DNA of 64,000 nt from Acidobacteriota bacterium (GCA_043718395.1 JAYSVS010000211.1:1166-65165), one strand, 5' to 3'. Shown: positions 1-64,000, numbered from the stretch's first letter. A program made the numbers and translations. Notes: generated by a model from the letters alone, not told the origin.

Positions 1-555
1 GGGATGACCGAGACACTAATGAACATCAGTAATCCCTATGTGGGAGAACGTCGCGCCGGCAGTGTTGGATTGCCGCTGCCCGGTATCTCAGTGAAGGTGG
101 TGGATGGCGAGTTGTTTGTGAAAGGGCCCAATGTGTTTGCGCGCTATTGGGGCAGGGAAGAAGCGACGCGGCTCGCGTTTGTCGATGGCTGGTTTCGGAC
201 GGGCGACATTGGTTCGATCGCCGAAGACGGCTATGTAACGCTGGCTGGCCGCAAGAGTGATCTGATCATCGCCAGTGGTTTTAACATCTACCCGCGCGAG
301 ATCGAGGAGTTCTTGCTTGAGCACCCTGAGGTGGCTGAAGTGGCTGTAGCGGGACAGCCGGATGCTGTCAAGGGGGAGGTGCCCGTGGCCTATGTTGTGG
401 CACGAGGGACTTGTGATGTGGCAGAGTTGGAGCGCAAGTGCAGGGCAGCGCTAGCTTCGTTTAAGGTACCGAAGGAGTTTGTGCTGGTGGACGCCTTGCC
501 CAGGAATGCCCTGGGCAAAGTCCAAAAGCATCTGCTGCCTAAAAGGTCAGCTTAA
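1..555 (+). CDS. AMP-dependent acyl-CoA synthetase/ligase, C-terminal part (5' end lies outside the window)
   Basis: The reading frame is open to the window edge and enters inside the conserved YGxTE-type motif (G-MTET). Downstream come WFRTGDIG, GRKSDLIIASGFNIYPREIE and C-terminal FKVPK...LPRNALGKVQK, which are typical adenylate-forming enzyme core motifs. Confidence 0.85.
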   Translation, partial: GMTETLMNISNPYVGERRAGSVGLPLPGISVKVVDGELFVKGPNVFARYWGREEATRLAFVDGWFRTGDIGSIAEDGYVTLAGRKSDLIIASGFNIYPREIEEFLLEHPEVAEVAVAGQPDAVKGEVPVAYVVARGTCDVAELERKCRAALASFKVPKEFVLVDALPRNALGKVQKHLLPKRSA

Positions 556-3500
556 GCGCACCCTGCCAGGAGCGGGGCGGGTCTTGACCGGTAATGGTAC
601 CGAACGCACCAGTTGTAACCCCGGTATTTGGGTTGGCGAGGTTGGCATAGTTGGCGACGTTGAAGGTTTCAGCCCGGAACTGAAGCTTCCAGCGCTCGGT
701 GATCATGAAGTTCTTGATCAGGCCGAAATCCCAGCGAGCCTGGATCGGGCCACGTATGCCATTGAAGCGGATAGGGAAGCGACGCAGGTTGGAGGCCAGT
801 TGTAGTGCGTTGTTGCGCTCAAAGCCGGCATTGACGTTGAACCACTGGTCGACGCTGCGCTGGCTCTCGGGCAGAAGAACGTTCTTGAGATCGCCGTTGA
901 AGATGACATTGCCGAAACCGAGCGGGGCGCCCGATTGGTATTGCATAGCGCCCGTGAGCTGCCAGCCACCGGCGGCACCGTCAACAAGCTTGTTCCAGTT
1001 GGTGCCCCAATGGCGGCCTTTGCCGAAGGGCAGTTCAAAGATTCCAGTAGACGTCAGGCGTTGGGTGCGATCCAGGTCTGAGACAACTTCGTAAGGACGT
1101 GTGTCCTGATCATTGAGCATCTCAGTGGCCTGCATGTTCTTTGACCACGTATAGGAAGTTTGAGTTGTGAAGCCTTTGCTGAAACGTTTCTCAAGACGCA
1201 TCTGCAGGGAGTGATACCAGGCATAGCCGATTGGCTCGTAGATGTTGACGTTGCCGAATTGCGGGAAGGGCCTCAATAGGCTCGCGCGATTAGTGTTGGC
1301 TCCGAAAATGGCGTTGGTGCCACGAAGCGGGTTAGGGAAATTCGCACCGAGATAGTTGATGGTGGTCTGGTCCCGAGTCGGGCTGGTGGAGAGATACTGG
1401 GCCGGCAAGAAGTTGAGGTTGCGCAGTACGTTGAGTCTCGTCGAGCGATTACCGACGTAAGAAGCTTCGAGAAGGAAGCCGCCGATTGTGCGCTGCATGC
1501 CCATGCTCCAGCGCTGGGCGTAAGGGTTCTTCCGTACGTTGGGGAAGGCGTTTACACCTTGCCCGATATTAGTAAGCAGGCCACCGGCGGAACCAGCGGG
1601 CTGAACCAGCCCTGCAGGGAACGGATTGCCTGTGCTTGCAAGATACGTCAAGCCGTTGTCGAGCGAAGCCTGAATTGGAGTGTTGAGGCTGAAGCCAGCC
1701 GGCTCGGTGTTCGTATAAAGCGTGCCGAGGGGTGCGGTGTAGAGGCCGTAGCCGGCACGAAGGATGGTTTTTGTATTGATCTGATAGGCGATCCCGAACC
1801 GCGGCATGAAGTTGCCCTTGGCGGTATTCCAGTAGCCGCGCGGATTGCCGTTGGCAGCGGTAAAGGTGAGCCCGCCGAGGACGCGGAACTGGCTGGAGGG
1901 CAGTTCGGGAATCGGGGCTGCGGCGTATTGAGTTTTGGCAAGAGCTTCAACTGGGTTGGGCGTGGTTGAGTCGAAGTTTCGGATAGCTCGGTTGTAGCGC
2001 TCGGTGGTTTCCGATTCGACTTCATAGCGCAAGCCGATGTTTAGTGTGAGCTTGCGGGAGAGCTTGTAATCGTCCTGAATGTAGAAGCCGTAGATGGAGT
2101 TGCGCTCTGCGTACGATGCATTCACGCCCATGGCACCACCAGGGACACCGAGCAGAAAAGAAGCAATTTCGCCACCGACTTGAGGAGGGGCGGCTGTATC
2201 GAGCGGGCCGCGAGTGAAGGTGGAGTTGAAGACGTAATCGGGTGATGTACCGTTCGGGAAACGGTTGCGATTCTCGCGCAGGTTGCGCCAGTCGAAACCA
2301 AAACGGAGGTTGTGCTTGCCTTTGTTCCAGGTGAGTGTTGAGTTCAGGTTGTGAAGTAGAGAGGCTGTTGTGCCGTCGCCGGATTCCCAATTGGAGGCAG
2401 TGGACCAAGGCGCGACGTTGAGCCGGGGGAAGGTTGCGGTGGTCTTGTCGATAGAGTTGACCAGGCTGGAATTCAATCCGAGGCTAGCCAGATTGAAGCC
2501 TTGCGAGACGCGCTTTTCCGGGAACTCCTGTTGGGTGAGTCCGTATCGAACGTTGAGCAGGAGCGAGGGGTTGATGACATAGACATCATCAAAAGCGGCA
2601 CCGCGATTGATGCGGTTGAGGATGACACCGCTGGGCTTGTCATTGCCGAAGAACCGGCTCTTGTCTTCCTGCCAATAGTCACGATGCATGCGGACGAAGA
2701 TACGGTGATTCTCAGAGAAGGCGTGATCGACTCGGCCGATGTTGGTCCAATAGGTTTCGAGGGCCTTGGTGGAGAGAAAGAAATTCTGACGGAAGTCCGA
2801 TGTCCCCGTTTGGTTGGGCAATGGGAAAGCTTCGAGTAGCTTCTGTCCCACAGGATCAAGCCGCGAGCTTGGAATGATGTTGCCTGGGATGGGGTTGCGC
2901 TGAAAGCGCCCACCGGCGGCGGCTGTTGTCGAGAAGGGGTCGTAGACCTGATTATTTGCGTTGAGGCGGAGCAGGGGCGAGAGGTCGCCACGGCGCATCT
3001 CGGCTGTTGGCACGGTAACTACAGCTGCACCATTAGGGTCGCCGAAGAGGTTTGCTTCAAAGGCATAAAACCAGAAGGTACGATTTTTGCCGGAGTAGAC
3101 CTTGGGGATCGAGAGAGGGCCGCCGGCGGATCCACCAAAGCGGTTGTCCTGATAGAGCGGGAGCTTTTGCCCAGTGCGGTTCTGGAAGATCGTGGGGGCG
3201 TCGAGCTTGGAATGGCGGAACCATTCGTGAAATTCGCCATGCAGCATGTTGGAGCCGGACTTGGTGGTGACATTTACGTTTGAGCCAAGCGAAAAGCCAG
3301 CGGAAGCGTCAAACGCGGCAGTCTGTACTTTGAACTCGGCGATGGATGTTTGCGGTGGTGAGAAAGCGACGCGCGGGGCCGTGCCATCAGAGTAAACATT
3401 GACGACGCCATCAATGGTGAAGTCGTTGTTATTGTTGCCGGTGCCGTTAGTACCGAAGGAACTGGGCGCGGCGTTAAAGGGCGCTTTGCGAAGGCGAAGG

Positions 3501-3997
3501 TTGGTGCCGTTGACTGTGCCGGGGGCGAGGTGGACGAGGTCCATGGCGTTGCCGGCAAAGAGAGGAAGTTCTTCGATACGGCGCTGGTCGATGACCTGAC
3601 CCAGCGAGACGTCGGCGGCATTAAGGAGCGGTGTCTCGGCTTTGACTTCAACCGATTCGCTGACTTGGCCGATTTTCATTTCGATGTCGATGATGACGGT
3701 CTCAGTGGTGCGAACCTGGACGCTTGAGCGGACCATTTTTGAAAAACCTGAAGCTTCTACTTCGACGTTGTAGTTGCCAGGGTTCAAGTAGGGAGCGCGG
3801 TAGTCACCATTCTCGCTGGAGTTGGTTGAGAGCGTGAGTCCAGTCGCGGTATTGGTGATCTTGATGGAGGCATTGGCCAGCGGGCTAGCGGAGGCATCGG
3901 TGATACGCCCGAGGATGATTCCGCGTGGGTCCTGGGCTGTTGCGACCAGCGCTAGAAGCATTAGCGCAAGTAAATGGAGACGATTGAAAATCCTCAT
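539..3997 (-). CDS. TonB-dependent receptor-like outer-membrane protein with an N-terminal carboxypeptidase-regulatory-like domain
   Basis: Signal peptide MRIFNRLHLLALMLLALVATAQD, followed by a CarboxypepD_reg-like segment (GRITDASASPLANASIKITN...GNYNVEVEASGF). The body is over 1100 aa, beta-rich and G/N/S/T/Y-rich, and ends in ...ALKLTF. I prefer the ATG at 3997 to the ORF-track start at 4030 because it gives a clean signal peptide and removes the overlap with the upstream stop. Confidence 0.85.
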   Translation of the reverse strand: MRIFNRLHLLALMLLALVATAQDPRGIILGRITDASASPLANASIKITNTATGLTLSTNSSENGDYRAPYLNPGNYNVEVEASGFSKMVRSSVQVRTTETVIIDIEMKIGQVSESVEVKAETPLLNAADVSLGQVIDQRRIEELPLFAGNAMDLVHLAPGTVNGTNLRLRKAPFNAAPSSFGTNGTGNNNNDFTIDGVVNVYSDGTAPRVAFSPPQTSIAEFKVQTAAFDASAGFSLGSNVNVTTKSGSNMLHGEFHEWFRHSKLDAPTIFQNRTGQKLPLYQDNRFGGSAGGPLSIPKVYSGKNRTFWFYAFEANLFGDPNGAAVVTVPTAEMRRGDLSPLLRLNANNQVYDPFSTTAAAGGRFQRNPIPGNIIPSSRLDPVGQKLLEAFPLPNQTGTSDFRQNFFLSTKALETYWTNIGRVDHAFSENHRIFVRMHRDYWQEDKSRFFGNDKPSGVILNRINRGAAFDDVYVINPSLLLNVRYGLTQQEFPEKRVSQGFNLASLGLNSSLVNSIDKTTATFPRLNVAPWSTASNWESGDGTTASLLHNLNSTLTWNKGKHNLRFGFDWRNLRENRNRFPNGTSPDYVFNSTFTRGPLDTAAPPQVGGEIASFLLGVPGGAMGVNASYAERNSIYGFYIQDDYKLSRKLTLNIGLRYEVESETTERYNRAIRNFDSTTPNPVEALAKTQYAAAPIPELPSSQFRVLGGLTFTAANGNPRGYWNTAKGNFMPRFGIAYQINTKTILRAGYGLYTAPLGTLYTNTEPAGFSLNTPIQASLDNGLTYLASTGNPFPAGLVQPAGSAGGLLTNIGQGVNAFPNVRKNPYAQRWSMGMQRTIGGFLLEASYVGNRSTRLNVLRNLNFLPAQYLSTSPTRDQTTINYLGANFPNPLRGTNAIFGANTNRASLLRPFPQFGNVNIYEPIGYAWYHSLQMRLEKRFSKGFTTQTSYTWSKNMQATEMLNDQDTRPYEVVSDLDRTQRLTSTGIFELPFGKGRHWGTNWNKLVDGAAGGWQLTGAMQYQSGAPLGFGNVIFNGDLKNVLLPESQRSVDQWFNVNAGFERNNALQLASNLRRFPIRFNGIRGPIQARWDFGLIKNFMITERWKLQFRAETFNVANYANLANPNTGVTTGAFGTITGQDPPRSWQGALKLTF

Positions 3998-4016
3998 ATT
4001 AGTTGTCTGTAATGTA

Positions 4017-6053
4017 TCAGAATTGTACATTTGATAGCCGCCAAGCCTGCAGGAGTTGCTTCAAGCCCTGCTTGGCAATCAAGGCCGATGCCCGGTCAGC
4101 ATCAGCGCTTTTTTCTTTGAGCAGCGCTTGCACGAGGCCCTCTCGCAGCCAGCTTGGATGCGCTGCAGTGGTGTTCGATTCAAGCAACGCATGAAGGAGT
4201 TCGTGCCGGAGTGTGAGGGGTTTAGAATTGGGCGGCAGTTTAATGTGGCGGCCCCGGGTTGCGCCATGGATTGGATCAAGGATGCCGGTAGCATCGCGGA
4301 AGGCCTCGCGGCTCGGGTAGATGCGAATGACAGGATTGGCTTTGAAGCCGGTGAGGTTTTCAAGGGCGCTGAGTTCGATTTCCGCCTGGCCGAGGAGTTG
4401 CTTATCCCGCCCTGGATTGGTGGTGAAGAGGGTGATGCGAGAGGTTTTGAGTGAAGTCCATTTGAGGCCGGTTGCGTTGATGCCGATGCGGGTGCCTGGA
4501 TAGTATTCAGCGAGGATCTCTGCGTGGGTCTTTCCCATGGCGGCCATCAGTTCAGCGCTGTTTTGGGGCAGACCGATGCCGTGACCACGTCCGATGCCTG
4601 TGAATGTGAGGGCCTTCTGTTTGAGACTAACCTCAAAGAGTCGCGACGGGAGTTTCTCCCAGCCGATAGTGCGACCGACCAAGAGGCGAAAGGCAGCGGC
4701 TTCGGCTGGGTGGCCGAAGACATCAAGCGAGCGGGCCCGCCCGGAGGGTTCTCGACTGGTGACTCGAAAGGCCGGTTTGATCACAGAGAGATTGAGTGCC
4801 GAGGCCAGTTGAGCGATGGACGTAGACCAGGTCCAGTGTGCTTCTGGTTGATCTTGCCACCAGGGATCTTTGCGCTGCTTGAGGTATGCTGCATCGTCGG
4901 CAGACTCCAGCCATCCGCCCGAGTCAGCGTGATAGTAGGTGGCGGCGGGCTTGCCTTCAAACCAGAGGAGTTCGGAAGTGGTGGCTTCGACGGCGCCGCG
5001 AAGTTCCTTTCGCTCGTTGGTGGTGAATCGTGCGTCCTGGCAATGTGTCGTGTCGCAAAAATCGAAGCCCTCTTCAGAATGGCGATGTCGAAAGTGCGCT
5101 GCATAGGTACGGGCGGCTATGGCCATGGCTTGTCTTGATGCGTTTGCTTTGAACCCGCCCGCCTCCCCATGAAGGACCGCGCTTACGTATGCTTCCAGCG
5201 GCACTTGGACGGTAAGCAGATATCGATTGTCCTTGAGTGCAACCGTGAGAGAGCCTGGGGCGGTGAGCTTGGTGACGCCAGTGTCGATAAGCGTGCCTGC
5301 GGGGTAATTGCCTGGCCTGAGGTTGAGCGATGCTGGAGGGTTTTGCCAAAAGAGCCGCAAACTAACGGTGGATGGATCGAAGGTGCTGGGCTTGCTCGCA
5401 AACAGACTGCTGAAGATTTTGGCGGCGTACGGCGCTGCATCGCCGCCGCCAGAGCCGGAGTCTAGGTGGAGCACGACGAGATAGCGTGGTTGTGCGGCTG
5501 GGGCGTAGCCGACGAAGAGAGCAGATCTGTTGGTGGTGCCGGTCTTGCCTGCAACAGTTGTGGCGGGGATGGCGGCCAGTCTGGCCGTGCCATAGCTGAC
5601 GGCTTCTTCCATTCCAGCAAAGATCGGGCGGAGGCGTTCCTCGCGGTAACGGGCGACCAGGCGCTTGGTCCCGTTCAGCAGATCGTTGAGCGTGAGTGTG
5701 GGTGAACGATAGCTGAGGCCAAAGCGCGCGTAGCCTCGTTCGAGGTCTGCTGGATCCATGCGGGCAATGAGTTGATCGAAGAACTCATTGTTCGAATAGG
5801 CAAGGGCTTCGGGGGCCTTTAGCGCAGGTTTGTAAAGACCGGCTTCAATGAAGGCCGCTAGAGTGAAGAGCTTGAGCACAGAGCCCGGGCGCAGGGGAAC
5901 TGTGTTGGCTCGCGGCTGGTTCCACCAGGCGATCACCTTTGATCCCTTGAGATCGTAAACCAACGCGGATCCCGAGCGGCCACTCAACAGAGGCTTCAGG
6001 TCTTGAGACCAGGCAAGGGTCGCGAGCAGTATCCATGCGCTGAAGCGAAGCAC
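4017..6053 (-). CDS. Secreted three-module cell-wall enzyme: PBP-transpeptidase/beta-lactamase-like module, SpoIID/LytB module and a C-terminal HExxH module
   Basis: GTG start and signal peptide MLRFSAWILLATLAWSQD. The N-terminal module carries SVLK (SxxK), YSNN (SxN) and KTGT (KTG). The central module carries YYHADSGG and GRGHGIGL, which are typical of SpoIID/LytB. The C-terminal module carries RHELLHALLE (HExxH). Confidence 0.75.
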   Translation of the reverse strand: MLRFSAWILLATLAWSQDLKPLLSGRSGSALVYDLKGSKVIAWWNQPRANTVPLRPGSVLKLFTLAAFIEAGLYKPALKAPEALAYSNNEFFDQLIARMDPADLERGYARFGLSYRSPTLTLNDLLNGTKRLVARYREERLRPIFAGMEEAVSYGTARLAAIPATTVAGKTGTTNRSALFVGYAPAAQPRYLVVLHLDSGSGGGDAAPYAAKIFSSLFASKPSTFDPSTVSLRLFWQNPPASLNLRPGNYPAGTLIDTGVTKLTAPGSLTVALKDNRYLLTVQVPLEAYVSAVLHGEAGGFKANASRQAMAIAARTYAAHFRHRHSEEGFDFCDTTHCQDARFTTNERKELRGAVEATTSELLWFEGKPAATYYHADSGGWLESADDAAYLKQRKDPWWQDQPEAHWTWSTSIAQLASALNLSVIKPAFRVTSREPSGRARSLDVFGHPAEAAAFRLLVGRTIGWEKLPSRLFEVSLKQKALTFTGIGRGHGIGLPQNSAELMAAMGKTHAEILAEYYPGTRIGINATGLKWTSLKTSRITLFTTNPGRDKQLLGQAEIELSALENLTGFKANPVIRIYPSREAFRDATGILDPIHGATRGRHIKLPPNSKPLTLRHELLHALLESNTTAAHPSWLREGLVQALLKEKSADADRASALIAKQGLKQLLQAWRLSNVQF

Positions 6054-6081
6054 TCTTCTATTTTGACCCCGGCGGTATCGA

Positions 6082-9000
6082 TTAGAACAAGATCTTCATC
6101 ACCAACACGACTTGGCGAGTTTGATTGTTCTGCGCCGGATTGAGCTGACCGAAGCGAGGGTCAGTGACGTTATTGCTGGCCTGCTGAGCAAAGTGGGCGT
6201 AGTTGAGGGCGTTCTGGAAGTCAGCCCGAATCTGCCAACGTACCTTCTCGAAGAAGCGGAATTCCTTGTAGGCCGAGATCTCCCAGCTTTCAAGATGGCG
6301 GCTGCGTACATCGGCGAAGCGAGTGGGGAAGTCTCTGAGCGTAAACGGAGCTTGAGCCTGACGAGGAAACAAAGTCACGTCATAGTATTTGTCGAAAAAG
6401 GGATTGAACTCTGATCGGCCTGCTGCTTTGGCGAGGTCGTTGCGCTGATCTTCGCTCAGCTTGGCACTGCGATTGGTGAGCGGCGAGGCATTGGGGAAGT
6501 CGAAAGGGCCCCCGCTGCGGATCATATATTGGACGTTCAGATTCCAGCCACCCACGATGGCTTGGCCCGCTTTATTGATCCCAGAAAGGAGCTTCTTGCC
6601 TTTGCCGAAGGGGAGCTCGTAAGTGACAATGCTGGAGAAGGTGTGAGGGATGTCGAACTGCTGCAAGCGCTGCTCTGGACGAGTGTTGAGCAGGTTGGCG
6701 ATGTCTGTATCCTGCGCATTAAGGAGGGTGACTCGCTCGAGAGTTTTTGACCAGGTGTAGGAGATTTGAGCAGTGAAGCCATTCGCATAGCGACGGGTGG
6801 CGCGAGACTGTAGCGAATGGTAGTTCTGTGAGCCGATCGGAACATTGCTGATACCCACCTGACTAAAGTGCGGGTAGGGGTTCAAGAGGGTGGAGCGTGG
6901 AACGGTCGCGCCGTTAATGGCGCTGCCAGGGAGCCTGCCACTCAGCGGATTTGCTACAGCTGCATTGAAAAAAGCCGCCCGCTCAGCAAGTGGCAGGCGA
7001 GTGAGATCAGCACCAGGTATGAAATTCAAGTTCACTGAAACGGGCAATTTCTTGGTCAGGTTGCCGGAATAACTGACGTCCACTAGCCAGGTATTCAGAA
7101 AGGTGTGCTGAAAGCCGGCCGAGAATTGCTGAGAGTAGGGGAGCGGCCGATTCAGGTACTGGGCACCCACTCCGAGTCCGAGATTGGTTGAGAGCCCCTG
7201 ACTGCTTCCAATCGGTTGCAGCAAGCCAGATGGGAAAAGACTCGCAGGGAAGGGGTCGTTGATGAAACTGGATGGAGTGAGGTTGGAATCGAGGCTTGGA
7301 ATAACGGCCGTGGGACGGCTAAAGCCAGTGTCTGCACCGCTGGCATTCTGGCCCAGGTAGCTCAGCCCATAGCCGGCGCGGAAGACCCATTTGGGCAAAA
7401 ACTGCCAGGCTATCCCAACGCGCGGTTGCCAGTTGTTCAAGTCACGCTTGAAGGCTTCCCTGTTAGCACCGTCTGCGCCGGCAAAGAGCAGACCACCCCT
7501 GAGTTGCAGACCCTGTACTTGCGATTGCAATGGGCTGGTCTGATCAAAGGCGAAGCCGCGGACTTGCCGGTTGTAGCGCTCAACAATCGGTGCCTCGTAG
7601 TCCCAACGGAAGCCCAGGTTGAGCGTGAGCGTACGCGTAATCTTCCAGTCGTTCTGGAAAAAGAAGGCCATGTAGTCGTTGCGGTAAGCAGGCCAGACGT
7701 TCTTCTCCACATTGCCAGAAGAGATCGTGCCCGTCAGGAAAGTAGCCATCTCGTTGCCACTGGTCGCATCAGCTCGTTGTGGATCGCGCTGTGTCCAGTT
7801 GCGGCCGAAAGTGTAGTTACCGCTGGCCGAGCCTGGGTTGTGATTGTTGGAGTTGTAGCGACGGAATTCGGCACCGAGCTTCCAGGATTGGCGGCCGCGT
7901 ATCCAGGTTAGATTCGGCTGGATCGAGTATGTATCTTGTGTTTCATAATTGGCTGTGCGCGTTGAGCCCAGAGGTGAGTAGTTGTTCCCAGAGAAGTTAA
8001 AGCGCGGGAATTGCAGCACGTCAAACTGACTGGCAAGAGACTGAGGAAAGCCAAGGTCAGCGGGATTGAAGCCCCGGCCAAAGGTGTTGCCAGAAAAGCC
8101 TTCATAACGGGCGAGGCCACCGCGCAGATTGAAAACCATGGACGGGCCCAGGGTATAGGTCCAGTCTGCCCCCCAGTTGCGGGAGATGCGGGTCGAGGGT
8201 GCTTCGGTAGAAGGTTCGGCTGCGTTTGTCCCCCACTGCACGCGAGCGAGGTTGAACCAGGGTGTCTGACCATAACGCCAATTGATGCGGCTCTTGGAAC
8301 TCAAAACGTAATCCATCTTGCCGAGCCATTGATCGTATTCATTTCTTGAACTATTGATAAAGAGGTAGTTATTCTGGCCGTCGGGGCTTTCGCTGACGCG
8401 GTTGGGAAGTGGAAAGAATCCTACGGCGCGGGAGGCCAAAGGGTTGATGCGCTGGCGCGGAATCACATTTCCAGCGAATGGTTGCCGGGCAGTAATGCCG
8501 TTAGTTGAATGCGGGTCAAAGATCGCAATCTGCTGGTTGGTGTTAGTGACCAGTTTCGAGAAATCACCGTTGCGCTGGTCGGCCGTCGGAACGGTCCAAA
8601 GTTGTGTCTGCGGGTTACGCTCGCGCAGTCCTTCGAGTGAAATCATCCAGAAGAGTTTGTTTCTGCCGTCGAACACCTTTGGAATGAAGACCGGGCCATC
8701 GACCCGGAACCCATAGGTGTTATTTCGATAGGGAGGCCGGGCAATACCCACCGCGTTGCGTGAATAACCATTGGCGTTGAGCTTGTCATTCTTGAAGAAC
8801 TCGAACAGCTCTCCATGCAGCTTGTTTGTGCCTGAACGCAAGTTGATCGATGTTGTGCCGCCCCCCACGCGGCCGTATTGTGCATCGTAGGTATTGGTGA
8901 TGATGTTGACTTCTTCGATCGCCTGTAAGCCAGGAGCAAAAGACGCACTTCGGCTTCCTCTTGTTGAGGTGATGCCATCAAGCAGGATCTCGTTTTCACC

Positions 9001-9552
9001 ACTGCGGCCACCATTTATTGATACAGCATTGATGTTGCCGAACGCGTAGAGTTCGTAATTACCCCAGTAGTTGCTGTTCTTGGTGACGCCAGGCAATGTG
9101 TACTGAAACTGGAAAAGGTTGCGGCCTGCCGTTGGGATATCTGAAATGAGTTTCTGCTCAATCGTTCCTGAACGAAGCGCCGTCTCTGTTTGCAGTAGCG
9201 GCGTCTCACCAGTCACCGTTACGCTTTCGCTGAGTGAACCAACTTCAAGCTTCACGTTGATGCTCAGACGATCAACGGCGCTCAATTGAATTGAGTCTCG
9301 AAGGGAAGGTTTGAATCCTGCCTTTTCAAAGCGTAGAGAATACTTGCCGGGAGGCAGAAATGGTGTGACATAGCGGCCGCCTTCATTGGTTTGGCTGGTG
9401 TATTCCACATTTTGGCCGAGGTTGCGGGCGGTGACCCTGACACCGGGTGCGACAGCTCCTGTGGCATCTGTAACATCTCCAGAAATGACAGCACGAAAAT
9501 CCTGTGCCAGGAGTCCTGTGGCGAGTAAACCTAAAGTTGCGACGCGGATCAT
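6082..9552 (-). CDS. TonB-dependent receptor-like outer-membrane protein with an N-terminal carboxypeptidase-regulatory-like domain
   Basis: Signal peptide MIRVATLGLLATGLLAQD, then VISGDVTDATGAVAPGVRVTARNLGQN...GKYSLRFEKAGF. The product is 1156 aa and ends in ...VMKILF. It is a paralogue of 539-3997 and 46343-49495. Confidence 0.85.
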   Translation of the reverse strand: MIRVATLGLLATGLLAQDFRAVISGDVTDATGAVAPGVRVTARNLGQNVEYTSQTNEGGRYVTPFLPPGKYSLRFEKAGFKPSLRDSIQLSAVDRLSINVKLEVGSLSESVTVTGETPLLQTETALRSGTIEQKLISDIPTAGRNLFQFQYTLPGVTKNSNYWGNYELYAFGNINAVSINGGRSGENEILLDGITSTRGSRSASFAPGLQAIEEVNIITNTYDAQYGRVGGGTTSINLRSGTNKLHGELFEFFKNDKLNANGYSRNAVGIARPPYRNNTYGFRVDGPVFIPKVFDGRNKLFWMISLEGLRERNPQTQLWTVPTADQRNGDFSKLVTNTNQQIAIFDPHSTNGITARQPFAGNVIPRQRINPLASRAVGFFPLPNRVSESPDGQNNYLFINSSRNEYDQWLGKMDYVLSSKSRINWRYGQTPWFNLARVQWGTNAAEPSTEAPSTRISRNWGADWTYTLGPSMVFNLRGGLARYEGFSGNTFGRGFNPADLGFPQSLASQFDVLQFPRFNFSGNNYSPLGSTRTANYETQDTYSIQPNLTWIRGRQSWKLGAEFRRYNSNNHNPGSASGNYTFGRNWTQRDPQRADATSGNEMATFLTGTISSGNVEKNVWPAYRNDYMAFFFQNDWKITRTLTLNLGFRWDYEAPIVERYNRQVRGFAFDQTSPLQSQVQGLQLRGGLLFAGADGANREAFKRDLNNWQPRVGIAWQFLPKWVFRAGYGLSYLGQNASGADTGFSRPTAVIPSLDSNLTPSSFINDPFPASLFPSGLLQPIGSSQGLSTNLGLGVGAQYLNRPLPYSQQFSAGFQHTFLNTWLVDVSYSGNLTKKLPVSVNLNFIPGADLTRLPLAERAAFFNAAVANPLSGRLPGSAINGATVPRSTLLNPYPHFSQVGISNVPIGSQNYHSLQSRATRRYANGFTAQISYTWSKTLERVTLLNAQDTDIANLLNTRPEQRLQQFDIPHTFSSIVTYELPFGKGKKLLSGINKAGQAIVGGWNLNVQYMIRSGGPFDFPNASPLTNRSAKLSEDQRNDLAKAAGRSEFNPFFDKYYDVTLFPRQAQAPFTLRDFPTRFADVRSRHLESWEISAYKEFRFFEKVRWQIRADFQNALNYAHFAQQASNNVTDPRFGQLNPAQNNQTRQVVLVMKILF

Positions 9553-9616
9553 GGCCTGAATTTATCGTTTCAGGGCGGAAATGTAAAGCGATGACCTATG
9601 GTGCTATCTTCTCTTC

Positions 9617-10636
9617 ATGCCTGAGGTGCTGCTACGCGGAGATGGATTGGCCAAGGCTGCCTGTAGCTGTCTGCTTGCGCGTGCGGGATGGCAGATCAAA
9701 CACGATCTCGTGGCGCGTCCGAAGTTACCTGTCGTGCTATTGAACACGGCATCACAACGCCTGATGAGCGATGTTTTTGAAAACGCAAAGTTGCTTGAGG
9801 GCTTCTACCCGATCAACAAGCGGATCGTTCGCTGGGGTGCGAATGCGGAAACACTGGTTATTCCTCACTCGGCGCTAGCAGTATCAGAGCAAGCCTTGCT
9901 GGACCGTATCGATTTCCGGTCAGGGGAAACAGGGCCGGCCAGCTACAGCATTCATTCGACCAAGCCGTTGCCGGTTGATCTGGGCGAAGCGTGCTTCGGA
10001 AACCGTCGTGCGGAGGCAGTGGGGATTGTCTTGAAATCGAGTGCAGAGCGGCATTCGTGTTGGATCGAGTCTGTCGCTGACGGATGGTTGTTTGCGGTTT
10101 CCGCGAGTGATGACCGGGCTTGGATGTTGGCGGTTGGCGCAAGCAGCGAGGTCTTGCTTACGCAGAGCGTTTTGATTGCGGGCATTGTAGAATCCCTCGC
10201 CCCTGAGCGCAGCAGCTTTGCGGCTTATCCGCGAATCTCTAATCCTTTGACCGGCCCCGGTTGGCTGGCCTGCGGCGGTGCCGCCTTATCGTTTGATCCG
10301 CTTTGCGGCGAAGGCATTGGGCATGCTTTGCGTGAAGCTATTCTTGCGGCCGCGATTCTCAAAGCACATGCACAGGGGCAGGATTGGAATCAGTTGCAAT
10401 CGCTCTATGCGCAACGCTTGCGCGGCGGCTTCAGAAGACATCTGGAGCAGTGTCACAAATTATACTCAAGCGGTGGAGAGAGCGAGTGGTGGCTGACTGA
10501 GTTGGACAGCATCGAGACAGGGATGCGACTGATCCCGCGCGAGACTCAATCTGCTCCAGCTTTTCGATTGGAAGGCTTTGACCTAGTGCCGCTCAAACCA
10601 CTGGAGAATGTGCTCCACCTTCAAAATCCGGTGTGA
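9617..10636 (+). CDS. FAD-dependent oxidoreductase-like protein (halogenase/monooxygenase fold) with a degenerate dinucleotide-binding motif
   Basis: The N-terminus LLRGDGLAKAACSCLLARAG resembles a degraded GxGxxG motif. The C-proximal CGGAALSFDPLCGEGIGHAL resembles the GDAA..DP..G.G motif of flavoprotein monooxygenases and halogenases. No stronger match was recognised. Confidence 0.4.
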   Translation: MPEVLLRGDGLAKAACSCLLARAGWQIKHDLVARPKLPVVLLNTASQRLMSDVFENAKLLEGFYPINKRIVRWGANAETLVIPHSALAVSEQALLDRIDFRSGETGPASYSIHSTKPLPVDLGEACFGNRRAEAVGIVLKSSAERHSCWIESVADGWLFAVSASDDRAWMLAVGASSEVLLTQSVLIAGIVESLAPERSSFAAYPRISNPLTGPGWLACGGAALSFDPLCGEGIGHALREAILAAAILKAHAQGQDWNQLQSLYAQRLRGGFRRHLEQCHKLYSSGGESEWWLTELDSIETGMRLIPRETQSAPAFRLEGFDLVPLKPLENVLHLQNPV

Positions 10637-12586
10637 GGGGTATGCGCCGCGGATACCGTGCGGCTCTTTGGGGAATCGAACCAAAACTGTATCCACACCT
10701 CGTGACTTAAGCGCGAAATAGAACTCTTCACTTTGCGCTATCGGGGTTCGCCAGTCTTCTTCGCCGGTCAGCACCATCGTTGGAGTCTTCACCTTATCGA
10801 CAAAGAAAACGGGGCTGCGCGAAATGTACTGCTGGGGATTTTCCCAAGGCATCGACTTCATCCAGCGCGTCATCAGGAGTCCGATATCGGCGCTACCTGC
10901 TTGGGTGAACCAGTTGGTTACAGGGTACTGACTGACGGCAGCTTTAAAGCGATCCGTCCTGGTTACGATCCAGGCTGTCAGCAGTCCACCACCTGAGCCG
11001 CCGGTGACATAGAGTCGCCTGGGATCTAGGTAGCCTTTGGCAATTAACGCATCAACTCCGGTCATGAGATCCTGGTAGTCGTCACCTGGGTACTTGGCAT
11101 GGATGATGTCTGCGAAATCTTCTCCATAGCCAGTGGAGCCCCGCGGATTGGTGTAGAGAACCACAAAGCCACGGGAGGCAAACATCTGCATTTGATGCTG
11201 GAACTCGACACCATACATCGTATGCGGGCCGCCGTGAATATCGAGGATCAGTGGATACTGGCGCGAGGTATCAAAGTCTGGAGGATGGATCACCCAGCCT
11301 TGCATTGGTTTGCCATCGAAGCTCTTCCAGTTGAGTTCTTCCGTGCGGCCAATTTTACGAGCGGCAAGCAGCCCTTCGTTTACTTGAGTCAAGCGCCTTG
11401 GAGTGCTGCCTGGGCGGATCGCAAAAATGTCCTTCGGGCTGTCTGTACCCGAGGAGCCTATGGCAACAGTTCCGTTGGCCGCCATTGAGAATCTTTCCGT
11501 TGCTGCGTAGGCAGTCGTGAAACGCAGGTTGCCGCTCGTGAGTGGCTCGATGCTGCCAGCAAGGGAAGCAAAGTGGAGGTGCGATTGCCCGCTGCTCTCA
11601 ATTACTGTGTAGAGGCCGGAACTATCTGCCTTCCAGATTGGCGAATGATAGTTGCGATCCATGCTTGCGCCAAGCAGCTTGAGGCCCTTGCCGTCCAGAC
11701 CCACCATCCAGAGGCGGGTGGAATGATTCGACTTGCCGCGGTCTTCAAAGCCGAGGAAAGCGAGCCACTTGCCGTCGGGGGATATCGTGGGGTCCGACTC
11801 GGCACCAATGCGATCAAGGATCAGGCGCGCCTGGCCAGTCTGAACGTTGATCGCATAAAGGTCATTCGGATAAAGGATGGCGTCCGCGTCGTCCCGGCGG
11901 GCTGCTGATAAGACGATCGTCTTGCCGTCTGGAGTCCAGGCCGCCGGGCCAGTGTGTGCATAATCGCCATTTGTAACTTGCCGGGGAGCACCACCTTCTG
12001 CGGGGATCACGAAGAGATGAGGTGTGCTTGTGGGCAAGAGTCCTGCTCCGCCGATACCATCTGCACGCCAGGTCAGCTTGGTAACAACGCTGGGGCCTTC
12101 GGTCCACTTCGCGCCAGTTGGCGGTGGCGTCGATTGGATCGACCACTTCGAGTTCACCTTGACGCGATAGAAGAAAGCGACCCATCGCGAGTCGGGTGAC
12201 CACGCAATATCGGACATTGCATTTTCAAGGTTGGTGATCTGGGACTCTTCCCCGGAATCCATCCATCGAACGACAATTTGAGGGCGGCCAGAGCGCGTGG
12301 AGATGTAAGCAAGGCGCTTCCCGTCGGGCGACAAGGCGGCGCTTGAATCGCGGTGCTTGCCTTCGGTGAGCGGACGGTTGTTCTTCCCGTCGGTGTTCAC
12401 TGTCCAGAGGTTGGAATGAAAGGCGTCGGTCATCTTATCTGCCCACTCCAACTGGTAAATCACGCGCGAACCATCGGAGCTGATCCGCGGATTGGAAGGT
12501 GTGCGCCAATCCCAAACCGTGTCGGGACCAAGCGTGTCGGCAGCAAATCCGGAGAGGCAAAACAGAAACGTCAGCAGAAGGCGCAT
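10583..12586 (-). CDS. S9 family serine peptidase (acylaminoacyl/prolyl oligopeptidase type) with an N-terminal beta-propeller
   Basis: Signal peptide MRLLLTFLFCLSGFA. There are repeated SPDG.../WSPD propeller blades (TolB-like). The catalytic nucleophile context is VTGGSGGGLL, with GEEDWRTP (Asp) and PKEPHGI (His) near the C-terminus. Confidence 0.85.
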   Translation of the reverse strand: MRLLLTFLFCLSGFAADTLGPDTVWDWRTPSNPRISSDGSRVIYQLEWADKMTDAFHSNLWTVNTDGKNNRPLTEGKHRDSSAALSPDGKRLAYISTRSGRPQIVVRWMDSGEESQITNLENAMSDIAWSPDSRWVAFFYRVKVNSKWSIQSTPPPTGAKWTEGPSVVTKLTWRADGIGGAGLLPTSTPHLFVIPAEGGAPRQVTNGDYAHTGPAAWTPDGKTIVLSAARRDDADAILYPNDLYAINVQTGQARLILDRIGAESDPTISPDGKWLAFLGFEDRGKSNHSTRLWMVGLDGKGLKLLGASMDRNYHSPIWKADSSGLYTVIESSGQSHLHFASLAGSIEPLTSGNLRFTTAYAATERFSMAANGTVAIGSSGTDSPKDIFAIRPGSTPRRLTQVNEGLLAARKIGRTEELNWKSFDGKPMQGWVIHPPDFDTSRQYPLILDIHGGPHTMYGVEFQHQMQMFASRGFVVLYTNPRGSTGYGEDFADIIHAKYPGDDYQDLMTGVDALIAKGYLDPRRLYVTGGSGGGLLTAWIVTRTDRFKAAVSQYPVTNWFTQAGSADIGLLMTRWMKSMPWENPQQYISRSPVFFVDKVKTPTMVLTGEEDWRTPIAQSEEFYFALKSRGVDTVLVRFPKEPHGIRGAYPSHRILKVEHILQWFERH

Positions 12587-12593
12587 GTCGAGA

Positions 12594-13508
12594 TTATGCG
12601 CGGCCCATACCCAACAAGTCCAGCGACTTGAAGACGTTCAGCAAATTATCCAGCGAGAAGTCGCCCTGCATTTTCACGGTTGCACCTTCTTGATAAAACC
12701 GCAGCGCATTGAGCATTTCAGACAATCCCTTCTTTTCGCCCTTGAGGGTCAACCTCAACAAACTCGTGATGCCCCGAAGCCCGTCGTGCAACTTCTTGGC
12801 GTCCTCAAGGCTTGAGCCTTCAGCCTCGGCGCGAAGCGAAGCACCTGTTCTCATATCCAGATAAGCTTTGGCTGACTTCAGTGTCAGAGGAAGGCTTTGC
12901 ACGCCGCCAATTCCTCCTTCGGGTATGCTGGGCGCGTTTGACACTACATAGAAATGCGCCTCCCGAGGCAGTGTCTCCACCATCGCCAGCAACTCCATAG
13001 GAACCGTGTTCTTGCGTTCGCGACTGTCGATGATCGATCTCAAGGCGGAAGCGCGACCGACTGCGGCAACACTGGAATTGAAGAACGTCACTGCTGCTTC
13101 TTCCTTCCCTACCAGCATGAATCCCTTGTACGGCAACTTTTGAGCACCTTCAATTTTTAGCTCTGGTTCGAGCCCGGCATTTGTGATGCCACCATCGACG
13201 AATTTACCGCGAATCAAGCCCAGCCTGTGCTTGCCCCCGGCGCAATAAACCACTTCGTGTGTGCCTGTCCTTAGATCAAGGCCAGTCTGTTTCTTGAGCG
13301 TCTCCAACGCTATTGGCCCACTCGCCGGGAAAAGCTTATCCCAGGCCGGTGTCTTGCGAAGATTGTCTACTCGAATCCCGATCAGCGTGGTTGTATCTGA
13401 CGGAATCAGCGGGGCAAGACCGGCGTCCACACGCTGGTGTGTGACTTCCTGTTTACAGCCAAACAACAAAAGAGGCGCAAGCACTGCCGCGCGTCTTGAT
13501 AGAATCAC
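12594..13508 (-). CDS. Hypothetical lipoprotein
   Basis: A GTG at 13508 gives MILSRRAAVLAPLLLFGC, which has a charged n-region, a hydrophobic core and the lipobox LFGC. No recognisable domain follows. The ATG alternatives at 13535, 13541 and 13592 would run antisense over the start of the divergent amidohydrolase gene. Confidence 0.5.
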   Translation of the reverse strand: MILSRRAAVLAPLLLFGCKQEVTHQRVDAGLAPLIPSDTTTLIGIRVDNLRKTPAWDKLFPASGPIALETLKKQTGLDLRTGTHEVVYCAGGKHRLGLIRGKFVDGGITNAGLEPELKIEGAQKLPYKGFMLVGKEEAAVTFFNSSVAAVGRASALRSIIDSRERKNTVPMELLAMVETLPREAHFYVVSNAPSIPEGGIGGVQSLPLTLKSAKAYLDMRTGASLRAEAEGSSLEDAKKLHDGLRGITSLLRLTLKGEKKGLSEMLNALRFYQEGATVKMQGDFSLDNLLNVFKSLDLLGMGRA

Positions 13509-13517
13509 TTCCGTAAG

Positions 13518-14351
13518 ATGCGCATCGACTCTCATCAACATTATTGGAATCCAGATCTCCTGACATATTCCTGGATGCCACCCGGGCCTCATCCGTTGCG
13601 AAGAAACTATCTACCCGCCGACCTTGAACCGGCGCTCACCCAGAATACCTTCGATGGTAGCGTTGTTGTCCAGGCCGCACAGGTACCAGAGGAAGCCACC
13701 TGGCTGCTGAACCTCGCTTCCCAGCACAAGTCTATTTTGGGCATTGTCGCCTGGGTTGACCTGAAAAATCCGAAGATCGGCGATGTGCTGGATCAATTGC
13801 AAAAGCACAAAAAGTTTGTCGGCGTGCGTCATTTGATTCATGACGAGCCAGATGTGCGCTGGATGTTACAGCCTGAAGTGATTCGAGGGCTAAAGGAATT
13901 GGAAAACCGCAAGGTGCCCTACGATTTGCTGCTGCGGCCACCTCACCTGCCCTACGTTCCAGCATTGATCGATAAGGTTCCCGGCCTGCCGATGGTGATT
14001 GACCACATCTCAAAGCCTCATATCAAAGAAGGCGTTTTTGATGGTTGGGCACAGGATATGGAGCGTATCGCCAAGCACTCCAAACTCTATTGCAAGGTTT
14101 CGGGGATGATCACCGAAGCAGATCACAAAAACTGGAAATCTGAGCAGTTGACTCCCTACATCCAGCATGTGCTGAAACTGTTCGGATTTGATCGTTTGAT
14201 GTTCGGGTCGGACTGGCCAGTATGCACTTTGGCAGGCACTTGGAAAGAGGTGCTTGCGGCATTTACACAGGCCCTGGGGCCACAAATTGCCGATGAGCGG
14301 GCGAAAATCCTGGGATCAACGGCTGCGAAATTCTACGGATTGCGGCTATAA
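13518..14351 (+). CDS. Amidohydrolase-2 family protein (fuconolactonase-like metal-dependent hydrolase)
   Basis: The N-terminal MRIDSHQHYW metal-binding motif, internal VIDH and C-terminal MFGSDWPV are characteristic of the amidohydrolase_2 (COG3618-like) family. Confidence 0.8.
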   Translation: MRIDSHQHYWNPDLLTYSWMPPGPHPLRRNYLPADLEPALTQNTFDGSVVVQAAQVPEEATWLLNLASQHKSILGIVAWVDLKNPKIGDVLDQLQKHKKFVGVRHLIHDEPDVRWMLQPEVIRGLKELENRKVPYDLLLRPPHLPYVPALIDKVPGLPMVIDHISKPHIKEGVFDGWAQDMERIAKHSKLYCKVSGMITEADHKNWKSEQLTPYIQHVLKLFGFDRLMFGSDWPVCTLAGTWKEVLAAFTQALGPQIADERAKILGSTAAKFYGLRL

Positions 14352-14372
14352 TCGGGTCGAGGTAATTAATCC

Positions 14373-14885
14373 ATGAAGAAACTCGTTCTCTCCGTTTGCG
14401 CCCTTAGCCTGTCCATGTTCGCCCAGGACATGAAGGAAAATCCGATCGCTGCAGTCAGTGCCAATTTGTACAAGACTGTCTCGACCAACATCACCAAATC
14501 CATCGACAAGATGCCCGCTGACAAGTTCACCTTTAAATCGACCGATGGCACAATGCCATTTTCGGAATTCGTTGGCCATTTGACCGATGCCAATCAGAAT
14601 TTCTGTACCGCCGTCACTGGTGGCACAAAGCCCGCCAGCATCCGCAAGGAAACCTCCAAGGAAGTTCTAGCCAAGGCTTGGGCCGCAGCTGTTGCCGAAT
14701 GCACCAAGGCTTGGGGCATGACCACAGACAAGAGCCTCGGCACAATGATCAAGATGGGCACGCGTGAAGTAGCTGCTGCTCAGCCCATGATCCTCAACCT
14801 CAGCCACAGTTGGGAGCATTACGGCAACCTCGTAACGCTTCTTCGCATGAACGGTATGGTTCCTCCTTCATCCGAAGGCCGTTAA
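14373..14885 (+). CDS. DinB-family protein with a signal peptide
   Basis: Signal peptide MKKLVLSVCALSLSMFAQ. The pattern FVGHLTDANQNF ... SHSWEHYGNLVTLLRMNG matches the DinB/YfiT-like four-helix-bundle histidine pattern. Confidence 0.55.
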   Translation: MKKLVLSVCALSLSMFAQDMKENPIAAVSANLYKTVSTNITKSIDKMPADKFTFKSTDGTMPFSEFVGHLTDANQNFCTAVTGGTKPASIRKETSKEVLAKAWAAAVAECTKAWGMTTDKSLGTMIKMGTREVAAAQPMILNLSHSWEHYGNLVTLLRMNGMVPPSSEGR

Positions 14886-14904
14886 TTTCAGGTTCAGCTT
14901 TACT

Positions 14905-14936
14905 CAAACGGGGACAGTTTCTACTGTCCCCGTTTG
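14905..14936. terminator. Bidirectional intrinsic-terminator-like hairpin between convergent genes
   Basis: Perfect 13-bp stem CAAACGGGGACAG / CTGTCCCCGTTTG (14905-14917 and 14924-14936) with loop TTTCTA. The GC core is flanked by AAA and TTT. It lies between the stop at 14885 (+) and the stop at 14965 (-). Confidence 0.75.
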
Positions 14937-14964
14937 AATTGGTGTGCAAGATGATAGTGAAAAC

Positions 14965-15426
14965 TTACAGCTTCGGCAAGATCACGCTGTCGAGCACATG
15001 GATCACGCCATTGTCGCAAGCGATGTCAGCCTTAATCACAGTCGCCTTGTCAACCATCACCTTGCCACTCTTGGCAACAAGCTTGACAGACTGACCGTTG
15101 ACGGTCCTTGCCGGCCCGGTCTTTACATCAGCCGCCATAACCTTGGCACCTACAACGTGATAAGTCAGCACGGCCTTCAGCTTGTCCGGGTTAGCGGCGA
15201 GCATATCCATCGTGGCCTTGGGAACCTTGGCAAATGCTTCGTCGGTGGGGGCAAATACAGTAAACGGGCCAGCGCTCTTTAGCGTGTCAACAAGACCGGC
15301 GGCCTTAACAAGCGAAACCAGGGTTTTAAAGCTGCCGACGGCGGCAGCGGTGTCCACGATGTCAGCGGCAAAGCTGAAGTTCGCGGAAGTCAGAAGCAGA
15401 AATGCGGCAAGAAACGCCTTCTTCAT
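14965..15426 (-). CDS. Fasciclin (FAS1) domain protein, secreted
   Basis: Signal peptide [20 protein letters not shown]. The FAS1 hallmarks [10 protein letters not shown] and [13 protein letters not shown] are present. Confidence 0.85.
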
Positions 15427-15497
15427 AGAAGTTCTCCTAATCGTTGAGAAAGATGTTTTCTTTCTACGTGCTAGATGAGAACTCCCGGTTTCAGGTG

Positions 15498-16634
15498 CTA
15501 ATTTTTTTGCCGGGCAGCCGAAACCAATTGGGCGAACTCTTCCTTGTCGCCAACTTTCAAGCTGATTTCGGTGTCATCAATATCGGATGTTTTCATCGGT
15601 ACCCGCAAGAAGCCCTGCTCCAGTTCAGAGTGGCTAATCTGCAGCCGGTCCTCACCCAAAAATAATTGCGCGGTGTCTGCAGCTTGAACCATGGAAGATG
15701 CAGGATTCCATTTGGCCTTCACTTCGTTGCCAACAATCGAAACCTCGAAGCCCAGGCCAGCTTTACCTTTATCTGCTTCCAGCCGTCCAGAATTCCACTG
15801 CTGCAAGGCAATCAAACCTCCACCCAGAATTGTTGCCGCAAAGATCATGGAAGCAAACTGCATCCACTGCATCGTGGTTCCTCGCGCAACCGCTTTCGCT
15901 TCAGGCGATCCTCCTGCATTTAACGCGTCCATATTCAGGGCCTTGTCCACAGCTACGGGGCCAGGCTTCAGCGAAAGTCTTGCTACCGGCGATTTCAAAT
16001 CAAATTTGTTTTCCTGGTTGCGCACATAAACTGCCGCGTCTGATGGCCTTTGGTGGCTCGGCCGGACAATCATGATGAATTGAGATAGGCCCTCGAAAAA
16101 CTTTTCGTGAAAGCGTACATCCTGTTCTTCGAGTTCAGGTTCACCCTTCACGCGTGACCGGAACCAGCCCAGTACTTCCATTGAATTCAAAGCGCGGTCA
16201 GTTTTGACAATTTCAAGCAACTTCTTCAGCGTCAACTCGTCCGTGCTGTTGATTCTTTGATTGAAACCCGTTTCTTTACTGCGAGAGATCGGACGCCAGG
16301 TCATCACTTGTACAGAGTCGTCCCGCTTGTAGCCCAACAGTATTCCGTACACGTCCTCGTTGATCCCACTGCGGGTCAACGGTGTTGAGCCGAGATATGA
16401 TCGAATTTGCTCAAGTAATCCAGTGCGCCACGTCAGATCAATAATGCCCTGGCTTCCGTCCAGCCAGACAGTATTTCCTGTCATGTCGTATTTGTTGAGC
16501 GATTCTACATCCAAAATGGAAACTGTAGTCACAGGCGGTTTTCCTTCCAAGTTGAAGATTCTGATGGCGTTTCTACCTCCACAATCTCCTGTTACTATTT
16601 TGAGCCCGAACCCTTTGAAGTCAACCCGGTACAC
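15498..16634 (-). CDS. Hypothetical membrane protein with an MPN/JAB-like domain that lacks the metal-binding residues
   Basis: VYGILLGY...VQVMTWRPI and [21 protein letters not shown] mimic the MPN pattern (G.L.G ... GWYHSHP...S..D), but R-S-R replaces H-S-H. One predicted TM helix ([23 protein letters not shown]) is followed by a tail of about 95 aa. Confidence 0.5.
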
Positions 16635-16774
16635 GTACCATCAATGGGCGCTTTGCTACTAGTTCCTTCGGTCTAGTACTTTGACCTATCAATTCGATAA
16701 ACAGAGGCGGATCCGCAGGATTATGTTCCAAATTTTCTTCGCCCTTCGCTACACTACCTAATGAATTTAAACTT

Positions 16775-17734
16775 ATGCAGACGAAACGACTTGGAAACAG
16801 TGATCTGGACATAACCTCGCTCGGAGTGGGAGCTTGGGCCATCGGAGGAGGCGGTTGGGCCTTTGGTTGGGGCCCACAGGACGACAATGAGTCGATAGAT
16901 GCCATCCGCGGCGCAATCGATGAAGGAATCAACTGGATTGATACGGCAGCCGTCTATGGCTTGGGTCACTCTGAGGATGTGGTCGCCAAAGCCGTGGCGG
17001 GCATGTCCAAACGGCCCTACATCTTTACGAAGTGTGCCCGAATTTGGAATGAAAAAGGGGAGATCGGCAAAAGCCTCAAAGCCGGCTCGATTCGGCGCGA
17101 ACTCGAAGCCAGTCTTCGCCGCCTCAAAGTAGACGTGATTGACCTCTACCAAATCCATTGGCCTGAACCTGACGAAGACGTCGAAGAAGGCTGGTCTACT
17201 ATGGCCAAGCTCAAAGAAGAGGGCAAGGTTCGCTGGATCGGTGTATCAAATTTCAATGCGGCGCAGATGAAGCGTGCTCAGGCGATCACCCCCGTCACTT
17301 CACTTCAACCGCCTTATTCTCTGGTTCAGAGAGAAGTCGAATCCGAAATTCTCCCTCATGCTGCCGCAACCAATGTCGGCACCATTGTTTACTCCCCAAT
17401 GAAAAACGGGCTGCTCAGCGGGCGCATGACCAAGGCCCGTGTCGAGAATTTACCTGAAGATGATTTTCGAAAGCGAAGTCCCTACTTCCAGGAACCCCGG
17501 CTGACGGCAACCTTGAATTTGGTTGAAGATCTCCGTTTGATCGCCGCAAAGTATGAATGTACCGTAGGCGAGGTTGCCATCGCCTGGGCCCTGCGCCATC
17601 CCGCCGTGACTGCGGCAATCGTCGGAGTTCGCAATCGTGGGCAACTCGCAGGGGTTCTCAAGTCCGCTAATCTAAATATCGAAGCCGCAGATTTTCAGCA
17701 GATTGAGGATCTTCTGTTAAAGCACGGACTCTAA
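16775..17734 (+). CDS. Aldo/keto reductase
   Basis: MQTKRLGNSDLDITSLGVGAWAIGG, IDTAAVYGLGHSE, DLYQIHWPE, GKVRWIGVSNF and IVGVRN are canonical AKR motifs. Confidence 0.9.
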   Translation: MQTKRLGNSDLDITSLGVGAWAIGGGGWAFGWGPQDDNESIDAIRGAIDEGINWIDTAAVYGLGHSEDVVAKAVAGMSKRPYIFTKCARIWNEKGEIGKSLKAGSIRRELEASLRRLKVDVIDLYQIHWPEPDEDVEEGWSTMAKLKEEGKVRWIGVSNFNAAQMKRAQAITPVTSLQPPYSLVQREVESEILPHAAATNVGTIVYSPMKNGLLSGRMTKARVENLPEDDFRKRSPYFQEPRLTATLNLVEDLRLIAAKYECTVGEVAIAWALRHPAVTAAIVGVRNRGQLAGVLKSANLNIEAADFQQIEDLLLKHGL

Positions 17735-17747
17735 ACAGGAAGCCCTC

Positions 17748-18989
17748 GTGACCACGTCATACCTTACTGCTCTTTCGCTCGCGATCGACTCGCTCAAAGC
17801 TCACCGCCTCAGGACCTTCCTTACCCTGCTCGGTGTCGTCATTGGTGTTGCCAGCGTGATTCTGGTTGGTGCCGGCATCGAAGGCTTGGGCATGACCGCT
17901 GAAGAGACCACTTCCAGAGCCTTTGGCACTGAATCCTATCTCCTCGCGCAAGTTGCCAATGTGGGCCGCCTTACTCCCAAGCAGCGCGCTGCTCTGCTTC
18001 GCAACAACCGGCAACTTCGTCGCGACGATCTTGTCTACTTGCGTGCTGCAACTGGCGAGCAAGTCCAGTACAGTCCTTACTCACAACGTATTGACGATGT
18101 CAAACGGGAAGAACGCACCTTCGAGGGCTGCAGCATCATTGGTGTCTCCGCTTCACTTGCCGAAATTCGGGATGTGGGCGTTGTGGATGGCCGATTTTTT
18201 ACCGAACAGGAAGAACGAAACAAAAGCTACGTTGCCGTCATTGGCGATGAACTCCGCACCTATTTTTTCCCTGGTGCCTCTCCCATAGGACAGACCATCA
18301 AAGTTCGCGGATATGACTTCCTCGTTATCGGTGTCCAGGAAAAGCTCGGTTCCAATCTTGGCCGCAGCCAGGACAATTCTGTTTACATTCCTGACACCAC
18401 CTACGAAAAGCTTTATGGCCCTGCCAAATCGATGAGCATATTTGCCAGGTCCAAGGCCGGCTCCGGGCTCTCGCTAGATGAAGCGCTTGAGGTCACACGC
18501 GGGGCCATGCGAGTGCGCAATCACCTCGGACCCAAAAAGGAAGACAATTTCGGCTTTCTAACTCCCGATTCTATTCGCGGTTTCATCGACAACATCCTCG
18601 GCCTTATCCGCATCGTCGTCGTACCCATCACTCTGATCTCGCTCGTTGTTGGCGGCATTGTCATCATGAACATCATGCTGGTGAGCGTCACTGAACGCAC
18701 CAAGGAGATCGGAATCCGCAAATCTCTTGGTGCTCGCAGCTCCGATATTCTGGTTCAGATCCTGACCGAAAGTTTTGTTGTCTCAGCACTCGGAGGCTTT
18801 CTGGGAATTGCCATCGCCTGGGGAATCGTGGAAGTTCTGATCTCCGCATTTGAAATCAAGATGCGCATTACCTATCCCTACATACTGCTTGCCGTCTTCG
18901 TCTCAAGCGGTGTGGGCCTCATTTCTGGCTGGTACCCGGCCCGGCGGGCCGCCCGTCTGGATCCGATTGAAGCGTTGAGGGCAGATTAA
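17748..18989 (+). CDS. ABC-transporter permease, MacB/FtsX type
   Basis: GTG start. The N-terminal TM helix (LRTFLTLLGVVIGVASVI) is followed by a periplasmic core domain and an FtsX domain with VGGIVIMNIMLVSVTERTKEIGIRKSLGA. The C-terminus is YPARRAARLDPIEALR. Confidence 0.85.
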   Translation: MTTSYLTALSLAIDSLKAHRLRTFLTLLGVVIGVASVILVGAGIEGLGMTAEETTSRAFGTESYLLAQVANVGRLTPKQRAALLRNNRQLRRDDLVYLRAATGEQVQYSPYSQRIDDVKREERTFEGCSIIGVSASLAEIRDVGVVDGRFFTEQEERNKSYVAVIGDELRTYFFPGASPIGQTIKVRGYDFLVIGVQEKLGSNLGRSQDNSVYIPDTTYEKLYGPAKSMSIFARSKAGSGLSLDEALEVTRGAMRVRNHLGPKKEDNFGFLTPDSIRGFIDNILGLIRIVVVPITLISLVVGGIVIMNIMLVSVTERTKEIGIRKSLGARSSDILVQILTESFVVSALGGFLGIAIAWGIVEVLISAFEIKMRITYPYILLAVFVSSGVGLISGWYPARRAARLDPIEALRAD

Positions 18990-18991
18990 TC

Positions 18992-20242
<1,251 letters not shown>

Positions 20243-20383
20243 CGTCCCATCTTAGGTGTTTTTCCTGACACCTGACGAAAGTACTGAGGTGAATTAGAGG
20301 TACTACTACGTGATTTGCTTAGTTGAAGGAACTCCTCTTTTGACCGAGGATAGAGATAACCAATAGCCAAGGAGTACTACAAC

Positions 20384-20584
20384 ATGCCCAACCTAAACTT
20401 CAAATCGATCCACCGCCGCATCGGCAAGCTGCTGTCAGAGACCAAGGGACAGGACTTGGTTGAATATGCCCTCTTAAGCGGTTTCATGGTGGTTGCAATT
20501 TGGGCCTTCTTTCCAACAGGCGTCGTTCCTTCAATCAGCACCATTTTCAGCCGCATCGTCTCAACTGCCAATACCACGCCCTAA
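20384..20584 (+). CDS. flp: Flp/Fap family type IVb pilin subunit
   Basis: The 66-aa product carries the Flp motif G-x4-EY (TKGQDLVEYALL) followed by a hydrophobic helix (SGFMVVAIWAFF). AAGGAG lies 9 nt upstream of the ATG. Confidence 0.75.
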   Translation: MPNLNFKSIHRRIGKLLSETKGQDLVEYALLSGFMVVAIWAFFPTGVVPSISTIFSRIVSTANTTP

Positions 20585-21969
20585 GCTGCTGGACTTGTCG
20601 GCGCTTCCTTTCCGAACAAGCCCTGATCCTCGGTCGCAGCATCGTATTTTGGGTTTTCCTTAGGCATGACTGCTCCAACAGATTCCCTCCACTTCCCCAG
20701 TAAATTCTTCATTCTCCCGGCACGCCGCTTTTCTTTCTCTGCAAGGTTCCTGCTTTCCCCCTGATCGCGATCCAAATCAAACAGTTCCAGTCTCCCGGTC
20801 TCATAGAATTCGATCAACTTCCAGTTCTTCTCAATTACTGCTCCACCCGGAACACCACCCTGATTCGAATAGTGCGGGTAGTGCCAATACAAAGCTTCTC
20901 GACTCAGCCTTCGCTTCGTGCCGTCAAGCAACCCCGCCATCGATACCCCATCAATGCCTCCTGGCTTTGCCAATCCCAAGAGATCCACAATTGTCGGGTA
21001 CAAATCGATTCCAGAGACTCTCTCGTTTACTTCTAACCCCGCCTTGCTAAGGCCAGGGGCCTTCACAATCAATGGCACCCGGATCCCACCTTCATAAAGA
21101 TGCCCCTTGCCAGCCCGCAACGGACGGTTATCGGTCACCGCCTCCCGGTTCTTGCCTTCATATCGCAGTCCCCCGTTGTCGGAACTGATCACCCAGATCG
21201 TGTTGTCATAAGTTCCTGACCCCTTCAGTTGCTCGCGCATCAAGCCGATCTGTTGATCGGTAATTCGCAGCATCTCTGAATAAGTACCCTCTCGTGAAGA
21301 ATACCCAGGTGCCTGTAAAGGTAGATGCACAGCATAGTTGGGCCAGTACAAGAAGAAGGGGCTCCGCCCGGCATCTGCAAACTTTCTCGCCGCCTTGCCC
21401 AATTCTGCCGTCAAATAATCTTGTGCCGTCCTCCCTTCAAGACCAGGCAAGTCAAACGGCCCGAAGTACGCATTTGCACCCTTATGATTGCCGCCCGTGT
21501 TGTGATCGAAACCCTGGTCGGCCGGCATGTGTCCATCGCTTCCGCCCAAATGCCACTTCCCCACCGATCCCGTGCGGTATCCTGCCTGCTTCAACACCTC
21601 AGCGATCGTTACTTCTTCCAGCGGTAGAAAGGTGCCCGTCTTCGGCGTTAGAAGCTTGGCCGTTGGCCACTGTGCCCGCCCCGCAATCCAGTCTGTCACC
21701 CCCGTCCTTGGTGGATACTTGCCTGTCAGAACCGCCGCTCGCGAGGGGCTGCATACCGGGCAGGCAGCATAAGCTTTGGTGAACCGTGCTCCTTCTGCGG
21801 CAATCGCATCGATATTGGGTGTGACTGGCTTCGTACTGCCATAGCAACCAAAATCCTTCCAGCCCAAATCGTCAAAGAGCACCACAATAATGTTGGGCTG
21901 TTTCTTTTGAGCTCCCATCAATCCGCCAGTCAATCCGGCAAGAACGGCTCGTCGTGTTTGGTTTCTCAT
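20581..21969 (-). CDS. Formylglycine-dependent sulfatase (arylsulfatase family)
   Basis: A Tat-like N-terminus (MRNQTRRAVLAGLTGGL) is followed by the sulfatase signature CPVCSPSRAAVLTGKY (CxPxR) and GKWHLGG. Confidence 0.85.
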   Translation of the reverse strand: MRNQTRRAVLAGLTGGLMGAQKKQPNIIVVLFDDLGWKDFGCYGSTKPVTPNIDAIAAEGARFTKAYAACPVCSPSRAAVLTGKYPPRTGVTDWIAGRAQWPTAKLLTPKTGTFLPLEEVTIAEVLKQAGYRTGSVGKWHLGGSDGHMPADQGFDHNTGGNHKGANAYFGPFDLPGLEGRTAQDYLTAELGKAARKFADAGRSPFFLYWPNYAVHLPLQAPGYSSREGTYSEMLRITDQQIGLMREQLKGSGTYDNTIWVISSDNGGLRYEGKNREAVTDNRPLRAGKGHLYEGGIRVPLIVKAPGLSKAGLEVNERVSGIDLYPTIVDLLGLAKPGGIDGVSMAGLLDGTKRRLSREALYWHYPHYSNQGGVPGGAVIEKNWKLIEFYETGRLELFDLDRDQGESRNLAEKEKRRAGRMKNLLGKWRESVGAVMPKENPKYDAATEDQGLFGKEAPTSPAA

Positions 21970-21992
21970 TAGTTTGGTTTTACAGTAGTGTT

Positions 21993-22616
21993 ATGGAAAT
22001 TCAGCCTTCACCGGCGCTAGTCGAAATCGTGGTGCTCGATGACGACAACGACTTCCGCAATTATATGGAAGATGTGTTGGTGGATGATTCTCAATTTTCC
22101 GTGCGTGGCTTCTCTCACCCCGAAGATCTGTTTCTGGCAGCAGAACAGCGGCTCCCCGATATCGTTCTTCTCGACATGAAGATGGGCGACTTCAAGGGTG
22201 AGCAAGTACTCGATCAACTTCTAACTCGCTGGCCCACCCTTTGCGTCATCATCGTCACCGGCTACCCTTCTCTTGACGACATGCGTGCGGCTTTGAAGCG
22301 TAAAGCGTTTGACTATCTCACTAAACCCTTTAGCCTCGCTCAGCTTCGTACCACTCTAGCCAATGCGATTGAGGCCTTTGGCCTTGGGCGTGCCGCTCAA
22401 GATCGTCTCCGCGAACGACTCGGCCACCGTATCAAGTTGCTCCGCGTTGAGAAGGACTGGAGTTTGAAAGATGTCGCTGCAGCCACCAAACTCAGCGTAA
22501 GCCAAATCAGTTCGATCGAGCGAGGTGCCCACCTGCCTTCCCTTGAAAGTTTTCTGGCGATTTGCAAAGCCTTCGACAAGAAGCCTTCTGAGATCCTCGC
22601 CTCGATTGAATTCTAG
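21993..22616 (+). CDS. Response regulator with receiver domain fused to an XRE-type HTH
   Basis: REC hallmarks are present: VVLDDD, DIVLLDMKM (phospho-Asp), IIVTGY and YLTKPF. The C-terminal WSLKDVAAATKLSVSQISSIERG matches an XRE/Cro HTH. I chose the ATG at 21993 (MEIQPS...) over the ORF-track start at 21954, which would overlap the divergent sulfatase start. Confidence 0.8.
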   Translation: MEIQPSPALVEIVVLDDDNDFRNYMEDVLVDDSQFSVRGFSHPEDLFLAAEQRLPDIVLLDMKMGDFKGEQVLDQLLTRWPTLCVIIVTGYPSLDDMRAALKRKAFDYLTKPFSLAQLRTTLANAIEAFGLGRAAQDRLRERLGHRIKLLRVEKDWSLKDVAAATKLSVSQISSIERGAHLPSLESFLAICKAFDKKPSEILASIEF

Positions 22617-22641
22617 GCTCCCGATGAGACAATAGAAGGCG

Positions 22642-23094
22642 ATGAAAGCACTCTGTGAAATGGCTACGGTCGAACAAGTTCGCATCAACATCAAAGCCAC
22701 CGAATCGTTCTCCCTCAATCCTGATGCCGACCTGATGGAAATCCAGCTCTTCAGCTCCAAAGGCACTCTGCTTGGAAAGATCAAGGAACTGCTCTTCGAT
22801 AAATGGAACGTCGGAGAACTCCCGGTCGAGCCTGGCCAACACGACAATACTTCCTTTGTTCAGAACCCTGTCAAGTTCAACTACGATGACCGCTGGATCG
22901 ATTGTGATGTATTTGCCCACCTGAAGATTGGTCTCGAGCGATATTTCGGCGACCTCAACGACGCTCAAGTCGCTATGCTCACTGGTACTGGCCCTGACGT
23001 CGACATGCCCGAGATTGAAGACGGTTGGCGCAAGTTGGAACCCGAAGAAGAAGTAGATGCCGAGATCACTTTTAACGGTATTACTTCTTACTAG
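22642..23094 (+). CDS. Hypothetical acidic protein
   Basis: A 150-aa ORF starts 25 nt downstream of the REC-XRE gene on the same strand. I recognise no motif. Coding is supported only by ORF length and context. Confidence 0.4.
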   Translation: MKALCEMATVEQVRINIKATESFSLNPDADLMEIQLFSSKGTLLGKIKELLFDKWNVGELPVEPGQHDNTSFVQNPVKFNYDDRWIDCDVFAHLKIGLERYFGDLNDAQVAMLTGTGPDVDMPEIEDGWRKLEPEEEVDAEITFNGITSY

Positions 23095-24328
23095 CTAGCA
23101 GCGCCTCAATTGTTTCCTCATGGGCTGCAAATAACACTGGCCAGTCAAAGTGCATTCTCGCTTTGCCAGCGCCGTTTCTGCCAAGCCTCCGCCCAAGTTC
23201 TCTATCCCGCCAGACCATTTCGATCTTGGCTGCAAAATCCTGCGCACTCGCAGGGTCTGCCAGCAACCCGTTCCAACCGTCCTCGATCACGCTCGGGATT
23301 CCACCGCTTGCTGTCGTCACCACCGGCAAGCCACAAGCCGAAGCTTCGCACAATACTCGTCCCATCGTCTCGGCATCGCGCAGACCTGTGCGCGGGTCCA
23401 CTACCTCCCTGCTCGAAAGAACAAAAACATCGCTGGCATGCAGATAGTCCCTCAATCGATCCCGGTCCACATAGCCCAACATTTCAATTGCACTGTTCAA
23501 GCCCAGGCCGGCCACAAGCTCCTCCACTCGCTTCCTGGCGCTCCCCTCACCGGCAATCAGCAGGCGAGGCTTCAAGCCTTTGTCCCGTAACAGCCCAACC
23601 GCTTCAACCAGCGTGTCCAGACCCTTTTTCTCCACCAGCCGGCAAGCCGTCAAAAGATAGAACTGATCTTCTGCCATTCCCAATTCCTGCCTCTTGCTTA
23701 TTCCTCCTGCGAAAAAATTAACATCAACTCCTCCTGGCAGCAGTCCCACTCTCTCCTCCGGTATCGCCAAATCCAGAAGTAATCGCTGTGTGAAGGCTGA
23801 ATTGGCAAAGATCCGTGCCATCCGCCCAGCCGAATCGCGCATCATCGCCGACCGTTGTTTGAGCATCAGCGCTTCCATTCTTTGCGGCCATCGCCAGTGT
23901 TTCCATTTGCTGTAAATCTGCCTTTCGACCCAAGGCAAATCAAGTACCCGGCTCCCCACCCGGAATGGCCACGCGATCCACGGTCGCAGCACATCATTTC
24001 CCGCGCTTCGGCAAAACATTGGAACTCCCGTTTGCGCTGTCAACTCCCCGTAATACACGGTCGATGAATAGATCAAATCTGCTCTCATTTCGTTGGCCAA
24101 TTGAGTCAGCTTCCTGACGTTTGCTTTGTAAGCCACACGCGACATTACGCGATGAACTGAGAATGGCAGGGCTGGGATACTCACTGGCCCCTCTTCCAGT
24201 CTGTAGGTGGCCACCACTAAGTGATACCCGCGATCATACAGCCAGCGGCTCAACTCCAGGGCATGAGTCTGCATTCCCCCAAACGAGGGCGGGAACTCCG
24301 TCAACACCAGCAACAAACGTTTGGTCAT
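23081..24328 (-). CDS. Glycosyltransferase, GT-B fold, group 1 (GT4-like)
   Basis: MTKRLLLVLTEFPPSFGGMQTHALEL is a typical GT4 N-terminus. The C-terminal half carries EASACGLPVVTTASGGIPSVIEDGWNGLL (E-x7-E region). The ATG at 24328 was verified as CAT on the + strand at 24326-24328. The longer ORF-track N-terminus is R/S-rich and overlaps the RRM gene. Confidence 0.8.
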   Translation of the reverse strand: MTKRLLLVLTEFPPSFGGMQTHALELSRWLYDRGYHLVVATYRLEEGPVSIPALPFSVHRVMSRVAYKANVRKLTQLANEMRADLIYSSTVYYGELTAQTGVPMFCRSAGNDVLRPWIAWPFRVGSRVLDLPWVERQIYSKWKHWRWPQRMEALMLKQRSAMMRDSAGRMARIFANSAFTQRLLLDLAIPEERVGLLPGGVDVNFFAGGISKRQELGMAEDQFYLLTACRLVEKKGLDTLVEAVGLLRDKGLKPRLLIAGEGSARKRVEELVAGLGLNSAIEMLGYVDRDRLRDYLHASDVFVLSSREVVDPRTGLRDAETMGRVLCEASACGLPVVTTASGGIPSVIEDGWNGLLADPASAQDFAAKIEMVWRDRELGRRLGRNGAGKARMHFDWPVLFAAHEETIEALLASKK

Positions 24329-24444
24329 AGTTGTGGGTAATATAGGAGTATAGTTTTGAGGTTGGCTCCTGTCGGTATGTCGATGAGAATGGCTGGCGCG
24401 GATTCCCTCATGAACGACCAATAGTAGTACAGAGTTTAGGAGAC

Positions 24445-24759
24445 ATGATGACGAATATCTACGTGGGGAACCTTTCCTTCCGTACGACCGAAATCGACCT
24501 GGAAGCAGCTTTTTCTGCTTATGGTCCGGTCGACAAAGCAACGATCGTGAAAGAGCGCGAAACCGGCCGTAGCCGCGGTTTTGGTTTCGTGGAAATGCCG
24601 AACGCCGATGAAGCACAGCGCGCGATTGCATCAATGAATGGAAAGGACCTCGGTGGCCGTGCCCTTCAAGTTAACGAAGCACGTCCACGCGAAGAGCGCG
24701 GTCCTGCTGGCGGTGGTGGTGGCGGTTTTGGCCGCGAGCGCCGCGAACCCCGCTGGTAA
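24445..24759 (+). CDS. RNA-binding protein with one RRM domain and a Gly-rich tail
   Basis: RNP-2 NIYVGNLSF and RNP-1 RGFGFVEM are present. The C-terminal tail is GGGGGGFGRERREPRW. TAGGAG lies upstream of the ATG. Confidence 0.9.
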   Translation: MMTNIYVGNLSFRTTEIDLEAAFSAYGPVDKATIVKERETGRSRGFGFVEMPNADEAQRAIASMNGKDLGGRALQVNEARPREERGPAGGGGGGFGRERREPRW

Positions 24760-24771
24760 CCATCCAGCCCT

Positions 24772-25086
24772 TCATTTTATCGACTTACGCAAGAGCGGAG
24801 GAGCGATCCTCCGCTCTTGCTTTTCGAAAACAGGTACCAGCACGGACTCGATCCAGGCAAACGCAGCTTCCAGCCCCTCAGCTTCGTACAACCTTCCGAT
24901 CTTCGCTTCTACCTCTGATGCTTCACCCGTGATTTGCAGGAATCGATTTGAAGTCATCCGCACCGCCTTCTCGTGATCGATCCCAGCACCTTCACCCAAG
25001 ATCCTTCGCCGCGTGTAAAGCGACAACACCGCATCCCCCACCCACGCTTGTTCCAAAATCTCTCGCTGTCTTGCTTTAGCTCCCAT
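24772..25086 (-). CDS. RNase III-domain protein (Mini-III-like)
   Basis: The 104-aa product carries EQAWVGDAVLSLYTRRRI, resembling the RNase III signature (E.LEFLGDAVL) in a single-domain protein without a dsRBD. Confidence 0.5.
   Translation of the reverse strand: MGAKARQREILEQAWVGDAVLSLYTRRRILGEGAGIDHEKAVRMTSNRFLQITGEASEVEAKIGRLYEAEGLEAAFAWIESVLVPVFEKQERRIAPPLLRKSIK
24789..24824 (+). terminator. Rho-independent terminator of the RRM gene
   Basis: Perfect 14-bp stem GCAAGAGCGGAGGA / TCCTCCGCTCTTGC with GCGA tetraloop (24789-24820), followed by TTTT (24821-24824). Confidence 0.8.
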
Positions 25087-25277
25087 ACTTCCCTTCTGTA
25101 TAGTCTAATGGGATGCTCCCCCTGCTTCTTCTTACTTGGGCAAAAACTCAAGTCATTCTCCTCGGCACAGGCACGCCAAATGCCGACTCGTTCATGAGGT
25201 CTATAGCGAACTCGGCCTCACCCACCTCCTGCTCCGGGCTGGCAGCGCATACAGGGCTAACCTGTATAATGATCTGT

Positions 25278-25511
25278 ATGGGTCAAATCAACATCATCCT
25301 GAGTCCAGAATTCGAGCGGGATCTTCAAGAACTGATGAAAATTCGAGGGATCCGGACCAAGTCGGATGCCATCCGGATTGCAGTGCGGGAGATTGTACAT
25401 AGAGGTCCGGCACCGGATACAACTCAGTTCGGCGAATTGCTCGGGGCTGGCCTGCGATCTCCAATGAATCCAAAGCCCAGGTTCAGCGCCGAGGATGACC
25501 TTTGGTCGTAG
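25278..25511 (+). CDS. vapB: Antitoxin, VapB-like (ribbon-helix-helix type)
   Basis: The 77-aa product MGQINIILSPEFERDLQELMKIRGIRTKSDAIRIAVREIV shows an RHH-like pattern. It overlaps the downstream PIN gene by 10 nt. The ATG at 25278 was verified. Confidence 0.6.
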   Translation: MGQINIILSPEFERDLQELMKIRGIRTKSDAIRIAVREIVHRGPAPDTTQFGELLGAGLRSPMNPKPRFSAEDDLWS

Positions 25512-25882
25512 ATAGCTCCATCCTTCTTGCCATCGTCTTTAACGAGGCCAAGGGGCCATGGTGTGTAAAGCAACTCCAGGATCATGCCGCGGAATTGCTG
25601 ATGAGCACCGTGAATTACGCTGAAGTGCTCATTCTAATTTCAGACAGACAGCCTAAACTGGCTTCGCAACTGCGAGACCAGATATCGGCGCTGCCGATCC
25701 GGTTTGTTTCGCCGACTGTTCAGCAGGCCGAGATTGCCGCCCAGGCTCGAATGAAGTTCCCTCTAAATCTCGGGGATTGCTTTGCCTATGCATTGGCAAA
25801 GGAGCAAGACTGTGGACTGCTGACGCTGGATCGGGACTTTCGCAATACCGATCTCTTGGTTTTGCTGCCTCCTGCAAAGTGA
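25502..25882 (+). CDS. vapC: PIN-domain toxin VapC
   Basis: TTG start. The N-terminal VVDSSILLAI (first acidic residue), NYAEV, LNLGDCFAYALA and LLTLDRDF match the PIN acidic quartet context. Confidence 0.8.
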   Translation: MVVDSSILLAIVFNEAKGPWCVKQLQDHAAELLMSTVNYAEVLILISDRQPKLASQLRDQISALPIRFVSPTVQQAEIAAQARMKFPLNLGDCFAYALAKEQDCGLLTLDRDFRNTDLLVLLPPAK

Positions 25883-26198
25883 ATAGAAGTTGGGCGTATT
25901 TGGAAGATAAAACTAGGGTTGAGCGTTTCGGATCTCTTCCCGCATTCTCGATCTGCGCCAAGCGAGTTGGAAGAGCGTTTCTTGGCCGAGTAGTCGACCT
26001 GCCCCAAACCGAAATTCGTATGGCTGGAGATAGCAACAGTTGTAGAGATTGGCGGCGAACGACGTTCAATGCTGAGAACGGGTAGGAACTTCGCAAGGTG
26101 CAGCTCAGACGTCCCGTTAGCGTATGACGCGTCTGATGTAGATGTTTTCAAATGAGGTGCAGACCGGAAGTGCAATACCTGCGCGTGCGGTTTTTAGG

Positions 26199-26867
26199 TC
26201 AGGGGCAGCGTCTCCGCTTTGCCGCCTTTTCAATGTAGAGGGCGGCGTCGGGTGTCTTGCAGGTCGTCTCTCCGTGATTTATCTCGACTTTGCCGATGCG
26301 TTTAGCGGCCTCGATCGCCTTCTTACGAAACTTTGGCTTGCAGCTCCCGATCGAGATCAGCGCGGTGTTCATCGCATAGCGCGCCCAGTTCTGGGCGCTG
26401 TGGATCTCCGCTTCGATCAGTGCCAATACCTTTTCCGCTTCCTCGTCGCTGATCGAGTCCGGGTCATCCTTCAGGCGGACGCTGAAAATTCCGTAGCCTA
26501 TTTCGCGAGTGGACTCTTCCGGCATTTTCATCCAGGATTGCATCGTCTCGTCGGCTACGGGGCTGTGCGCCAGTAGCTGGCACAAATAACAGAAAAGGAA
26601 ATGGGCGGGTCCGTCCTTGAGCAGCTTGTCAGCTGCGGATCGTGTGACCTTATTTGGGTCAGAGACCAGGAGGGCCAGGATACGGGCCTCGGCGTTGCCC
26701 GTCTCCCAAAGATTACCGGCTAGCGTGTGGTCGATCTTGATTTTTTTCTGTAGCTTGGCGATTTCTGAGGTGAGCACGCCAAAGACGTTCTCTCCCGATC
26801 CATGGCGCTTGTAAATTGTCGCCGTTTGGGGTTTGCCCAGTTTTTTGAGCGTTGCCAAAATTTCCAT
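26199..26867 (-). CDS. DNA alkylation repair protein-like (AlkD-type HEAT repeat)
   Basis: MEILATLKKLGKPQTATIYKRHG...FGVLTSEIAKL...LWETGNAEARILALLVSDP resembles the AlkD/HEAT-like repeat family. The ATG at 26867 avoids the overlap with the upstream FAD oxidase gene. Confidence 0.6.
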   Translation of the reverse strand: MEILATLKKLGKPQTATIYKRHGSGENVFGVLTSEIAKLQKKIKIDHTLAGNLWETGNAEARILALLVSDPNKVTRSAADKLLKDGPAHFLFCYLCQLLAHSPVADETMQSWMKMPEESTREIGYGIFSVRLKDDPDSISDEEAEKVLALIEAEIHSAQNWARYAMNTALISIGSCKPKFRKKAIEAAKRIGKVEINHGETTCKTPDAALYIEKAAKRRRCP

Positions 26868-26959
26868 GGCATTCCACCGCCTTTCGCTGCCCTTCAGCAT
26901 CCCCGAAGCATATCGTGGAGACAGACAGAATGGGGACAGTCTTCCTCGAAGCTCGACAG

Positions 26960-28363
26960 CTACGAAGCCGCACCAGGTTTGATGTTCTGATTGAAACAAA
27001 AGAGATTGGTGGGATCGTACTTGGCTTTCAGCATGGTCAGACGGGAAAAGTTCTTGCCGTAAGCGGACTCAATCCGGTCAGCGCCCTCATTGTCGAGGTA
27101 GTTGACGTACACTCCGCCAGACGAGAACGGTTGAATGGTTCGCCACAAGTCATCCGCCCACGCAATCTGGCTTTGGGAATCCGCCGCCTCTGTCCACATT
27201 GGCATAAGCACCACATCATAGGCCGCATTGCGATGGGGATAAGCGGTCTCTTCCATTCCCACCCGACCTACGGCACCGCCCAAGTGCTCAATGAGCACGC
27301 TTGTGTAAGGTGACTCGGCTGCTCGAAATCCATCCAACAAGGCATCAATCAACTCGTCGCTGAGTGTGTGCAGCAAGCTTGACTTCCAATAGTTGAAGCG
27401 TCCATGCGGGAAACTTTGATCCACCATCGATTGCGCGTTGACGTAAGGCATCGGTTGCAGCATATCCATGACCGGAGGGCCGAAAGCTCGAAGCGGTGCG
27501 ACCAACTTTTCTCCTTCTTCGAGAGGTCCGGTATAGCAAACTACAATAGCGACCATTGGGTGGCCGTCGGCAGACTTCAGCAGGCATGCCCAGGCACTCA
27601 TCTCCTCCGGTACCCTGCTCGTGTAGTCGCGGTAAAAGCGCAGCACGTCCTTACCTGTCTCTAACGGGTGAAGAAGCATTCCGGCCAGGACAGTTGGCCC
27701 CACGGGATGGAGGCGAAACTCAAAGGCGGTAACGATTCCGAGGTTGGATTGCGATCCACGCAGCCCAAAGAAAAGATCGGTATTCTCAACTGTGCTGGCT
27801 CTTCGAAGCTGACCATCGGCGGTGACAACCTCCAGCGATAAGAGGTTATCGAGCGCTAGACCATGCTTACGCATCAACCAGCCAAAGCCCCCTCCCAGAG
27901 TCACGCCCGCTACGCCAGTTTGTGAGCAAATGCCTCCGGTGGTTGCCAGTCCAAACGCTTGCGCTTCACGGTCAAATTCACCCCACGTGACGCCGGCTTC
28001 TACACGGGCCTTACGGCCTTGCGGATCTAAATCGATCCGTTTCAGCCGGGACATGTCGAGTTGCATGCCGCCGTTGCAACTCCCGCTTCCGGAAACGTTA
28101 TGACCGCCGCCCCGCACTGCGACTGGAATGTTCTTTTGCCGTGCAAATTGAACGGCGGCACTGACGTCGGGTGCGCCGGCGCACCTTACGATGAGCGCGG
28201 GCCGCTTGTCATGTAAGGCATTCCAAATCGACCGGGCCTGGTCGTATCCCTCATCTGCGGCACTCAGCAAATCGCCTTGTAAGCTCGTGCGTAACACTGA
28301 GAGGGCTTCACTACTGAGTTCAATTTCATGACCTGCGGTGTTAATCACTCTTACAATTGGCAT
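26960..28363 (-). CDS. FAD-linked oxidase with a berberine-bridge-enzyme-like C-terminus
   Basis: The FAD_binding_4 pattern is present: PALIVRCAGAPDVSAAVQFARQKNIPVAVRGGGHNVSG...GGICSQTGVAGVTLGGGFGWL. The C-terminal YVNYL...NFSRLTMLKAKYDPTNLF is BBE-like. Confidence 0.85.
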   Translation of the reverse strand: MPIVRVINTAGHEIELSSEALSVLRTSLQGDLLSAADEGYDQARSIWNALHDKRPALIVRCAGAPDVSAAVQFARQKNIPVAVRGGGHNVSGSGSCNGGMQLDMSRLKRIDLDPQGRKARVEAGVTWGEFDREAQAFGLATTGGICSQTGVAGVTLGGGFGWLMRKHGLALDNLLSLEVVTADGQLRRASTVENTDLFFGLRGSQSNLGIVTAFEFRLHPVGPTVLAGMLLHPLETGKDVLRFYRDYTSRVPEEMSAWACLLKSADGHPMVAIVVCYTGPLEEGEKLVAPLRAFGPPVMDMLQPMPYVNAQSMVDQSFPHGRFNYWKSSLLHTLSDELIDALLDGFRAAESPYTSVLIEHLGGAVGRVGMEETAYPHRNAAYDVVLMPMWTEAADSQSQIAWADDLWRTIQPFSSGGVYVNYLDNEGADRIESAYGKNFSRLTMLKAKYDPTNLFCFNQNIKPGAAS

Positions 28364-28375
28364 AAGTCGACCTTT

Positions 28376-30340
28376 CTATCGTTTGCCCGGTTGGAGAGAA
28401 CGGTACCGGTATCCGAATCCCCGGACGGTGGATACCATCCAGGCGCGCACGCCCAGCTTTTTCCGCACCGAGCGAATTACGACATCGATTACGTTGCTTC
28501 CGGCATTGATCCGCCGTGCCCACACGTGCTCGAGTAACTCGGCGCGCGATACTGCCTTGCCTTCTCTATCTTTCAAATATGTGAGTACGCCGAACTCAAG
28601 AGATGTCAGCTCCACTCGTCCTTCATCATTCACCAGTTCACGGGCCGCATAGTCTAGAATCTCCTCGCACCTGATACCCAATTCCTCGGCCACCAGTTTG
28701 CTCAGCCAACCGTCAAACGAGCCATGACCGAATTCGAGCATCAGAAGATGGGACGGAATACCGTCGATAGAAGCCGACCCACGATCTACAATTTGAAAGC
28801 CGACGCTTTTTGCCATCGGGGCGAACGTGTCGATGTCGAACATTGCGCCGTAGCAGCGCCGTATGCTTGGCCGCAGAGCCAAATGAGACCGCTTCAGATC
28901 CAGCCAGCAGGCTGCTTGTACGTCGGATGGCGATTCACCTTTTTGTTTACTTAACCATCGGCGCAGGAAGAGCGCAGTCTCGTCATCGGCCAGGGGATGC
29001 TCTTGTAAATGCCGTTGTAATTGACTCACGGCCGGGTCGGCGTCAGGGATTCGGTCGCGCAAGCTTCGCAAATCTGTTGCAATATAGAAGCCAACTAACT
29101 CGCCGGCTTCGTCACGCATCGCGTAAAAGCTATCGGGTACCTTCTGCCACCATTGGGCAATGGCCCTCGCCCCTTGCGGCTGCTCGTGCGCTTGCACTAT
29201 CGCAAGAATCGCGTCTTGGTCCACGGCTCCCGCTCGCTCCACCGACAGGCTTTGCGCACCGGTGGGGAAAAACGCCTCCCGCACTGCCGGGTTCTCTACC
29301 AGATACAGCAGGTCGGCCGTGTAGCGCCAACTTTCGCGCAAGCCAGCCCCACCCGACTCAATCTTCACCTGTCGCCACATAGCCTTTCGGTAGTTAGTGA
29401 AGCGATGAGGATCGGAACTGCGCAACCACGACGAAACGGCATCCTGAACTTGTCCATGCATCATCAGACCCTCGCTCGTTAGATCGATGATCGATAGTGC
29501 CGCCAGATCGTCGAACAACTCACGGGTATATATCTGCGGCACCATGGCGGCAAGCTGAGATTGTGTTACGCGACGCACCACCGACGCCGCTTCGACCGCC
29601 GTTTGGAGCGATGCGTTCTTCACCTCGGCCAGGTACAGTCTTGTAAGTTCCCGTACCAGCTTGCGCGAATCCGCGCCGTCCTTCTTCCAGTCCATCTCGC
29701 CTCTGGCTACGCTCGCCAACACGAGCGCCATCGGATGACCGCGCATCATACGGTAGATCGAGTTTGCTTCACTTTCTGCAATTCCCGCACGCTTCAACAA
29801 CTCCACCGATTCGCATTCCGCCAGCGGGGAAAGTGAAATCTCGCGGATGAGCCCCTGCCATCCGGGAGCGGTGTGCCAGTTGGATGCCGGTCCATACCGG
29901 CAGCAGATCAAGACGCGGACATTCTCCTTCAATGCTGGAACGAATACCTGCCTCATCCAGCCGTCGAGTAAACGCAAGACTTCGTAACTGTCCAGAGCCA
30001 AAATTGCAGGGGTGGGAAACGACAAAGCTTGTGCCGCCGCCTCCACGCTCTCCACAGGAATCCGCAGGACGCTTTGCAGGGCGAAGAGAAAGCCCTCTGG
30101 AGATGGCTCGATGAGGTGGCAGTCGAGCCGGATAACAGCGTCGCCTTGGGACGCCGCTCTCCTCGCTGAAAATTCCTGCAGCAGTGCTGTTTTGCCTATG
30201 CCAGCCAAGCCGTGAATCCATAAAACTGCAGGGGCTGCGCCATTTGCAAAATCACCCAACTGCTGAAGTTCCCGCTCTCGACCAACAAAACCAGCCGCTG
30301 CTCTACCCGCCAGGACTTCTCCGATCCGTGTTGCACTCAT
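28376..30340 (-). CDS. Large transcriptional regulator: N-terminal P-loop (STAND/AAA-like) NTPase, central helical and GNAT-like region, C-terminal OmpR/PhoB-type winged helix
   Basis: Walker A is HGLAGIGKTALL and Walker B-like is AILALDSYE. The C-terminus LTSLEFGVLTYLKDREGKAVSRAELLEHVW...VIDVVIRSVRKKL...STVRGFGYRY is trans_reg_C type. The ATG at 30340 (MSATRIGEVL...) was verified. The longer GTG-initiated ORF-track N-terminus has no protein-like features. Confidence 0.7.
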   Translation of the reverse strand: MSATRIGEVLAGRAAAGFVGRERELQQLGDFANGAAPAVLWIHGLAGIGKTALLQEFSARRAASQGDAVIRLDCHLIEPSPEGFLFALQSVLRIPVESVEAAAQALSFPTPAILALDSYEVLRLLDGWMRQVFVPALKENVRVLICCRYGPASNWHTAPGWQGLIREISLSPLAECESVELLKRAGIAESEANSIYRMMRGHPMALVLASVARGEMDWKKDGADSRKLVRELTRLYLAEVKNASLQTAVEAASVVRRVTQSQLAAMVPQIYTRELFDDLAALSIIDLTSEGLMMHGQVQDAVSSWLRSSDPHRFTNYRKAMWRQVKIESGGAGLRESWRYTADLLYLVENPAVREAFFPTGAQSLSVERAGAVDQDAILAIVQAHEQPQGARAIAQWWQKVPDSFYAMRDEAGELVGFYIATDLRSLRDRIPDADPAVSQLQRHLQEHPLADDETALFLRRWLSKQKGESPSDVQAACWLDLKRSHLALRPSIRRCYGAMFDIDTFAPMAKSVGFQIVDRGSASIDGIPSHLLMLEFGHGSFDGWLSKLVAEELGIRCEEILDYAARELVNDEGRVELTSLEFGVLTYLKDREGKAVSRAELLEHVWARRINAGSNVIDVVIRSVRKKLGVRAWMVSTVRGFGYRYRSLQPGKR

Positions 30341-30598
30341 CCTGCCCTCCAAATTAACAATTGGAAGTATACTCCACCCTTTGGCGGCTGACTGATCGTT
30401 GGTCTCCTGGGCAATCCTTAAACTCATGAAACCTGAGCATAAGCTTTTGCGGGAACTCAGAATTAGAATTACATGAGAACTTGATGAGTTATCGACGTTT
30501 TGTTTTCTGGGAAGGTCGTCAGCTCTGACTCTTATAATGCGGGCTGCCGATCGATCAGGAATGTATTCGAATGCAGGGCAGCAAGAGCTTGATCCATA

Positions 30599-30620
30599 CT
30601 TAGGTGACACTTAGGTGACA
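30599..30620. repeat. Perfect tandem duplication of an 11-bp unit (CTTAGGTGACA x2); candidate direct-repeat operator
   Basis: Read directly from the sequence: CTTAGGTGACA at 30599-30609 and again at 30610-30620. An inverted GTCAC lies at 30630-30634. The repeat sits about 260 nt upstream of the wHTH regulator start (30340, - strand). Confidence 0.6.
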
Positions 30621-31248
30621 GCCTGGCCCGTCACTGTACGTTTTATTGGCCTTTTCAGTGTTTTCCGCTAACGTTTCCGCAAGCCAGTCATCACGGCCAT
30701 TTTTCCGTCATCGCTGTCTTTGGGCTACTAACTGTCTAAAAACAAGCTTTTTACTCTGACTTGCCACGCCAGCTACACTCTCATTTCCCCTGCTCCCTAA
30801 CGCCCAAATGTCCCGAAAAACGCAATGGGGCGGGTCAACTTCAAGCCAACACTTGCACCTTCGGAACAAGTCAAAACGCTCCCAGTACGCGGTGTTGCCG
30901 ATTGTGTTTCCCAACTCACTTTCATGTGTTCCAATGCGTTTTTCCGTTCTCCAGCCCACTCGCCGCCTTGCCCAGACACTCATACGAATATCGAAATTCT
31001 GCGATGCGCGGCTAAGCCAATATGCAAGGTCTTGAATCGAAATCTCCATTCTTCGATTTTGACCAAAGCCCTCCTACTTCAGTGGCTCAAAATTGATTCA
31101 GGCCCGGCCAAAAATTATTTCGCCCCTCTTTTCAATCACATCCCTCCCGCAGCCTTCCAACTTCCCTCAGCCAGAATGCGAAAACAATGAGTGGTCAGCC
31201 CTCTCGCTGAGCCGACTCAATACGCTACGGTTCGAAGGATAAATCCTC

Positions 31249-31620
31249 ATGGCAACCGAAAAGCAAGTCGCGGCAAATCGCCGCAACTCCCAAAAAGGCA
31301 CTGGCCCCAAAACACGCGAAGGCAAATTCAAATCCAGCCTCAACGCCCTGCGCCACGGCGTCTACAGCGAAACACACATCATCAAAACCGAAGATGCCGC
31401 CATCTTCAGCAATCTCGCTCAGGAAATTCTCGATGAGCTCCAGCCCCAAACTCCAACTGAACTCGAACTGGTCGACCAACTCATCCAAACCGTATGGCGC
31501 CGCCGCCGAATCACCGCCTTAATCCACATGCGCCTCAATCAGGCCATAGACGAAGTCGTCACTGAGCAAGTCGCCAGCGAGCCAGTCAACAATGAGCAAA
31601 CTCAGGCCCAACCTGAATAA
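31249..31620 (+). CDS. Hypothetical protein of a recurrent family with a conserved N-terminus; possibly a nonsense-truncated pseudogene
   Basis: MATEKQVAANRRNSQKGTGPKTREGKFKSSLNALRHGVYS resembles a widespread uncharacterised family (AANRxNAQxSTGPxTxxGK...NAxxHG). Protein-like text continues in the same frame past the TAA at 31618 and a second TAA at 31699, up to the TGA at 31816. Confidence 0.45.
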   Translation: MATEKQVAANRRNSQKGTGPKTREGKFKSSLNALRHGVYSETHIIKTEDAAIFSNLAQEILDELQPQTPTELELVDQLIQTVWRRRRITALIHMRLNQAIDEVVTEQVASEPVNNEQTQAQPE

Positions 31621-32005
31621 ACCAGACCCACTTCCAGTCAAATTACGATTCTCGCCATTGAAAAGCTCGAAAATCTAAAACCTTCTTTTGCTCGCCAGTA
31701 AGCTCTTGAACTTCGACTCATGGCTCTTTTTCAACGAACCCTCAGCCGCCTCGAACAAGTACGAAAAATCGCGAACAAAGCCAAATTGGACATGAATCCT
31801 TTATTGCAAGCAGCCTGAATTGACTGTATTAGCATTGCAGCGCCAACGAATCTTTAGCTTTACATCTGCTTCAGAGCTTCTACAGCGGCACCGCTAGAGC
31901 CGGCGTTGTCGCCGCTGGGCATTCCGGCCCGAGTTTGAAACTGAGTGTGCCGGGCCTCCCGCGATCCGTTATCTTAGTATTAAGATTTCAATCGCTGAAT
32001 CCTAT

Positions 32006-35000
32006 ATGCCTTTAAAGAAAACCTCGTTTGGACTACATCCTTTTGGAGCTGTCGCGCTGATTGGCACGATGGGAATTGCCTGGACTGCTCGCCTGTTGTT
32101 TGCCCAAGCTCCGGCTGGTGTACCTGCTCCGATGGAGCCGGCATTTCAAAAGGTGATCAAACCGTTTCTCGATCAGCATTGCGCCAAATGCCACAACGCC
32201 GACAACATGACGGCTGGCGTGAGAGTGGATCATCTGGATACTTCGCTCGACGACAAACACATCCGCTTCTGGGAGGGCATCCGGCACCGTGTGAAGGCCG
32301 GGACTATGCCTCCGAAGGGTTTGCCGCAGCCCGGTGTGGCTGAGCGTGATCGAGTAGTAGAGTGGATTGACAAGGCGATTGAAGTGGCGAAGTTGCGTCC
32401 GGCTCCAAAGAACGGAATCGTACGCAGACTTACAGTTTCGCAGTACAAGAATACGCTGCGTGAGCTATTGCACCTGGAAGATGACCTGACCGAGGCGCTG
32501 CCTCCAGATGCGATTTCAAGCGACGGCTTTGTAAACAACAAAGAGACTTTGCAGCTTTCTCCTTTGTTGCTGGAGGCTTATTTTGAAATTGCCGAGGATG
32601 CGCTCAACAGGTCGATCATAGACCCAAAGGTAAAGCCGAAGGTGCAGAATTTCCGCGTCGATCTGGGTAAGTCAATCAACCCGAATCCGATTCCTGACAA
32701 GTTGATTCTGGGGGCGAATAGCAAGTTGCTGGAGAACCAGGATTTCACAGTCACACAGTTGACCCCGCTGAAGCCGTTTGCGTTTGATCCTTATTTGATG
32801 AAGTCGAAGTACCGGTTTATCGAAGGCTATGCAGGGAACGACACGGTACGCGGATGGAAAGAGTACGACAGCATTTACCATTCCGTGTTTGCTTGTATGC
32901 GCGGGACGGGCGGCTATCCCAAGGGGCTCGCATACGGGCTGGTGCCGCAGGGGCTGCTTCTGCGGCCAGCGATTCCGAATGAAGAGATTTTTGAAGCCGA
33001 TGGAACTTATGGACCCAAGGCGAATTTCAAGATTTCACTCAGAGAATTGCCTGATCACGGGCGATTTAGAGTGACTGTGATGGCGGCCCGCTATAACGAC
33101 GGATTGATGCTCGATTCTGAGGTAGCAGTTCAAAAGGCCGGCAGCATTTCGGTTGATCCAAAGGGCAATAGTGAAGTCAATATTCCCAAGGCTGGCATTT
33201 ACCAGGTGGACGTGCATCAGGCCGCAAGGCAGGCACCTTCCACTGTGACGGACACTTCGAGGCTAAAGGATGGGCTGATTGGCTCATGGCCTTTCGATGG
33301 TGCGACGGAGGGTGCAAAAGTGGAAGGGAATGCTCGTTTTGTAGTCTCACCATTCGGAAAGGCGGTGTCCCTTGGAGGGGAATATGAATTTGTAACGATC
33401 CCCCCTCAGGAGGGCCTGAATGTTTCCGGGGACGACTTTACGGTGGCCATGTGGTTGCGCCCCGGACAATTGCGAAGGGCTGGCCTGGCGGGCCGGGGTG
33501 GAAATGAGGGCACGCATGGGTGGTATCTGGACATGCCGGATGGCCGGGGTAGCTTACGTCTGGAGACGACTGGGCCGGATGGTAAGCCCAACGGGGGGAT
33601 GATGTCGCCGCCCGGAGTTTTGCGGCCGAATCTTTGGCAGCATGTGACTGCTGTAGTGAAGCGCGGCAAGAATGAAGCCCGGCTTTATGTGAATGGTTAT
33701 GCAGTAGCGAAAGGGCCGGTTGGCTTGGCTCACCTCGATAACTCGAAGCTGGATTTGCAGTTGGGCCGCGTGCCCGGTACAGCTACTTTCAAGGGTGATC
33801 TGGATGAAGTAAGGCTTTATCGAAGGGCTCTGGACGAAGCCGAGATACAGGCTCTGATTGAACCTGGCCGGCAGTTTGTACGGCCGCCTCCAGAGAAGAA
33901 TCAGGACGTGCGTTTGACGCTCGGTGAGAGGGAGTTTGCCGGGACGCTGGCGCAGCAGGCCTTTGTGTTGGTGCGGCTGGACGCAGGGCCTTTGCCTGTT
34001 CGCGCTGAGATCACGGGGATGGCGGGGCTGGAGAAAGTTGTACTAACGCCGATTGAAGAAGGCCAGGAGCTGGCTCGCAAGTTCAAGACCTTTGAGAAGC
34101 GCACTCCAAGGCTAGGCGTGCATCTTGGCTTGCGCCGCGATTGCGGCAGTACTTTTGCGCCGGTTGGCGCACCGCAAGTGGTGGCGGGGACGAAGTTGAG
34201 CCGTTATGTTTTTGAAGGAGCGATCAGCAATTTTCCAAGCCCGAATGTCGAGAAAGACAATGTGAATTACCTGGCCGGGATTCGTGAAATCGCAGTGCGG
34301 AGTGAGTACACCGATGGCCGTGATATGCCCCGGATGCTGATCAAGTCGGTGGAGTTTGAGGGGCCGTTCTATGAACAGTGGCCGCCGCCTTCTCATCGCA
34401 GTATTTTTTTGGATTCCGAAAAAAAGAGTGATCTGCCAACCTATGCGCGCCAGGTGATTCGCGGGTTCGCGACGCGTGCCTATAGGAGGCCAGTAAGTGC
34501 AGTTGAAGAGGCTTCGCTGATGGCGGTGTATCAGAAGTCGTCTGCGGCGGGTGCGAACTTTCAAGAGAGTGTCAAGGATAGCTTGCAGGTGGTGCTCACC
34601 TCGCCGCAATTTCTCTTCCTGGTAGAGAAGAGTAGCACGCCCAAGCCGGAGGCGATTGATGCCCATGAGCTGGCCTCAAAGCTGTCTTACTTCTTATGGA
34701 ATGGGCCGCCTGACCGTACGACCCTGCGTTTGGCCTCGACTGGTATGTTGGCCAGGCAACTCGATGCCGAAGTAGCACGAATGGTCGCGAGCCCGAGGTT
34801 TGCGCGATTCGCACAAGAATTCACGTCGCAATGGCTGAGTCTCGATAAGTTTAATGTGCTCGAACCAGACCGCAAAAAATTCCCGAATCTGACTCGCGAT
34901 ACACGGGTGCAGTTGCGGCAGGAGCCAGTGCAGTTTGTTCAGCACCTGATGCGGAAGAATTTACCGGTGAAGAACCTGATTCAATCGGATTTCATGATGG

Positions 35001-35641
35001 TCAATGAAGTGGTGGCGAGTTACTACGGCATGCCGGAGAAGAGTGAGAGCGGCTTCCAGTTCTTGGCGATCCCCCACGGCCGCAAAGAGCTTGGCGGGGT
35101 GTTGACGCAGGCTTCGATTCTGGCCGGGCTCTCCGATGGCCGCGAATCAAATCCAGTGAAGCGAGGGGCGTGGCTGGCCCGCCGGATTATTGCTGAGCCG
35201 CCGGCAGACCCTCCACCCAATGTGCCAGCACTGCTGGAGAGCGAGAAGGACTTGACCTTGCGTCAGCGTCTTGAAGCGCACCGCAATCAGCCTGGGTGTT
35301 TTCAATGCCATCAGAAAATTGATCCTTGGGGTGTGGCGTTTGAAGAGTTTGATGCGGGCGGACGTCTGAAAAAGCAGCCTGTGGATGCGCATTCAAAGTT
35401 GCCCGATCAGACGGAAGTATCGGGTGCGAATGATCTGAAGCGCTATCTGGGTGAGGATCGGATTGATCAGGTGGCCTTTAGTGTGTTTAAGCACCTTGCG
35501 ACCTATGCGAACGGTCGCAGCTTGACATACAATGAACTCAACGAGCTGAAGCGCGACGGATTGAAATTGAAGGCCAGTGGCTACCCGATGCAGGACATGA
35601 TCCGTTATATCGTCAACAGCAAGATTTTCCTTGAAAAATGA
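32006..35641 (+). CDS. Giant secreted double-CxxCH protein, DUF1592/DUF1595/DUF1588/DUF1587/DUF1585 (PSCyt3/PSD) type, with a LamG-like insert
   Basis: After an N-terminal hydrophobic segment come [10 protein letters not shown] (CxxCH) ... GTMPPKG. The C-terminal region has [14 protein letters not shown] (second CxxCH). An insert of about 200 aa ends in [21 protein letters not shown], which is typical of Laminin-G_3 / concanavalin-like domains. Confidence 0.85.
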
Positions 35642-35659
35642 TGAGTTTTGGAGAAACCA

Positions 35660-37000
35660 ATGAGTAGTGCTAGTAACATGGATCGCCGCGCATTTCTGAA
35701 TGGCTTGGGCGGTGTTGCGTTGGCCCTGCCTGTGCTGGATGCGATGGGTGCTGAGGTGACCGGACAGGTACCTCGCCGCTTCTGTGCGATCTATACGGCA
35801 AATGGAATGTCGCTGCCCAAGACTGAACATGGCATCGACGATTGGAGCTGGTTCCCGGCAGCCGGGAAGGATTCAGAATTTGTTTTCGGCAAGTCGACCG
35901 AGCCGTTAAGCCCGTTTAGGAAGAATTTGAGCTTTATGGGCGGGATGCACCATCCCAGCGGGCCAAAGGCCGACCCTCATACGTGCTCTGATATGTGGCT
36001 GACGGGCGCTCCGTTGCATAATCCGAAACCGGGCACATACAATACGGCGGGCCTCGACCAGGTGATCGCACTTCATACCAAGCAGTTTTGCCGGCAGCCT
36101 TCTCTGATTCTCTCAATCGATGCCGGCACCGGGTTCTTGTCTCGCACGGGCACGATTTCTTATAGCCTGGAAGGCAGGCCAATTCCGGCCGAGAATAATC
36201 CGCGCCGGATCTTTGACCGCTTGTTCAAGGGTGACCGTTCTTCGGTGAAGTCAGAACATGAAAAGTTGCAACGGCGGATTAAGCTGGTAGATGCGGTGGC
36301 AAGTAGTGCGAAGTCTCTGGACCAGCAGTTGGGTCAGTCTGACCGTGAGCGGATGGATCAGTATCTGACTTCTCTCAATGAAGTGGAATCACGTTTAATT
36401 GCTTCAGAAAAGTGGATCGACATTCCACTAAAAAAGCAGGATTATTCGCATCTGAACCTCGAGGTGACTAACGAGGGCGAGCCATCTGAGTATTACCAGA
36501 ACATGTTCGATCTGATTGCCTTGGCCTTTGATGCTGACATCACACGGTCTGTCGCGTTTATGTTGAACCGCGAAGACGGTATGGGGATCAGCGATACCTT
36601 CCCAATCAAGCTGGGTTTATCCAAGACCCATCACAATCTGTCGCATGCGACAGATAAGGAAGGGCAATTGGGGTTTGCCAGGTACGACCAGTTTTTGAGC
36701 AAGCAGGTGGCGCACTTTCTGGGACGGCTAACGCAATATCAGGACAGGCAAGGAAGCGTCCTCGACAACACGATTGTGATGTTTGGCAGCGGCGCGAGTA
36801 CAACCCACAATTCGCGCAATCTGCCGACTCTGCTGGCGGGTGGATCCAATATGGGCTTAAAGCATGGATCTTACTGGCGTAAGGGCGAGTCCCGGATGTC
36901 GAATATGTACCTCAGCATTCTGCGCTCATTGGCTATTGATCAGGATTCGTTTGCCGATAGCACAGGTACACTGAGCAGTCCGGTCTTCAGCCGCGCCTAG
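35660..37000 (+). CDS. DUF1552-family protein with a twin-arginine signal
   Basis: [30 protein letters not shown] carries the Tat motif [21 protein letters not shown] and LSHATD-type motifs are shared with the paralogue at 44969-46288. GGAG lies 6 nt upstream of the ATG at 35660. The ORF track uses the TTG at 35648. Confidence 0.85.
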
Positions 37001-37008
37001 ACCAAAAG

Positions 37009-37036
37009 AAAAAGCCCGGCGCAATGCCGGGCCTTT
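37009..37036. terminator. Intrinsic-terminator-like hairpin between convergent genes
   Basis: A5 run at 37009-37013, stem GCCCGGC / GCCGGGC at 37014-37020 and 37026-37032 with loop GCAAT, then CTTT. The U-tract is best for the minus-strand PEP-CTERM gene. Confidence 0.6.
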
Positions 37037-37060
37037 CCTAGCCGAACTTAAAGTCAGATC

Positions 37061-37834
37061 TTAAGCCTTCTTACGACGCAGGAAGCCAAGGCCAAGGAGG
37101 CCGGCACCGAGCATAGCGTAAGTTCCTGGCTCAGGAACTACAGTGTTGGGAGGAGTGTACATGAGCTGCTGAATCTTGAAACCGTCGTTCTGCGAGCCAT
37201 AACCTGCGGTTTCGATGCGTGTTCCAAAGATCAGCGTGTTGTAGCCAATATTGTTGCCGAGGCTCACGTTGACCACACCATTATTGTTGGTCATAGTCGC
37301 GCTCGAAACATCGACACGGGCATTGAATCCTGCTGCCGCAAGCTGGGCAGTCGAGAGGCCAGCCAGATTGAAGGCACCATTCGTGTTGCCGAGCCAATAG
37401 CTGACATCATAATCACTGGCGAGGTTGCCGAGGAAAACCTGAAGGTTGGTCACACCGATCTGTGAGGCAGAGGTGCTTGAGAACTGAAACATGACAAAAT
37501 CGCTCTCGTAAGCATTGTCAACCTGGTGCTCAGAAGGGTTGCCACTGGTGCTGCACCCACCCGAACTGGCGAACTCAGCTGCGGTGCATACACCCAGCCC
37601 TGCCGTTCCATAGTCGCGCAGGCGAGCCTGAGCAAAAAGACCCGTCCCGGCTGCCCCGGTGTTCCACGCTGTGACCTTAGCCTTAAAAAGGCCGTCAATC
37701 TTTTCCAGGAAATTGCCGACAGGACCATCACCGATGGCTGCCGCGTCAGTGTAGTTAAAGGTCGCACCTTGTAAAGTGAGCCCGGCCAGAATTAAAGACG
37801 ATAATAGAAATTTTTTCATTTGAAACCCTCCCAA
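37061..37834 (-). CDS. PEP-CTERM sorting-domain secreted protein
   Basis: Signal peptide MKKFLLSSLILAGLTLQG. The C-terminus VPEPGTYAMLGAGLLGLGFLRRKKA has the PEP motif, a TM helix and a basic tail, which is the exosortase substrate signature. Confidence 0.8.
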   Translation of the reverse strand: MGGFQMKKFLLSSLILAGLTLQGATFNYTDAAAIGDGPVGNFLEKIDGLFKAKVTAWNTGAAGTGLFAQARLRDYGTAGLGVCTAAEFASSGGCSTSGNPSEHQVDNAYESDFVMFQFSSTSASQIGVTNLQVFLGNLASDYDVSYWLGNTNGAFNLAGLSTAQLAAAGFNARVDVSSATMTNNNGVVNVSLGNNIGYNTLIFGTRIETAGYGSQNDGFKIQQLMYTPPNTVVPEPGTYAMLGAGLLGLGFLRRKKA

Positions 37835-38159
37835 TCATTTATGCTTAGCGATTTCGATCCGCGCTGACGTTGGGACATTCAACTGAGATGCAGAGCTAAG
37901 GAGATACCCTTAAATTGTGCTTCTAAGTGCCCTTAGCATTCAATGGGACTTTGGTACCGTCTAGAGCCCACTTCGTACCGCGTTGCTGGGGCAGTACCGC
38001 CTCGTGAAGTCCTGGATCGATTCCTTTTAAGCCTTTTGTATCTTGAGCATAGACGCTGTTTGTTGAAAACAGGTCTTCGGGGGATAAACGCAGTTCATTC
38101 ATGGTGGCAAATGAATTTTGAATTCCCGTAGCGTCTCCGCTAATCTTGAAGAAGTAAGC

Positions 38160-40589
38160 ATGCTAATCCACTGGCTGATTTCGATTGCATTTTGCTGCAG
38201 GTTGTTAGCCCAGCAGCCCGGTGCCATGCACTTCGAATCAAACATTAGACCCGTGCTGGCCACAAAGTGTTTCCCCTGCCATTCTTCAAAGTTGAAGGCC
38301 CCGATGGGTGGCTTGGTGCTGGATACCAAGACCGGGATGGCCGCAGGCGGGGCAAACGGCGTAGTGATCGTTCCGGGCAAGCCTAAGGAGAGTCGATTGC
38401 TCACGGCGCTGCGATTTGACGACCCCCATTTGCAGATGCCGCCGTCTGGGAAATTGCCTGATGCGGTGATTGCCAATTTTGAAGCCTGGATTGCTTCTGG
38501 AGCAGTGGACCCGAGAACGGCCAGCGCGGTGGCTGAGAAGTCATCCGCGCTTAAAGGCATGTCAATCGAGAATGGACGCAAGTGGTGGGCCTTCCAACCA
38601 ATTTCGGAGTTGTCTGCTCCCAAGGTGCTGAATCTTCGCTGGGGCCGCAACAAGATTGATCCATTCGTGCTGGCAAAGCTTGAGGACAAAAAGATATTGC
38701 CTTCGCCGCGCGCTGGCAAGCGCACACTTGTAACGCGAGCCTATATCGATTTACTCGGTTACAAGCCAACCTACCAGGAGGTGCAGAGCTTTGCGGATGA
38801 TGTCGCCGTGGATGCCTGGGAGAAGTTGATCGACAAGTTGCAGGCGATGCCGCAGTATGGCGAGCGCTGGGGCCGCTACTGGATGGATGTGGCGCGATTT
38901 GGAGAAGATAACCCAACTTCTGAAGCTACCAATGGGCCCTATCCTTATGCGTGGCGTTATCGCGATTGGGTGATCGAGGCGATCAACCTGGATCTTCCAT
39001 ATGACCGGTTCGTGACGATGCAACTGGCAGCGGATCAGATGCCAGGTATGAAGCGGGAAGATCTGCGGGCTCTGGGCTACTTGGGTGCGGCTCCGATCTA
39101 CCACAAGGACCAGCGCCTATCGGCTGATGTGATTGGCGGCTTCATGACGGATGACTGGGACGAACGTGTGGATGCAGTGTCGCGCGGTCTGCTTGGGATG
39201 ACAATTGCGTGTGCAAGGTGTCACGACCACAAATTTGATCCGATTCCGACCAAGGACTACTACGGATTGGCGGGCGTGTTTGCCTCAACGATGCGCACCG
39301 AGCAGCCGATGTTTGAGGTGGAGCGCGAAGTTGAGACCCGCTACATGTGGGTGAAGCGGCGTCTGATTGACCTGAGCTATTCAGTAAATGTGCTGACAGG
39401 TGAGCCGTCGACCGTTATCGGTAGTGAGTCGCGCGTGGCGAAGTGGAAGCTTGAGATCGATGCGTTGAAAAAGGAGATGGAGAAGCTGCTTGAAAAGTCT
39501 CCGACCCTGATAGCAAGCCTTGCGAAATATTGGACTCCTCCTGCTTCGCGCACAAATCGTGAGGAACCCGTGAAAGGGCGTGTGCGTCCGTCGTTGACTT
39601 CGACTGAGCCATTTTTCAACACAGTGTTTGACGCCGCGCAGTATGTGGATGGGTCTGATCCGCATTACACTTTCATCAACTATAAAGTTGGTGAGTCGCG
39701 GGACTTGCCCGTGTTACGCAACGGAAATGTGGCGACTCCTGGAGAGATCGTTCCTCGTCATTTTCCATCAGTTCTTTCCAGGGGCGAAAGCAATTTCAAG
39801 AAAGGATCTGGGCGGCTGGAACTGGCCGAACGGATCTTTACCGATGCGGCACCTCTGTCGGCAAGAGTGATTGTGAACCGCGTTTGGGGATGGCATTTTG
39901 GTCGCGCGCTGGTGGGTACGCCAAGTGATTTTGGAGTTCAGGGAGAGACCCCAAGTCATCCCGGATTGCTTACCGATCTTGCTGCCAGGTTTGTTGCTCA
40001 TGGCTGGTCACTGAAGTGGTTGAACCGCGAGATTATGATGTCTGCCGCCTATCAGCAATCGAGCAGACCGCGGTCAGCGCTGATGAAATTGGATCCTGCG
40101 AATGCGCTCTATTGGAGGATGGCTCCGCGCAGGATGGATATCGAAGCATATCGGGATTCGATGTTGCGTGCTTCAGGCCGGCTTGACCCAAAGATGTACG
40201 GGCCGTCAGAGGATGTCGAGTTGCCCGGCAATGTGCGCAGGACTGTGTACGGACGGATCAGCCGTGGGCGGTTGAGTCCGTTGCTTAAGAATTACGATTT
40301 TCCAGACCCGATGCAGAGCAGTGGATGGCGTGACCAGACTACTACTTCGCTTCAACAGCTTTTCGTGTTGAACAGTTCGTTCATTTTTGATTCCGCAGTT
40401 GCGCTTGGCAAAGTGGTCAGTGGGTTACCGGCGGATGGGGACAAGGTGAAAGAATTGTACCGGCGGGTGTTGTCTCGCGATCCTGGTCCCAAAGAACTGG
40501 ATCTGGCTTTCAGCTTTCTCGCAAAGGGCAGTGTTGAGCAATACGCGCAGGTGTTGTTGTCCACCAATGAGGAGATTTTGTGGCCATGA
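38160..40589 (+). CDS. Double-CxxCH protein of PSCyt1 + DUF1549 (PSCyt2) + DUF1553 (PSD1) type
   Basis: MLIHWLISIAFCCRLLAQQ signal, then KCFPCHSSK (CxxCH) ... LQMPPSGKL. The central CARCHDHKFDPI is the second CxxCH. The protein is collinear with the paralogue at 55600-58677 but about 200 aa shorter. The ATG at 38160 was verified. Confidence 0.85.
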   Translation: MLIHWLISIAFCCRLLAQQPGAMHFESNIRPVLATKCFPCHSSKLKAPMGGLVLDTKTGMAAGGANGVVIVPGKPKESRLLTALRFDDPHLQMPPSGKLPDAVIANFEAWIASGAVDPRTASAVAEKSSALKGMSIENGRKWWAFQPISELSAPKVLNLRWGRNKIDPFVLAKLEDKKILPSPRAGKRTLVTRAYIDLLGYKPTYQEVQSFADDVAVDAWEKLIDKLQAMPQYGERWGRYWMDVARFGEDNPTSEATNGPYPYAWRYRDWVIEAINLDLPYDRFVTMQLAADQMPGMKREDLRALGYLGAAPIYHKDQRLSADVIGGFMTDDWDERVDAVSRGLLGMTIACARCHDHKFDPIPTKDYYGLAGVFASTMRTEQPMFEVEREVETRYMWVKRRLIDLSYSVNVLTGEPSTVIGSESRVAKWKLEIDALKKEMEKLLEKSPTLIASLAKYWTPPASRTNREEPVKGRVRPSLTSTEPFFNTVFDAAQYVDGSDPHYTFINYKVGESRDLPVLRNGNVATPGEIVPRHFPSVLSRGESNFKKGSGRLELAERIFTDAAPLSARVIVNRVWGWHFGRALVGTPSDFGVQGETPSHPGLLTDLAARFVAHGWSLKWLNREIMMSAAYQQSSRPRSALMKLDPANALYWRMAPRRMDIEAYRDSMLRASGRLDPKMYGPSEDVELPGNVRRTVYGRISRGRLSPLLKNYDFPDPMQSSGWRDQTTTSLQQLFVLNSSFIFDSAVALGKVVSGLPADGDKVKELYRRVLSRDPGPKELDLAFSFLAKGSVEQYAQVLLSTNEEILWP

Positions 40590-41947
40590 GACCAGAGCTT
40601 TCACGACGCAAATGGATCGAGAGTGCTTTTGGAGGATTGGGGACTCTTGGGCTGAGTTCATTGCTTGGCGCTGATACCGCGCAGGCAGCGGCACTTGGTC
40701 ATTACAAGGGGCAGCGATCACCGGGTAAGGCCAAGCGCGTGATTAGTCTGTTTCTGGCCGGTGGGCCGTCGCAGGTGGATATGTTCGATCCGAAGCCGTT
40801 GCTAGTGAAGTTTCAGGGGCAGCGGCCGGGTACAGTGGACCTGCGTACAGAACGTCAGACGGGTGGGCTGATGCCGTCCCCATTTAGTTTTGCCAAGAGG
40901 GGGAAGAGCGGTATCGATGTCAGTGAAATTCTTCCCAGGCTAGGTGAGGTAATTGATGATGTCTGCGTGATTCGATCCATGTATTCGTTCAACCCGACAC
41001 ACACCCCGAGCGTCAGTTTGTATCACACGGGTTCGATTCTGCTGAACCGGCCGTCGATCGGGTCATGGGTCTCCTATGGCCTTGGCTCGGAAAATCAGAA
41101 TCTGCCCTCGTTTGTTTCTCTGGGGGCGGGCTCGCTGGGCGGGTCTTCTGCCAGGGCGGCTTTCTTGCCGCCGGAGAATCAGGGTGCTCCTGTAAACTTC
41201 ACGGAATTGGACCCTGAGAAGATGATTCCGAACCTACGAAATGTTCATCTGGATCGCGATGCCCAGCGAAAGCAGCTAGATGCTGTGCAGGCGCTTAATA
41301 AAGGCTTTAGTGAGTCTTTTGGTGCCGATGATTATCTGGACGGGCGCATCCAGTCGATGGAAGCTGCCTACCGGATGCAGTTTGAGGCGATGGATGTTTT
41401 TGATATCCGCAAAGAGTCTGAAGCTACGCGTGCACTTTATGGAACCGGTCCGCTTGGAAACGGTTGCCTGCTGGCGCGCCGGTTGGTTGAGAAGGGCGTG
41501 CGTTACGTAAACCTCAGCTTTGGCGATTGGGATGATCACAAGGATATCGAGACCGCGTACAAGAAGAAAGTACCGGCGATGGATCAAGCTGCCGCAGCCT
41601 TGATTCAAGACCTGAAGCAGCGTGGCATGTTGGATGACACGATTGTTGTCTGGGGCGGGGAATTCGGACGGACTCCGGTTTCTGAGAGCGGCACGGGCCG
41701 CGATCACAATCCGTATGGGTTTACGATGTGGTTGGCTGGTGGTGGATTCAAAGGCGGATTGGCTCACGGGGCGACCGATGACTTCGGATTCAAGGCGGTT
41801 GAAAATCGCGTTTCAATACACGATTTGCATGCGACGATGCTCTATGCGCTTGGGCTGGATCACACGCAGTTGACCTATCGCTATGCGGGACGGGACTTCA
41901 GGCTGACTGATGTCTTTGGCAATGTGGTGAAAGAGGTTCTGGCTTAG
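40586..41947 (+). CDS. DUF1501-family protein (sulfatase/phosphatase-like fold) with a twin-arginine signal
   Basis: MRPELSRRKWIESAFGGLG carries an RR motif. CLLARRLVEKGVRYV, VVWGGEFGRTP and GRDHNPYGFTMWLAGGG are shared with the paralogue at 54205-55596. The ATG overlaps the upstream stop as ATGA (40586-40589). The ORF track uses the GTG at 40580. Confidence 0.85.
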   Translation: MRPELSRRKWIESAFGGLGTLGLSSLLGADTAQAAALGHYKGQRSPGKAKRVISLFLAGGPSQVDMFDPKPLLVKFQGQRPGTVDLRTERQTGGLMPSPFSFAKRGKSGIDVSEILPRLGEVIDDVCVIRSMYSFNPTHTPSVSLYHTGSILLNRPSIGSWVSYGLGSENQNLPSFVSLGAGSLGGSSARAAFLPPENQGAPVNFTELDPEKMIPNLRNVHLDRDAQRKQLDAVQALNKGFSESFGADDYLDGRIQSMEAAYRMQFEAMDVFDIRKESEATRALYGTGPLGNGCLLARRLVEKGVRYVNLSFGDWDDHKDIETAYKKKVPAMDQAAAALIQDLKQRGMLDDTIVVWGGEFGRTPVSESGTGRDHNPYGFTMWLAGGGFKGGLAHGATDDFGFKAVENRVSIHDLHATMLYALGLDHTQLTYRYAGRDFRLTDVFGNVVKEVLA

Positions 41948-41979
41948 CTGCGGGTATAGACTGAGAGGGATCTATTTCT

Positions 41980-44900
41980 ATGAGTCCCTTAATCATGTTG
42001 ATGCTCTTCTGTGTCGGCTGCTTTGCCGCCAGTCCTGTTGAGATCGAGCTGGAACGCCGCTTTACCAAAACGGTGAAGCCATTTATTGCCACATATTGCC
42101 TGGGTTGTCATGGCGGGCAAACGCCTGCGGCACAACTGAGTTTCGAACCCTACTCGAAGTTAGGTGAAGTTGTTCGCGACCATCCACGCTGGGCACAAGT
42201 TGCCGAGCGGTTGAAGGCTGGTGACATGCCACCCAAGGGGATGAAACATCCAGAGGTGGCGGCGAGCCAGCAGATCATCGAGTGGATTGAGACGATGAGG
42301 ATGAATGAGGCCCGGAAGCACGCAGGTGAGCCCGGGATTGTCCTGGCGCGGCGTCTGAGCAATGCCGAATACAACTATTCGATTCGGGACTTGACTGGTG
42401 TGGACATTCAACCGGCGAAGGAATTTCCAGTAGACCCGGCCAACCCGGAGGGCTTCGATAATACGGGTGAGTCGTTATCGATGTCGCCTGCACTGTTAAA
42501 CAAGTATTTGCAGGCGGCGCGTCTGGTTGCCAATCAGATAGTGCTCAAGCCGGACGGGATCGACTTTGCTCCGCATCCCATGTTGGTTGAGACGGATCGG
42601 GAGAAGTATGCCATCCAGCGGATTGTGAATTTTTATAAAGCCCAACCGACAGATTATGCTGACTACTTCATGGCGGCTTGGAGCTACAAGAATCGAGTTG
42701 CATTGGGCAAGCCGGGGGCGACACTGGCATCAGTGGCGGCTGACTACCACGTGAGTGCGAAGTATTTGCCGGTAGTGTGGCAATCGCTTGAAGGCTTAAA
42801 AGAAGAAGTGGGTCCGATGGCCAAGGTGCAGGCCATGTGGAGAGCGTTGCCGGTGCAAATGGAAGCTGCGCGCGCTGGATGTTTTGAGATGCGCGATTAT
42901 GTCGTGCGTGTACGGGCTCTGGTGGCAAAGCACTATGTAAGCCCGGTGGTGAAGGGGTTGAGTACGACATCACAGCCGCTGATGAACTGGAAGCTAAACC
43001 TGTTTGCGCAGAAGCGGCGAGACTTTGATCGCGCCGCATTGATGATGGATGGTGAGCCGTTACCTGAGGTGCCTCCGGCCCCAAAGCCTGGGGAATTCTT
43101 TGTTCGAGCCACTGGCGATAACGTGGCCAAGCAGGCGAGCGCAAAGATGATCAAGGCCCGGCTGGCTGACATGGAACCGCTGCGTGCGCCAGCCGGTGAG
43201 CGCGCCCGTTACGAAGCAGCGTTTGGACGATTTGCAAATGTATTTCCTGATGCATTCTTTGTCAGTGAGCGGGGGCGGTTTTTCCCCGATGATACACAGG
43301 ATAAGGGGCGCTTGTTAAGCGCGGGCTTCCACAACGTGATGGGTTACTTCCGCGATGATCTGCCCTTAAGGGAGATGATTCTCGATTCCAGTCAGACACG
43401 TGAACTCGAAACGCTGTGGCAGGAATTCGACTTTATCGCCGACCACACCATTCGTACCTACACGCAGTATTACTTCAATCAGAGTGGCGAGATTCTTGGC
43501 AATGGGCGTGAGTCGGGCAGCGAGCGGCCTCCAGACAAAGCAGTTACCGATCCAGGCGTGATCTTTGGATTGCGCGATCAGTATTTGGTAAAGGCGAAGT
43601 CCGATGAAACGAATGACAAAGTGGCTCTGCAAGCGATTGAGGCCCATTTCCAGCGCGTCAACGCTGACATACGGGCTGTTAAGAAATTGCGTTCCGAAGC
43701 CGAACCGCGTCATGTTGCGGCGCTCACGCAGTTTGCTGCCCGTGCTTACCGTCGCCCTCTCATGATCGTTGAGAAGAATGACCTCACTGCTTACTACAGG
43801 CAGATTCGGGACAAGAGCGGCCTGACGCACGAGGAAGCGATTCGCGATTCGGTTGTTGGGATTTTGATGTCTCCCGATTTTTGTTACCGAATCGATTTGC
43901 TGGACAACAGGATCTCCAGTGCACCAGTGAAACAACTTCCAGATTATGCGCTGGCAAGCCGGTTGAGTTTCTTTCTCTGGTCGAGTATGCCGGATCAAAA
44001 GCTGCTGCATCGAGCGGCGGCAGGGCAGCTTCGTCAGCCGGGGGTGCTCTTAGCCGAGGTGAGACGGATGCTCAAAGATGAGCGGGCCCGGCGGTTTGCT
44101 GCCGAGTTCGCCGGACACTGGCTGGATTTTCGACGATTTGAAGAACACAACGCGGTGGACCGTCAACGCTTTCCAAGCTTCACCAACGAACTGCGGCAAG
44201 CCATGTTTGAGGAACCAGTCCGGTATGTTGAGGATGTGATTCGCAACGACCGTTCGGTATTGGATCTGCTCTATGGAAAGCATACCTTCGTGACCCCGGT
44301 ACTGGCCAAACATTACGGCATGCCTGAGCTTGGTGGCAAGGCGGATCATTGGGTTCGTGTCGATGATGCGCGTAGCTATGGGCGCGGCGGATTGTTGCCG
44401 ATGGCGGTGTTTCTGACGCAGAATGCTCCGGGTCTCAGGACGAGCCCGGTCAAGCGCGGCTATTGGTTAACCAAGCGAGTATTGGGCGAAAATATTCCGC
44501 CTCCGCCTGCTTCAGTTCCAGAACTGCCTGGTGATGAAGCCAAGAGCGATTTACCGCTACGAGACATGCTGGTGAAGCATCGCGAGAACCCGAACTGTGC
44601 TGGTTGCCATGCACGCTTTGATTCGCTTGGCCTCGCGTTTGAAGGCTATGGCCCGATTGGCGAGAAGCGAAGCCTTGATCTGGCTGGGCGGCCAGTGGAT
44701 ACGCGGGCGAATTTCCCTGACGGCAGTCAGGGCGCTGGCTTCGATGGCGTGTTGAACTATGTCAATGTGAAGCGCGAAAAAGACTTTGAAGAGAATCTCT
44801 GCCGAAAGCTCCTGGCCTATGGGCTCGGGCGCTCGCTTTTGCTATCTGATGAAATTATAATAGGTCGCATGCGAAGCCGGTTGGCGGCTACGGGCAACCG

Positions 44901-44997
44901 GTTTGCGCCTTTGGTCGAGATGATTGTTACGAGTCCGCAGTTTTTGAACAAGCGTGGAGGTGAAACGGATGTCCGTCGGAAGAACGTCAGTGAATAA
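41980..44997 (+). CDS. Giant secreted double-CxxCH protein, DUF1592/DUF1595/DUF1588/DUF1587/DUF1585 type (no LamG insert)
   Basis: YCLGCHGG (CxxCH) ... GDMPPKG near the N-terminus, and NCAGCHARFDSLG (second CxxCH) near the C-terminus. The protein is collinear with 32006-35641. Confidence 0.85.
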   Translation: MSPLIMLMLFCVGCFAASPVEIELERRFTKTVKPFIATYCLGCHGGQTPAAQLSFEPYSKLGEVVRDHPRWAQVAERLKAGDMPPKGMKHPEVAASQQIIEWIETMRMNEARKHAGEPGIVLARRLSNAEYNYSIRDLTGVDIQPAKEFPVDPANPEGFDNTGESLSMSPALLNKYLQAARLVANQIVLKPDGIDFAPHPMLVETDREKYAIQRIVNFYKAQPTDYADYFMAAWSYKNRVALGKPGATLASVAADYHVSAKYLPVVWQSLEGLKEEVGPMAKVQAMWRALPVQMEAARAGCFEMRDYVVRVRALVAKHYVSPVVKGLSTTSQPLMNWKLNLFAQKRRDFDRAALMMDGEPLPEVPPAPKPGEFFVRATGDNVAKQASAKMIKARLADMEPLRAPAGERARYEAAFGRFANVFPDAFFVSERGRFFPDDTQDKGRLLSAGFHNVMGYFRDDLPLREMILDSSQTRELETLWQEFDFIADHTIRTYTQYYFNQSGEILGNGRESGSERPPDKAVTDPGVIFGLRDQYLVKAKSDETNDKVALQAIEAHFQRVNADIRAVKKLRSEAEPRHVAALTQFAARAYRRPLMIVEKNDLTAYYRQIRDKSGLTHEEAIRDSVVGILMSPDFCYRIDLLDNRISSAPVKQLPDYALASRLSFFLWSSMPDQKLLHRAAAGQLRQPGVLLAEVRRMLKDERARRFAAEFAGHWLDFRRFEEHNAVDRQRFPSFTNELRQAMFEEPVRYVEDVIRNDRSVLDLLYGKHTFVTPVLAKHYGMPELGGKADHWVRVDDARSYGRGGLLPMAVFLTQNAPGLRTSPVKRGYWLTKRVLGENIPPPPASVPELPGDEAKSDLPLRDMLVKHRENPNCAGCHARFDSLGLAFEGYGPIGEKRSLDLAGRPVDTRANFPDGSQGAGFDGVLNYVNVKREKDFEENLCRKLLAYGLGRSLLLSDEIIIGRMRSRLAATGNRFAPLVEMIVTSPQFLNKRGGETDVRRKNVSE

Positions 44998-46288
44998 GAA
45001 GATCGCGCGCCGTGCGGTGTTGCGTGGCGCGGGAGTGACGATGGCGCTGCCTTGGCTTGAATCGTTTGCAGCTTCAGCAGCAACGGCGTTTCCGAAGCGC
45101 TTTGGCGTCCTTTTTATGGGCAACGGCATCAACGAGAATCACTGGAGCGCCGAGGGCCAGGGCGCGGACATGAAACTGAGTAAGACGCTCTCTGTGCTTG
45201 AGCCGGTCAAACATAAAATCAACGTGATTGACGGCCTCTATTTAAAGATGGCGATGGGGCAGGGGATTCATCCCTCACAAACCGGTAGTCTTTTGTCTGG
45301 GGCGACGATTCATAAAGGGCCGATCATTCATGCTGGCACGACGATCGACCAGATGATTGCCAACCAGATTGGCCAGGAAACGGCACAGCAAAGTTTAGTA
45401 TTGGCTTGCGAGCAGCCGATGACCGGCTATCACGAAACGAATTTCTCGATGGCGTATAGCTCGCATATCTCGTGGCAGAGTTCGGATTCTCCAGTGCCGA
45501 ATGAAGTCTACCCGTCACTGGCCTGGGACAGCCTCTTTGAGAATCGCGGGAGCTTGCGGAACCTGAGTATTCTGGATCGCGTGAAGGACCGTGCAACAGG
45601 TCTGAGCAAGCAAATCAGTGCGACCGACAAGGCGAAGCTGGACGAATACTTGACCAGTGTTCGCGAAGTGGAGCGTCGTATTGAGAATACGCGTAAGAGC
45701 AAGGATGCGGCGGATGATGTGGCCAAGGGTAAGAATCGTCCGGCATGGACGATGGATCGCCCGGCGAATGGGCTTCCTGAGGATTTGCGCGAACATGCGC
45801 GGCTGATGTGCGACATTGTGGCGATCGCTTTTCAGACTGATAAATCGCGGGTGGCGACGTTGTTGCTGGCCCGGGATCTCTCGGCTCTTTACTATCCCTT
45901 CTTGCAAGTGAAGGAAGGTCATCATGCGGCTTCGCATGATAACGCTTCAGACGGCTATGAGCGTATTTCCCGATTCCATTTGAGCCAATTGGCGTATCTT
46001 GCCACCAAGCTGGATGCGATGCCTGAGGGAGAAGGCACAGTGCTCGACAATTCGTGCCTCATGTTCTTAAGCAATCTTTGGGTCGGCAGGCGGCATGACA
46101 ATTCGCGGCTACCTGTGATTTTGGCCGGCGGGCTCGGCGGCACACTGCAAACGGGCCGCAGTTTGAACTACTTGCAGGCCGGAAACGAAAATCGAAAGCT
46201 GTGCAGCTTGTATCTTTCCCTGATGGACCGGGTGGGCATCAAGCTGGACCGCTTTGGGGATGCTGAGAGCAGGCTCCAAAATTTCTAA
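44969..46288 (+). CDS. DUF1552-family protein with a twin-arginine signal
   Basis: MSVGRTSVNKKIARRAVLRGAGVTMALPWLE carries the Tat motif ARRAVL. LDEYLTSVREVERRI and HHAASHD are paralogous to 35660-37000. The ATG at 44969 overlaps the upstream gene by 29 nt. A GTG at 44954 is an alternative start. Confidence 0.85.
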   Translation: MSVGRTSVNKKIARRAVLRGAGVTMALPWLESFAASAATAFPKRFGVLFMGNGINENHWSAEGQGADMKLSKTLSVLEPVKHKINVIDGLYLKMAMGQGIHPSQTGSLLSGATIHKGPIIHAGTTIDQMIANQIGQETAQQSLVLACEQPMTGYHETNFSMAYSSHISWQSSDSPVPNEVYPSLAWDSLFENRGSLRNLSILDRVKDRATGLSKQISATDKAKLDEYLTSVREVERRIENTRKSKDAADDVAKGKNRPAWTMDRPANGLPEDLREHARLMCDIVAIAFQTDKSRVATLLLARDLSALYYPFLQVKEGHHAASHDNASDGYERISRFHLSQLAYLATKLDAMPEGEGTVLDNSCLMFLSNLWVGRRHDNSRLPVILAGGLGGTLQTGRSLNYLQAGNENRKLCSLYLSLMDRVGIKLDRFGDAESRLQNF

Positions 46289-46342
46289 GGCCAATGGCTT
46301 TTTCACACTTCTGTTTTAGGCTAAGCGATAAACTGTTAACTC

Positions 46343-49300
46343 ATGATCAGAGTTTTCGTTTTCCTACTGGCCACGTGGACAATTACTCTGGGGCAGGCCC
46401 CGATTGGAACGATTGCTGGCACTGTTAGCGATGATTCCGGGGCTGTTGTCGTTGGTGCGGCCATTACCGTTACCAATGTCGAGACGGGGCTGAAGCGCGA
46501 GTTGAAATCGACTGCAGAGGGGCAGTACAGTGTTGCCGCGCTTCCGGCAGGACGCTATGAAGTGAGGACTTCAATGGCCGGCTTTCGGCAGACGCTTCGT
46601 GAAGCGTCTGTAGTTGTGGGGAGCACGACCACCGTTGATATGAAGTTGCAGGTGGGTGCTGTTTCTGAAGTTGTAACGGTAGATGCCGCGACATCGCAGC
46701 TCGCCTTTGACAGCCACAAAATTGATGGCGTGATTGGGCGGACACAGATTGAATCGCTGCCCCTCAATGGCCGAAGCTTCTTGCAATTGGCTTTTCTTGA
46801 GCCTGGGGTCGGAGTAGGGACGCAAAGCCTGGCTCAGTACAATGCTCAGTTCAGTGTTTCAGTTTTAGGGTCGAGTTCTGGCAAGACGGCGCTGACCGTC
46901 GATGGTGGCAATGTGAGAAATGCGCTTGAGGGTGGGACGGCGCAGAACTTTTCGCAAGAAGTTGTAGAGGAGTTTCAGATCTCGAGTGCCAACTTCGATC
47001 TGTCGACCGGCATTGCAGCGAGCGGGGCAATCAACATCGTGTCGCGGTCCGGCGGCAATGCATTTCACGGGGGCGGCTACTTCTTTTTCCGCGACAACAA
47101 CATGTCGGCTTACCCGGCCTTGCGCCGGAATCCGTTTGCTCCAGATCCCTTCTTTGCCCGCCGGCAAAGTGGCTTCCTGGTCTCTGGCCCGATCAAGAAA
47201 GACAAGCTTTTCTTCTTCTTCAATATGGAGAACAATAACCAGGATGCGGTTGTCACGGTGCAGCCGGATTCACCCTACTTCGCCACACTTGCCCAAAACG
47301 CGAGCAATCCCTATGACGCCCGGCAGATCAGCGCGAAGTTCGATTACCGGATCAGTCAGCAACACAATATGTTTGCTCGCTACTCGCACGATGGCAACAA
47401 GGGCTTTGGGCCGCGCAGTGGTTCTCCTCTGCCTTCAAACTGGCTCGTGAATCGCAATTGGGCAGACCAGAGCATTATGGGACTCACCAGCACCTTCCGC
47501 TCGACCCTGGTGAACGACTTCCGTTTTGCTTATCAATACTGGAACAACCGCAATCTGCATCCCACCTCGAATGAGTGTCCTGGATGCTTGGGGCTGGGTT
47601 TGCCCGAGATGTCCGTCGTGGCCACAAACGTCCGGTTTGGCAATACGGCGAACGCGCCGCAGGGCCGGGATATGCGCCGGTACAACATCGTGAACAACAT
47701 GACCTGGCAAAAGGGCAGCCACCGGATGCGTTTTGGCGGCAGCTACGAGAACTCGCCATTTACGGGCTATTGGGCGTTTGGTGATCCCGCAGCGGGACAG
47801 GTCTGGGGGCCAGATATCATGGTGGCAAACCGGATTCCACTGGCAGCATTCGGGCTGCCAAATCAGTTTCTGACGAGTGCAGATGTGCTGAAGCTTCCGC
47901 TGGCGGTATTTGCCATCGGCGTGGGAGACCCTTCACAACCGCCTCCCTATCAAAAAGACAAGGCTGGCAACAATCGCCGGTATCACTTTTTTTGGCAAGA
48001 CACGTTCCGGGTGAACAAGAAGTTGACCTTGAACTATGGGTTGGCCTGGCAGTTTGAATCGACGCTGGTCAATGGCGACTTGAGCAAGCCCGCGTTGCTC
48101 GCTCCTATCATGGAGAGCCTGGAGCCGACCAAGCCAACTTATACCAACTGGACACCTTCGTTCGGCTTTGCCTACAGCCCGTTTAAAAACAATAAAACTG
48201 TGATCCGGGGCGGTGGCGGTTTTTACTACGACACGACGGAATTGTCGCAACGGCTGGGTGAGCGTGCGGCGATTGGGCCTGTAGGCAATGGCAGACAACA
48301 GTTCGGCGGACAGAGTATTCCGAACCCAGTAGCTGGAATTGTCAACCCCATTCCAGGTGTCTTGCCGAATGTGAATGTTGGAACGCCGCTGGACTTCCGC
48401 ACTCTGCCGACAGGGTTTCGGCTTTCGGACCTGCTCAACATTCTCCCGCAGGTGCGCGCTCAGGCTGAGGCTTCAACAGCAAATCCGAATCCAAATGATC
48501 TGTCGGTTCGGAATATCAATATTTCGAAGCAGGGAACGGACATTTATCCCCATCGCTATGGCCCTGGATACTCGCGTCATTTGACACTGGGTGTTCAACG
48601 GGAACTTCGCAAAGACCTTGTGATCAATGCTGATTTTGTTTACCGCCATGGCTTTCGCGAAGATCTTGGCTCCCTCGACTACAATCGATTCTTTCGCGTG
48701 CAGGGGCCAGTGATTCCTCGCTGCGTGGGCACTCAGGCGGCAGATCCAAAGGCGAATTGCTCCACGGGCTCAATTGGAGTCAGGACCCCGGCTGGCCGCT
48801 CAGTTTACCGGGCACTGCTCGTCAAAGTGGATAAGCGATTCTCGAAGCGGTATCAGTTTATGGCATCCTATGCTCTGGCTGCTGCGCAAGGTATGAATGG
48901 CATCACAAATCTTGACAACTGGTTTGAGAACTGGGGCCCGGTTGGCGGGCGTCACGCCCTGAATGTTTCGGGGATTGTGGATCTGCCCTTCAAGGTACAG
49001 GCGTCGTTCATCTCTTCGATCGGGACGCGTGGGCCTTACCGGCCCCAATTGGGCAGTGTTGATCTGGATGGAGATGGTCTGGATACGGCGTTTCTGCCGG
49101 GCTGGAATGTACCGGATCGCAAGCCAACCAGGGAGCGTCTTGAAAAGTCGGTAGCGGCCTGGAATGCGGCCTATCCGGATCTGGCAAATGGCCAGCGGCC
49201 ACGCACCTCTCGCGGGCAGACGATTCCAAAGCTGTCCTTGCCTTCTGACTATTCGTTCGGCGAAAACTTCTCATCGCAGGACATCCGGGTCACCAAGACT

Positions 49301-49495
49301 TTGCTCTTCCGCGAGCGGTATAAGTTAAACCTGTTTGTCGAAGGATTCAATGTGTTCAACATAGCCAACCTTGGGGGCATCAGCAACAGCCTCAATAATC
49401 CGGCATCGTTCGGTATTCCCACAAGCCGGGCGGGCCAGGTCTTTGGGTCGGGCGGACCACGAGCCTTCCAACTCGGCGGGCGCTTCTCCTTCTAG
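46343..49495 (+). CDS. TonB-dependent receptor-like outer-membrane protein with an N-terminal carboxypeptidase-regulatory-like domain
   Basis: Signal MIRVFVFLLATWTITLGQA, then IAGTVSDDSGAVVVGAAITVTNVETG...GRYEVRTSMAGF. The product is 1050 aa and ends in ...GGRFSF. Confidence 0.85.
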   Translation: MIRVFVFLLATWTITLGQAPIGTIAGTVSDDSGAVVVGAAITVTNVETGLKRELKSTAEGQYSVAALPAGRYEVRTSMAGFRQTLREASVVVGSTTTVDMKLQVGAVSEVVTVDAATSQLAFDSHKIDGVIGRTQIESLPLNGRSFLQLAFLEPGVGVGTQSLAQYNAQFSVSVLGSSSGKTALTVDGGNVRNALEGGTAQNFSQEVVEEFQISSANFDLSTGIAASGAINIVSRSGGNAFHGGGYFFFRDNNMSAYPALRRNPFAPDPFFARRQSGFLVSGPIKKDKLFFFFNMENNNQDAVVTVQPDSPYFATLAQNASNPYDARQISAKFDYRISQQHNMFARYSHDGNKGFGPRSGSPLPSNWLVNRNWADQSIMGLTSTFRSTLVNDFRFAYQYWNNRNLHPTSNECPGCLGLGLPEMSVVATNVRFGNTANAPQGRDMRRYNIVNNMTWQKGSHRMRFGGSYENSPFTGYWAFGDPAAGQVWGPDIMVANRIPLAAFGLPNQFLTSADVLKLPLAVFAIGVGDPSQPPPYQKDKAGNNRRYHFFWQDTFRVNKKLTLNYGLAWQFESTLVNGDLSKPALLAPIMESLEPTKPTYTNWTPSFGFAYSPFKNNKTVIRGGGGFYYDTTELSQRLGERAAIGPVGNGRQQFGGQSIPNPVAGIVNPIPGVLPNVNVGTPLDFRTLPTGFRLSDLLNILPQVRAQAEASTANPNPNDLSVRNINISKQGTDIYPHRYGPGYSRHLTLGVQRELRKDLVINADFVYRHGFREDLGSLDYNRFFRVQGPVIPRCVGTQAADPKANCSTGSIGVRTPAGRSVYRALLVKVDKRFSKRYQFMASYALAAAQGMNGITNLDNWFENWGPVGGRHALNVSGIVDLPFKVQASFISSIGTRGPYRPQLGSVDLDGDGLDTAFLPGWNVPDRKPTRERLEKSVAAWNAAYPDLANGQRPRTSRGQTIPKLSLPSDYSFGENFSSQDIRVTKTLLFRERYKLNLFVEGFNVFNIANLGGISNSLNNPASFGIPTSRAGQVFGSGGPRAFQLGGRFSF

Positions 49496-51573
49496 TAGCG
49501 GCGAACCGAGGTGTTGTATAGCGTTGAGTTGCCTCCGGCATCCCAGGCGCGAACCTGGATGGCGTTGAAGCCAACTGCTATCTTGACTTCGAAAGACCAG
49601 TTGATGCTGCTGCCGGACGTATTGGCCGTGGCGGTACCGCTTTGGTCGCCGGCGGAATTTGTCCAGGTGACTTGCTTGACCGAAACGTTGTCCGACGCGG
49701 TACCACGAAAGGTGAGCCGCGTTGCGCTGGTAATGATGAAGTTTCCGATGGGTTGTTGGATGGTCATGCGTGGTGGTTCTTTGTCCCCTGAAGGATTTAC
49801 CGGAGGCGTTACTGCCTCAGTGGGAATCCTTTGTACTGAAATTCTGCTCGTTGTTGTGATGCCCGTTCGCGCCTTGGCCGTGACCGAGATTTCATTGGCC
49901 CCGGTCTCTAGCGGAATGAGTGCGCTCCAGGATTCAAGCCCTGTAGCGGATCCACTTTTAGAGCGATTGGTGGCCCAGTTGACCGATGCGATGCCCCCGG
50001 AGAACATGGCAGTGCCTTCGAGTCGCACCTGCGAAGCCGTGGTCGATTGCCCGCTGGTTGCTGGAGAGGTGATCTTGAGTTGGACGCTGCCTTCTGCTTC
50101 GAGAATCAAGTTACGAATGGAACTTACTGCGAAGTTGTTGAGTATGGCTTCGATCCGAAGTCGATTGTTGCCGGCAATGAGTGGTACGGCGGCGCAACTG
50201 TAAGTAGTGTTGATGCTATTGATCAGGCAATTGCCTCTCAAATTCGATGTCTCGTTAAGGTAAGCAATTCTTAGCCCTGCGGTGCCGCTTGTGATGGTGC
50301 CCCCCAGGTTGGCTGTGCTGGTGCTCAATCGCGCGCCTTCAGCAGGATTTGTGATCGCAATGCTCAATGGGACGGTGGCGGTGGTTCTTGCTTCGGCGTA
50401 GATCTGGCGGATGGAATCGATATCCGGCTGTTTGAGGCCTTCGGCCTTCTGGTAGTACGGATACATGACTGAGCCCGGAGTGTCAGTGTGTCCGATGCCG
50501 AGGGAGTGACCTATCTCATGCAAGCCCACGCTAAATACATCCCACTGGCCGCCGATGGACCAAGCCCAGGCGTCGTTAATGTGGATGTCGCCGGCAATCG
50601 GTTCGGGATTCGGCGGGGCCGGATAGAAGCTATGGCCAAGAACGGTGCTACCGCTCCTGAAAGGGAAAAGATCGCCGTGGTCGCCGGTAGCGAACATGAC
50701 GTCAATATTGCGAATTGCATTGCGCGCTGTTGTTTCAGAAAAGTTAATGGCAACTACTCGCGACCATTCATTAAAGGCACGGCGAACTTCAGCGCGGGTT
50801 TGGGTAGGCTCCGTGCGATTGCCGAGGCTACCGAACGAATAATTGAGTGCGGCCTGGCCACGGCCTGGACCATCCCAGCCCTCCCCATAGCTGGAGGCCA
50901 GCATCGCAACTTCGTAACCGGCGCTCAATACGCCACCGCAAGCCATATAAATGTCCCCTGCTTTCAAGCCCTGCGGAGCAGGAAATAGATATTCGATTTC
51001 GTCCCAGAGTGCCAGTGCAGCCATTTGAACTGGCGTAAGCTCGGCAAGGCGGTCTTCTGAAGTGAGCGAGGCATTTTTTAGAGCGGCCACTCCTTCGGCC
51101 TCGAGGATGCTATCTGCCTCCCAATCTTCCACGTCCTTGTGAAAGTGGACAATGACCAGCGCATGAGCTTTTGCGGGACTCACTTCGCCAGCACTGACAT
51201 CTGCCGTTAGAATTTGTGGACTCATCTTGTCGCTCGCCTCAATTGGGGACCGATAGGTGTATTCAAGCCCTTCCCAAGACATCTCTTCGGGCGCGGCAAT
51301 GATGAATCCATTGACCGGAACACTAGACAGAATCTTTGCTCCGCGCTGATCCCAGACACTCAAATCTGGAGAATCAGTGGCAAACTGCACCATCCAGTGC
51401 CAGCGTTTTGAGCTCATCCTCTTGGGCTGTGCAGTGGCGGCCCGAAGCTGCAATGCTGCTGGATTCTCCATGTTGGGATCGATAATTCTCGTTTTCAGGC
51501 GTAGTTCTTCCGCATTCGCAATGGCAGCGAAAGAGACGCAAGCTGCCAAAAGGGCCAGACTTAAGCGCTTCAT
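49492..51573 (-). CDS. Secreted matrixin-type (M10) zinc metalloprotease with C-terminal Ig-like repeats
   Basis: Signal MKRLSLALLAACVSFAAIANA. The zinc site VGLHEIGHSLGIGH (HExxHxxGxxH) is followed by the Met-turn VMYPYY. The C-terminal region of about 300 aa is repetitive and beta-rich (…VSVKQVTWTNSAGDQ…). Confidence 0.8.
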   Translation of the reverse strand: MKRLSLALLAACVSFAAIANAEELRLKTRIIDPNMENPAALQLRAATAQPKRMSSKRWHWMVQFATDSPDLSVWDQRGAKILSSVPVNGFIIAAPEEMSWEGLEYTYRSPIEASDKMSPQILTADVSAGEVSPAKAHALVIVHFHKDVEDWEADSILEAEGVAALKNASLTSEDRLAELTPVQMAALALWDEIEYLFPAPQGLKAGDIYMACGGVLSAGYEVAMLASSYGEGWDGPGRGQAALNYSFGSLGNRTEPTQTRAEVRRAFNEWSRVVAINFSETTARNAIRNIDVMFATGDHGDLFPFRSGSTVLGHSFYPAPPNPEPIAGDIHINDAWAWSIGGQWDVFSVGLHEIGHSLGIGHTDTPGSVMYPYYQKAEGLKQPDIDSIRQIYAEARTTATVPLSIAITNPAEGARLSTSTANLGGTITSGTAGLRIAYLNETSNLRGNCLINSINTTYSCAAVPLIAGNNRLRIEAILNNFAVSSIRNLILEAEGSVQLKITSPATSGQSTTASQVRLEGTAMFSGGIASVNWATNRSKSGSATGLESWSALIPLETGANEISVTAKARTGITTTSRISVQRIPTEAVTPPVNPSGDKEPPRMTIQQPIGNFIITSATRLTFRGTASDNVSVKQVTWTNSAGDQSGTATANTSGSSINWSFEVKIAVGFNAIQVRAWDAGGNSTLYNTSVRRY

Positions 51574-51672
51574 TTTATAGATTGATTTCCGTTAAAGGGC
51601 TTATCGAGCGCTGGGTGCCAATGTGATGACAAATTTTTGGCGATTATTGCTTAGCTCGAAACACTACACTAT

Positions 51673-54204
51673 GTGAAGTACGTTCTTTTACTTGGTTTTG
51701 TAAGCATCTTAACGGCGCAGCAGCCCTGGAAGATGCGCACAATCGCTGGAGGTACCGAAGCGGGCGATGGGGGCAGAGCGGCTGATGCTTCGATCCGTTT
51801 TTTGCAGGGAGTTGCGTCGGATTCTCTTGGGAATCTGTATGTCAGCGACGCCGATGATCATCGTGTGCGGCGGGTGGATTCCGCTGGGGTGATCACGACG
51901 CTTGCCGGGGATGGTCTGGCGGGCTTTAGCGGCGACGGCGGACCTGCGGCAAGGGCGCGGGTAAATACCCCTTATGGACTAACCCTGACCAGTGCTGGCG
52001 AACTGATCTTTGCGGATTTGGGGAATGCCCGGGTGCGGCGGATCTTGCGCAACGGCCAGATCGAGACTCTAGTAGGCGGCGGCAGCCGTGAATTGCCTGC
52101 GGCAGGTCAGTTTATGGCCCCGAAAGACGTGAAGCTGATTGCCCCCAGAAACGTCCTGGCTGTACCTAGCGGCTCGATTTACATCTCGGACTTTGGAGCG
52201 AACCGCGTGCTTGAATTGCGTTCGGATGGCACGCTGACCAGTTTGCCGCTGGCGGCGCTCGAATTGAAATCCCCAGCCGGCCTCAGCATTGATGCAAATG
52301 GCAACGTTCTGGTAGCTGACAGCGGCAATGCGAGGATCAGGAGGATTCGCCGTGACGGGCGTGCGGATATTGTGGTGGCCAGCTCAAATGAAATTCCCTT
52401 GGAGAGGCCTGTAGGGCTCGCCAGCCGCCTGGACGGCAGTTTGCTGATTGCTGACACACGCGGCGACTTTCTGTGGCAACTGGACCCTCAAGGGAGGGCG
52501 ACGGTGGTGCCGCCTGGAGGCCGGGATGTAGCCGTCGACTCCTTCGGCAATATCATTACTGCCGGAGCGAGCTGGTTGCGCCGGGTCAATCCAGCAGGGT
52601 TAATCGAGATATTGATCGGCAACAACCATGCCACCTTTCGTGGTGATGGCGGCTCTGCTCTGGCGGCCCGGTTGAACCGGCCTATGGGCGTGGTGGCCGA
52701 TTCCAAGGGCAATCTCTATTTCACCGACACCAGCAACCATCGTGTGCGCTGCGTGCGTACCGATGGCACGATTGCCACAGTGGCCGGTCTGGGCGAACAA
52801 GGCTTTCGGGGCGACGGCGGTCTGGCGGCTCAAGCCTACTTGAATAGCCCTGCCTATCTCGCTGTGGATGCTTTTGACAATTTGTATGTCTCTGATACGG
52901 GCAACCACCGGGTAAGAGTGTTTACTCCTGGCGGAGTGATTCAGACTGTTGCTGGGACGGGCCGCAACGAATTCTCAATTGATGGGGGGTTGGCGTCACA
53001 GACGAGCCTGTCCGGGCCGGCAGGACTTGCTCTGGATCGCGCCGGCAATCTTTATGTGGCAGAACGCGGCCAGCACCGGGTGCGGCGCTTCGCCCCCGGT
53101 GGACGGATCGTAACTGTAGCAGGCACTGCGATTCGAGGCAACAGCGGCGATGGTCAGGATGCAATCGCTGCGGCGCTGAATGGGCCCGGTGCTATTGCTG
53201 TCGATGCGCAGAGCAATCTCTATATTGCGGACACAGGAAATCAATCGATCCGTGTCATTGAGACAGTGTCTGGCAAGATCCGGACTCTGTTGCGGGATCT
53301 GCGGAGCCCTGAAGGGCTGGTGGTAGCCGCCAACGGCACACTGTACTTTAGTGAGGCGCTGCGGCACCGTGTGCAACAACTGAGTGTCAGTGGCGAGGTC
53401 TTGCTGGTGGCGGGGCGCACCAATGAAAATGGCTTCAATGCAGATGCGGGTGATGCGGCAGCGCTGACCTTGAACGAGCCGGCTGGCCTGGCCCTGATGC
53501 CGGATGGAGGGTTGGTGGTAGCAGATCGATTAAATGATCGTATACGCCGGATTGAGCCCCCCGTTGAAGTCATCGTCAGTAACTCGCAGAGCGGACGCGT
53601 TGTACATGCAGCTACTTTTGTTGAAGGTGCGGTGGCACCTGGGCAGCTACTATCGCTACTGACCGGAGCTTTGAGCCGCCCCGAACTGGCAGAAGTGACC
53701 GTGGACGGAATGGCCGCCCCCATCTCTTATGCAGGTAAGTCGCAGGTGAATTTTCAAATGCCCTATGCAATTGCCGGCCGGCCCCAAGTGAGTTTGGAAT
53801 TGCGCGTCGGCGGAGCGCTGGTGTACCGCCTGCCGCTGGATGTCGCAGGGGCGGCACCGGGCTTCTTTGAAGCGAATGGACTTGTGGTTGCGGTGCGGCC
53901 AGATGGCTCTTTGAATGGCGACGGAGCGCCGGCGAGGGCGGGAGATGTGCTGAAGCTCTATGGCACTGGGGAAGGCCTATTGAGGGAGGCGGGTGGGTTG
54001 CAGGTGCCGTTCTTGCCTGCCAGTGTCGAGGTTGGCGGCGTGGCAGCAGAATTACTCTATGCGGGGCCAGCCCCTGGGTATTCGGGGCTCCTGCAAGTGA
54101 ACCTGCGTGTGCCAGACAGCGTGCGATTGAGAGGACGGGTGACGGTGACGCTGAAGGTGGGAGCCTTTCAGAATCCGAAATCACAAGTGATTGTGCTTCA
54201 GTAA
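51673..54204 (+). CDS. NHL-repeat beta-propeller protein with a Solibacter-type C-terminal domain
   Basis: GTG start and signal MKYVLLLGFVSILTAQ. There are more than 10 repeats of the P.G(L/V)A.D..GN(L/I)Y(V/I)(A/S)D..N.R(V/I)RR pattern. The C-terminal ...YAGPAPGYSGLLQVNLRVPD... resembles the uncharacterised Acidobacterial C-terminal domain (TIGR03437-like). Confidence 0.8.
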   Translation: MKYVLLLGFVSILTAQQPWKMRTIAGGTEAGDGGRAADASIRFLQGVASDSLGNLYVSDADDHRVRRVDSAGVITTLAGDGLAGFSGDGGPAARARVNTPYGLTLTSAGELIFADLGNARVRRILRNGQIETLVGGGSRELPAAGQFMAPKDVKLIAPRNVLAVPSGSIYISDFGANRVLELRSDGTLTSLPLAALELKSPAGLSIDANGNVLVADSGNARIRRIRRDGRADIVVASSNEIPLERPVGLASRLDGSLLIADTRGDFLWQLDPQGRATVVPPGGRDVAVDSFGNIITAGASWLRRVNPAGLIEILIGNNHATFRGDGGSALAARLNRPMGVVADSKGNLYFTDTSNHRVRCVRTDGTIATVAGLGEQGFRGDGGLAAQAYLNSPAYLAVDAFDNLYVSDTGNHRVRVFTPGGVIQTVAGTGRNEFSIDGGLASQTSLSGPAGLALDRAGNLYVAERGQHRVRRFAPGGRIVTVAGTAIRGNSGDGQDAIAAALNGPGAIAVDAQSNLYIADTGNQSIRVIETVSGKIRTLLRDLRSPEGLVVAANGTLYFSEALRHRVQQLSVSGEVLLVAGRTNENGFNADAGDAAALTLNEPAGLALMPDGGLVVADRLNDRIRRIEPPVEVIVSNSQSGRVVHAATFVEGAVAPGQLLSLLTGALSRPELAEVTVDGMAAPISYAGKSQVNFQMPYAIAGRPQVSLELRVGGALVYRLPLDVAGAAPGFFEANGLVVAVRPDGSLNGDGAPARAGDVLKLYGTGEGLLREAGGLQVPFLPASVEVGGVAAELLYAGPAPGYSGLLQVNLRVPDSVRLRGRVTVTLKVGAFQNPKSQVIVLQ

Positions 54205-55596
54205 CTAAGCCAGCGCTTGTTTCACGAGATTGCCGTGGACGTCGGTCAGACGGAAGTGGCGGCCCTGGAACTTGTAAGTCAGCCTGGTGTGGTCGATGCC
54301 CAGGCAGTGCAGTAATGTGGCTTGGATGTCGTGGACATGTACAGGGTCTTTGACGATGTTGTAGCTATAATCGTCGGTTTCACCAATGATGGTTCCCGGC
54401 TTTACGCCCCCACCGGCCATCCACATCGAGAAGCAACGAGGGTGATGGTCGCGCCCATAGTTGGTATCGGTAAGGCGGCCCTGACAATAAACTGTGCGAC
54501 CGAATTCGCCACCCCAGACCACAAGTGTGTCCTTTAGCAGCCCGCGCTGCTTGAGATCAAGCACAAGGGCGGCAGAAGCCTGGTCTGTGGCCTTGGCCTG
54601 AAGTTGGATATCCCGTGGAAGATCGTTGTGCTGATCCCAGCCGCGGTTGTAGAGTTGCACGAAGCGGACGCCCTTTTCGACAAGGCGCCTGGCCAGCAGG
54701 CACTGTTGGGCGAAGCTGCCCGGCCGCCGGGAATCTTCACCGTAAAGATCGAAGGTTGCTTCGGTTTCTTTCGACAAATCCATCAGGTCTGGCACGGAGC
54801 TCTGCATCTTGAAAGCCATCTCGTACTGGGCGATGCGGGTGTCCACCTCGGGGTCGCCGCTCGAATCCCCACGCATCTGATTCATCTTCGAGCTGAGATC
54901 CAGGATGCGGCGGCGGGTGTCCTTGGACATGCCCTCGGGGTCATTGAGAAAGAGAACTGGATCTGCGCCGGCGCGGAACTTGACGCCCTGGTAGCTTGAA
55001 GGTAAAAAGCCGGCAGACCACAGCCGGCTGAAGAGGGGCTGGTCGGTATTGATGGCGCTCTTCTGACTGATCATGACGACGAAGCCGGGCAGGTTCTTGT
55101 TCTCGCTGCCAAGACCGTAGCTGACCCAGGATCCGATGCAGGGCCGGCCGGGCTGCTGAAAGCCGGTCTGGATGAACGTGATCGCCGGGTCGTGGTTAAT
55201 TGCGTCGGTGTTGACGCTGCGGATGAGACAGATGTCATCGGCGATCTTGTGGTGCCAGGGGATGATGTCGCTCATCTCCATGCCCGACTGGCCGCGCTTG
55301 GCGAAGTTGAAGAGCGAACTGGCGACGGGCAGTGTGGACTGGCCGCTCGTCATGCCAGTGATTCGTTGGCCCATGCGGATCGTTCCGGGTAGATCTTGGC
55401 CTTGATATTTCTTAAGGCCGGGCTTGGGGTCGAAGAGGTCCAACTGCGAGGGCCCGCCTGACATGTGCAGATAGATGACGCTCTTGGCCTTGGCCGGAAA
55501 GTGCGGTGCCGCGCTGTGATTCTCGTTTGCCATCGCCGCAAAGGCGGTAGCTCCAAAGCCGGATAGGAAGTGGCGGCGGGATTGAAACTCTTGCAT
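54205..55596 (-). CDS. DUF1501-family protein with a twin-arginine signal
   Basis: MQEFQSRRHFLSGFGATAFAAMA carries the classic S-R-R-x-F-L motif. CLLARRLVEKGVRFV, VVWGGEFGRT and GRDHHPRCFSMWMAGGG are present. It starts 3 nt after the upstream stop. Confidence 0.85.
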   Translation of the reverse strand: MQEFQSRRHFLSGFGATAFAAMANENHSAAPHFPAKAKSVIYLHMSGGPSQLDLFDPKPGLKKYQGQDLPGTIRMGQRITGMTSGQSTLPVASSLFNFAKRGQSGMEMSDIIPWHHKIADDICLIRSVNTDAINHDPAITFIQTGFQQPGRPCIGSWVSYGLGSENKNLPGFVVMISQKSAINTDQPLFSRLWSAGFLPSSYQGVKFRAGADPVLFLNDPEGMSKDTRRRILDLSSKMNQMRGDSSGDPEVDTRIAQYEMAFKMQSSVPDLMDLSKETEATFDLYGEDSRRPGSFAQQCLLARRLVEKGVRFVQLYNRGWDQHNDLPRDIQLQAKATDQASAALVLDLKQRGLLKDTLVVWGGEFGRTVYCQGRLTDTNYGRDHHPRCFSMWMAGGGVKPGTIIGETDDYSYNIVKDPVHVHDIQATLLHCLGIDHTRLTYKFQGRHFRLTDVHGNLVKQALA

Positions 55597-55599
55597 CTC

Positions 55600-58500
55600 T
55601 TATTCCTTGGTGAGCACTTCGTCGAGGTTGAGGATGGCGCTGGCAATGCTCATCCAGGTGGCGAGCTCGATTGGGTCTTTGGTTTCGACCTTCGATTCGC
55701 CAGCCTGGATTAGTTTGCGGGCAGCATCGGGGTCGGCCTTGTATTCAGCGAGTTGCGCCTCCGTCGTTGAGGTCAGCAGCTTCAACTCTTGAAGGTTAGG
55801 GTACCGCGCAGTGGCAAGGCGGAACATGTAGCGGATGCGCTTGGTTGAGTCGCTGCCGGCCTCTCTCAGGCTGCGCTCGGCGAGCTTGCGGGCGGCTTCA
55901 AGGTAAGTGACGTCGTTCCAGAGCGCAAGAGCCTGAAGCGGCGTGTTGGTGGTCGCGCGGCGGGCCAGGCATTTCTCTCGATCTGGCGCATCGAAGATCG
56001 CGAGACTGGCTGGCGGCAACGTGCGCTTCCAAAAGCTGTACATGCCACGGCGGTAGAGGTCCTTGCCATGCGATTGCACGTAACGCTGCGCGGAGAACTG
56101 CGCACCGTAGGCGACTTCTTCCCAGAGCCCTGGCGGCTGGTAGGGCAGCACACTGCGGCCACCGATTTCGTCATTGAGCAGGCCGCTGACGGCGAGAGCA
56201 TTGTCGCGAACGAGTTCGGCTTGAACGCGGAAACGAGACATGCGGGCGAGCAGCCGGTTCTCGGGGTCACGCTCCTTGAGGTCTGGCGAGACGTTGGAGC
56301 TCTGCCGGTAGACCGCGCTCATCACGATTTGCTTCTGCAGCTTCTTCACGTCCCAATTGGAGTCGGCAAATGAGGTGGCGAGGTAGTCGAGTAATTCGGC
56401 GTGACTGGGCATTTCGCCCTGACTGCCGAAGTCCTCTACTGTCTTGACAAGGCCGTTACCAAAGTACATCGACCAGAAGCGGTTGACGGCGACACGAGAG
56501 GTGAGCGGGTGATCTTTGGCGGTAAGCCACTGGGCGAGTCCAAGGCGATTGCGGGGCAGGCTTGCAGGCATCGGAGGCAGAAAGCCAGGAGTTGCGGCAT
56601 CGACCTTTTCAGCCTTCTGATCGTATTGACCCCGATTCAGGATGAAGGAATCGCGCGGCTTGTCGAGTTCTTTCATCACCATCGAGGACGGGATCTGTTC
56701 GTCGAGCTCTTTCTTTTCGGCCTTGAGCTGATTGAGACGAGCAAAGAGTTTTTGATTGTCCTCAGCCGCGTCGTACTTCAGGTAGAAATCACGCAGTGTC
56801 GCGGATTGCGTCTTGTTGCGCTTGATACCGCTGTGGAAGAGGAGGTACCGGACGGGCTCGACCACGGCAAGCTGATGGGCTTCCAGTTGCGTGATCGGAC
56901 GGTTGTAGATGCGCAGGTCGTCGAAGGAACCGATCATTTTGGCGAACAGGAATGGTGCGTCGCTGGTGAAGTTGATCTCGCGTTTGGCACCGGACGTGAT
57001 CAGCTCTACTGGCTGGCCGTTGACCAGCAATTCAAAATCGCCCTTGCCCTTGTGGTTGAGAGTGAAGTGCGTGAAATCGCTGTAAGGGAAAGGACTCTTT
57101 GAACTGTAATTGACGGCTTCGCCATTAGAGGCTGTCAATTGGACAAGCAGGTGAGCGCCGCGCTGGCGGTCACCTATAGAAAAGACTTCGTCGTTGCCGA
57201 TCTCAATGCCGGCCTTGTCCTTTTTGGACAGGATGGTCATGGGTTCGAGTTTGTTTCCTCCGCGGAACCAGAAGGCGAGACTAAAGGGTTTGTCTTCGCT
57301 AAAAGTCTCGGGGGCCGGAACTTCAATTCGAGCCGAAGAGTCGAGCAGGGCGGCCTGCCCGATCGGTCCATCATTGGCCGTGGGCGGGATTCCCAGAAAA
57401 CGACCGTGCCGGTAGGTGCCGCTTGATTCGTTGAAATTGCCTTCCATCTCGTAATGAGCAAGCAGGCCTTGCCGTGAGGGGGTAGCGATACGAGCTAGTT
57501 TGGTCTTCTCCCACTCCTCCATGAGTTTTGGGATCCTGGCGTCTTCAAGCTGCTTCTCTCGCGCGGCAATCGCCTGGGTCATTTCTTTTTCGAGAGTGTC
57601 TTGGGTGATGGTTGGAAGCTTCAGGAAAGGCGCGGCGTTGCCCTTCTGGCCGTCCAGACCTTTCTCCTCGATATTATTGAAAAAGGCGTAGAGGCGGTAG
57701 AAGTCTTTCTGCTTGATCGGGTCGTACTTGTGGTCGTGGCAACGGGCGCAACCGACGGTTAGGCCAAGCCAGGTGGTGCTGGTGGCTTCCACTCGATCAA
57801 TCACATACTCGGTTTGATATTCTTCCGGGATCGCGCCGCCCTCATAGTTGATGACGTGATTACGATTAAATCCGCTGGCTACAATCTGTTCGCGGGTGGC
57901 GTTGGGCAGCATGTCCCCGGCGAGCTGCCAGACGGTGAACTGGTCGTAAGGCATGTTGCGGTTGAAGGCCCCAATCAGCCAGTCGCGCCATGGCCACATA
58001 TCGCGGTGCGAGTCAATGTGATAGCCGTGGGTGTCGGCATAGCGGGCGAGGTCAAGCCAGTGCAGGGCGAGTTTCTCCCCGAAGCGGGGGCTAGCGAGCA
58101 GGCGGTCGACCTGCTTTTCATAGGCGCTGGCGGACTTGTCGGCGAGGTATTGGTCGAGTTCCTGGGGCGTGGGAGGCAAGCCATTGAGATCAAGGCTGAG
58201 CCGGCGCAGCAGCGTTGGCTTGTCTGCCTCGGGCGACGGCTTTAGCTTTTCTTGTTCGAGACGGGCCAAAACGAATCGATCAATGTCTGTGCGAGGCCAC
58301 TTTGTCAGTTGCACAGCAGGGATCGCGGGGGCTTTGGGCGCGACAAAGCTCCAGTGTTCTTGCCAGTTTGCACCTTCGTCGACCCAGCGTTTGAGCGTAG
58401 AGATTTGAGCTTCGGCCAGTTGGACTTTGGCGTGAGGAGGCGGCATCTTGCGGGCAGCACGGGTTTCGGTAACTCGTGCCGCGATCTGACTGGCCTTGGC

Positions 58501-58677
58501 CACCAGGCCCTCTTTGGTATCCAGCCGCAACTTTGCCATTCGGGTGGCTTCGTCCGGTCCGTGGCATTGAAAGCAGGCGTCAGAGAGGATGGGCCTCACT
58601 TCGCGAAGAAAATCTACCGGCTTGGGAGCGGCTGACACTGTCGCGGCGAAGAGTAAAAAGAGGCAGTAGTAAAACAT
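55600..58677 (-). CDS. Double-CxxCH protein of PSCyt1 + DUF1549 + LamG-like insert + DUF1553 type
   Basis: Signal MFYYCLFLLFAATVSA, then ACFQCHGPD (CxxCH) ... KMPPPH, then GCARCHDHKYDPI (second CxxCH). The insert spans residues ~405-605 and ends in FDDLRIYNRPITQLEAHQL (LamG-like). Confidence 0.85.
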   Translation of the reverse strand: MFYYCLFLLFAATVSAAPKPVDFLREVRPILSDACFQCHGPDEATRMAKLRLDTKEGLVAKASQIAARVTETRAARKMPPPHAKVQLAEAQISTLKRWVDEGANWQEHWSFVAPKAPAIPAVQLTKWPRTDIDRFVLARLEQEKLKPSPEADKPTLLRRLSLDLNGLPPTPQELDQYLADKSASAYEKQVDRLLASPRFGEKLALHWLDLARYADTHGYHIDSHRDMWPWRDWLIGAFNRNMPYDQFTVWQLAGDMLPNATREQIVASGFNRNHVINYEGGAIPEEYQTEYVIDRVEATSTTWLGLTVGCARCHDHKYDPIKQKDFYRLYAFFNNIEEKGLDGQKGNAAPFLKLPTITQDTLEKEMTQAIAAREKQLEDARIPKLMEEWEKTKLARIATPSRQGLLAHYEMEGNFNESSGTYRHGRFLGIPPTANDGPIGQAALLDSSARIEVPAPETFSEDKPFSLAFWFRGGNKLEPMTILSKKDKAGIEIGNDEVFSIGDRQRGAHLLVQLTASNGEAVNYSSKSPFPYSDFTHFTLNHKGKGDFELLVNGQPVELITSGAKREINFTSDAPFLFAKMIGSFDDLRIYNRPITQLEAHQLAVVEPVRYLLFHSGIKRNKTQSATLRDFYLKYDAAEDNQKLFARLNQLKAEKKELDEQIPSSMVMKELDKPRDSFILNRGQYDQKAEKVDAATPGFLPPMPASLPRNRLGLAQWLTAKDHPLTSRVAVNRFWSMYFGNGLVKTVEDFGSQGEMPSHAELLDYLATSFADSNWDVKKLQKQIVMSAVYRQSSNVSPDLKERDPENRLLARMSRFRVQAELVRDNALAVSGLLNDEIGGRSVLPYQPPGLWEEVAYGAQFSAQRYVQSHGKDLYRRGMYSFWKRTLPPASLAIFDAPDREKCLARRATTNTPLQALALWNDVTYLEAARKLAERSLREAGSDSTKRIRYMFRLATARYPNLQELKLLTSTTEAQLAEYKADPDAARKLIQAGESKVETKDPIELATWMSIASAILNLDEVLTKE

Positions 58678-58714
58678 AGATCCCTGTGATTCAAGCTATC
58701 ACAGGGATCTATGT
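58671..58714 (-). terminator. 17-bp perfect inverted repeat plus U-tract; candidate terminator/attenuator hairpin that sequesters the SD and AUG of the downstream gene
   Basis: ACATAGATCCCTGTGAT (58674-58690) and ATCACAGGGATCTATGT (58698-58714) are exact reverse complements around the loop TCAAGCT. On the minus strand the 3' arm contains AGGGA and the ATG (58677-58675) of the 55600-58677 gene, followed by UUU. Confidence 0.55.
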
Positions 58715-58733
58715 CTACTTCGCTCAGATATTG

Positions 58734-60860
58734 CTACTTCACTATGACTTTAACGCTCTGCGAGGCACTGAGGCCGACGGAGTTGGTAGCCCTGAAAGTG
58801 ATCGTGTGCTCACCCGCAGCGAGACCCTTGGCGAGTATGTCTGTGCCAGTGCCTATTGGACCGGAGATGCTCGAAGTCCAGACTAACCGCGAATCGGGGA
58901 AGCCATGATCCTGGACGTCTTCGACTTCAGCGGAGAGTCTTAGGTCCTGACCGAGTTTGAGGTCAGGGCTTTTCAGATCTTCAACATAAACTTCCGGGGC
59001 CTTGAACGGCACGATGAATGCTTTGCTGTCGACCGCTGCGGCACGGATACCGTCGGTTGCCGTGATACGGATGCGGGCGTTTAGTCCGCCAGGAAGAAAA
59101 GAGAAATCCTCACTCCATTTTGGTTCGGAGATATCCGCAGCAAGTACAATCCATTCGCTGGTTGGGCTGTCGCTCTGGGGATTGTACTCAACTAGATAGT
59201 TCAAGGATTTGCCGCTCGAGGTGCTGGCTGTCCACGTGATGTCTTTGGCCCCATCGACACTTGCACCCGCATCGGAGAATACGGCGCTGACGACGGGATC
59301 TGTCTCTGCTACGGCAGATTCCCAAAGGATGGCGATTTTGTTTGCGTCAGCAGGATCGCGACGAATAATTTGAAGTTTGACAGCCCTTTCCGGAAACCGC
59401 ATAGCGCCGGTGAAGGGAGCATTTTCAATGGTAGTAGGCGGATTGGACTGCACAAAGAAGCTGGCATTGACACGCTGTGTAGCTACTACGGCATTGTCTA
59501 CGGCGAGCGCACGCAGCATCAGATTTCCTACAGAATCAACGGGGATGTCCGTGCCCTGATAGCTGTACCAGGGGTCTTTCTTGACTTCATCTTTTTTATT
59601 CAAAAAGCCTGAAAAAAACAAGAGACGCTCTGGGGATGAGGCGCTGCGAACGATTCCGGCTTTGGTTGGCGCAACCGCAGATTCTGGTGCGAGGGCCTTG
59701 AACAGCGTAGAGTAAACCTCCGGGCTAGTCCAGAAGTTGGATTGTCTGCCGCCCGATCCCATCCAGCAAGCCATGTCCCCAAGCGCACCCCGGCCGTTGA
59801 CTTCGTAGCCGCGGGCTGCTTCTGGAATCAACGTGGCACTCACCGATGGGAATGCTGTCTTGCCAGCAGTACAACTAGTCGTCTTATCTCTATCTTCCCA
59901 GTCTTTGCCTGAATAGCCGTCTGGCGCAGGATTGATCTTGCAGTTGAGGCTACCACCGTCATAGGTATCGCCAGCCATGTAAATATGCGCAATTTCGTGT
60001 GGAACAGTTGCTTCCATGTCTTCGTCGCTGGCAACAACGATATTCGTAGGACGACCGTAGGTATAGCCCTGTAACTTGCCGTTTGGATAACCGTCGGGAC
60101 GATCTGGGATAAATCCGACAACCAAATCGAAGCAACCGGAGGCCTTAGGATTAGCAGCGCACTTCTGGGGTACCAGGTTCGTCAAGCCTTCCCATATACC
60201 AAGCCGCCCAGCATCGGTTTCGAGATCGTACTTGGCGTCGGTACCATCGAATTCGTCTTGGATATCCCAATCGATACCGTCGGCGGCGACCGGATAGACG
60301 CTCTGCAAATAACTCACCGCCGTCTTCCACTTGTTGTCTCTGACGGTTACGATTTTTCCAGCGTAGTTGGCCCTAACCGGTTTGACCAGAATGCGCAGTT
60401 TCATTCGCGTCCTGAATTCGTAAGCCGTACCAGCCGTGGACCTTGTAACGCCATTCACCATCACGCCGAATGTATAGTTGCCCGCTGCCCAGTTTCTGCA
60501 AGCCTCGCGCGTCGGGCATAAAAACTCTACAACTTTAACGGGAGCATCATAAGCCTTGGCTAGAAGCTCAAAAGCATCTGCGCCTTCACGCTGCACTGTG
60601 AGTTTCGTTTGTGATGGATTAACCGTCACTTCACCATCGAGAAAGGCTCTAACTACAGTGTCTTTGCCGGCGACGAAGTCGAGCGCACCATTAAACTGCT
60701 TGCCGAGTGCTTGATTGACTTCGATTTCTGAAATCGCAGCGGTCTGCGCGAGAGCAACAGAGGGGAGAAAAAGAATGGAAAAAAGAAAGAGGATAGTATG
60801 CCGCTTGGCATATGCTTTAGGGTCTTGTACGAAAGGATAATGCATTCTTATCACTATCAT
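58734..60860 (-). CDS. Secreted hypothetical protein with an HExxH zinc-peptidase-like motif and C-terminal Ig-like domains
   Basis: The signal-like segment is KRHTILFLFSILFLPSVALAQ. The motif is TVPHEIAHIYMAGDTYDGG (HExxH followed by D.Y, as in M6/M64-like enzymes). The C-terminal half is beta-rich. The start is ambiguous between 60860 and 60845. Confidence 0.6.
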   Translation of the reverse strand: MIVIRMHYPFVQDPKAYAKRHTILFLFSILFLPSVALAQTAAISEIEVNQALGKQFNGALDFVAGKDTVVRAFLDGEVTVNPSQTKLTVQREGADAFELLAKAYDAPVKVVEFLCPTREACRNWAAGNYTFGVMVNGVTRSTAGTAYEFRTRMKLRILVKPVRANYAGKIVTVRDNKWKTAVSYLQSVYPVAADGIDWDIQDEFDGTDAKYDLETDAGRLGIWEGLTNLVPQKCAANPKASGCFDLVVGFIPDRPDGYPNGKLQGYTYGRPTNIVVASDEDMEATVPHEIAHIYMAGDTYDGGSLNCKINPAPDGYSGKDWEDRDKTTSCTAGKTAFPSVSATLIPEAARGYEVNGRGALGDMACWMGSGGRQSNFWTSPEVYSTLFKALAPESAVAPTKAGIVRSASSPERLLFFSGFLNKKDEVKKDPWYSYQGTDIPVDSVGNLMLRALAVDNAVVATQRVNASFFVQSNPPTTIENAPFTGAMRFPERAVKLQIIRRDPADANKIAILWESAVAETDPVVSAVFSDAGASVDGAKDITWTASTSSGKSLNYLVEYNPQSDSPTSEWIVLAADISEPKWSEDFSFLPGGLNARIRITATDGIRAAAVDSKAFIVPFKAPEVYVEDLKSPDLKLGQDLRLSAEVEDVQDHGFPDSRLVWTSSISGPIGTGTDILAKGLAAGEHTITFRATNSVGLSASQSVKVIVK

Positions 60861-60952
60861 CGGTCAAAATTGAAAGTTCTGTAGTGGTTTGAGCGCTTCG
60901 AAGAGAATGCGAATCGAAGGGTGGGGGTGAACAACCAAATGGATCATTTAGT

Positions 60953-61028
60953 TGGTGAGTCGGGCGGGGCTCGAACCCGCGACCACCGCATTAAAAGTGC
61001 GATGCTCTACCAACTGAGCTACCGACTC
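60953..61028 (-). tRNA. tRNA-Lys (anticodon UUU), CCA encoded
   Basis: The reverse complement reads GAGTCGG-TA-GCTC-AGTTGGTA-GAGC-A-TCGCA-CTTTTAA-TGCGG-TGGTC-GCGGG-TTCGAGC-CCCGC-CCGACTC-A-CCA. It folds into a full cloverleaf of 76 nt with a TTT anticodon. Confidence 0.92.
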
Positions 61029-61056
61029 AACTGACAAATAGTAGTATAGCAAGACA

Positions 61057-62085
61057 GTGATGAAAGTTGGATTGATTGGCACGGGCGCGATTGCAAATAA
61101 GCATGCGCAGGCATACAAGAATATCGGTTACGAAATTGTAGCCATTAGCAACAAAACGGCAGAGCGCGGGCGAGCATTTGCCGCGCAGTGGGGAGGCGAG
61201 TTCTTTCCAGACTGGAAAGACGTCTGCCGGCATCCTGAAGTCGACTTTGTCGACCTCTGCACCTTCCCCGATGTGAGGCTTGAGCCGCTCAAGGTAGCTG
61301 CCGACGCAGGCAAGCATGTGCAGGTGCAGAAGCCGATTGCAATCAATGTGGCGACTGCTGAAGAAATGATCGCTTACACAAAAGCGAAGGGTGTGAAGCT
61401 GAGCGTCGTGAGCCAGGGTAGGTTCAACGATTCGATTCAGTTCCTCAAGAAGGCGATTGGGGCAGGGCGGCTGGGCAAGATTTTCCAGGCTGATGCGTAC
61501 GTCAAATGGTGGCGCAGCGAAGAGTATTATTCGCGGCCGGTCAAGGGCAGTTGGGCCGTCGAAGGTGGGGGATCCCTGATCAATCAGGGCATCCATCAAG
61601 TGGACTGGTTGCTCTACATAATGGGAGATGTAAAGCAGGTCTTTGGGCAGTGGCATCTGGGCGTGCGGCACAAAATTGAGAGCGACGATGTTTTGAGCGC
61701 CTTGCTCCGGTTTGTCAATGACGCGACGGGCGTGATCCAGACCTCGACCGCAATGTGGCCAGGCTTTACAGAACGAATTGAACTTCATGGCACCAAGGGT
61801 TCCGCGATTTTGTCCGGTGATCGTCTGACACGATGGGAAGTGTTGGACGACGCGGGGGATCCGGCACCTGTGGCCGCAGACGTTTCCAGCGGGTCAAGCG
61901 ATCCGATGGCAATTTCTCTTGTGCCGTTTGAGCGCGCCTTTCTTGATTTTGGAGAGGCGATCCGCACGGGCCGAAGCCCGATGATCAGTGGCGAAGAAGG
62001 ATTGCGGGCACTGGAGCTGGTGCAGTCGATCTACACCAGTGCCCGGGAAAATCGGCCAGTGAGGATTGGTAACCAAAATGGGTAA
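61057..62085 (+). CDS. Gfo/Idh/MocA family NAD(P)-dependent oxidoreductase
   Basis: MMKVGLIGTGAIANKHAQAY is the Rossmann G.G..G motif. VQKPIA, AEEMI and GSLINQGIHQVDWLLYIMG match the family. The start is either the GTG at 61057 or the ATG at 61060. Confidence 0.85.
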   Translation: MMKVGLIGTGAIANKHAQAYKNIGYEIVAISNKTAERGRAFAAQWGGEFFPDWKDVCRHPEVDFVDLCTFPDVRLEPLKVAADAGKHVQVQKPIAINVATAEEMIAYTKAKGVKLSVVSQGRFNDSIQFLKKAIGAGRLGKIFQADAYVKWWRSEEYYSRPVKGSWAVEGGGSLINQGIHQVDWLLYIMGDVKQVFGQWHLGVRHKIESDDVLSALLRFVNDATGVIQTSTAMWPGFTERIELHGTKGSAILSGDRLTRWEVLDDAGDPAPVAADVSSGSSDPMAISLVPFERAFLDFGEAIRTGRSPMISGEEGLRALELVQSIYTSARENRPVRIGNQNG

Positions 62086-63010
62086 TTGGTGGCACCTTCG
62101 GGTGCCTGCCTCAAGCGCTAATCTGGGGCCTGGTTTTGATGCGCTCGGCCTCGCCTTGAGCCCGTATCTTGAGTGCCGGTTCCGCCGGGCAGACAACCTC
62201 ACCATTCGCGCAACTGGCCGGGATGCAGATCTGATTTCAATCGGCGAGGACAATCTGATCTGGCAAACAGCGCTGACCGTAGCCCAGCATACTGGCGATG
62301 CGATGCCTGCCGTTGAGCTCGAAGTCCACAATGAAATCCCTCTTGGAAAAGGCCTTGGCTCAAGCGCAGCCGCGCTCACAGCAGGCGTGATTCTGGCTGA
62401 CGTCATGTTAGAGCTGCACTGGAAGCAGCACCGGATTCTGGATGAAGCGGCCCGGATTGAGGGCCATCCAGACAATGTGGCCGCTTGTGTTTTGGGTTCG
62501 ATTGTCGCAAGCGCGATTGATTCCAGCGGAATGACTCGTGCCGTAAGGCTTGAGTTCCCTCCTAGCTTCGAAGTGGCCGTTGTCGTGCCCGACTTTCCGC
62601 TCCCAACCCATGAGGCTCGCGCTGTGCTTCCAGATTCATATTCAAAAGCCGATGCAGTCTTTAATGTGCAACGCTCTGCCCTGCTCATTGCCGCCCTGGC
62701 GACAGGTACGATTTCTGCTTTTCCGGCTGCGCTCGAAGACCGTTTGCATCAACCTTACCGCCAGAAGTTAGTGCCAGGCCTGGAGGAAATTCTTCGCTTG
62801 CGCGCACCAGGTCTGCTTGGCTGCTGCTTAAGCGGAGCAGGACCAAGTATTCTGGTCTTCTTTGAAAAGGGCCACGATGGAGTTGTTCGCCATGTACAGC
62901 AGATATTTGAAGCCCACGGCCACGCTGCTGAAATTCTTGATTCGATAGTGGACCGTCAGGGCTTTCAACTCACGGAGGAAATCGTTTTATGCGACGTCGC
63001 GAAGTATTGA
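62078..63010 (+). CDS. thrB: Homoserine kinase
   Basis: LRVPASSANLGPGFDALGLAL and the GHMP motif PLGKGLGSSAAA are present, with the C-terminal GAGPSILVF. The ATG at 62078 overlaps the upstream stop (ATGGGTAA). Confidence 0.85.
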   Translation: MGNWWHLRVPASSANLGPGFDALGLALSPYLECRFRRADNLTIRATGRDADLISIGEDNLIWQTALTVAQHTGDAMPAVELEVHNEIPLGKGLGSSAAALTAGVILADVMLELHWKQHRILDEAARIEGHPDNVAACVLGSIVASAIDSSGMTRAVRLEFPPSFEVAVVVPDFPLPTHEARAVLPDSYSKADAVFNVQRSALLIAALATGTISAFPAALEDRLHQPYRQKLVPGLEEILRLRAPGLLGCCLSGAGPSILVFFEKGHDGVVRHVQQIFEAHGHAAEILDSIVDRQGFQLTEEIVLCDVAKY

Positions 63011-63570
63011 GCCTGACAGCCTCTCTGCCACTGCTTGGGCAAGAGAAGAAGCTGCGTCTCATTGTGAAAATTGAAACGGAAATGGGTGAGATCCTGGTGG
63101 CGCTCAGTGGAGATCGGGCTCCAAAGACAGTTGAGAATTTTCTGCGCTATGTCGACGCGGGGCTCTACGATGGCGGCGTTTTTCACCGCGCGGTTCAGCC
63201 CGGCAATCAGCCGCAAAGCCCGGTGAAGATTGAGGTGATCCAGGGCGGGCCAAATCCCGAAAAGAAGCAAAGCTATCCGCCAATCGAGTTGGAGCGAACC
63301 AAGTTAACTGGTTTGAAGCACATTAATGGTGCCATCTCGATGGCGCGCTCAGGCCCGGACACGGCGACAGCTGACTTCTTCTTTTGCATTGGCAATCAGC
63401 CGGAACTCGATTTCGGTGGCAAGCGCAATCCCGATGAGCAAGGATTCGCTGCTTTCGGCTTGGCCTTAAAGGGGCTTGATGTAATCCGCAAGATTCAACA
63501 ATCGCCAGTGACCGCGCAGAAGCTTACGCCTTCAGTGAAGATCCTGCGGATTGCCCGGGTGGATGGATAG
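62989..63570 (+). CDS. Cyclophilin-type peptidyl-prolyl cis-trans isomerase, probably exported
   Basis: GVFHRAV...IQGG and GAISMARSGPDTATADFFFCIG match the cyclophilin core. The N-terminus MRRREVLSLTASLPLLG looks like a signal. The gene overlaps the thrB 3' end by 22 nt. Confidence 0.8.
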   Translation: MRRREVLSLTASLPLLGQEKKLRLIVKIETEMGEILVALSGDRAPKTVENFLRYVDAGLYDGGVFHRAVQPGNQPQSPVKIEVIQGGPNPEKKQSYPPIELERTKLTGLKHINGAISMARSGPDTATADFFFCIGNQPELDFGGKRNPDEQGFAAFGLALKGLDVIRKIQQSPVTAQKLTPSVKILRIARVDG

Positions 63571-63862
63571 AATCGGCTACCGTGCGCACTTCATCGGCCT
63601 CAAAGTCCCGCCCATGGGCACGAAAATAGTCTTCCAGCATCTGGTAAATTTCAAGGTCTTTTGGGTTCATGCGCAGTGCCTCGTGACACCAACTTTGAAA
63701 CGCCCGTACCTCATCGATTTGCAGGCTAAGCTTGGCGAGCAGTTTAGCAATTCCAGCACTTTCTTTGCCGCCTTCAACTGCTTCTTCGAGCAGAAAAATC
63801 GCGTCGCCTACTTTACCTTCAGCCAGTAGAATTTGAGCTTCTTCTAGAAAATGTTCCGGCAT
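63524..63862 (-). CDS. Hypothetical helical (TPR-like) protein
   Basis: A 112-aa ORF. AQILLAEGKVGDAIFLLEEAVE...AGIAKLLAKLSLQIDEVRAF is helical-repeat-like. No specific family was recognised. Confidence 0.4.
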   Translation of the reverse strand: MPEHFLEEAQILLAEGKVGDAIFLLEEAVEGGKESAGIAKLLAKLSLQIDEVRAFQSWCHEALRMNPKDLEIYQMLEDYFRAHGRDFEADEVRTVADSIHPPGQSAGSSLKA

Positions 63863-64000
63863 CAGTCTTTCCGAAGTTCAAAGCTTCCCTGAAAGCGAAT
63901 ATACGGATCGGTACTACGCAAGATCTGTGTCCCAACCAGTTTGTCGCCATCGATAACCGCCTTGTATTCCTCGACGATGTGGCGTGGATCGCTGGTCAGA
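63862..64000 (-). CDS. 3' end of an unidentified CDS running out of the window
   Basis: The minus-strand frame is open from the window edge (...PRHIVEEYKAVIDGDKLVGTQILRSTDPYIRFQGSFELRKD) to the TGA at 63864-63862. That stop shares one nucleotide with the ATG of the downstream gene (TGATG). No family was recognised. Confidence 0.3.
   Translation of the reverse strand, partial: LTSDPRHIVEEYKAVIDGDKLVGTQILRSTDPYIRFQGSFELRKD

Follow-up and report, generated by a model that had tools for sequence, protein, structure and literature searches.

Four copies of two published gene-pair modules, each a secreted putative haem protein with a Tat-exported sulfatase-like partner, in 27 kb of a Bryobacter-like acidobacterial genome

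The PSCyt and PSD domains of the Group II module reportedly go back to work by Studholme in 2004. Group II modules have been described in Verrucomicrobium spinosum and in freshwater Verrucomicrobia (PMC3542564; PMC5615132), and DUF1501, the family of their small partner, was noted in a few Acidobacteria (Kamneva 2012, PMC3542564). For the Group III module, in which the neighbouring gene encodes a DUF1552 protein, it has been stated that 'PSCyt3 exclusively pairs with PSD4, often with PSD2, PSD3, PSD5' (He 2017, PMC5615132 Text S1). Both pairings are thus in print (Kamneva 2012, PMC3542564; He 2017, PMC5615132 Text S1), so that the novelty attached to them in a first-pass annotation of the present DNA was overstated; no assigned function for the modules was found in the literature to 2026 or in NCBIfam. 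A Tat-signal DUF1501 protein beside a larger partner annotated without function, in a predicted operon, is also found in the DUF1800 + DUF1501 pairs of Proteobacteria (PMC5122149), whereas the larger protein of the pairs described here is of the PSCyt2/PSD1 cytochrome type, and DUF1800 gave no Pfam cross-match with PSD1 or PSCyt2.

The stretch of DNA analysed here (the window, 64,000 nucleotides) contains four copies of these two modules, in each of which a gene for a secreted, putative haem protein of the PSCyt/PSD type adjoins a gene for a Tat-exported, sulfatase-like putative metalloprotein. The host is a Bryobacter-like acidobacterium and not a member of the PVC group, but an acidobacterial host of Group II is not new, because DUF1501 had already been noted by Kamneva et al. 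in a few Acidobacteria. In Pfam searches, two pairs have the composition PSCyt1–PSCyt2–PSD1 plus DUF1501 (pairs B and D, Group II) and two have PSD3/5/4–PSCyt3–PSD2 plus DUF1552 (pairs A and C, Group III). The explanation that we favour, to which as a whole we assign a probability of roughly 0.6, is that the modules are independent but mutually related, that they came together within 27 kb recently and in this lineage only, in a genome dense in such pairs, and that each pair would be a redox-linked enzyme of the kind proposed below.

In the Group II pairs, the large protein B1 (38160–40589, plus strand, 809 aa) is built of PSCyt1 (CFPCH37...M93PP), PSCyt2 (CARCHDHKFDP, residues 351–361) and PSD1, and D1 (55600–58677, minus strand, 1025 aa) of PSCyt1 (CFQCH35...M78PP), PSCyt2 (CARCHDHKYDP, residues 310–320), a Laminin_G_3 insert (residues 447–599) and PSD1. 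PSCyt2 (PF07583), PSD1 (PF07587) and PSCyt1 (PF07635) score 225.6, 248.8 and 51 bits in B1 and 303.4, 331.5 and 30 bits in D1, against Pfam gathering cut-offs of 29.8, 28.5 and 22. The adjacent same-strand DUF1501 (PF07394) partners, B2 (40586–41947, plus strand, 453 aa, 453 bits) and D2 (54205–55596, minus strand, 463 aa, 536 bits), have the twin-arginine motifs SRRKWI and SRRHFL, respectively. Pairs B and D thereby share with described Group II modules the domain string, the adjacent DUF1501 gene, the twin-arginine leader and, in D1, the occasional Laminin_G_3 insert, and no functional difference from those modules was found. The location of D1 and D2 on the minus strand is a point on which the first-pass annotation was silent.

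In the Group III pairs, A1 (32006–35641, plus strand, 1211 aa) has a hydrophobic, signal-peptide-like N terminus followed by PSCyt1 (CAKCH59...M101PP), PSD3, a Laminin_G_3 insert (residues 459–615), PSD5, PSD4, PSCyt3 (CFQCH1098) and PSD2, and C1 (41980–44997, plus strand, 1005 aa) consists of a cytochrome domain (CLGCH40...M83PP), PSD3, PSD5, PSD4, PSCyt3 (CAGCH873) and PSD2. All five core families, PSCyt3 (PF07627), PSD4 (PF07631) and PSD2/3/5, exceed their cut-offs in both proteins. The adjacent same-strand DUF1552/HXXSHH (PF07586) partners are A2 (35660–37000, plus strand, 446 aa, Tat motif DRRAFL, 224 bits) and C2 (44969–46288, plus strand, 439 aa, Tat motif ARRAVL, 270 bits). Compared with the published Group III module (He 2017), which has the same domain combination and adjacent DUF1552 gene, A1 and C1 additionally possess an N-terminal PSCyt1-type cytochrome domain, and A1 also the LamG insert. 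This domain is over the Pfam threshold in A1; in C1, the sole exception to the family assignments made earlier, PSCyt1 falls below threshold, is replaced by a weak Cytochrome_CBB3 match and is recognisable only by its motif and by profile alignment.

Open reading frames and motifs bore out the earlier description of four large secreted proteins with exactly two CxxCH motifs each (CAKCH and CFQCH in A1, CFPCH and CARCH in B1, CLGCH and CAGCH in C1, CFQCH and CARCH in D1), each with a downstream same-strand gene for a partner that carries the twin-arginine motif reported for it. The proteins are large, although at 809–1211 aa the epithet 'giant' was generous, and both pair types are indeed present twice, but the supposed duplicates are ancient paralogues with 27–45% identity.

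The junctions within the pairs, all four of which proved correct when checked base by base, are an ATGA overlap of the B1 stop and B2 start (40586–40589), an 18-nt gap between A1 and A2 that contains GGAGA 6 nt 5′ of the A2 ATG, a 29-nt overlap of C1 and C2 (44969–44997) and a 3-nt gap between D1 and D2 (55597–55599); they suggest translational coupling. DUF1552 is directly preceded upstream by a PSCyt3-type gene in 76 of 77 informative loci among 80 loci of C2 orthologues, and no cross-pairing between module types occurs among the loci surveyed. The 0.96 Mb of flanking DNA contains 13 extra small-partner genes (about 1 pair per 74 kb), two of them at locus ends and one an orphan fragment, and all that could be assessed have a cognate large partner. 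Orthologues of the D pair and of the B pair are found in otherwise differing neighbourhoods. All 31 DUF1501 sequences compared have the two arginines of the Tat motif, and in 83 DUF1552 sequences their conservation is 90% or more. It is the gene pair that is conserved as a unit, and its earlier description as a two-component unit agrees with the coupled junctions and the cognate pairing.

The window has 48 stop-to-stop open reading frames of 200 aa or more, and only A1, B1, C1 and D1 among them contain CxxCH motifs, of which composition predicts 0.0005–0.0016 per protein. Both motifs are invariant in 34 Group II sequences; among C1 orthologues and A1 the second is present in 73/73 and the first in 67/68. 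The N-terminal CxxCH...MPP pattern (C, C, H, MPP) is invariant across Group II and Group III, and the PSCyt1 profile matches solved c-type cytochromes, namely FoxE (5mab, E = 1.4e-5), hydrazine synthase alpha and cytochrome c6 (1e-3), with both CxxCH and the axial-Met 'MP' aligned in the matches to FoxE, c6, c551 and CcoP. The N-terminal domain accordingly has the sequence characteristics of class I c-type cytochromes (CxxCH, distal Met, homology to solved cytochromes). This match, in all four large proteins, is new as judged from sequence profiles, and the haem binding proposed for the domain at first pass is likely. Each large protein also has a hydrophobic N terminus that resembles a Sec signal when read by eye.

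The small partners belong to the sulfatase/alkaline-phosphatase superfamily. The AF2 model of D2 has the alkaline-phosphatase-superfamily fold, and the top 50 Foldseek matches in the PDB are all members of that superfamily (LtaS, S1 sulfatases, sulfamidase; E from 1.5e-5), although the models of D2 and B1 are mediocre (pLDDT 65.8 and 60.5). In hhalign, DUF1501 aligns with local S1 sulfatases (95.6%, E 1.2e-8, 326 columns), collinearly over about 330 residues. The aligned part includes the ...P...TG segment that follows the nucleophile, the His of the active site and the strand bearing the D-H/N motif; H135 of D2 coincides with the cysteine of CSPSR and P137 with the proline, and the TG residues match. 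DUF1501 aligns in turn with DUF1552 over its full length (98.3%, E 1.1e-14, 374 columns), the three conserved His residues coinciding, and the direct match of DUF1552 to sulfatases is weak (24%). The sulfatase fold attributed to the partners is thus directly supported for DUF1501 and, for DUF1552, follows through homology to DUF1501. By these alignments the two families are homologous to each other and DUF1501 to S1 sulfatases, both relationships being new.

Also new, on the same alignments, is that a conserved His replaces the catalytic formylglycine of sulfatases in DUF1501 and DUF1552. This His is invariant in DUF1552 and, with the exception of one degenerate fragment, in DUF1501; H135 of D2 and H107 of A2 occupy or adjoin the sulfatase Cys position. 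Three His are common to both families (D2 H135/H323/H384, corresponding to A2 H107/H325/H383); H323, E364 and H384 of D2 are invariant, the diverse DUF1501 set being small (19 sequences, all from Acidobacteriota), and A2 has the invariant residues H107, H325, H329 and H383. The three would cluster spatially, given their alignment to active-site positions of sulfatases. The sulfatase D-H/N pair is E-F in DUF1501 and G-S in DUF1552, and the partners further differ from S1 sulfatases in their Tat leaders and obligatory cytochrome neighbour. Since the conserved His stands in place of the catalytic Cys/Ser, the partners are not formylglycine sulfatases: C/S-x-P-x-R is absent at the aligned position from A2, B2, C2 and D2. 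The window's own S1 sulfatase (20581–21969), which is of the formylglycine type, has CSPSR.

SorAB sulfite dehydrogenase and FccAB flavocytochrome c are periplasmic dehydrogenases in which Tat exports the catalytic subunit and Sec a c-type cytochrome subunit. The pairs described here follow the same genetic and export logic, in that the two genes adjoin and one product has a twin-arginine leader, the other a Sec leader with CxxCH, but the catalytic subunits of SorAB and FccAB contain molybdenum or flavin in unrelated folds, whereas the candidate here has a sulfatase fold without a known redox cofactor; the resemblance concerns a possible mode of working, not family membership. Our best guess is that the two proteins of a pair are the subunits of a redox-linked metalloenzyme in the periplasm. 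The large and small proteins would form a periplasmic heterodimer, in which the Tat-exported subunit would perform the chemistry at a His-ligated metal centre located at the former sulfatase active site. The cytochrome subunit would position the substrate by means of variable inserts such as LamG and may pass electrons between the respiratory chain and the metal centre; because we know of no redox enzyme in the alkaline-phosphatase superfamily, haem electron transfer to the partner is proposed purely by analogy with SorAB and FccAB. The paralogues would have different substrates, probably glycan-derived or other organic compounds that are imported.

To our knowledge, every characterised member of the alkaline-phosphatase superfamily is a hydrolase, transferase or mutase, and the fold and homology of the partners place them there. 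They could therefore be plain hydrolases or transferases that use a nucleophile other than formylglycine on esters of sulfate, phosphate or the like; the cytochrome subunit would then bind the substrate or have a regulatory part, such as redox or O2 sensing, instead of conducting electrons to the active site. Tat export would be no obstacle, as PhoD and PhoX are Tat-exported non-redox metallophosphatases, and in the alignment D53 of D2 falls on the first of the metal-binding Asp residues of sulfatases and E364 on the Asp of their D-H/N motif, but neither residue is conserved in DUF1552. The nucleophile is changed to His in both families and their shared core is three His, which resembles a metal site more than a hydrolytic nucleophile, and two invariant haem motifs in every large protein, across thousands of members, would be a high price for a function in structure or sensing alone. 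Even with sulfatases and esterases recurring near such pairs (in the loci surveyed here and in PMC5615132), we consider this alternative possible but rather doubtful, and retain the redox-linked metalloenzyme as the working proposal.

The first-pass annotation had further proposed that the four pairs, together with a TonB-dependent receptor, two metalloproteases, an NHL propeller and a PEP-CTERM protein, form one coordinated envelope machine capturing or processing an extracellular substrate. All components carry export signals and lie within 27 kb, and four pairs in that distance exceed the Poisson expectation from local density (P about 0.006 per pair), but at about 1 pair per 74 kb some 0.1–0.2 such clusters, each counted once, are expected by chance per 7-Mb genome. 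The neighbourhood-conservation check suggested with the proposal was run and found multi-component synteny only in close relatives. The closest, Bryobacter sp. Bin_54_2 (94–96% identity), still has B pair, C pair, barrel ... M10, NHL, D pair in that order, but two unrelated genes are inserted between M10 and the barrel, and at the place syntenic with the A pair, immediately next to the PEP-CTERM gene, there is no A-pair orthologue but a 334-aa open reading frame that is ROK-kinase-like by eye. Partial synteny is also seen in a fragment with 93% identity, the barrel adjoins C2 only in relatives with at least 93% identity, and the D pair is kept with NHL and M10 in relatives at 86% identity. In contrast, the C pair adjoins neither the B pair nor the barrel, M10 or NHL in any of the C2-orthologue loci with at most 88% identity (survey of 80 loci); D orthologues at 89% and 77% and a B orthologue at 80% have unrelated neighbours; and even the most frequent neighbour family, barrels, occurs in only 14/80 loci. 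The A pair is moreover delimited by a convergent gene and by a strong hairpin: a palindromic, GC-rich element with a 14-bp stem (37007–37039), located between the convergent A2 and PEP-CTERM genes, is likely a bidirectional terminator ending the A-pair transcription unit. A single machine is thus improbable, and the packing of four pairs so close together is particular to this Bryobacter-like genome, as held in the favoured account of independent modules.

Of the neighbouring genes themselves, the NHL propeller (51673–54204, plus strand) and the PEP-CTERM protein (37061–37834, minus strand) were confirmed. The metalloproteases held up in part: Peptidase_M10 (49492–51573, minus strand) was recovered, but the second candidate (58734–60860, minus strand) has an HEIAH motif and an N terminus that is hydrophobic and signal-peptide-like by eye, and matched no Pfam or NCBIfam family. 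The putative TonB-dependent receptor (46343–49495, plus strand) is a receptor-like outer-membrane barrel with CarboxypepD_reg and OMP_b-brl_4 domains but without a Plug or TonB_dep_Rec match at E ≤ 1e-3. Because it starts 54 nt 3′ of C2 with no terminator-like site between, the barrel may be co-transcribed with B1-B2-C1-C2; these genes, all on one strand with gaps of 32–54 nt or less and no terminator-like site, may form one operon, and for that reason some local functional coupling is possible. Across loci, the neighbours are carbon-degradation genes, including esterases, sulfatases, PQQ dehydrogenases and GFO/IDH/MocA proteins.

That the CxxCH motifs are metal- or disulfide-forming cysteine pairs without haem, and the large proteins not cytochromes, is very hard to credit: the second-motif domains (CARCHDHKFDP in Group II, CxxCHxxxD in Group III) have no detectable relative among solved cytochromes and the AF2 model of B1 is of low confidence around both motifs, but the N-terminal profile aligns CxxCH and axial Met with those of solved cytochromes, the CxxCH His is as invariant as its cysteines, and in A1, B1 and D1 four of the six cysteines fall in CxxCH motifs. 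The core specific to each family of large proteins contains the second, invariant CxxCH; in B1 this core is predicted, in the same low-confidence model, to be mostly α-helical.

The first-pass annotation had described four large secreted proteins with exactly two CxxCH motifs each, and the ORF map and translations bear this out. A1 (32006–35641; CAKCH and CFQCH), B1 (38160–40589; CFPCH and CARCH) and C1 (41980–44997; CLGCH and CAGCH) are encoded on the plus strand, and D1 (55600–58677; CFQCH and CARCH) on the minus strand. No CxxCH occurs outside these four among window ORFs of at least 200 aa, the chance expectation from composition being approximately 0.001 motifs per protein. Downstream of each large gene, in the same orientation, is a gene of roughly 450 codons whose product has an N-terminal twin-arginine motif (A2, B2, C2 and D2); the junctions are an 18-nt gap (A1/A2), an ATGA overlap at 40586–40589 (B1/B2), a 29-nt overlap (C1/C2) and a 3-nt gap (D1/D2). 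This layout is as originally described, with the correction that the D pair lies on the minus strand. A GGAGA ribosome-binding site is located inside the gap ahead of A2, and a strong palindromic hairpin at 37007–37039 closes the A pair. Nothing resembling a terminator separates B1, B2, C1, C2 and the adjoining barrel gene in the window, and co-transcription of the B pair, the C pair and the barrel is possible.

All eight pair proteins were assigned by Pfam to the families named earlier, far above threshold. The B and D pairs (Group II) combine a PSCyt1–PSCyt2–PSD1 protein with a DUF1501 partner, and the A and C pairs (Group III) a PSD3–PSD5–PSD4–PSCyt3–PSD2 protein with a DUF1552 (HXXSHH) partner. 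Paralogue identities are 35% (A1/C1), 27% (A2/C2), 32% (B1/D1) and 45% (B2/D2); the paralogues are thus old, which rules out recent tandem duplication as the origin of the cluster. The architecture, implied at first to be new, had already been published: DUF1501 genes with twin-arginine leaders adjoin PSCyt1/PSCyt2/PSD1 genes, some with Laminin_G_3 inserts (Kamneva et al. 2012, PMC3542564), the Group III pairing with DUF1552 is likewise in print (He et al. 2017, PMC5615132), and the four window pairs are new members of a known arrangement. A multi-omics study (PMC6004670) named a CBM2-bearing DUF1592 protein of Cellvibrio among its community's lignocellulose-degrading proteins. Full-text literature searches to 2026 and NCBIfam release 20 gave no functional assignment for the pair families. 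DUF1552 comprises 7,896 cluster representatives at 50% identity (E ≤ 1e-3), and redundant-database searches returned at least 8,000 candidates each. Few protein families lacking an assigned function are larger, and such modules account for a considerable part of the genome in abundant heterotrophs of soil and water.

The N-terminal domain of the large proteins, previously proposed to bind haem, is probably a c-type cytochrome. Its profile matches solved c-type cytochromes (FoxE, 5mab, E = 1.4e-5; further matches to hydrazine synthase alpha and cytochromes c6, c551 and CcoP), with both the haem-attachment motif and a Met-Pro aligned, and an invariant MPP follows the N-terminal CxxCH by 40–55 residues in all four proteins. 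The second CxxCH is invariant as CARCHDHK(F/Y)DP in Group II (34/34 sequences) and is kept in 73/73 Group III sequences. Outside the cytochrome domain no homology between Group II and Group III large proteins was detectable, and just a short CxxCH..(F/I)D motif aligns. Sequence searches of solved structures returned no relatives of the cores; a poor AF2 model of B1 (pLDDT 60.5) had no PDB match below E 0.9 in Foldseek. Laminin_G_3 inserts, present in A1 and D1 and absent from B1 and C1 (Pfam), are positioned between the conserved N- and C-terminal parts and look like variable substrate-recognition cassettes.

The sulfatase fold proposed for the twin-arginine partners is supported by three comparisons. 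The best 50 Foldseek matches of the D2 model (AF2; pLDDT 65.8, pTM 0.76) are exclusively alkaline-phosphatase-superfamily structures, among them LtaS, S1 sulfatases, sulfamidase and phosphonate monoester hydrolase (E from 1.5e-5, TM 0.3–0.36). A diverse DUF1501 profile aligned by hhalign with sulfatases of the same loci (probability 95.6%, E 1.2e-8, 326 columns); the reference from within the window was an S1 sulfatase with a CSPSR formylglycine motif (20581–21969, minus strand), encoded 10 kb upstream of the cluster. DUF1501 also aligned over its whole length with DUF1552, represented by 83 diverse sequences (98.3%, E 1.1e-14), which makes the two partner families homologous. Significance was reached only once diverse sequences were added, shallow profiles having given 4.9%. 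When PDB sequences were searched with either family by single sequence or shallow profile, nothing significant emerged, with sulfatases only at E 0.16–1. By these alignments, DUF1501 and DUF1552 are one sulfatase-derived family.

The cysteine of the sulfatase CSPSR motif aligns with H135 of D2 (H107 of A2), its proline with P137 and the next TG with T144–G145. D2 H323 and A2 H325 match a conserved histidine of the sulfatase alignment, which we take to be the active-site histidine, and D2 H384 and A2 H383 adjoin a conserved lysine, presumably the one that binds sulfate. All three histidines are invariant in DUF1501 and DUF1552 sequences, one degenerate fragment excepted, and make up the conserved core common to both families, which the alignments place at the old active site. 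C/S-x-P-x-R is absent at the aligned position from A2, B2, C2 and D2, and the partners are sulfatase descendants rather than formylglycine sulfatases. T83 of DUF1501, considered as an NPP-like nucleophile, was dropped, as divergent paralogues do not conserve it. An orphan DUF1501 ORF of reduced length (L072, 1794–2936, minus strand), which has Arg for the otherwise invariant H135 and no adjoining PSCyt2 gene, is probably a decaying copy. The modest addition made here is to unite DUF1501 and DUF1552 in a single sulfatase-derived family, with histidine replacing formylglycine. The shared three-histidine core and the lost formylglycine provide specific residues and a hypothesis that can be tested on any one pair.

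Each pair may form a periplasmic heterodimer, in which the Tat-exported subunit would bind a metal through the conserved histidines and do the chemistry, hemes would link this subunit to the respiratory chain, and the substrate would be what sets the paralogues apart. What the analysis shows is two types of export signal, tightly coupled genes in strict cognate pairing, a cytochrome c domain, a sulfatase-fold partner whose conserved site is rich in histidine, and variable LamG inserts. The genetic logic of the pairs is like that of the SorAB and FccAB periplasmic dehydrogenases. The alkaline-phosphatase superfamily is not known to contain a redox enzyme, and for this reason the redox part of the mechanism is given a probability of only about 0.35. 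That the partner is purely hydrolytic and the cytochrome no electron conduit is a somewhat less likely alternative. More doubtful again is a specific version in which the formylglycine/Ca site of DUF1501 and DUF1552 was rebuilt as a three-histidine Cu/Fe redox centre exchanging electrons with the di-haem partner, so that each pair would oxidise glycan-derived substrates in a reaction linked to O2 or respiration; the analogy would be an LPMO and the cytochrome that donates electrons to it, with a scaffold unrelated to theirs. If true, it would explain why these families have so many paralogues in aerobic Planctomycetes, Verrucomicrobia and Bryobacterales, and also their inverse relation to glycoside-hydrolase density that has been reported (PMC5615132). 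The comparison narrows the question of what the modules do and offers, as a hypothesis, a metal centre served by a cytochrome.

The four pairs had also been viewed, together with a TonB-dependent receptor, two metalloproteases, an NHL propeller and a PEP-CTERM protein, as one coordinated envelope machinery. Synteny was assessed at 80 genome loci with C2 orthologues (71–94% identity), nearly all from Bryobacterales and other Acidobacteriota, which were searched with the window proteins and family HMMs. At 76 of the 77 loci with sufficient upstream DNA, the gene immediately preceding DUF1552 is of PSCyt3 type, confirming the two-gene pair as a real unit. L015 (JANLPT010000160.1, 1–10000), where the C2 orthologue (85% identity) has no such gene in front, is the sole case among loci with 10 kb of upstream DNA and could reflect a rearrangement, masked sequence or misassembly. 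The window's closest relatives are metagenome-assembled genomes of Bryobacteraceae, and proteins on JALHNH010000018.1 of the nearest, Bryobacter sp. Bin_54_2 (L005), are 96% (D2) and 94% (C2) identical. Among the 80 loci, only Bin_54_2 has the B pair, barrel, M10 protease and NHL gene beside the C pair; the barrel also adjoins the C pair in one 93% fragment, and none of the four lies next to it in loci at or below 88% identity. Bin_54_2 itself differs from the window: two unrelated genes lie between protease and barrel, a plug-bearing TonB-dependent receptor takes the place of a 708-aa HEIAH protein, and directly upstream of the PEP-CTERM gene is a 334-aa ORF, ROK-kinase-like by eye, with no A2 orthologue. 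Different genes surround the D-pair orthologues of 89% and 77% identity, those at 86% keep NHL and M10 and nothing else, and the B-pair orthologue of a 6-Mb genome sits among esterases, adjoining another Group II pair. The coordinated super-cluster is therefore not upheld; the functional unit is the pair, and the four pairs came together locally and recently and do not constitute a conserved system. C pairs 75–79% identical to Bryobacterales ones also occur on short MAG contigs labelled Bordetella, Competibacteraceae and Acidimicrobiia (L020, L047, L078), for which mis-binning is more likely than true occurrence in those taxa.

Flanking DNA totalling 0.96 Mb contains 13 extra small-partner genes, approximately one per 74 kb, including two at locus ends and one orphan fragment. 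Every assessable one has its cognate large partner, with no cross-pairing. At this density, the Poisson probability that any one pair has at least three others within 27 kb is approximately 0.006; clustering of four is unusual, yet expected in a fraction of such genomes.

The neighbours themselves required some revision. The supposed TonB-dependent receptor at 46343–49495 is a CarboxypepD_reg and OMP_b-brl_4 barrel with no detectable plug. It is one of three such barrels in the 64 kb; the other two (539–4030 and 6082–9552) match TonB_dep_Rec_b-barrel, and this C2-adjoining one does not. Outer-membrane barrels form the largest family among the 383 ORFs neighbouring the C pairs, yet are present at just 14 of the 80 loci. 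The second putative metalloprotease, the 708-aa protein (58734–60860, minus strand), has a signal-peptide-like hydrophobic N terminus and owes that name to a HEIAH motif at residue 288, since it matches neither Pfam nor NCBIfam. For the proteins scanned, NCBIfam and a relaxed Pfam search (E ≤ 10) added no family or name. Adjoining the D pair are plus-strand genes for a cytoplasmic GFO/IDH/MocA oxidoreductase (61057–62085, no signal peptide) and a GHMP kinase (62066–63010), followed by a cyclophilin (62989–63570); minus-strand ORFs at 61027–61788 and 61894–62688 were rejected as genes, as neither matches a family and the plus strand carries the true genes. A GFO/IDH/MocA gene is likewise found close to D-pair orthologues in several relatives (L003–L006), the other neighbours differing. 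Divergently oriented to the A pair, and separated from it by approximately 1.4 kb in which the only ORFs are small and match no family, is a gene (28376–30610, minus strand) for a 744-aa regulator; an AAA_16/NACHT-like (STAND-type) ATPase forms its N-terminal part, and an OmpR-type winged-helix DNA-binding domain lies at its extreme C terminus. Genes found repeatedly near pairs encode esterases, sulfatases, PQQ dehydrogenases and a GH5-like protein, and the gene context points loosely to carbon-polymer breakdown. Other periplasmic redox enzymes are found near C-pair orthologues, namely a PQQ-dependent dehydrogenase–cytochrome c fusion (L014, 1878–4118, and five other loci) and a cytochrome with a YNCE-type beta-propeller (L080, 5299–6765, and three others), each encoded by an adjoining gene.
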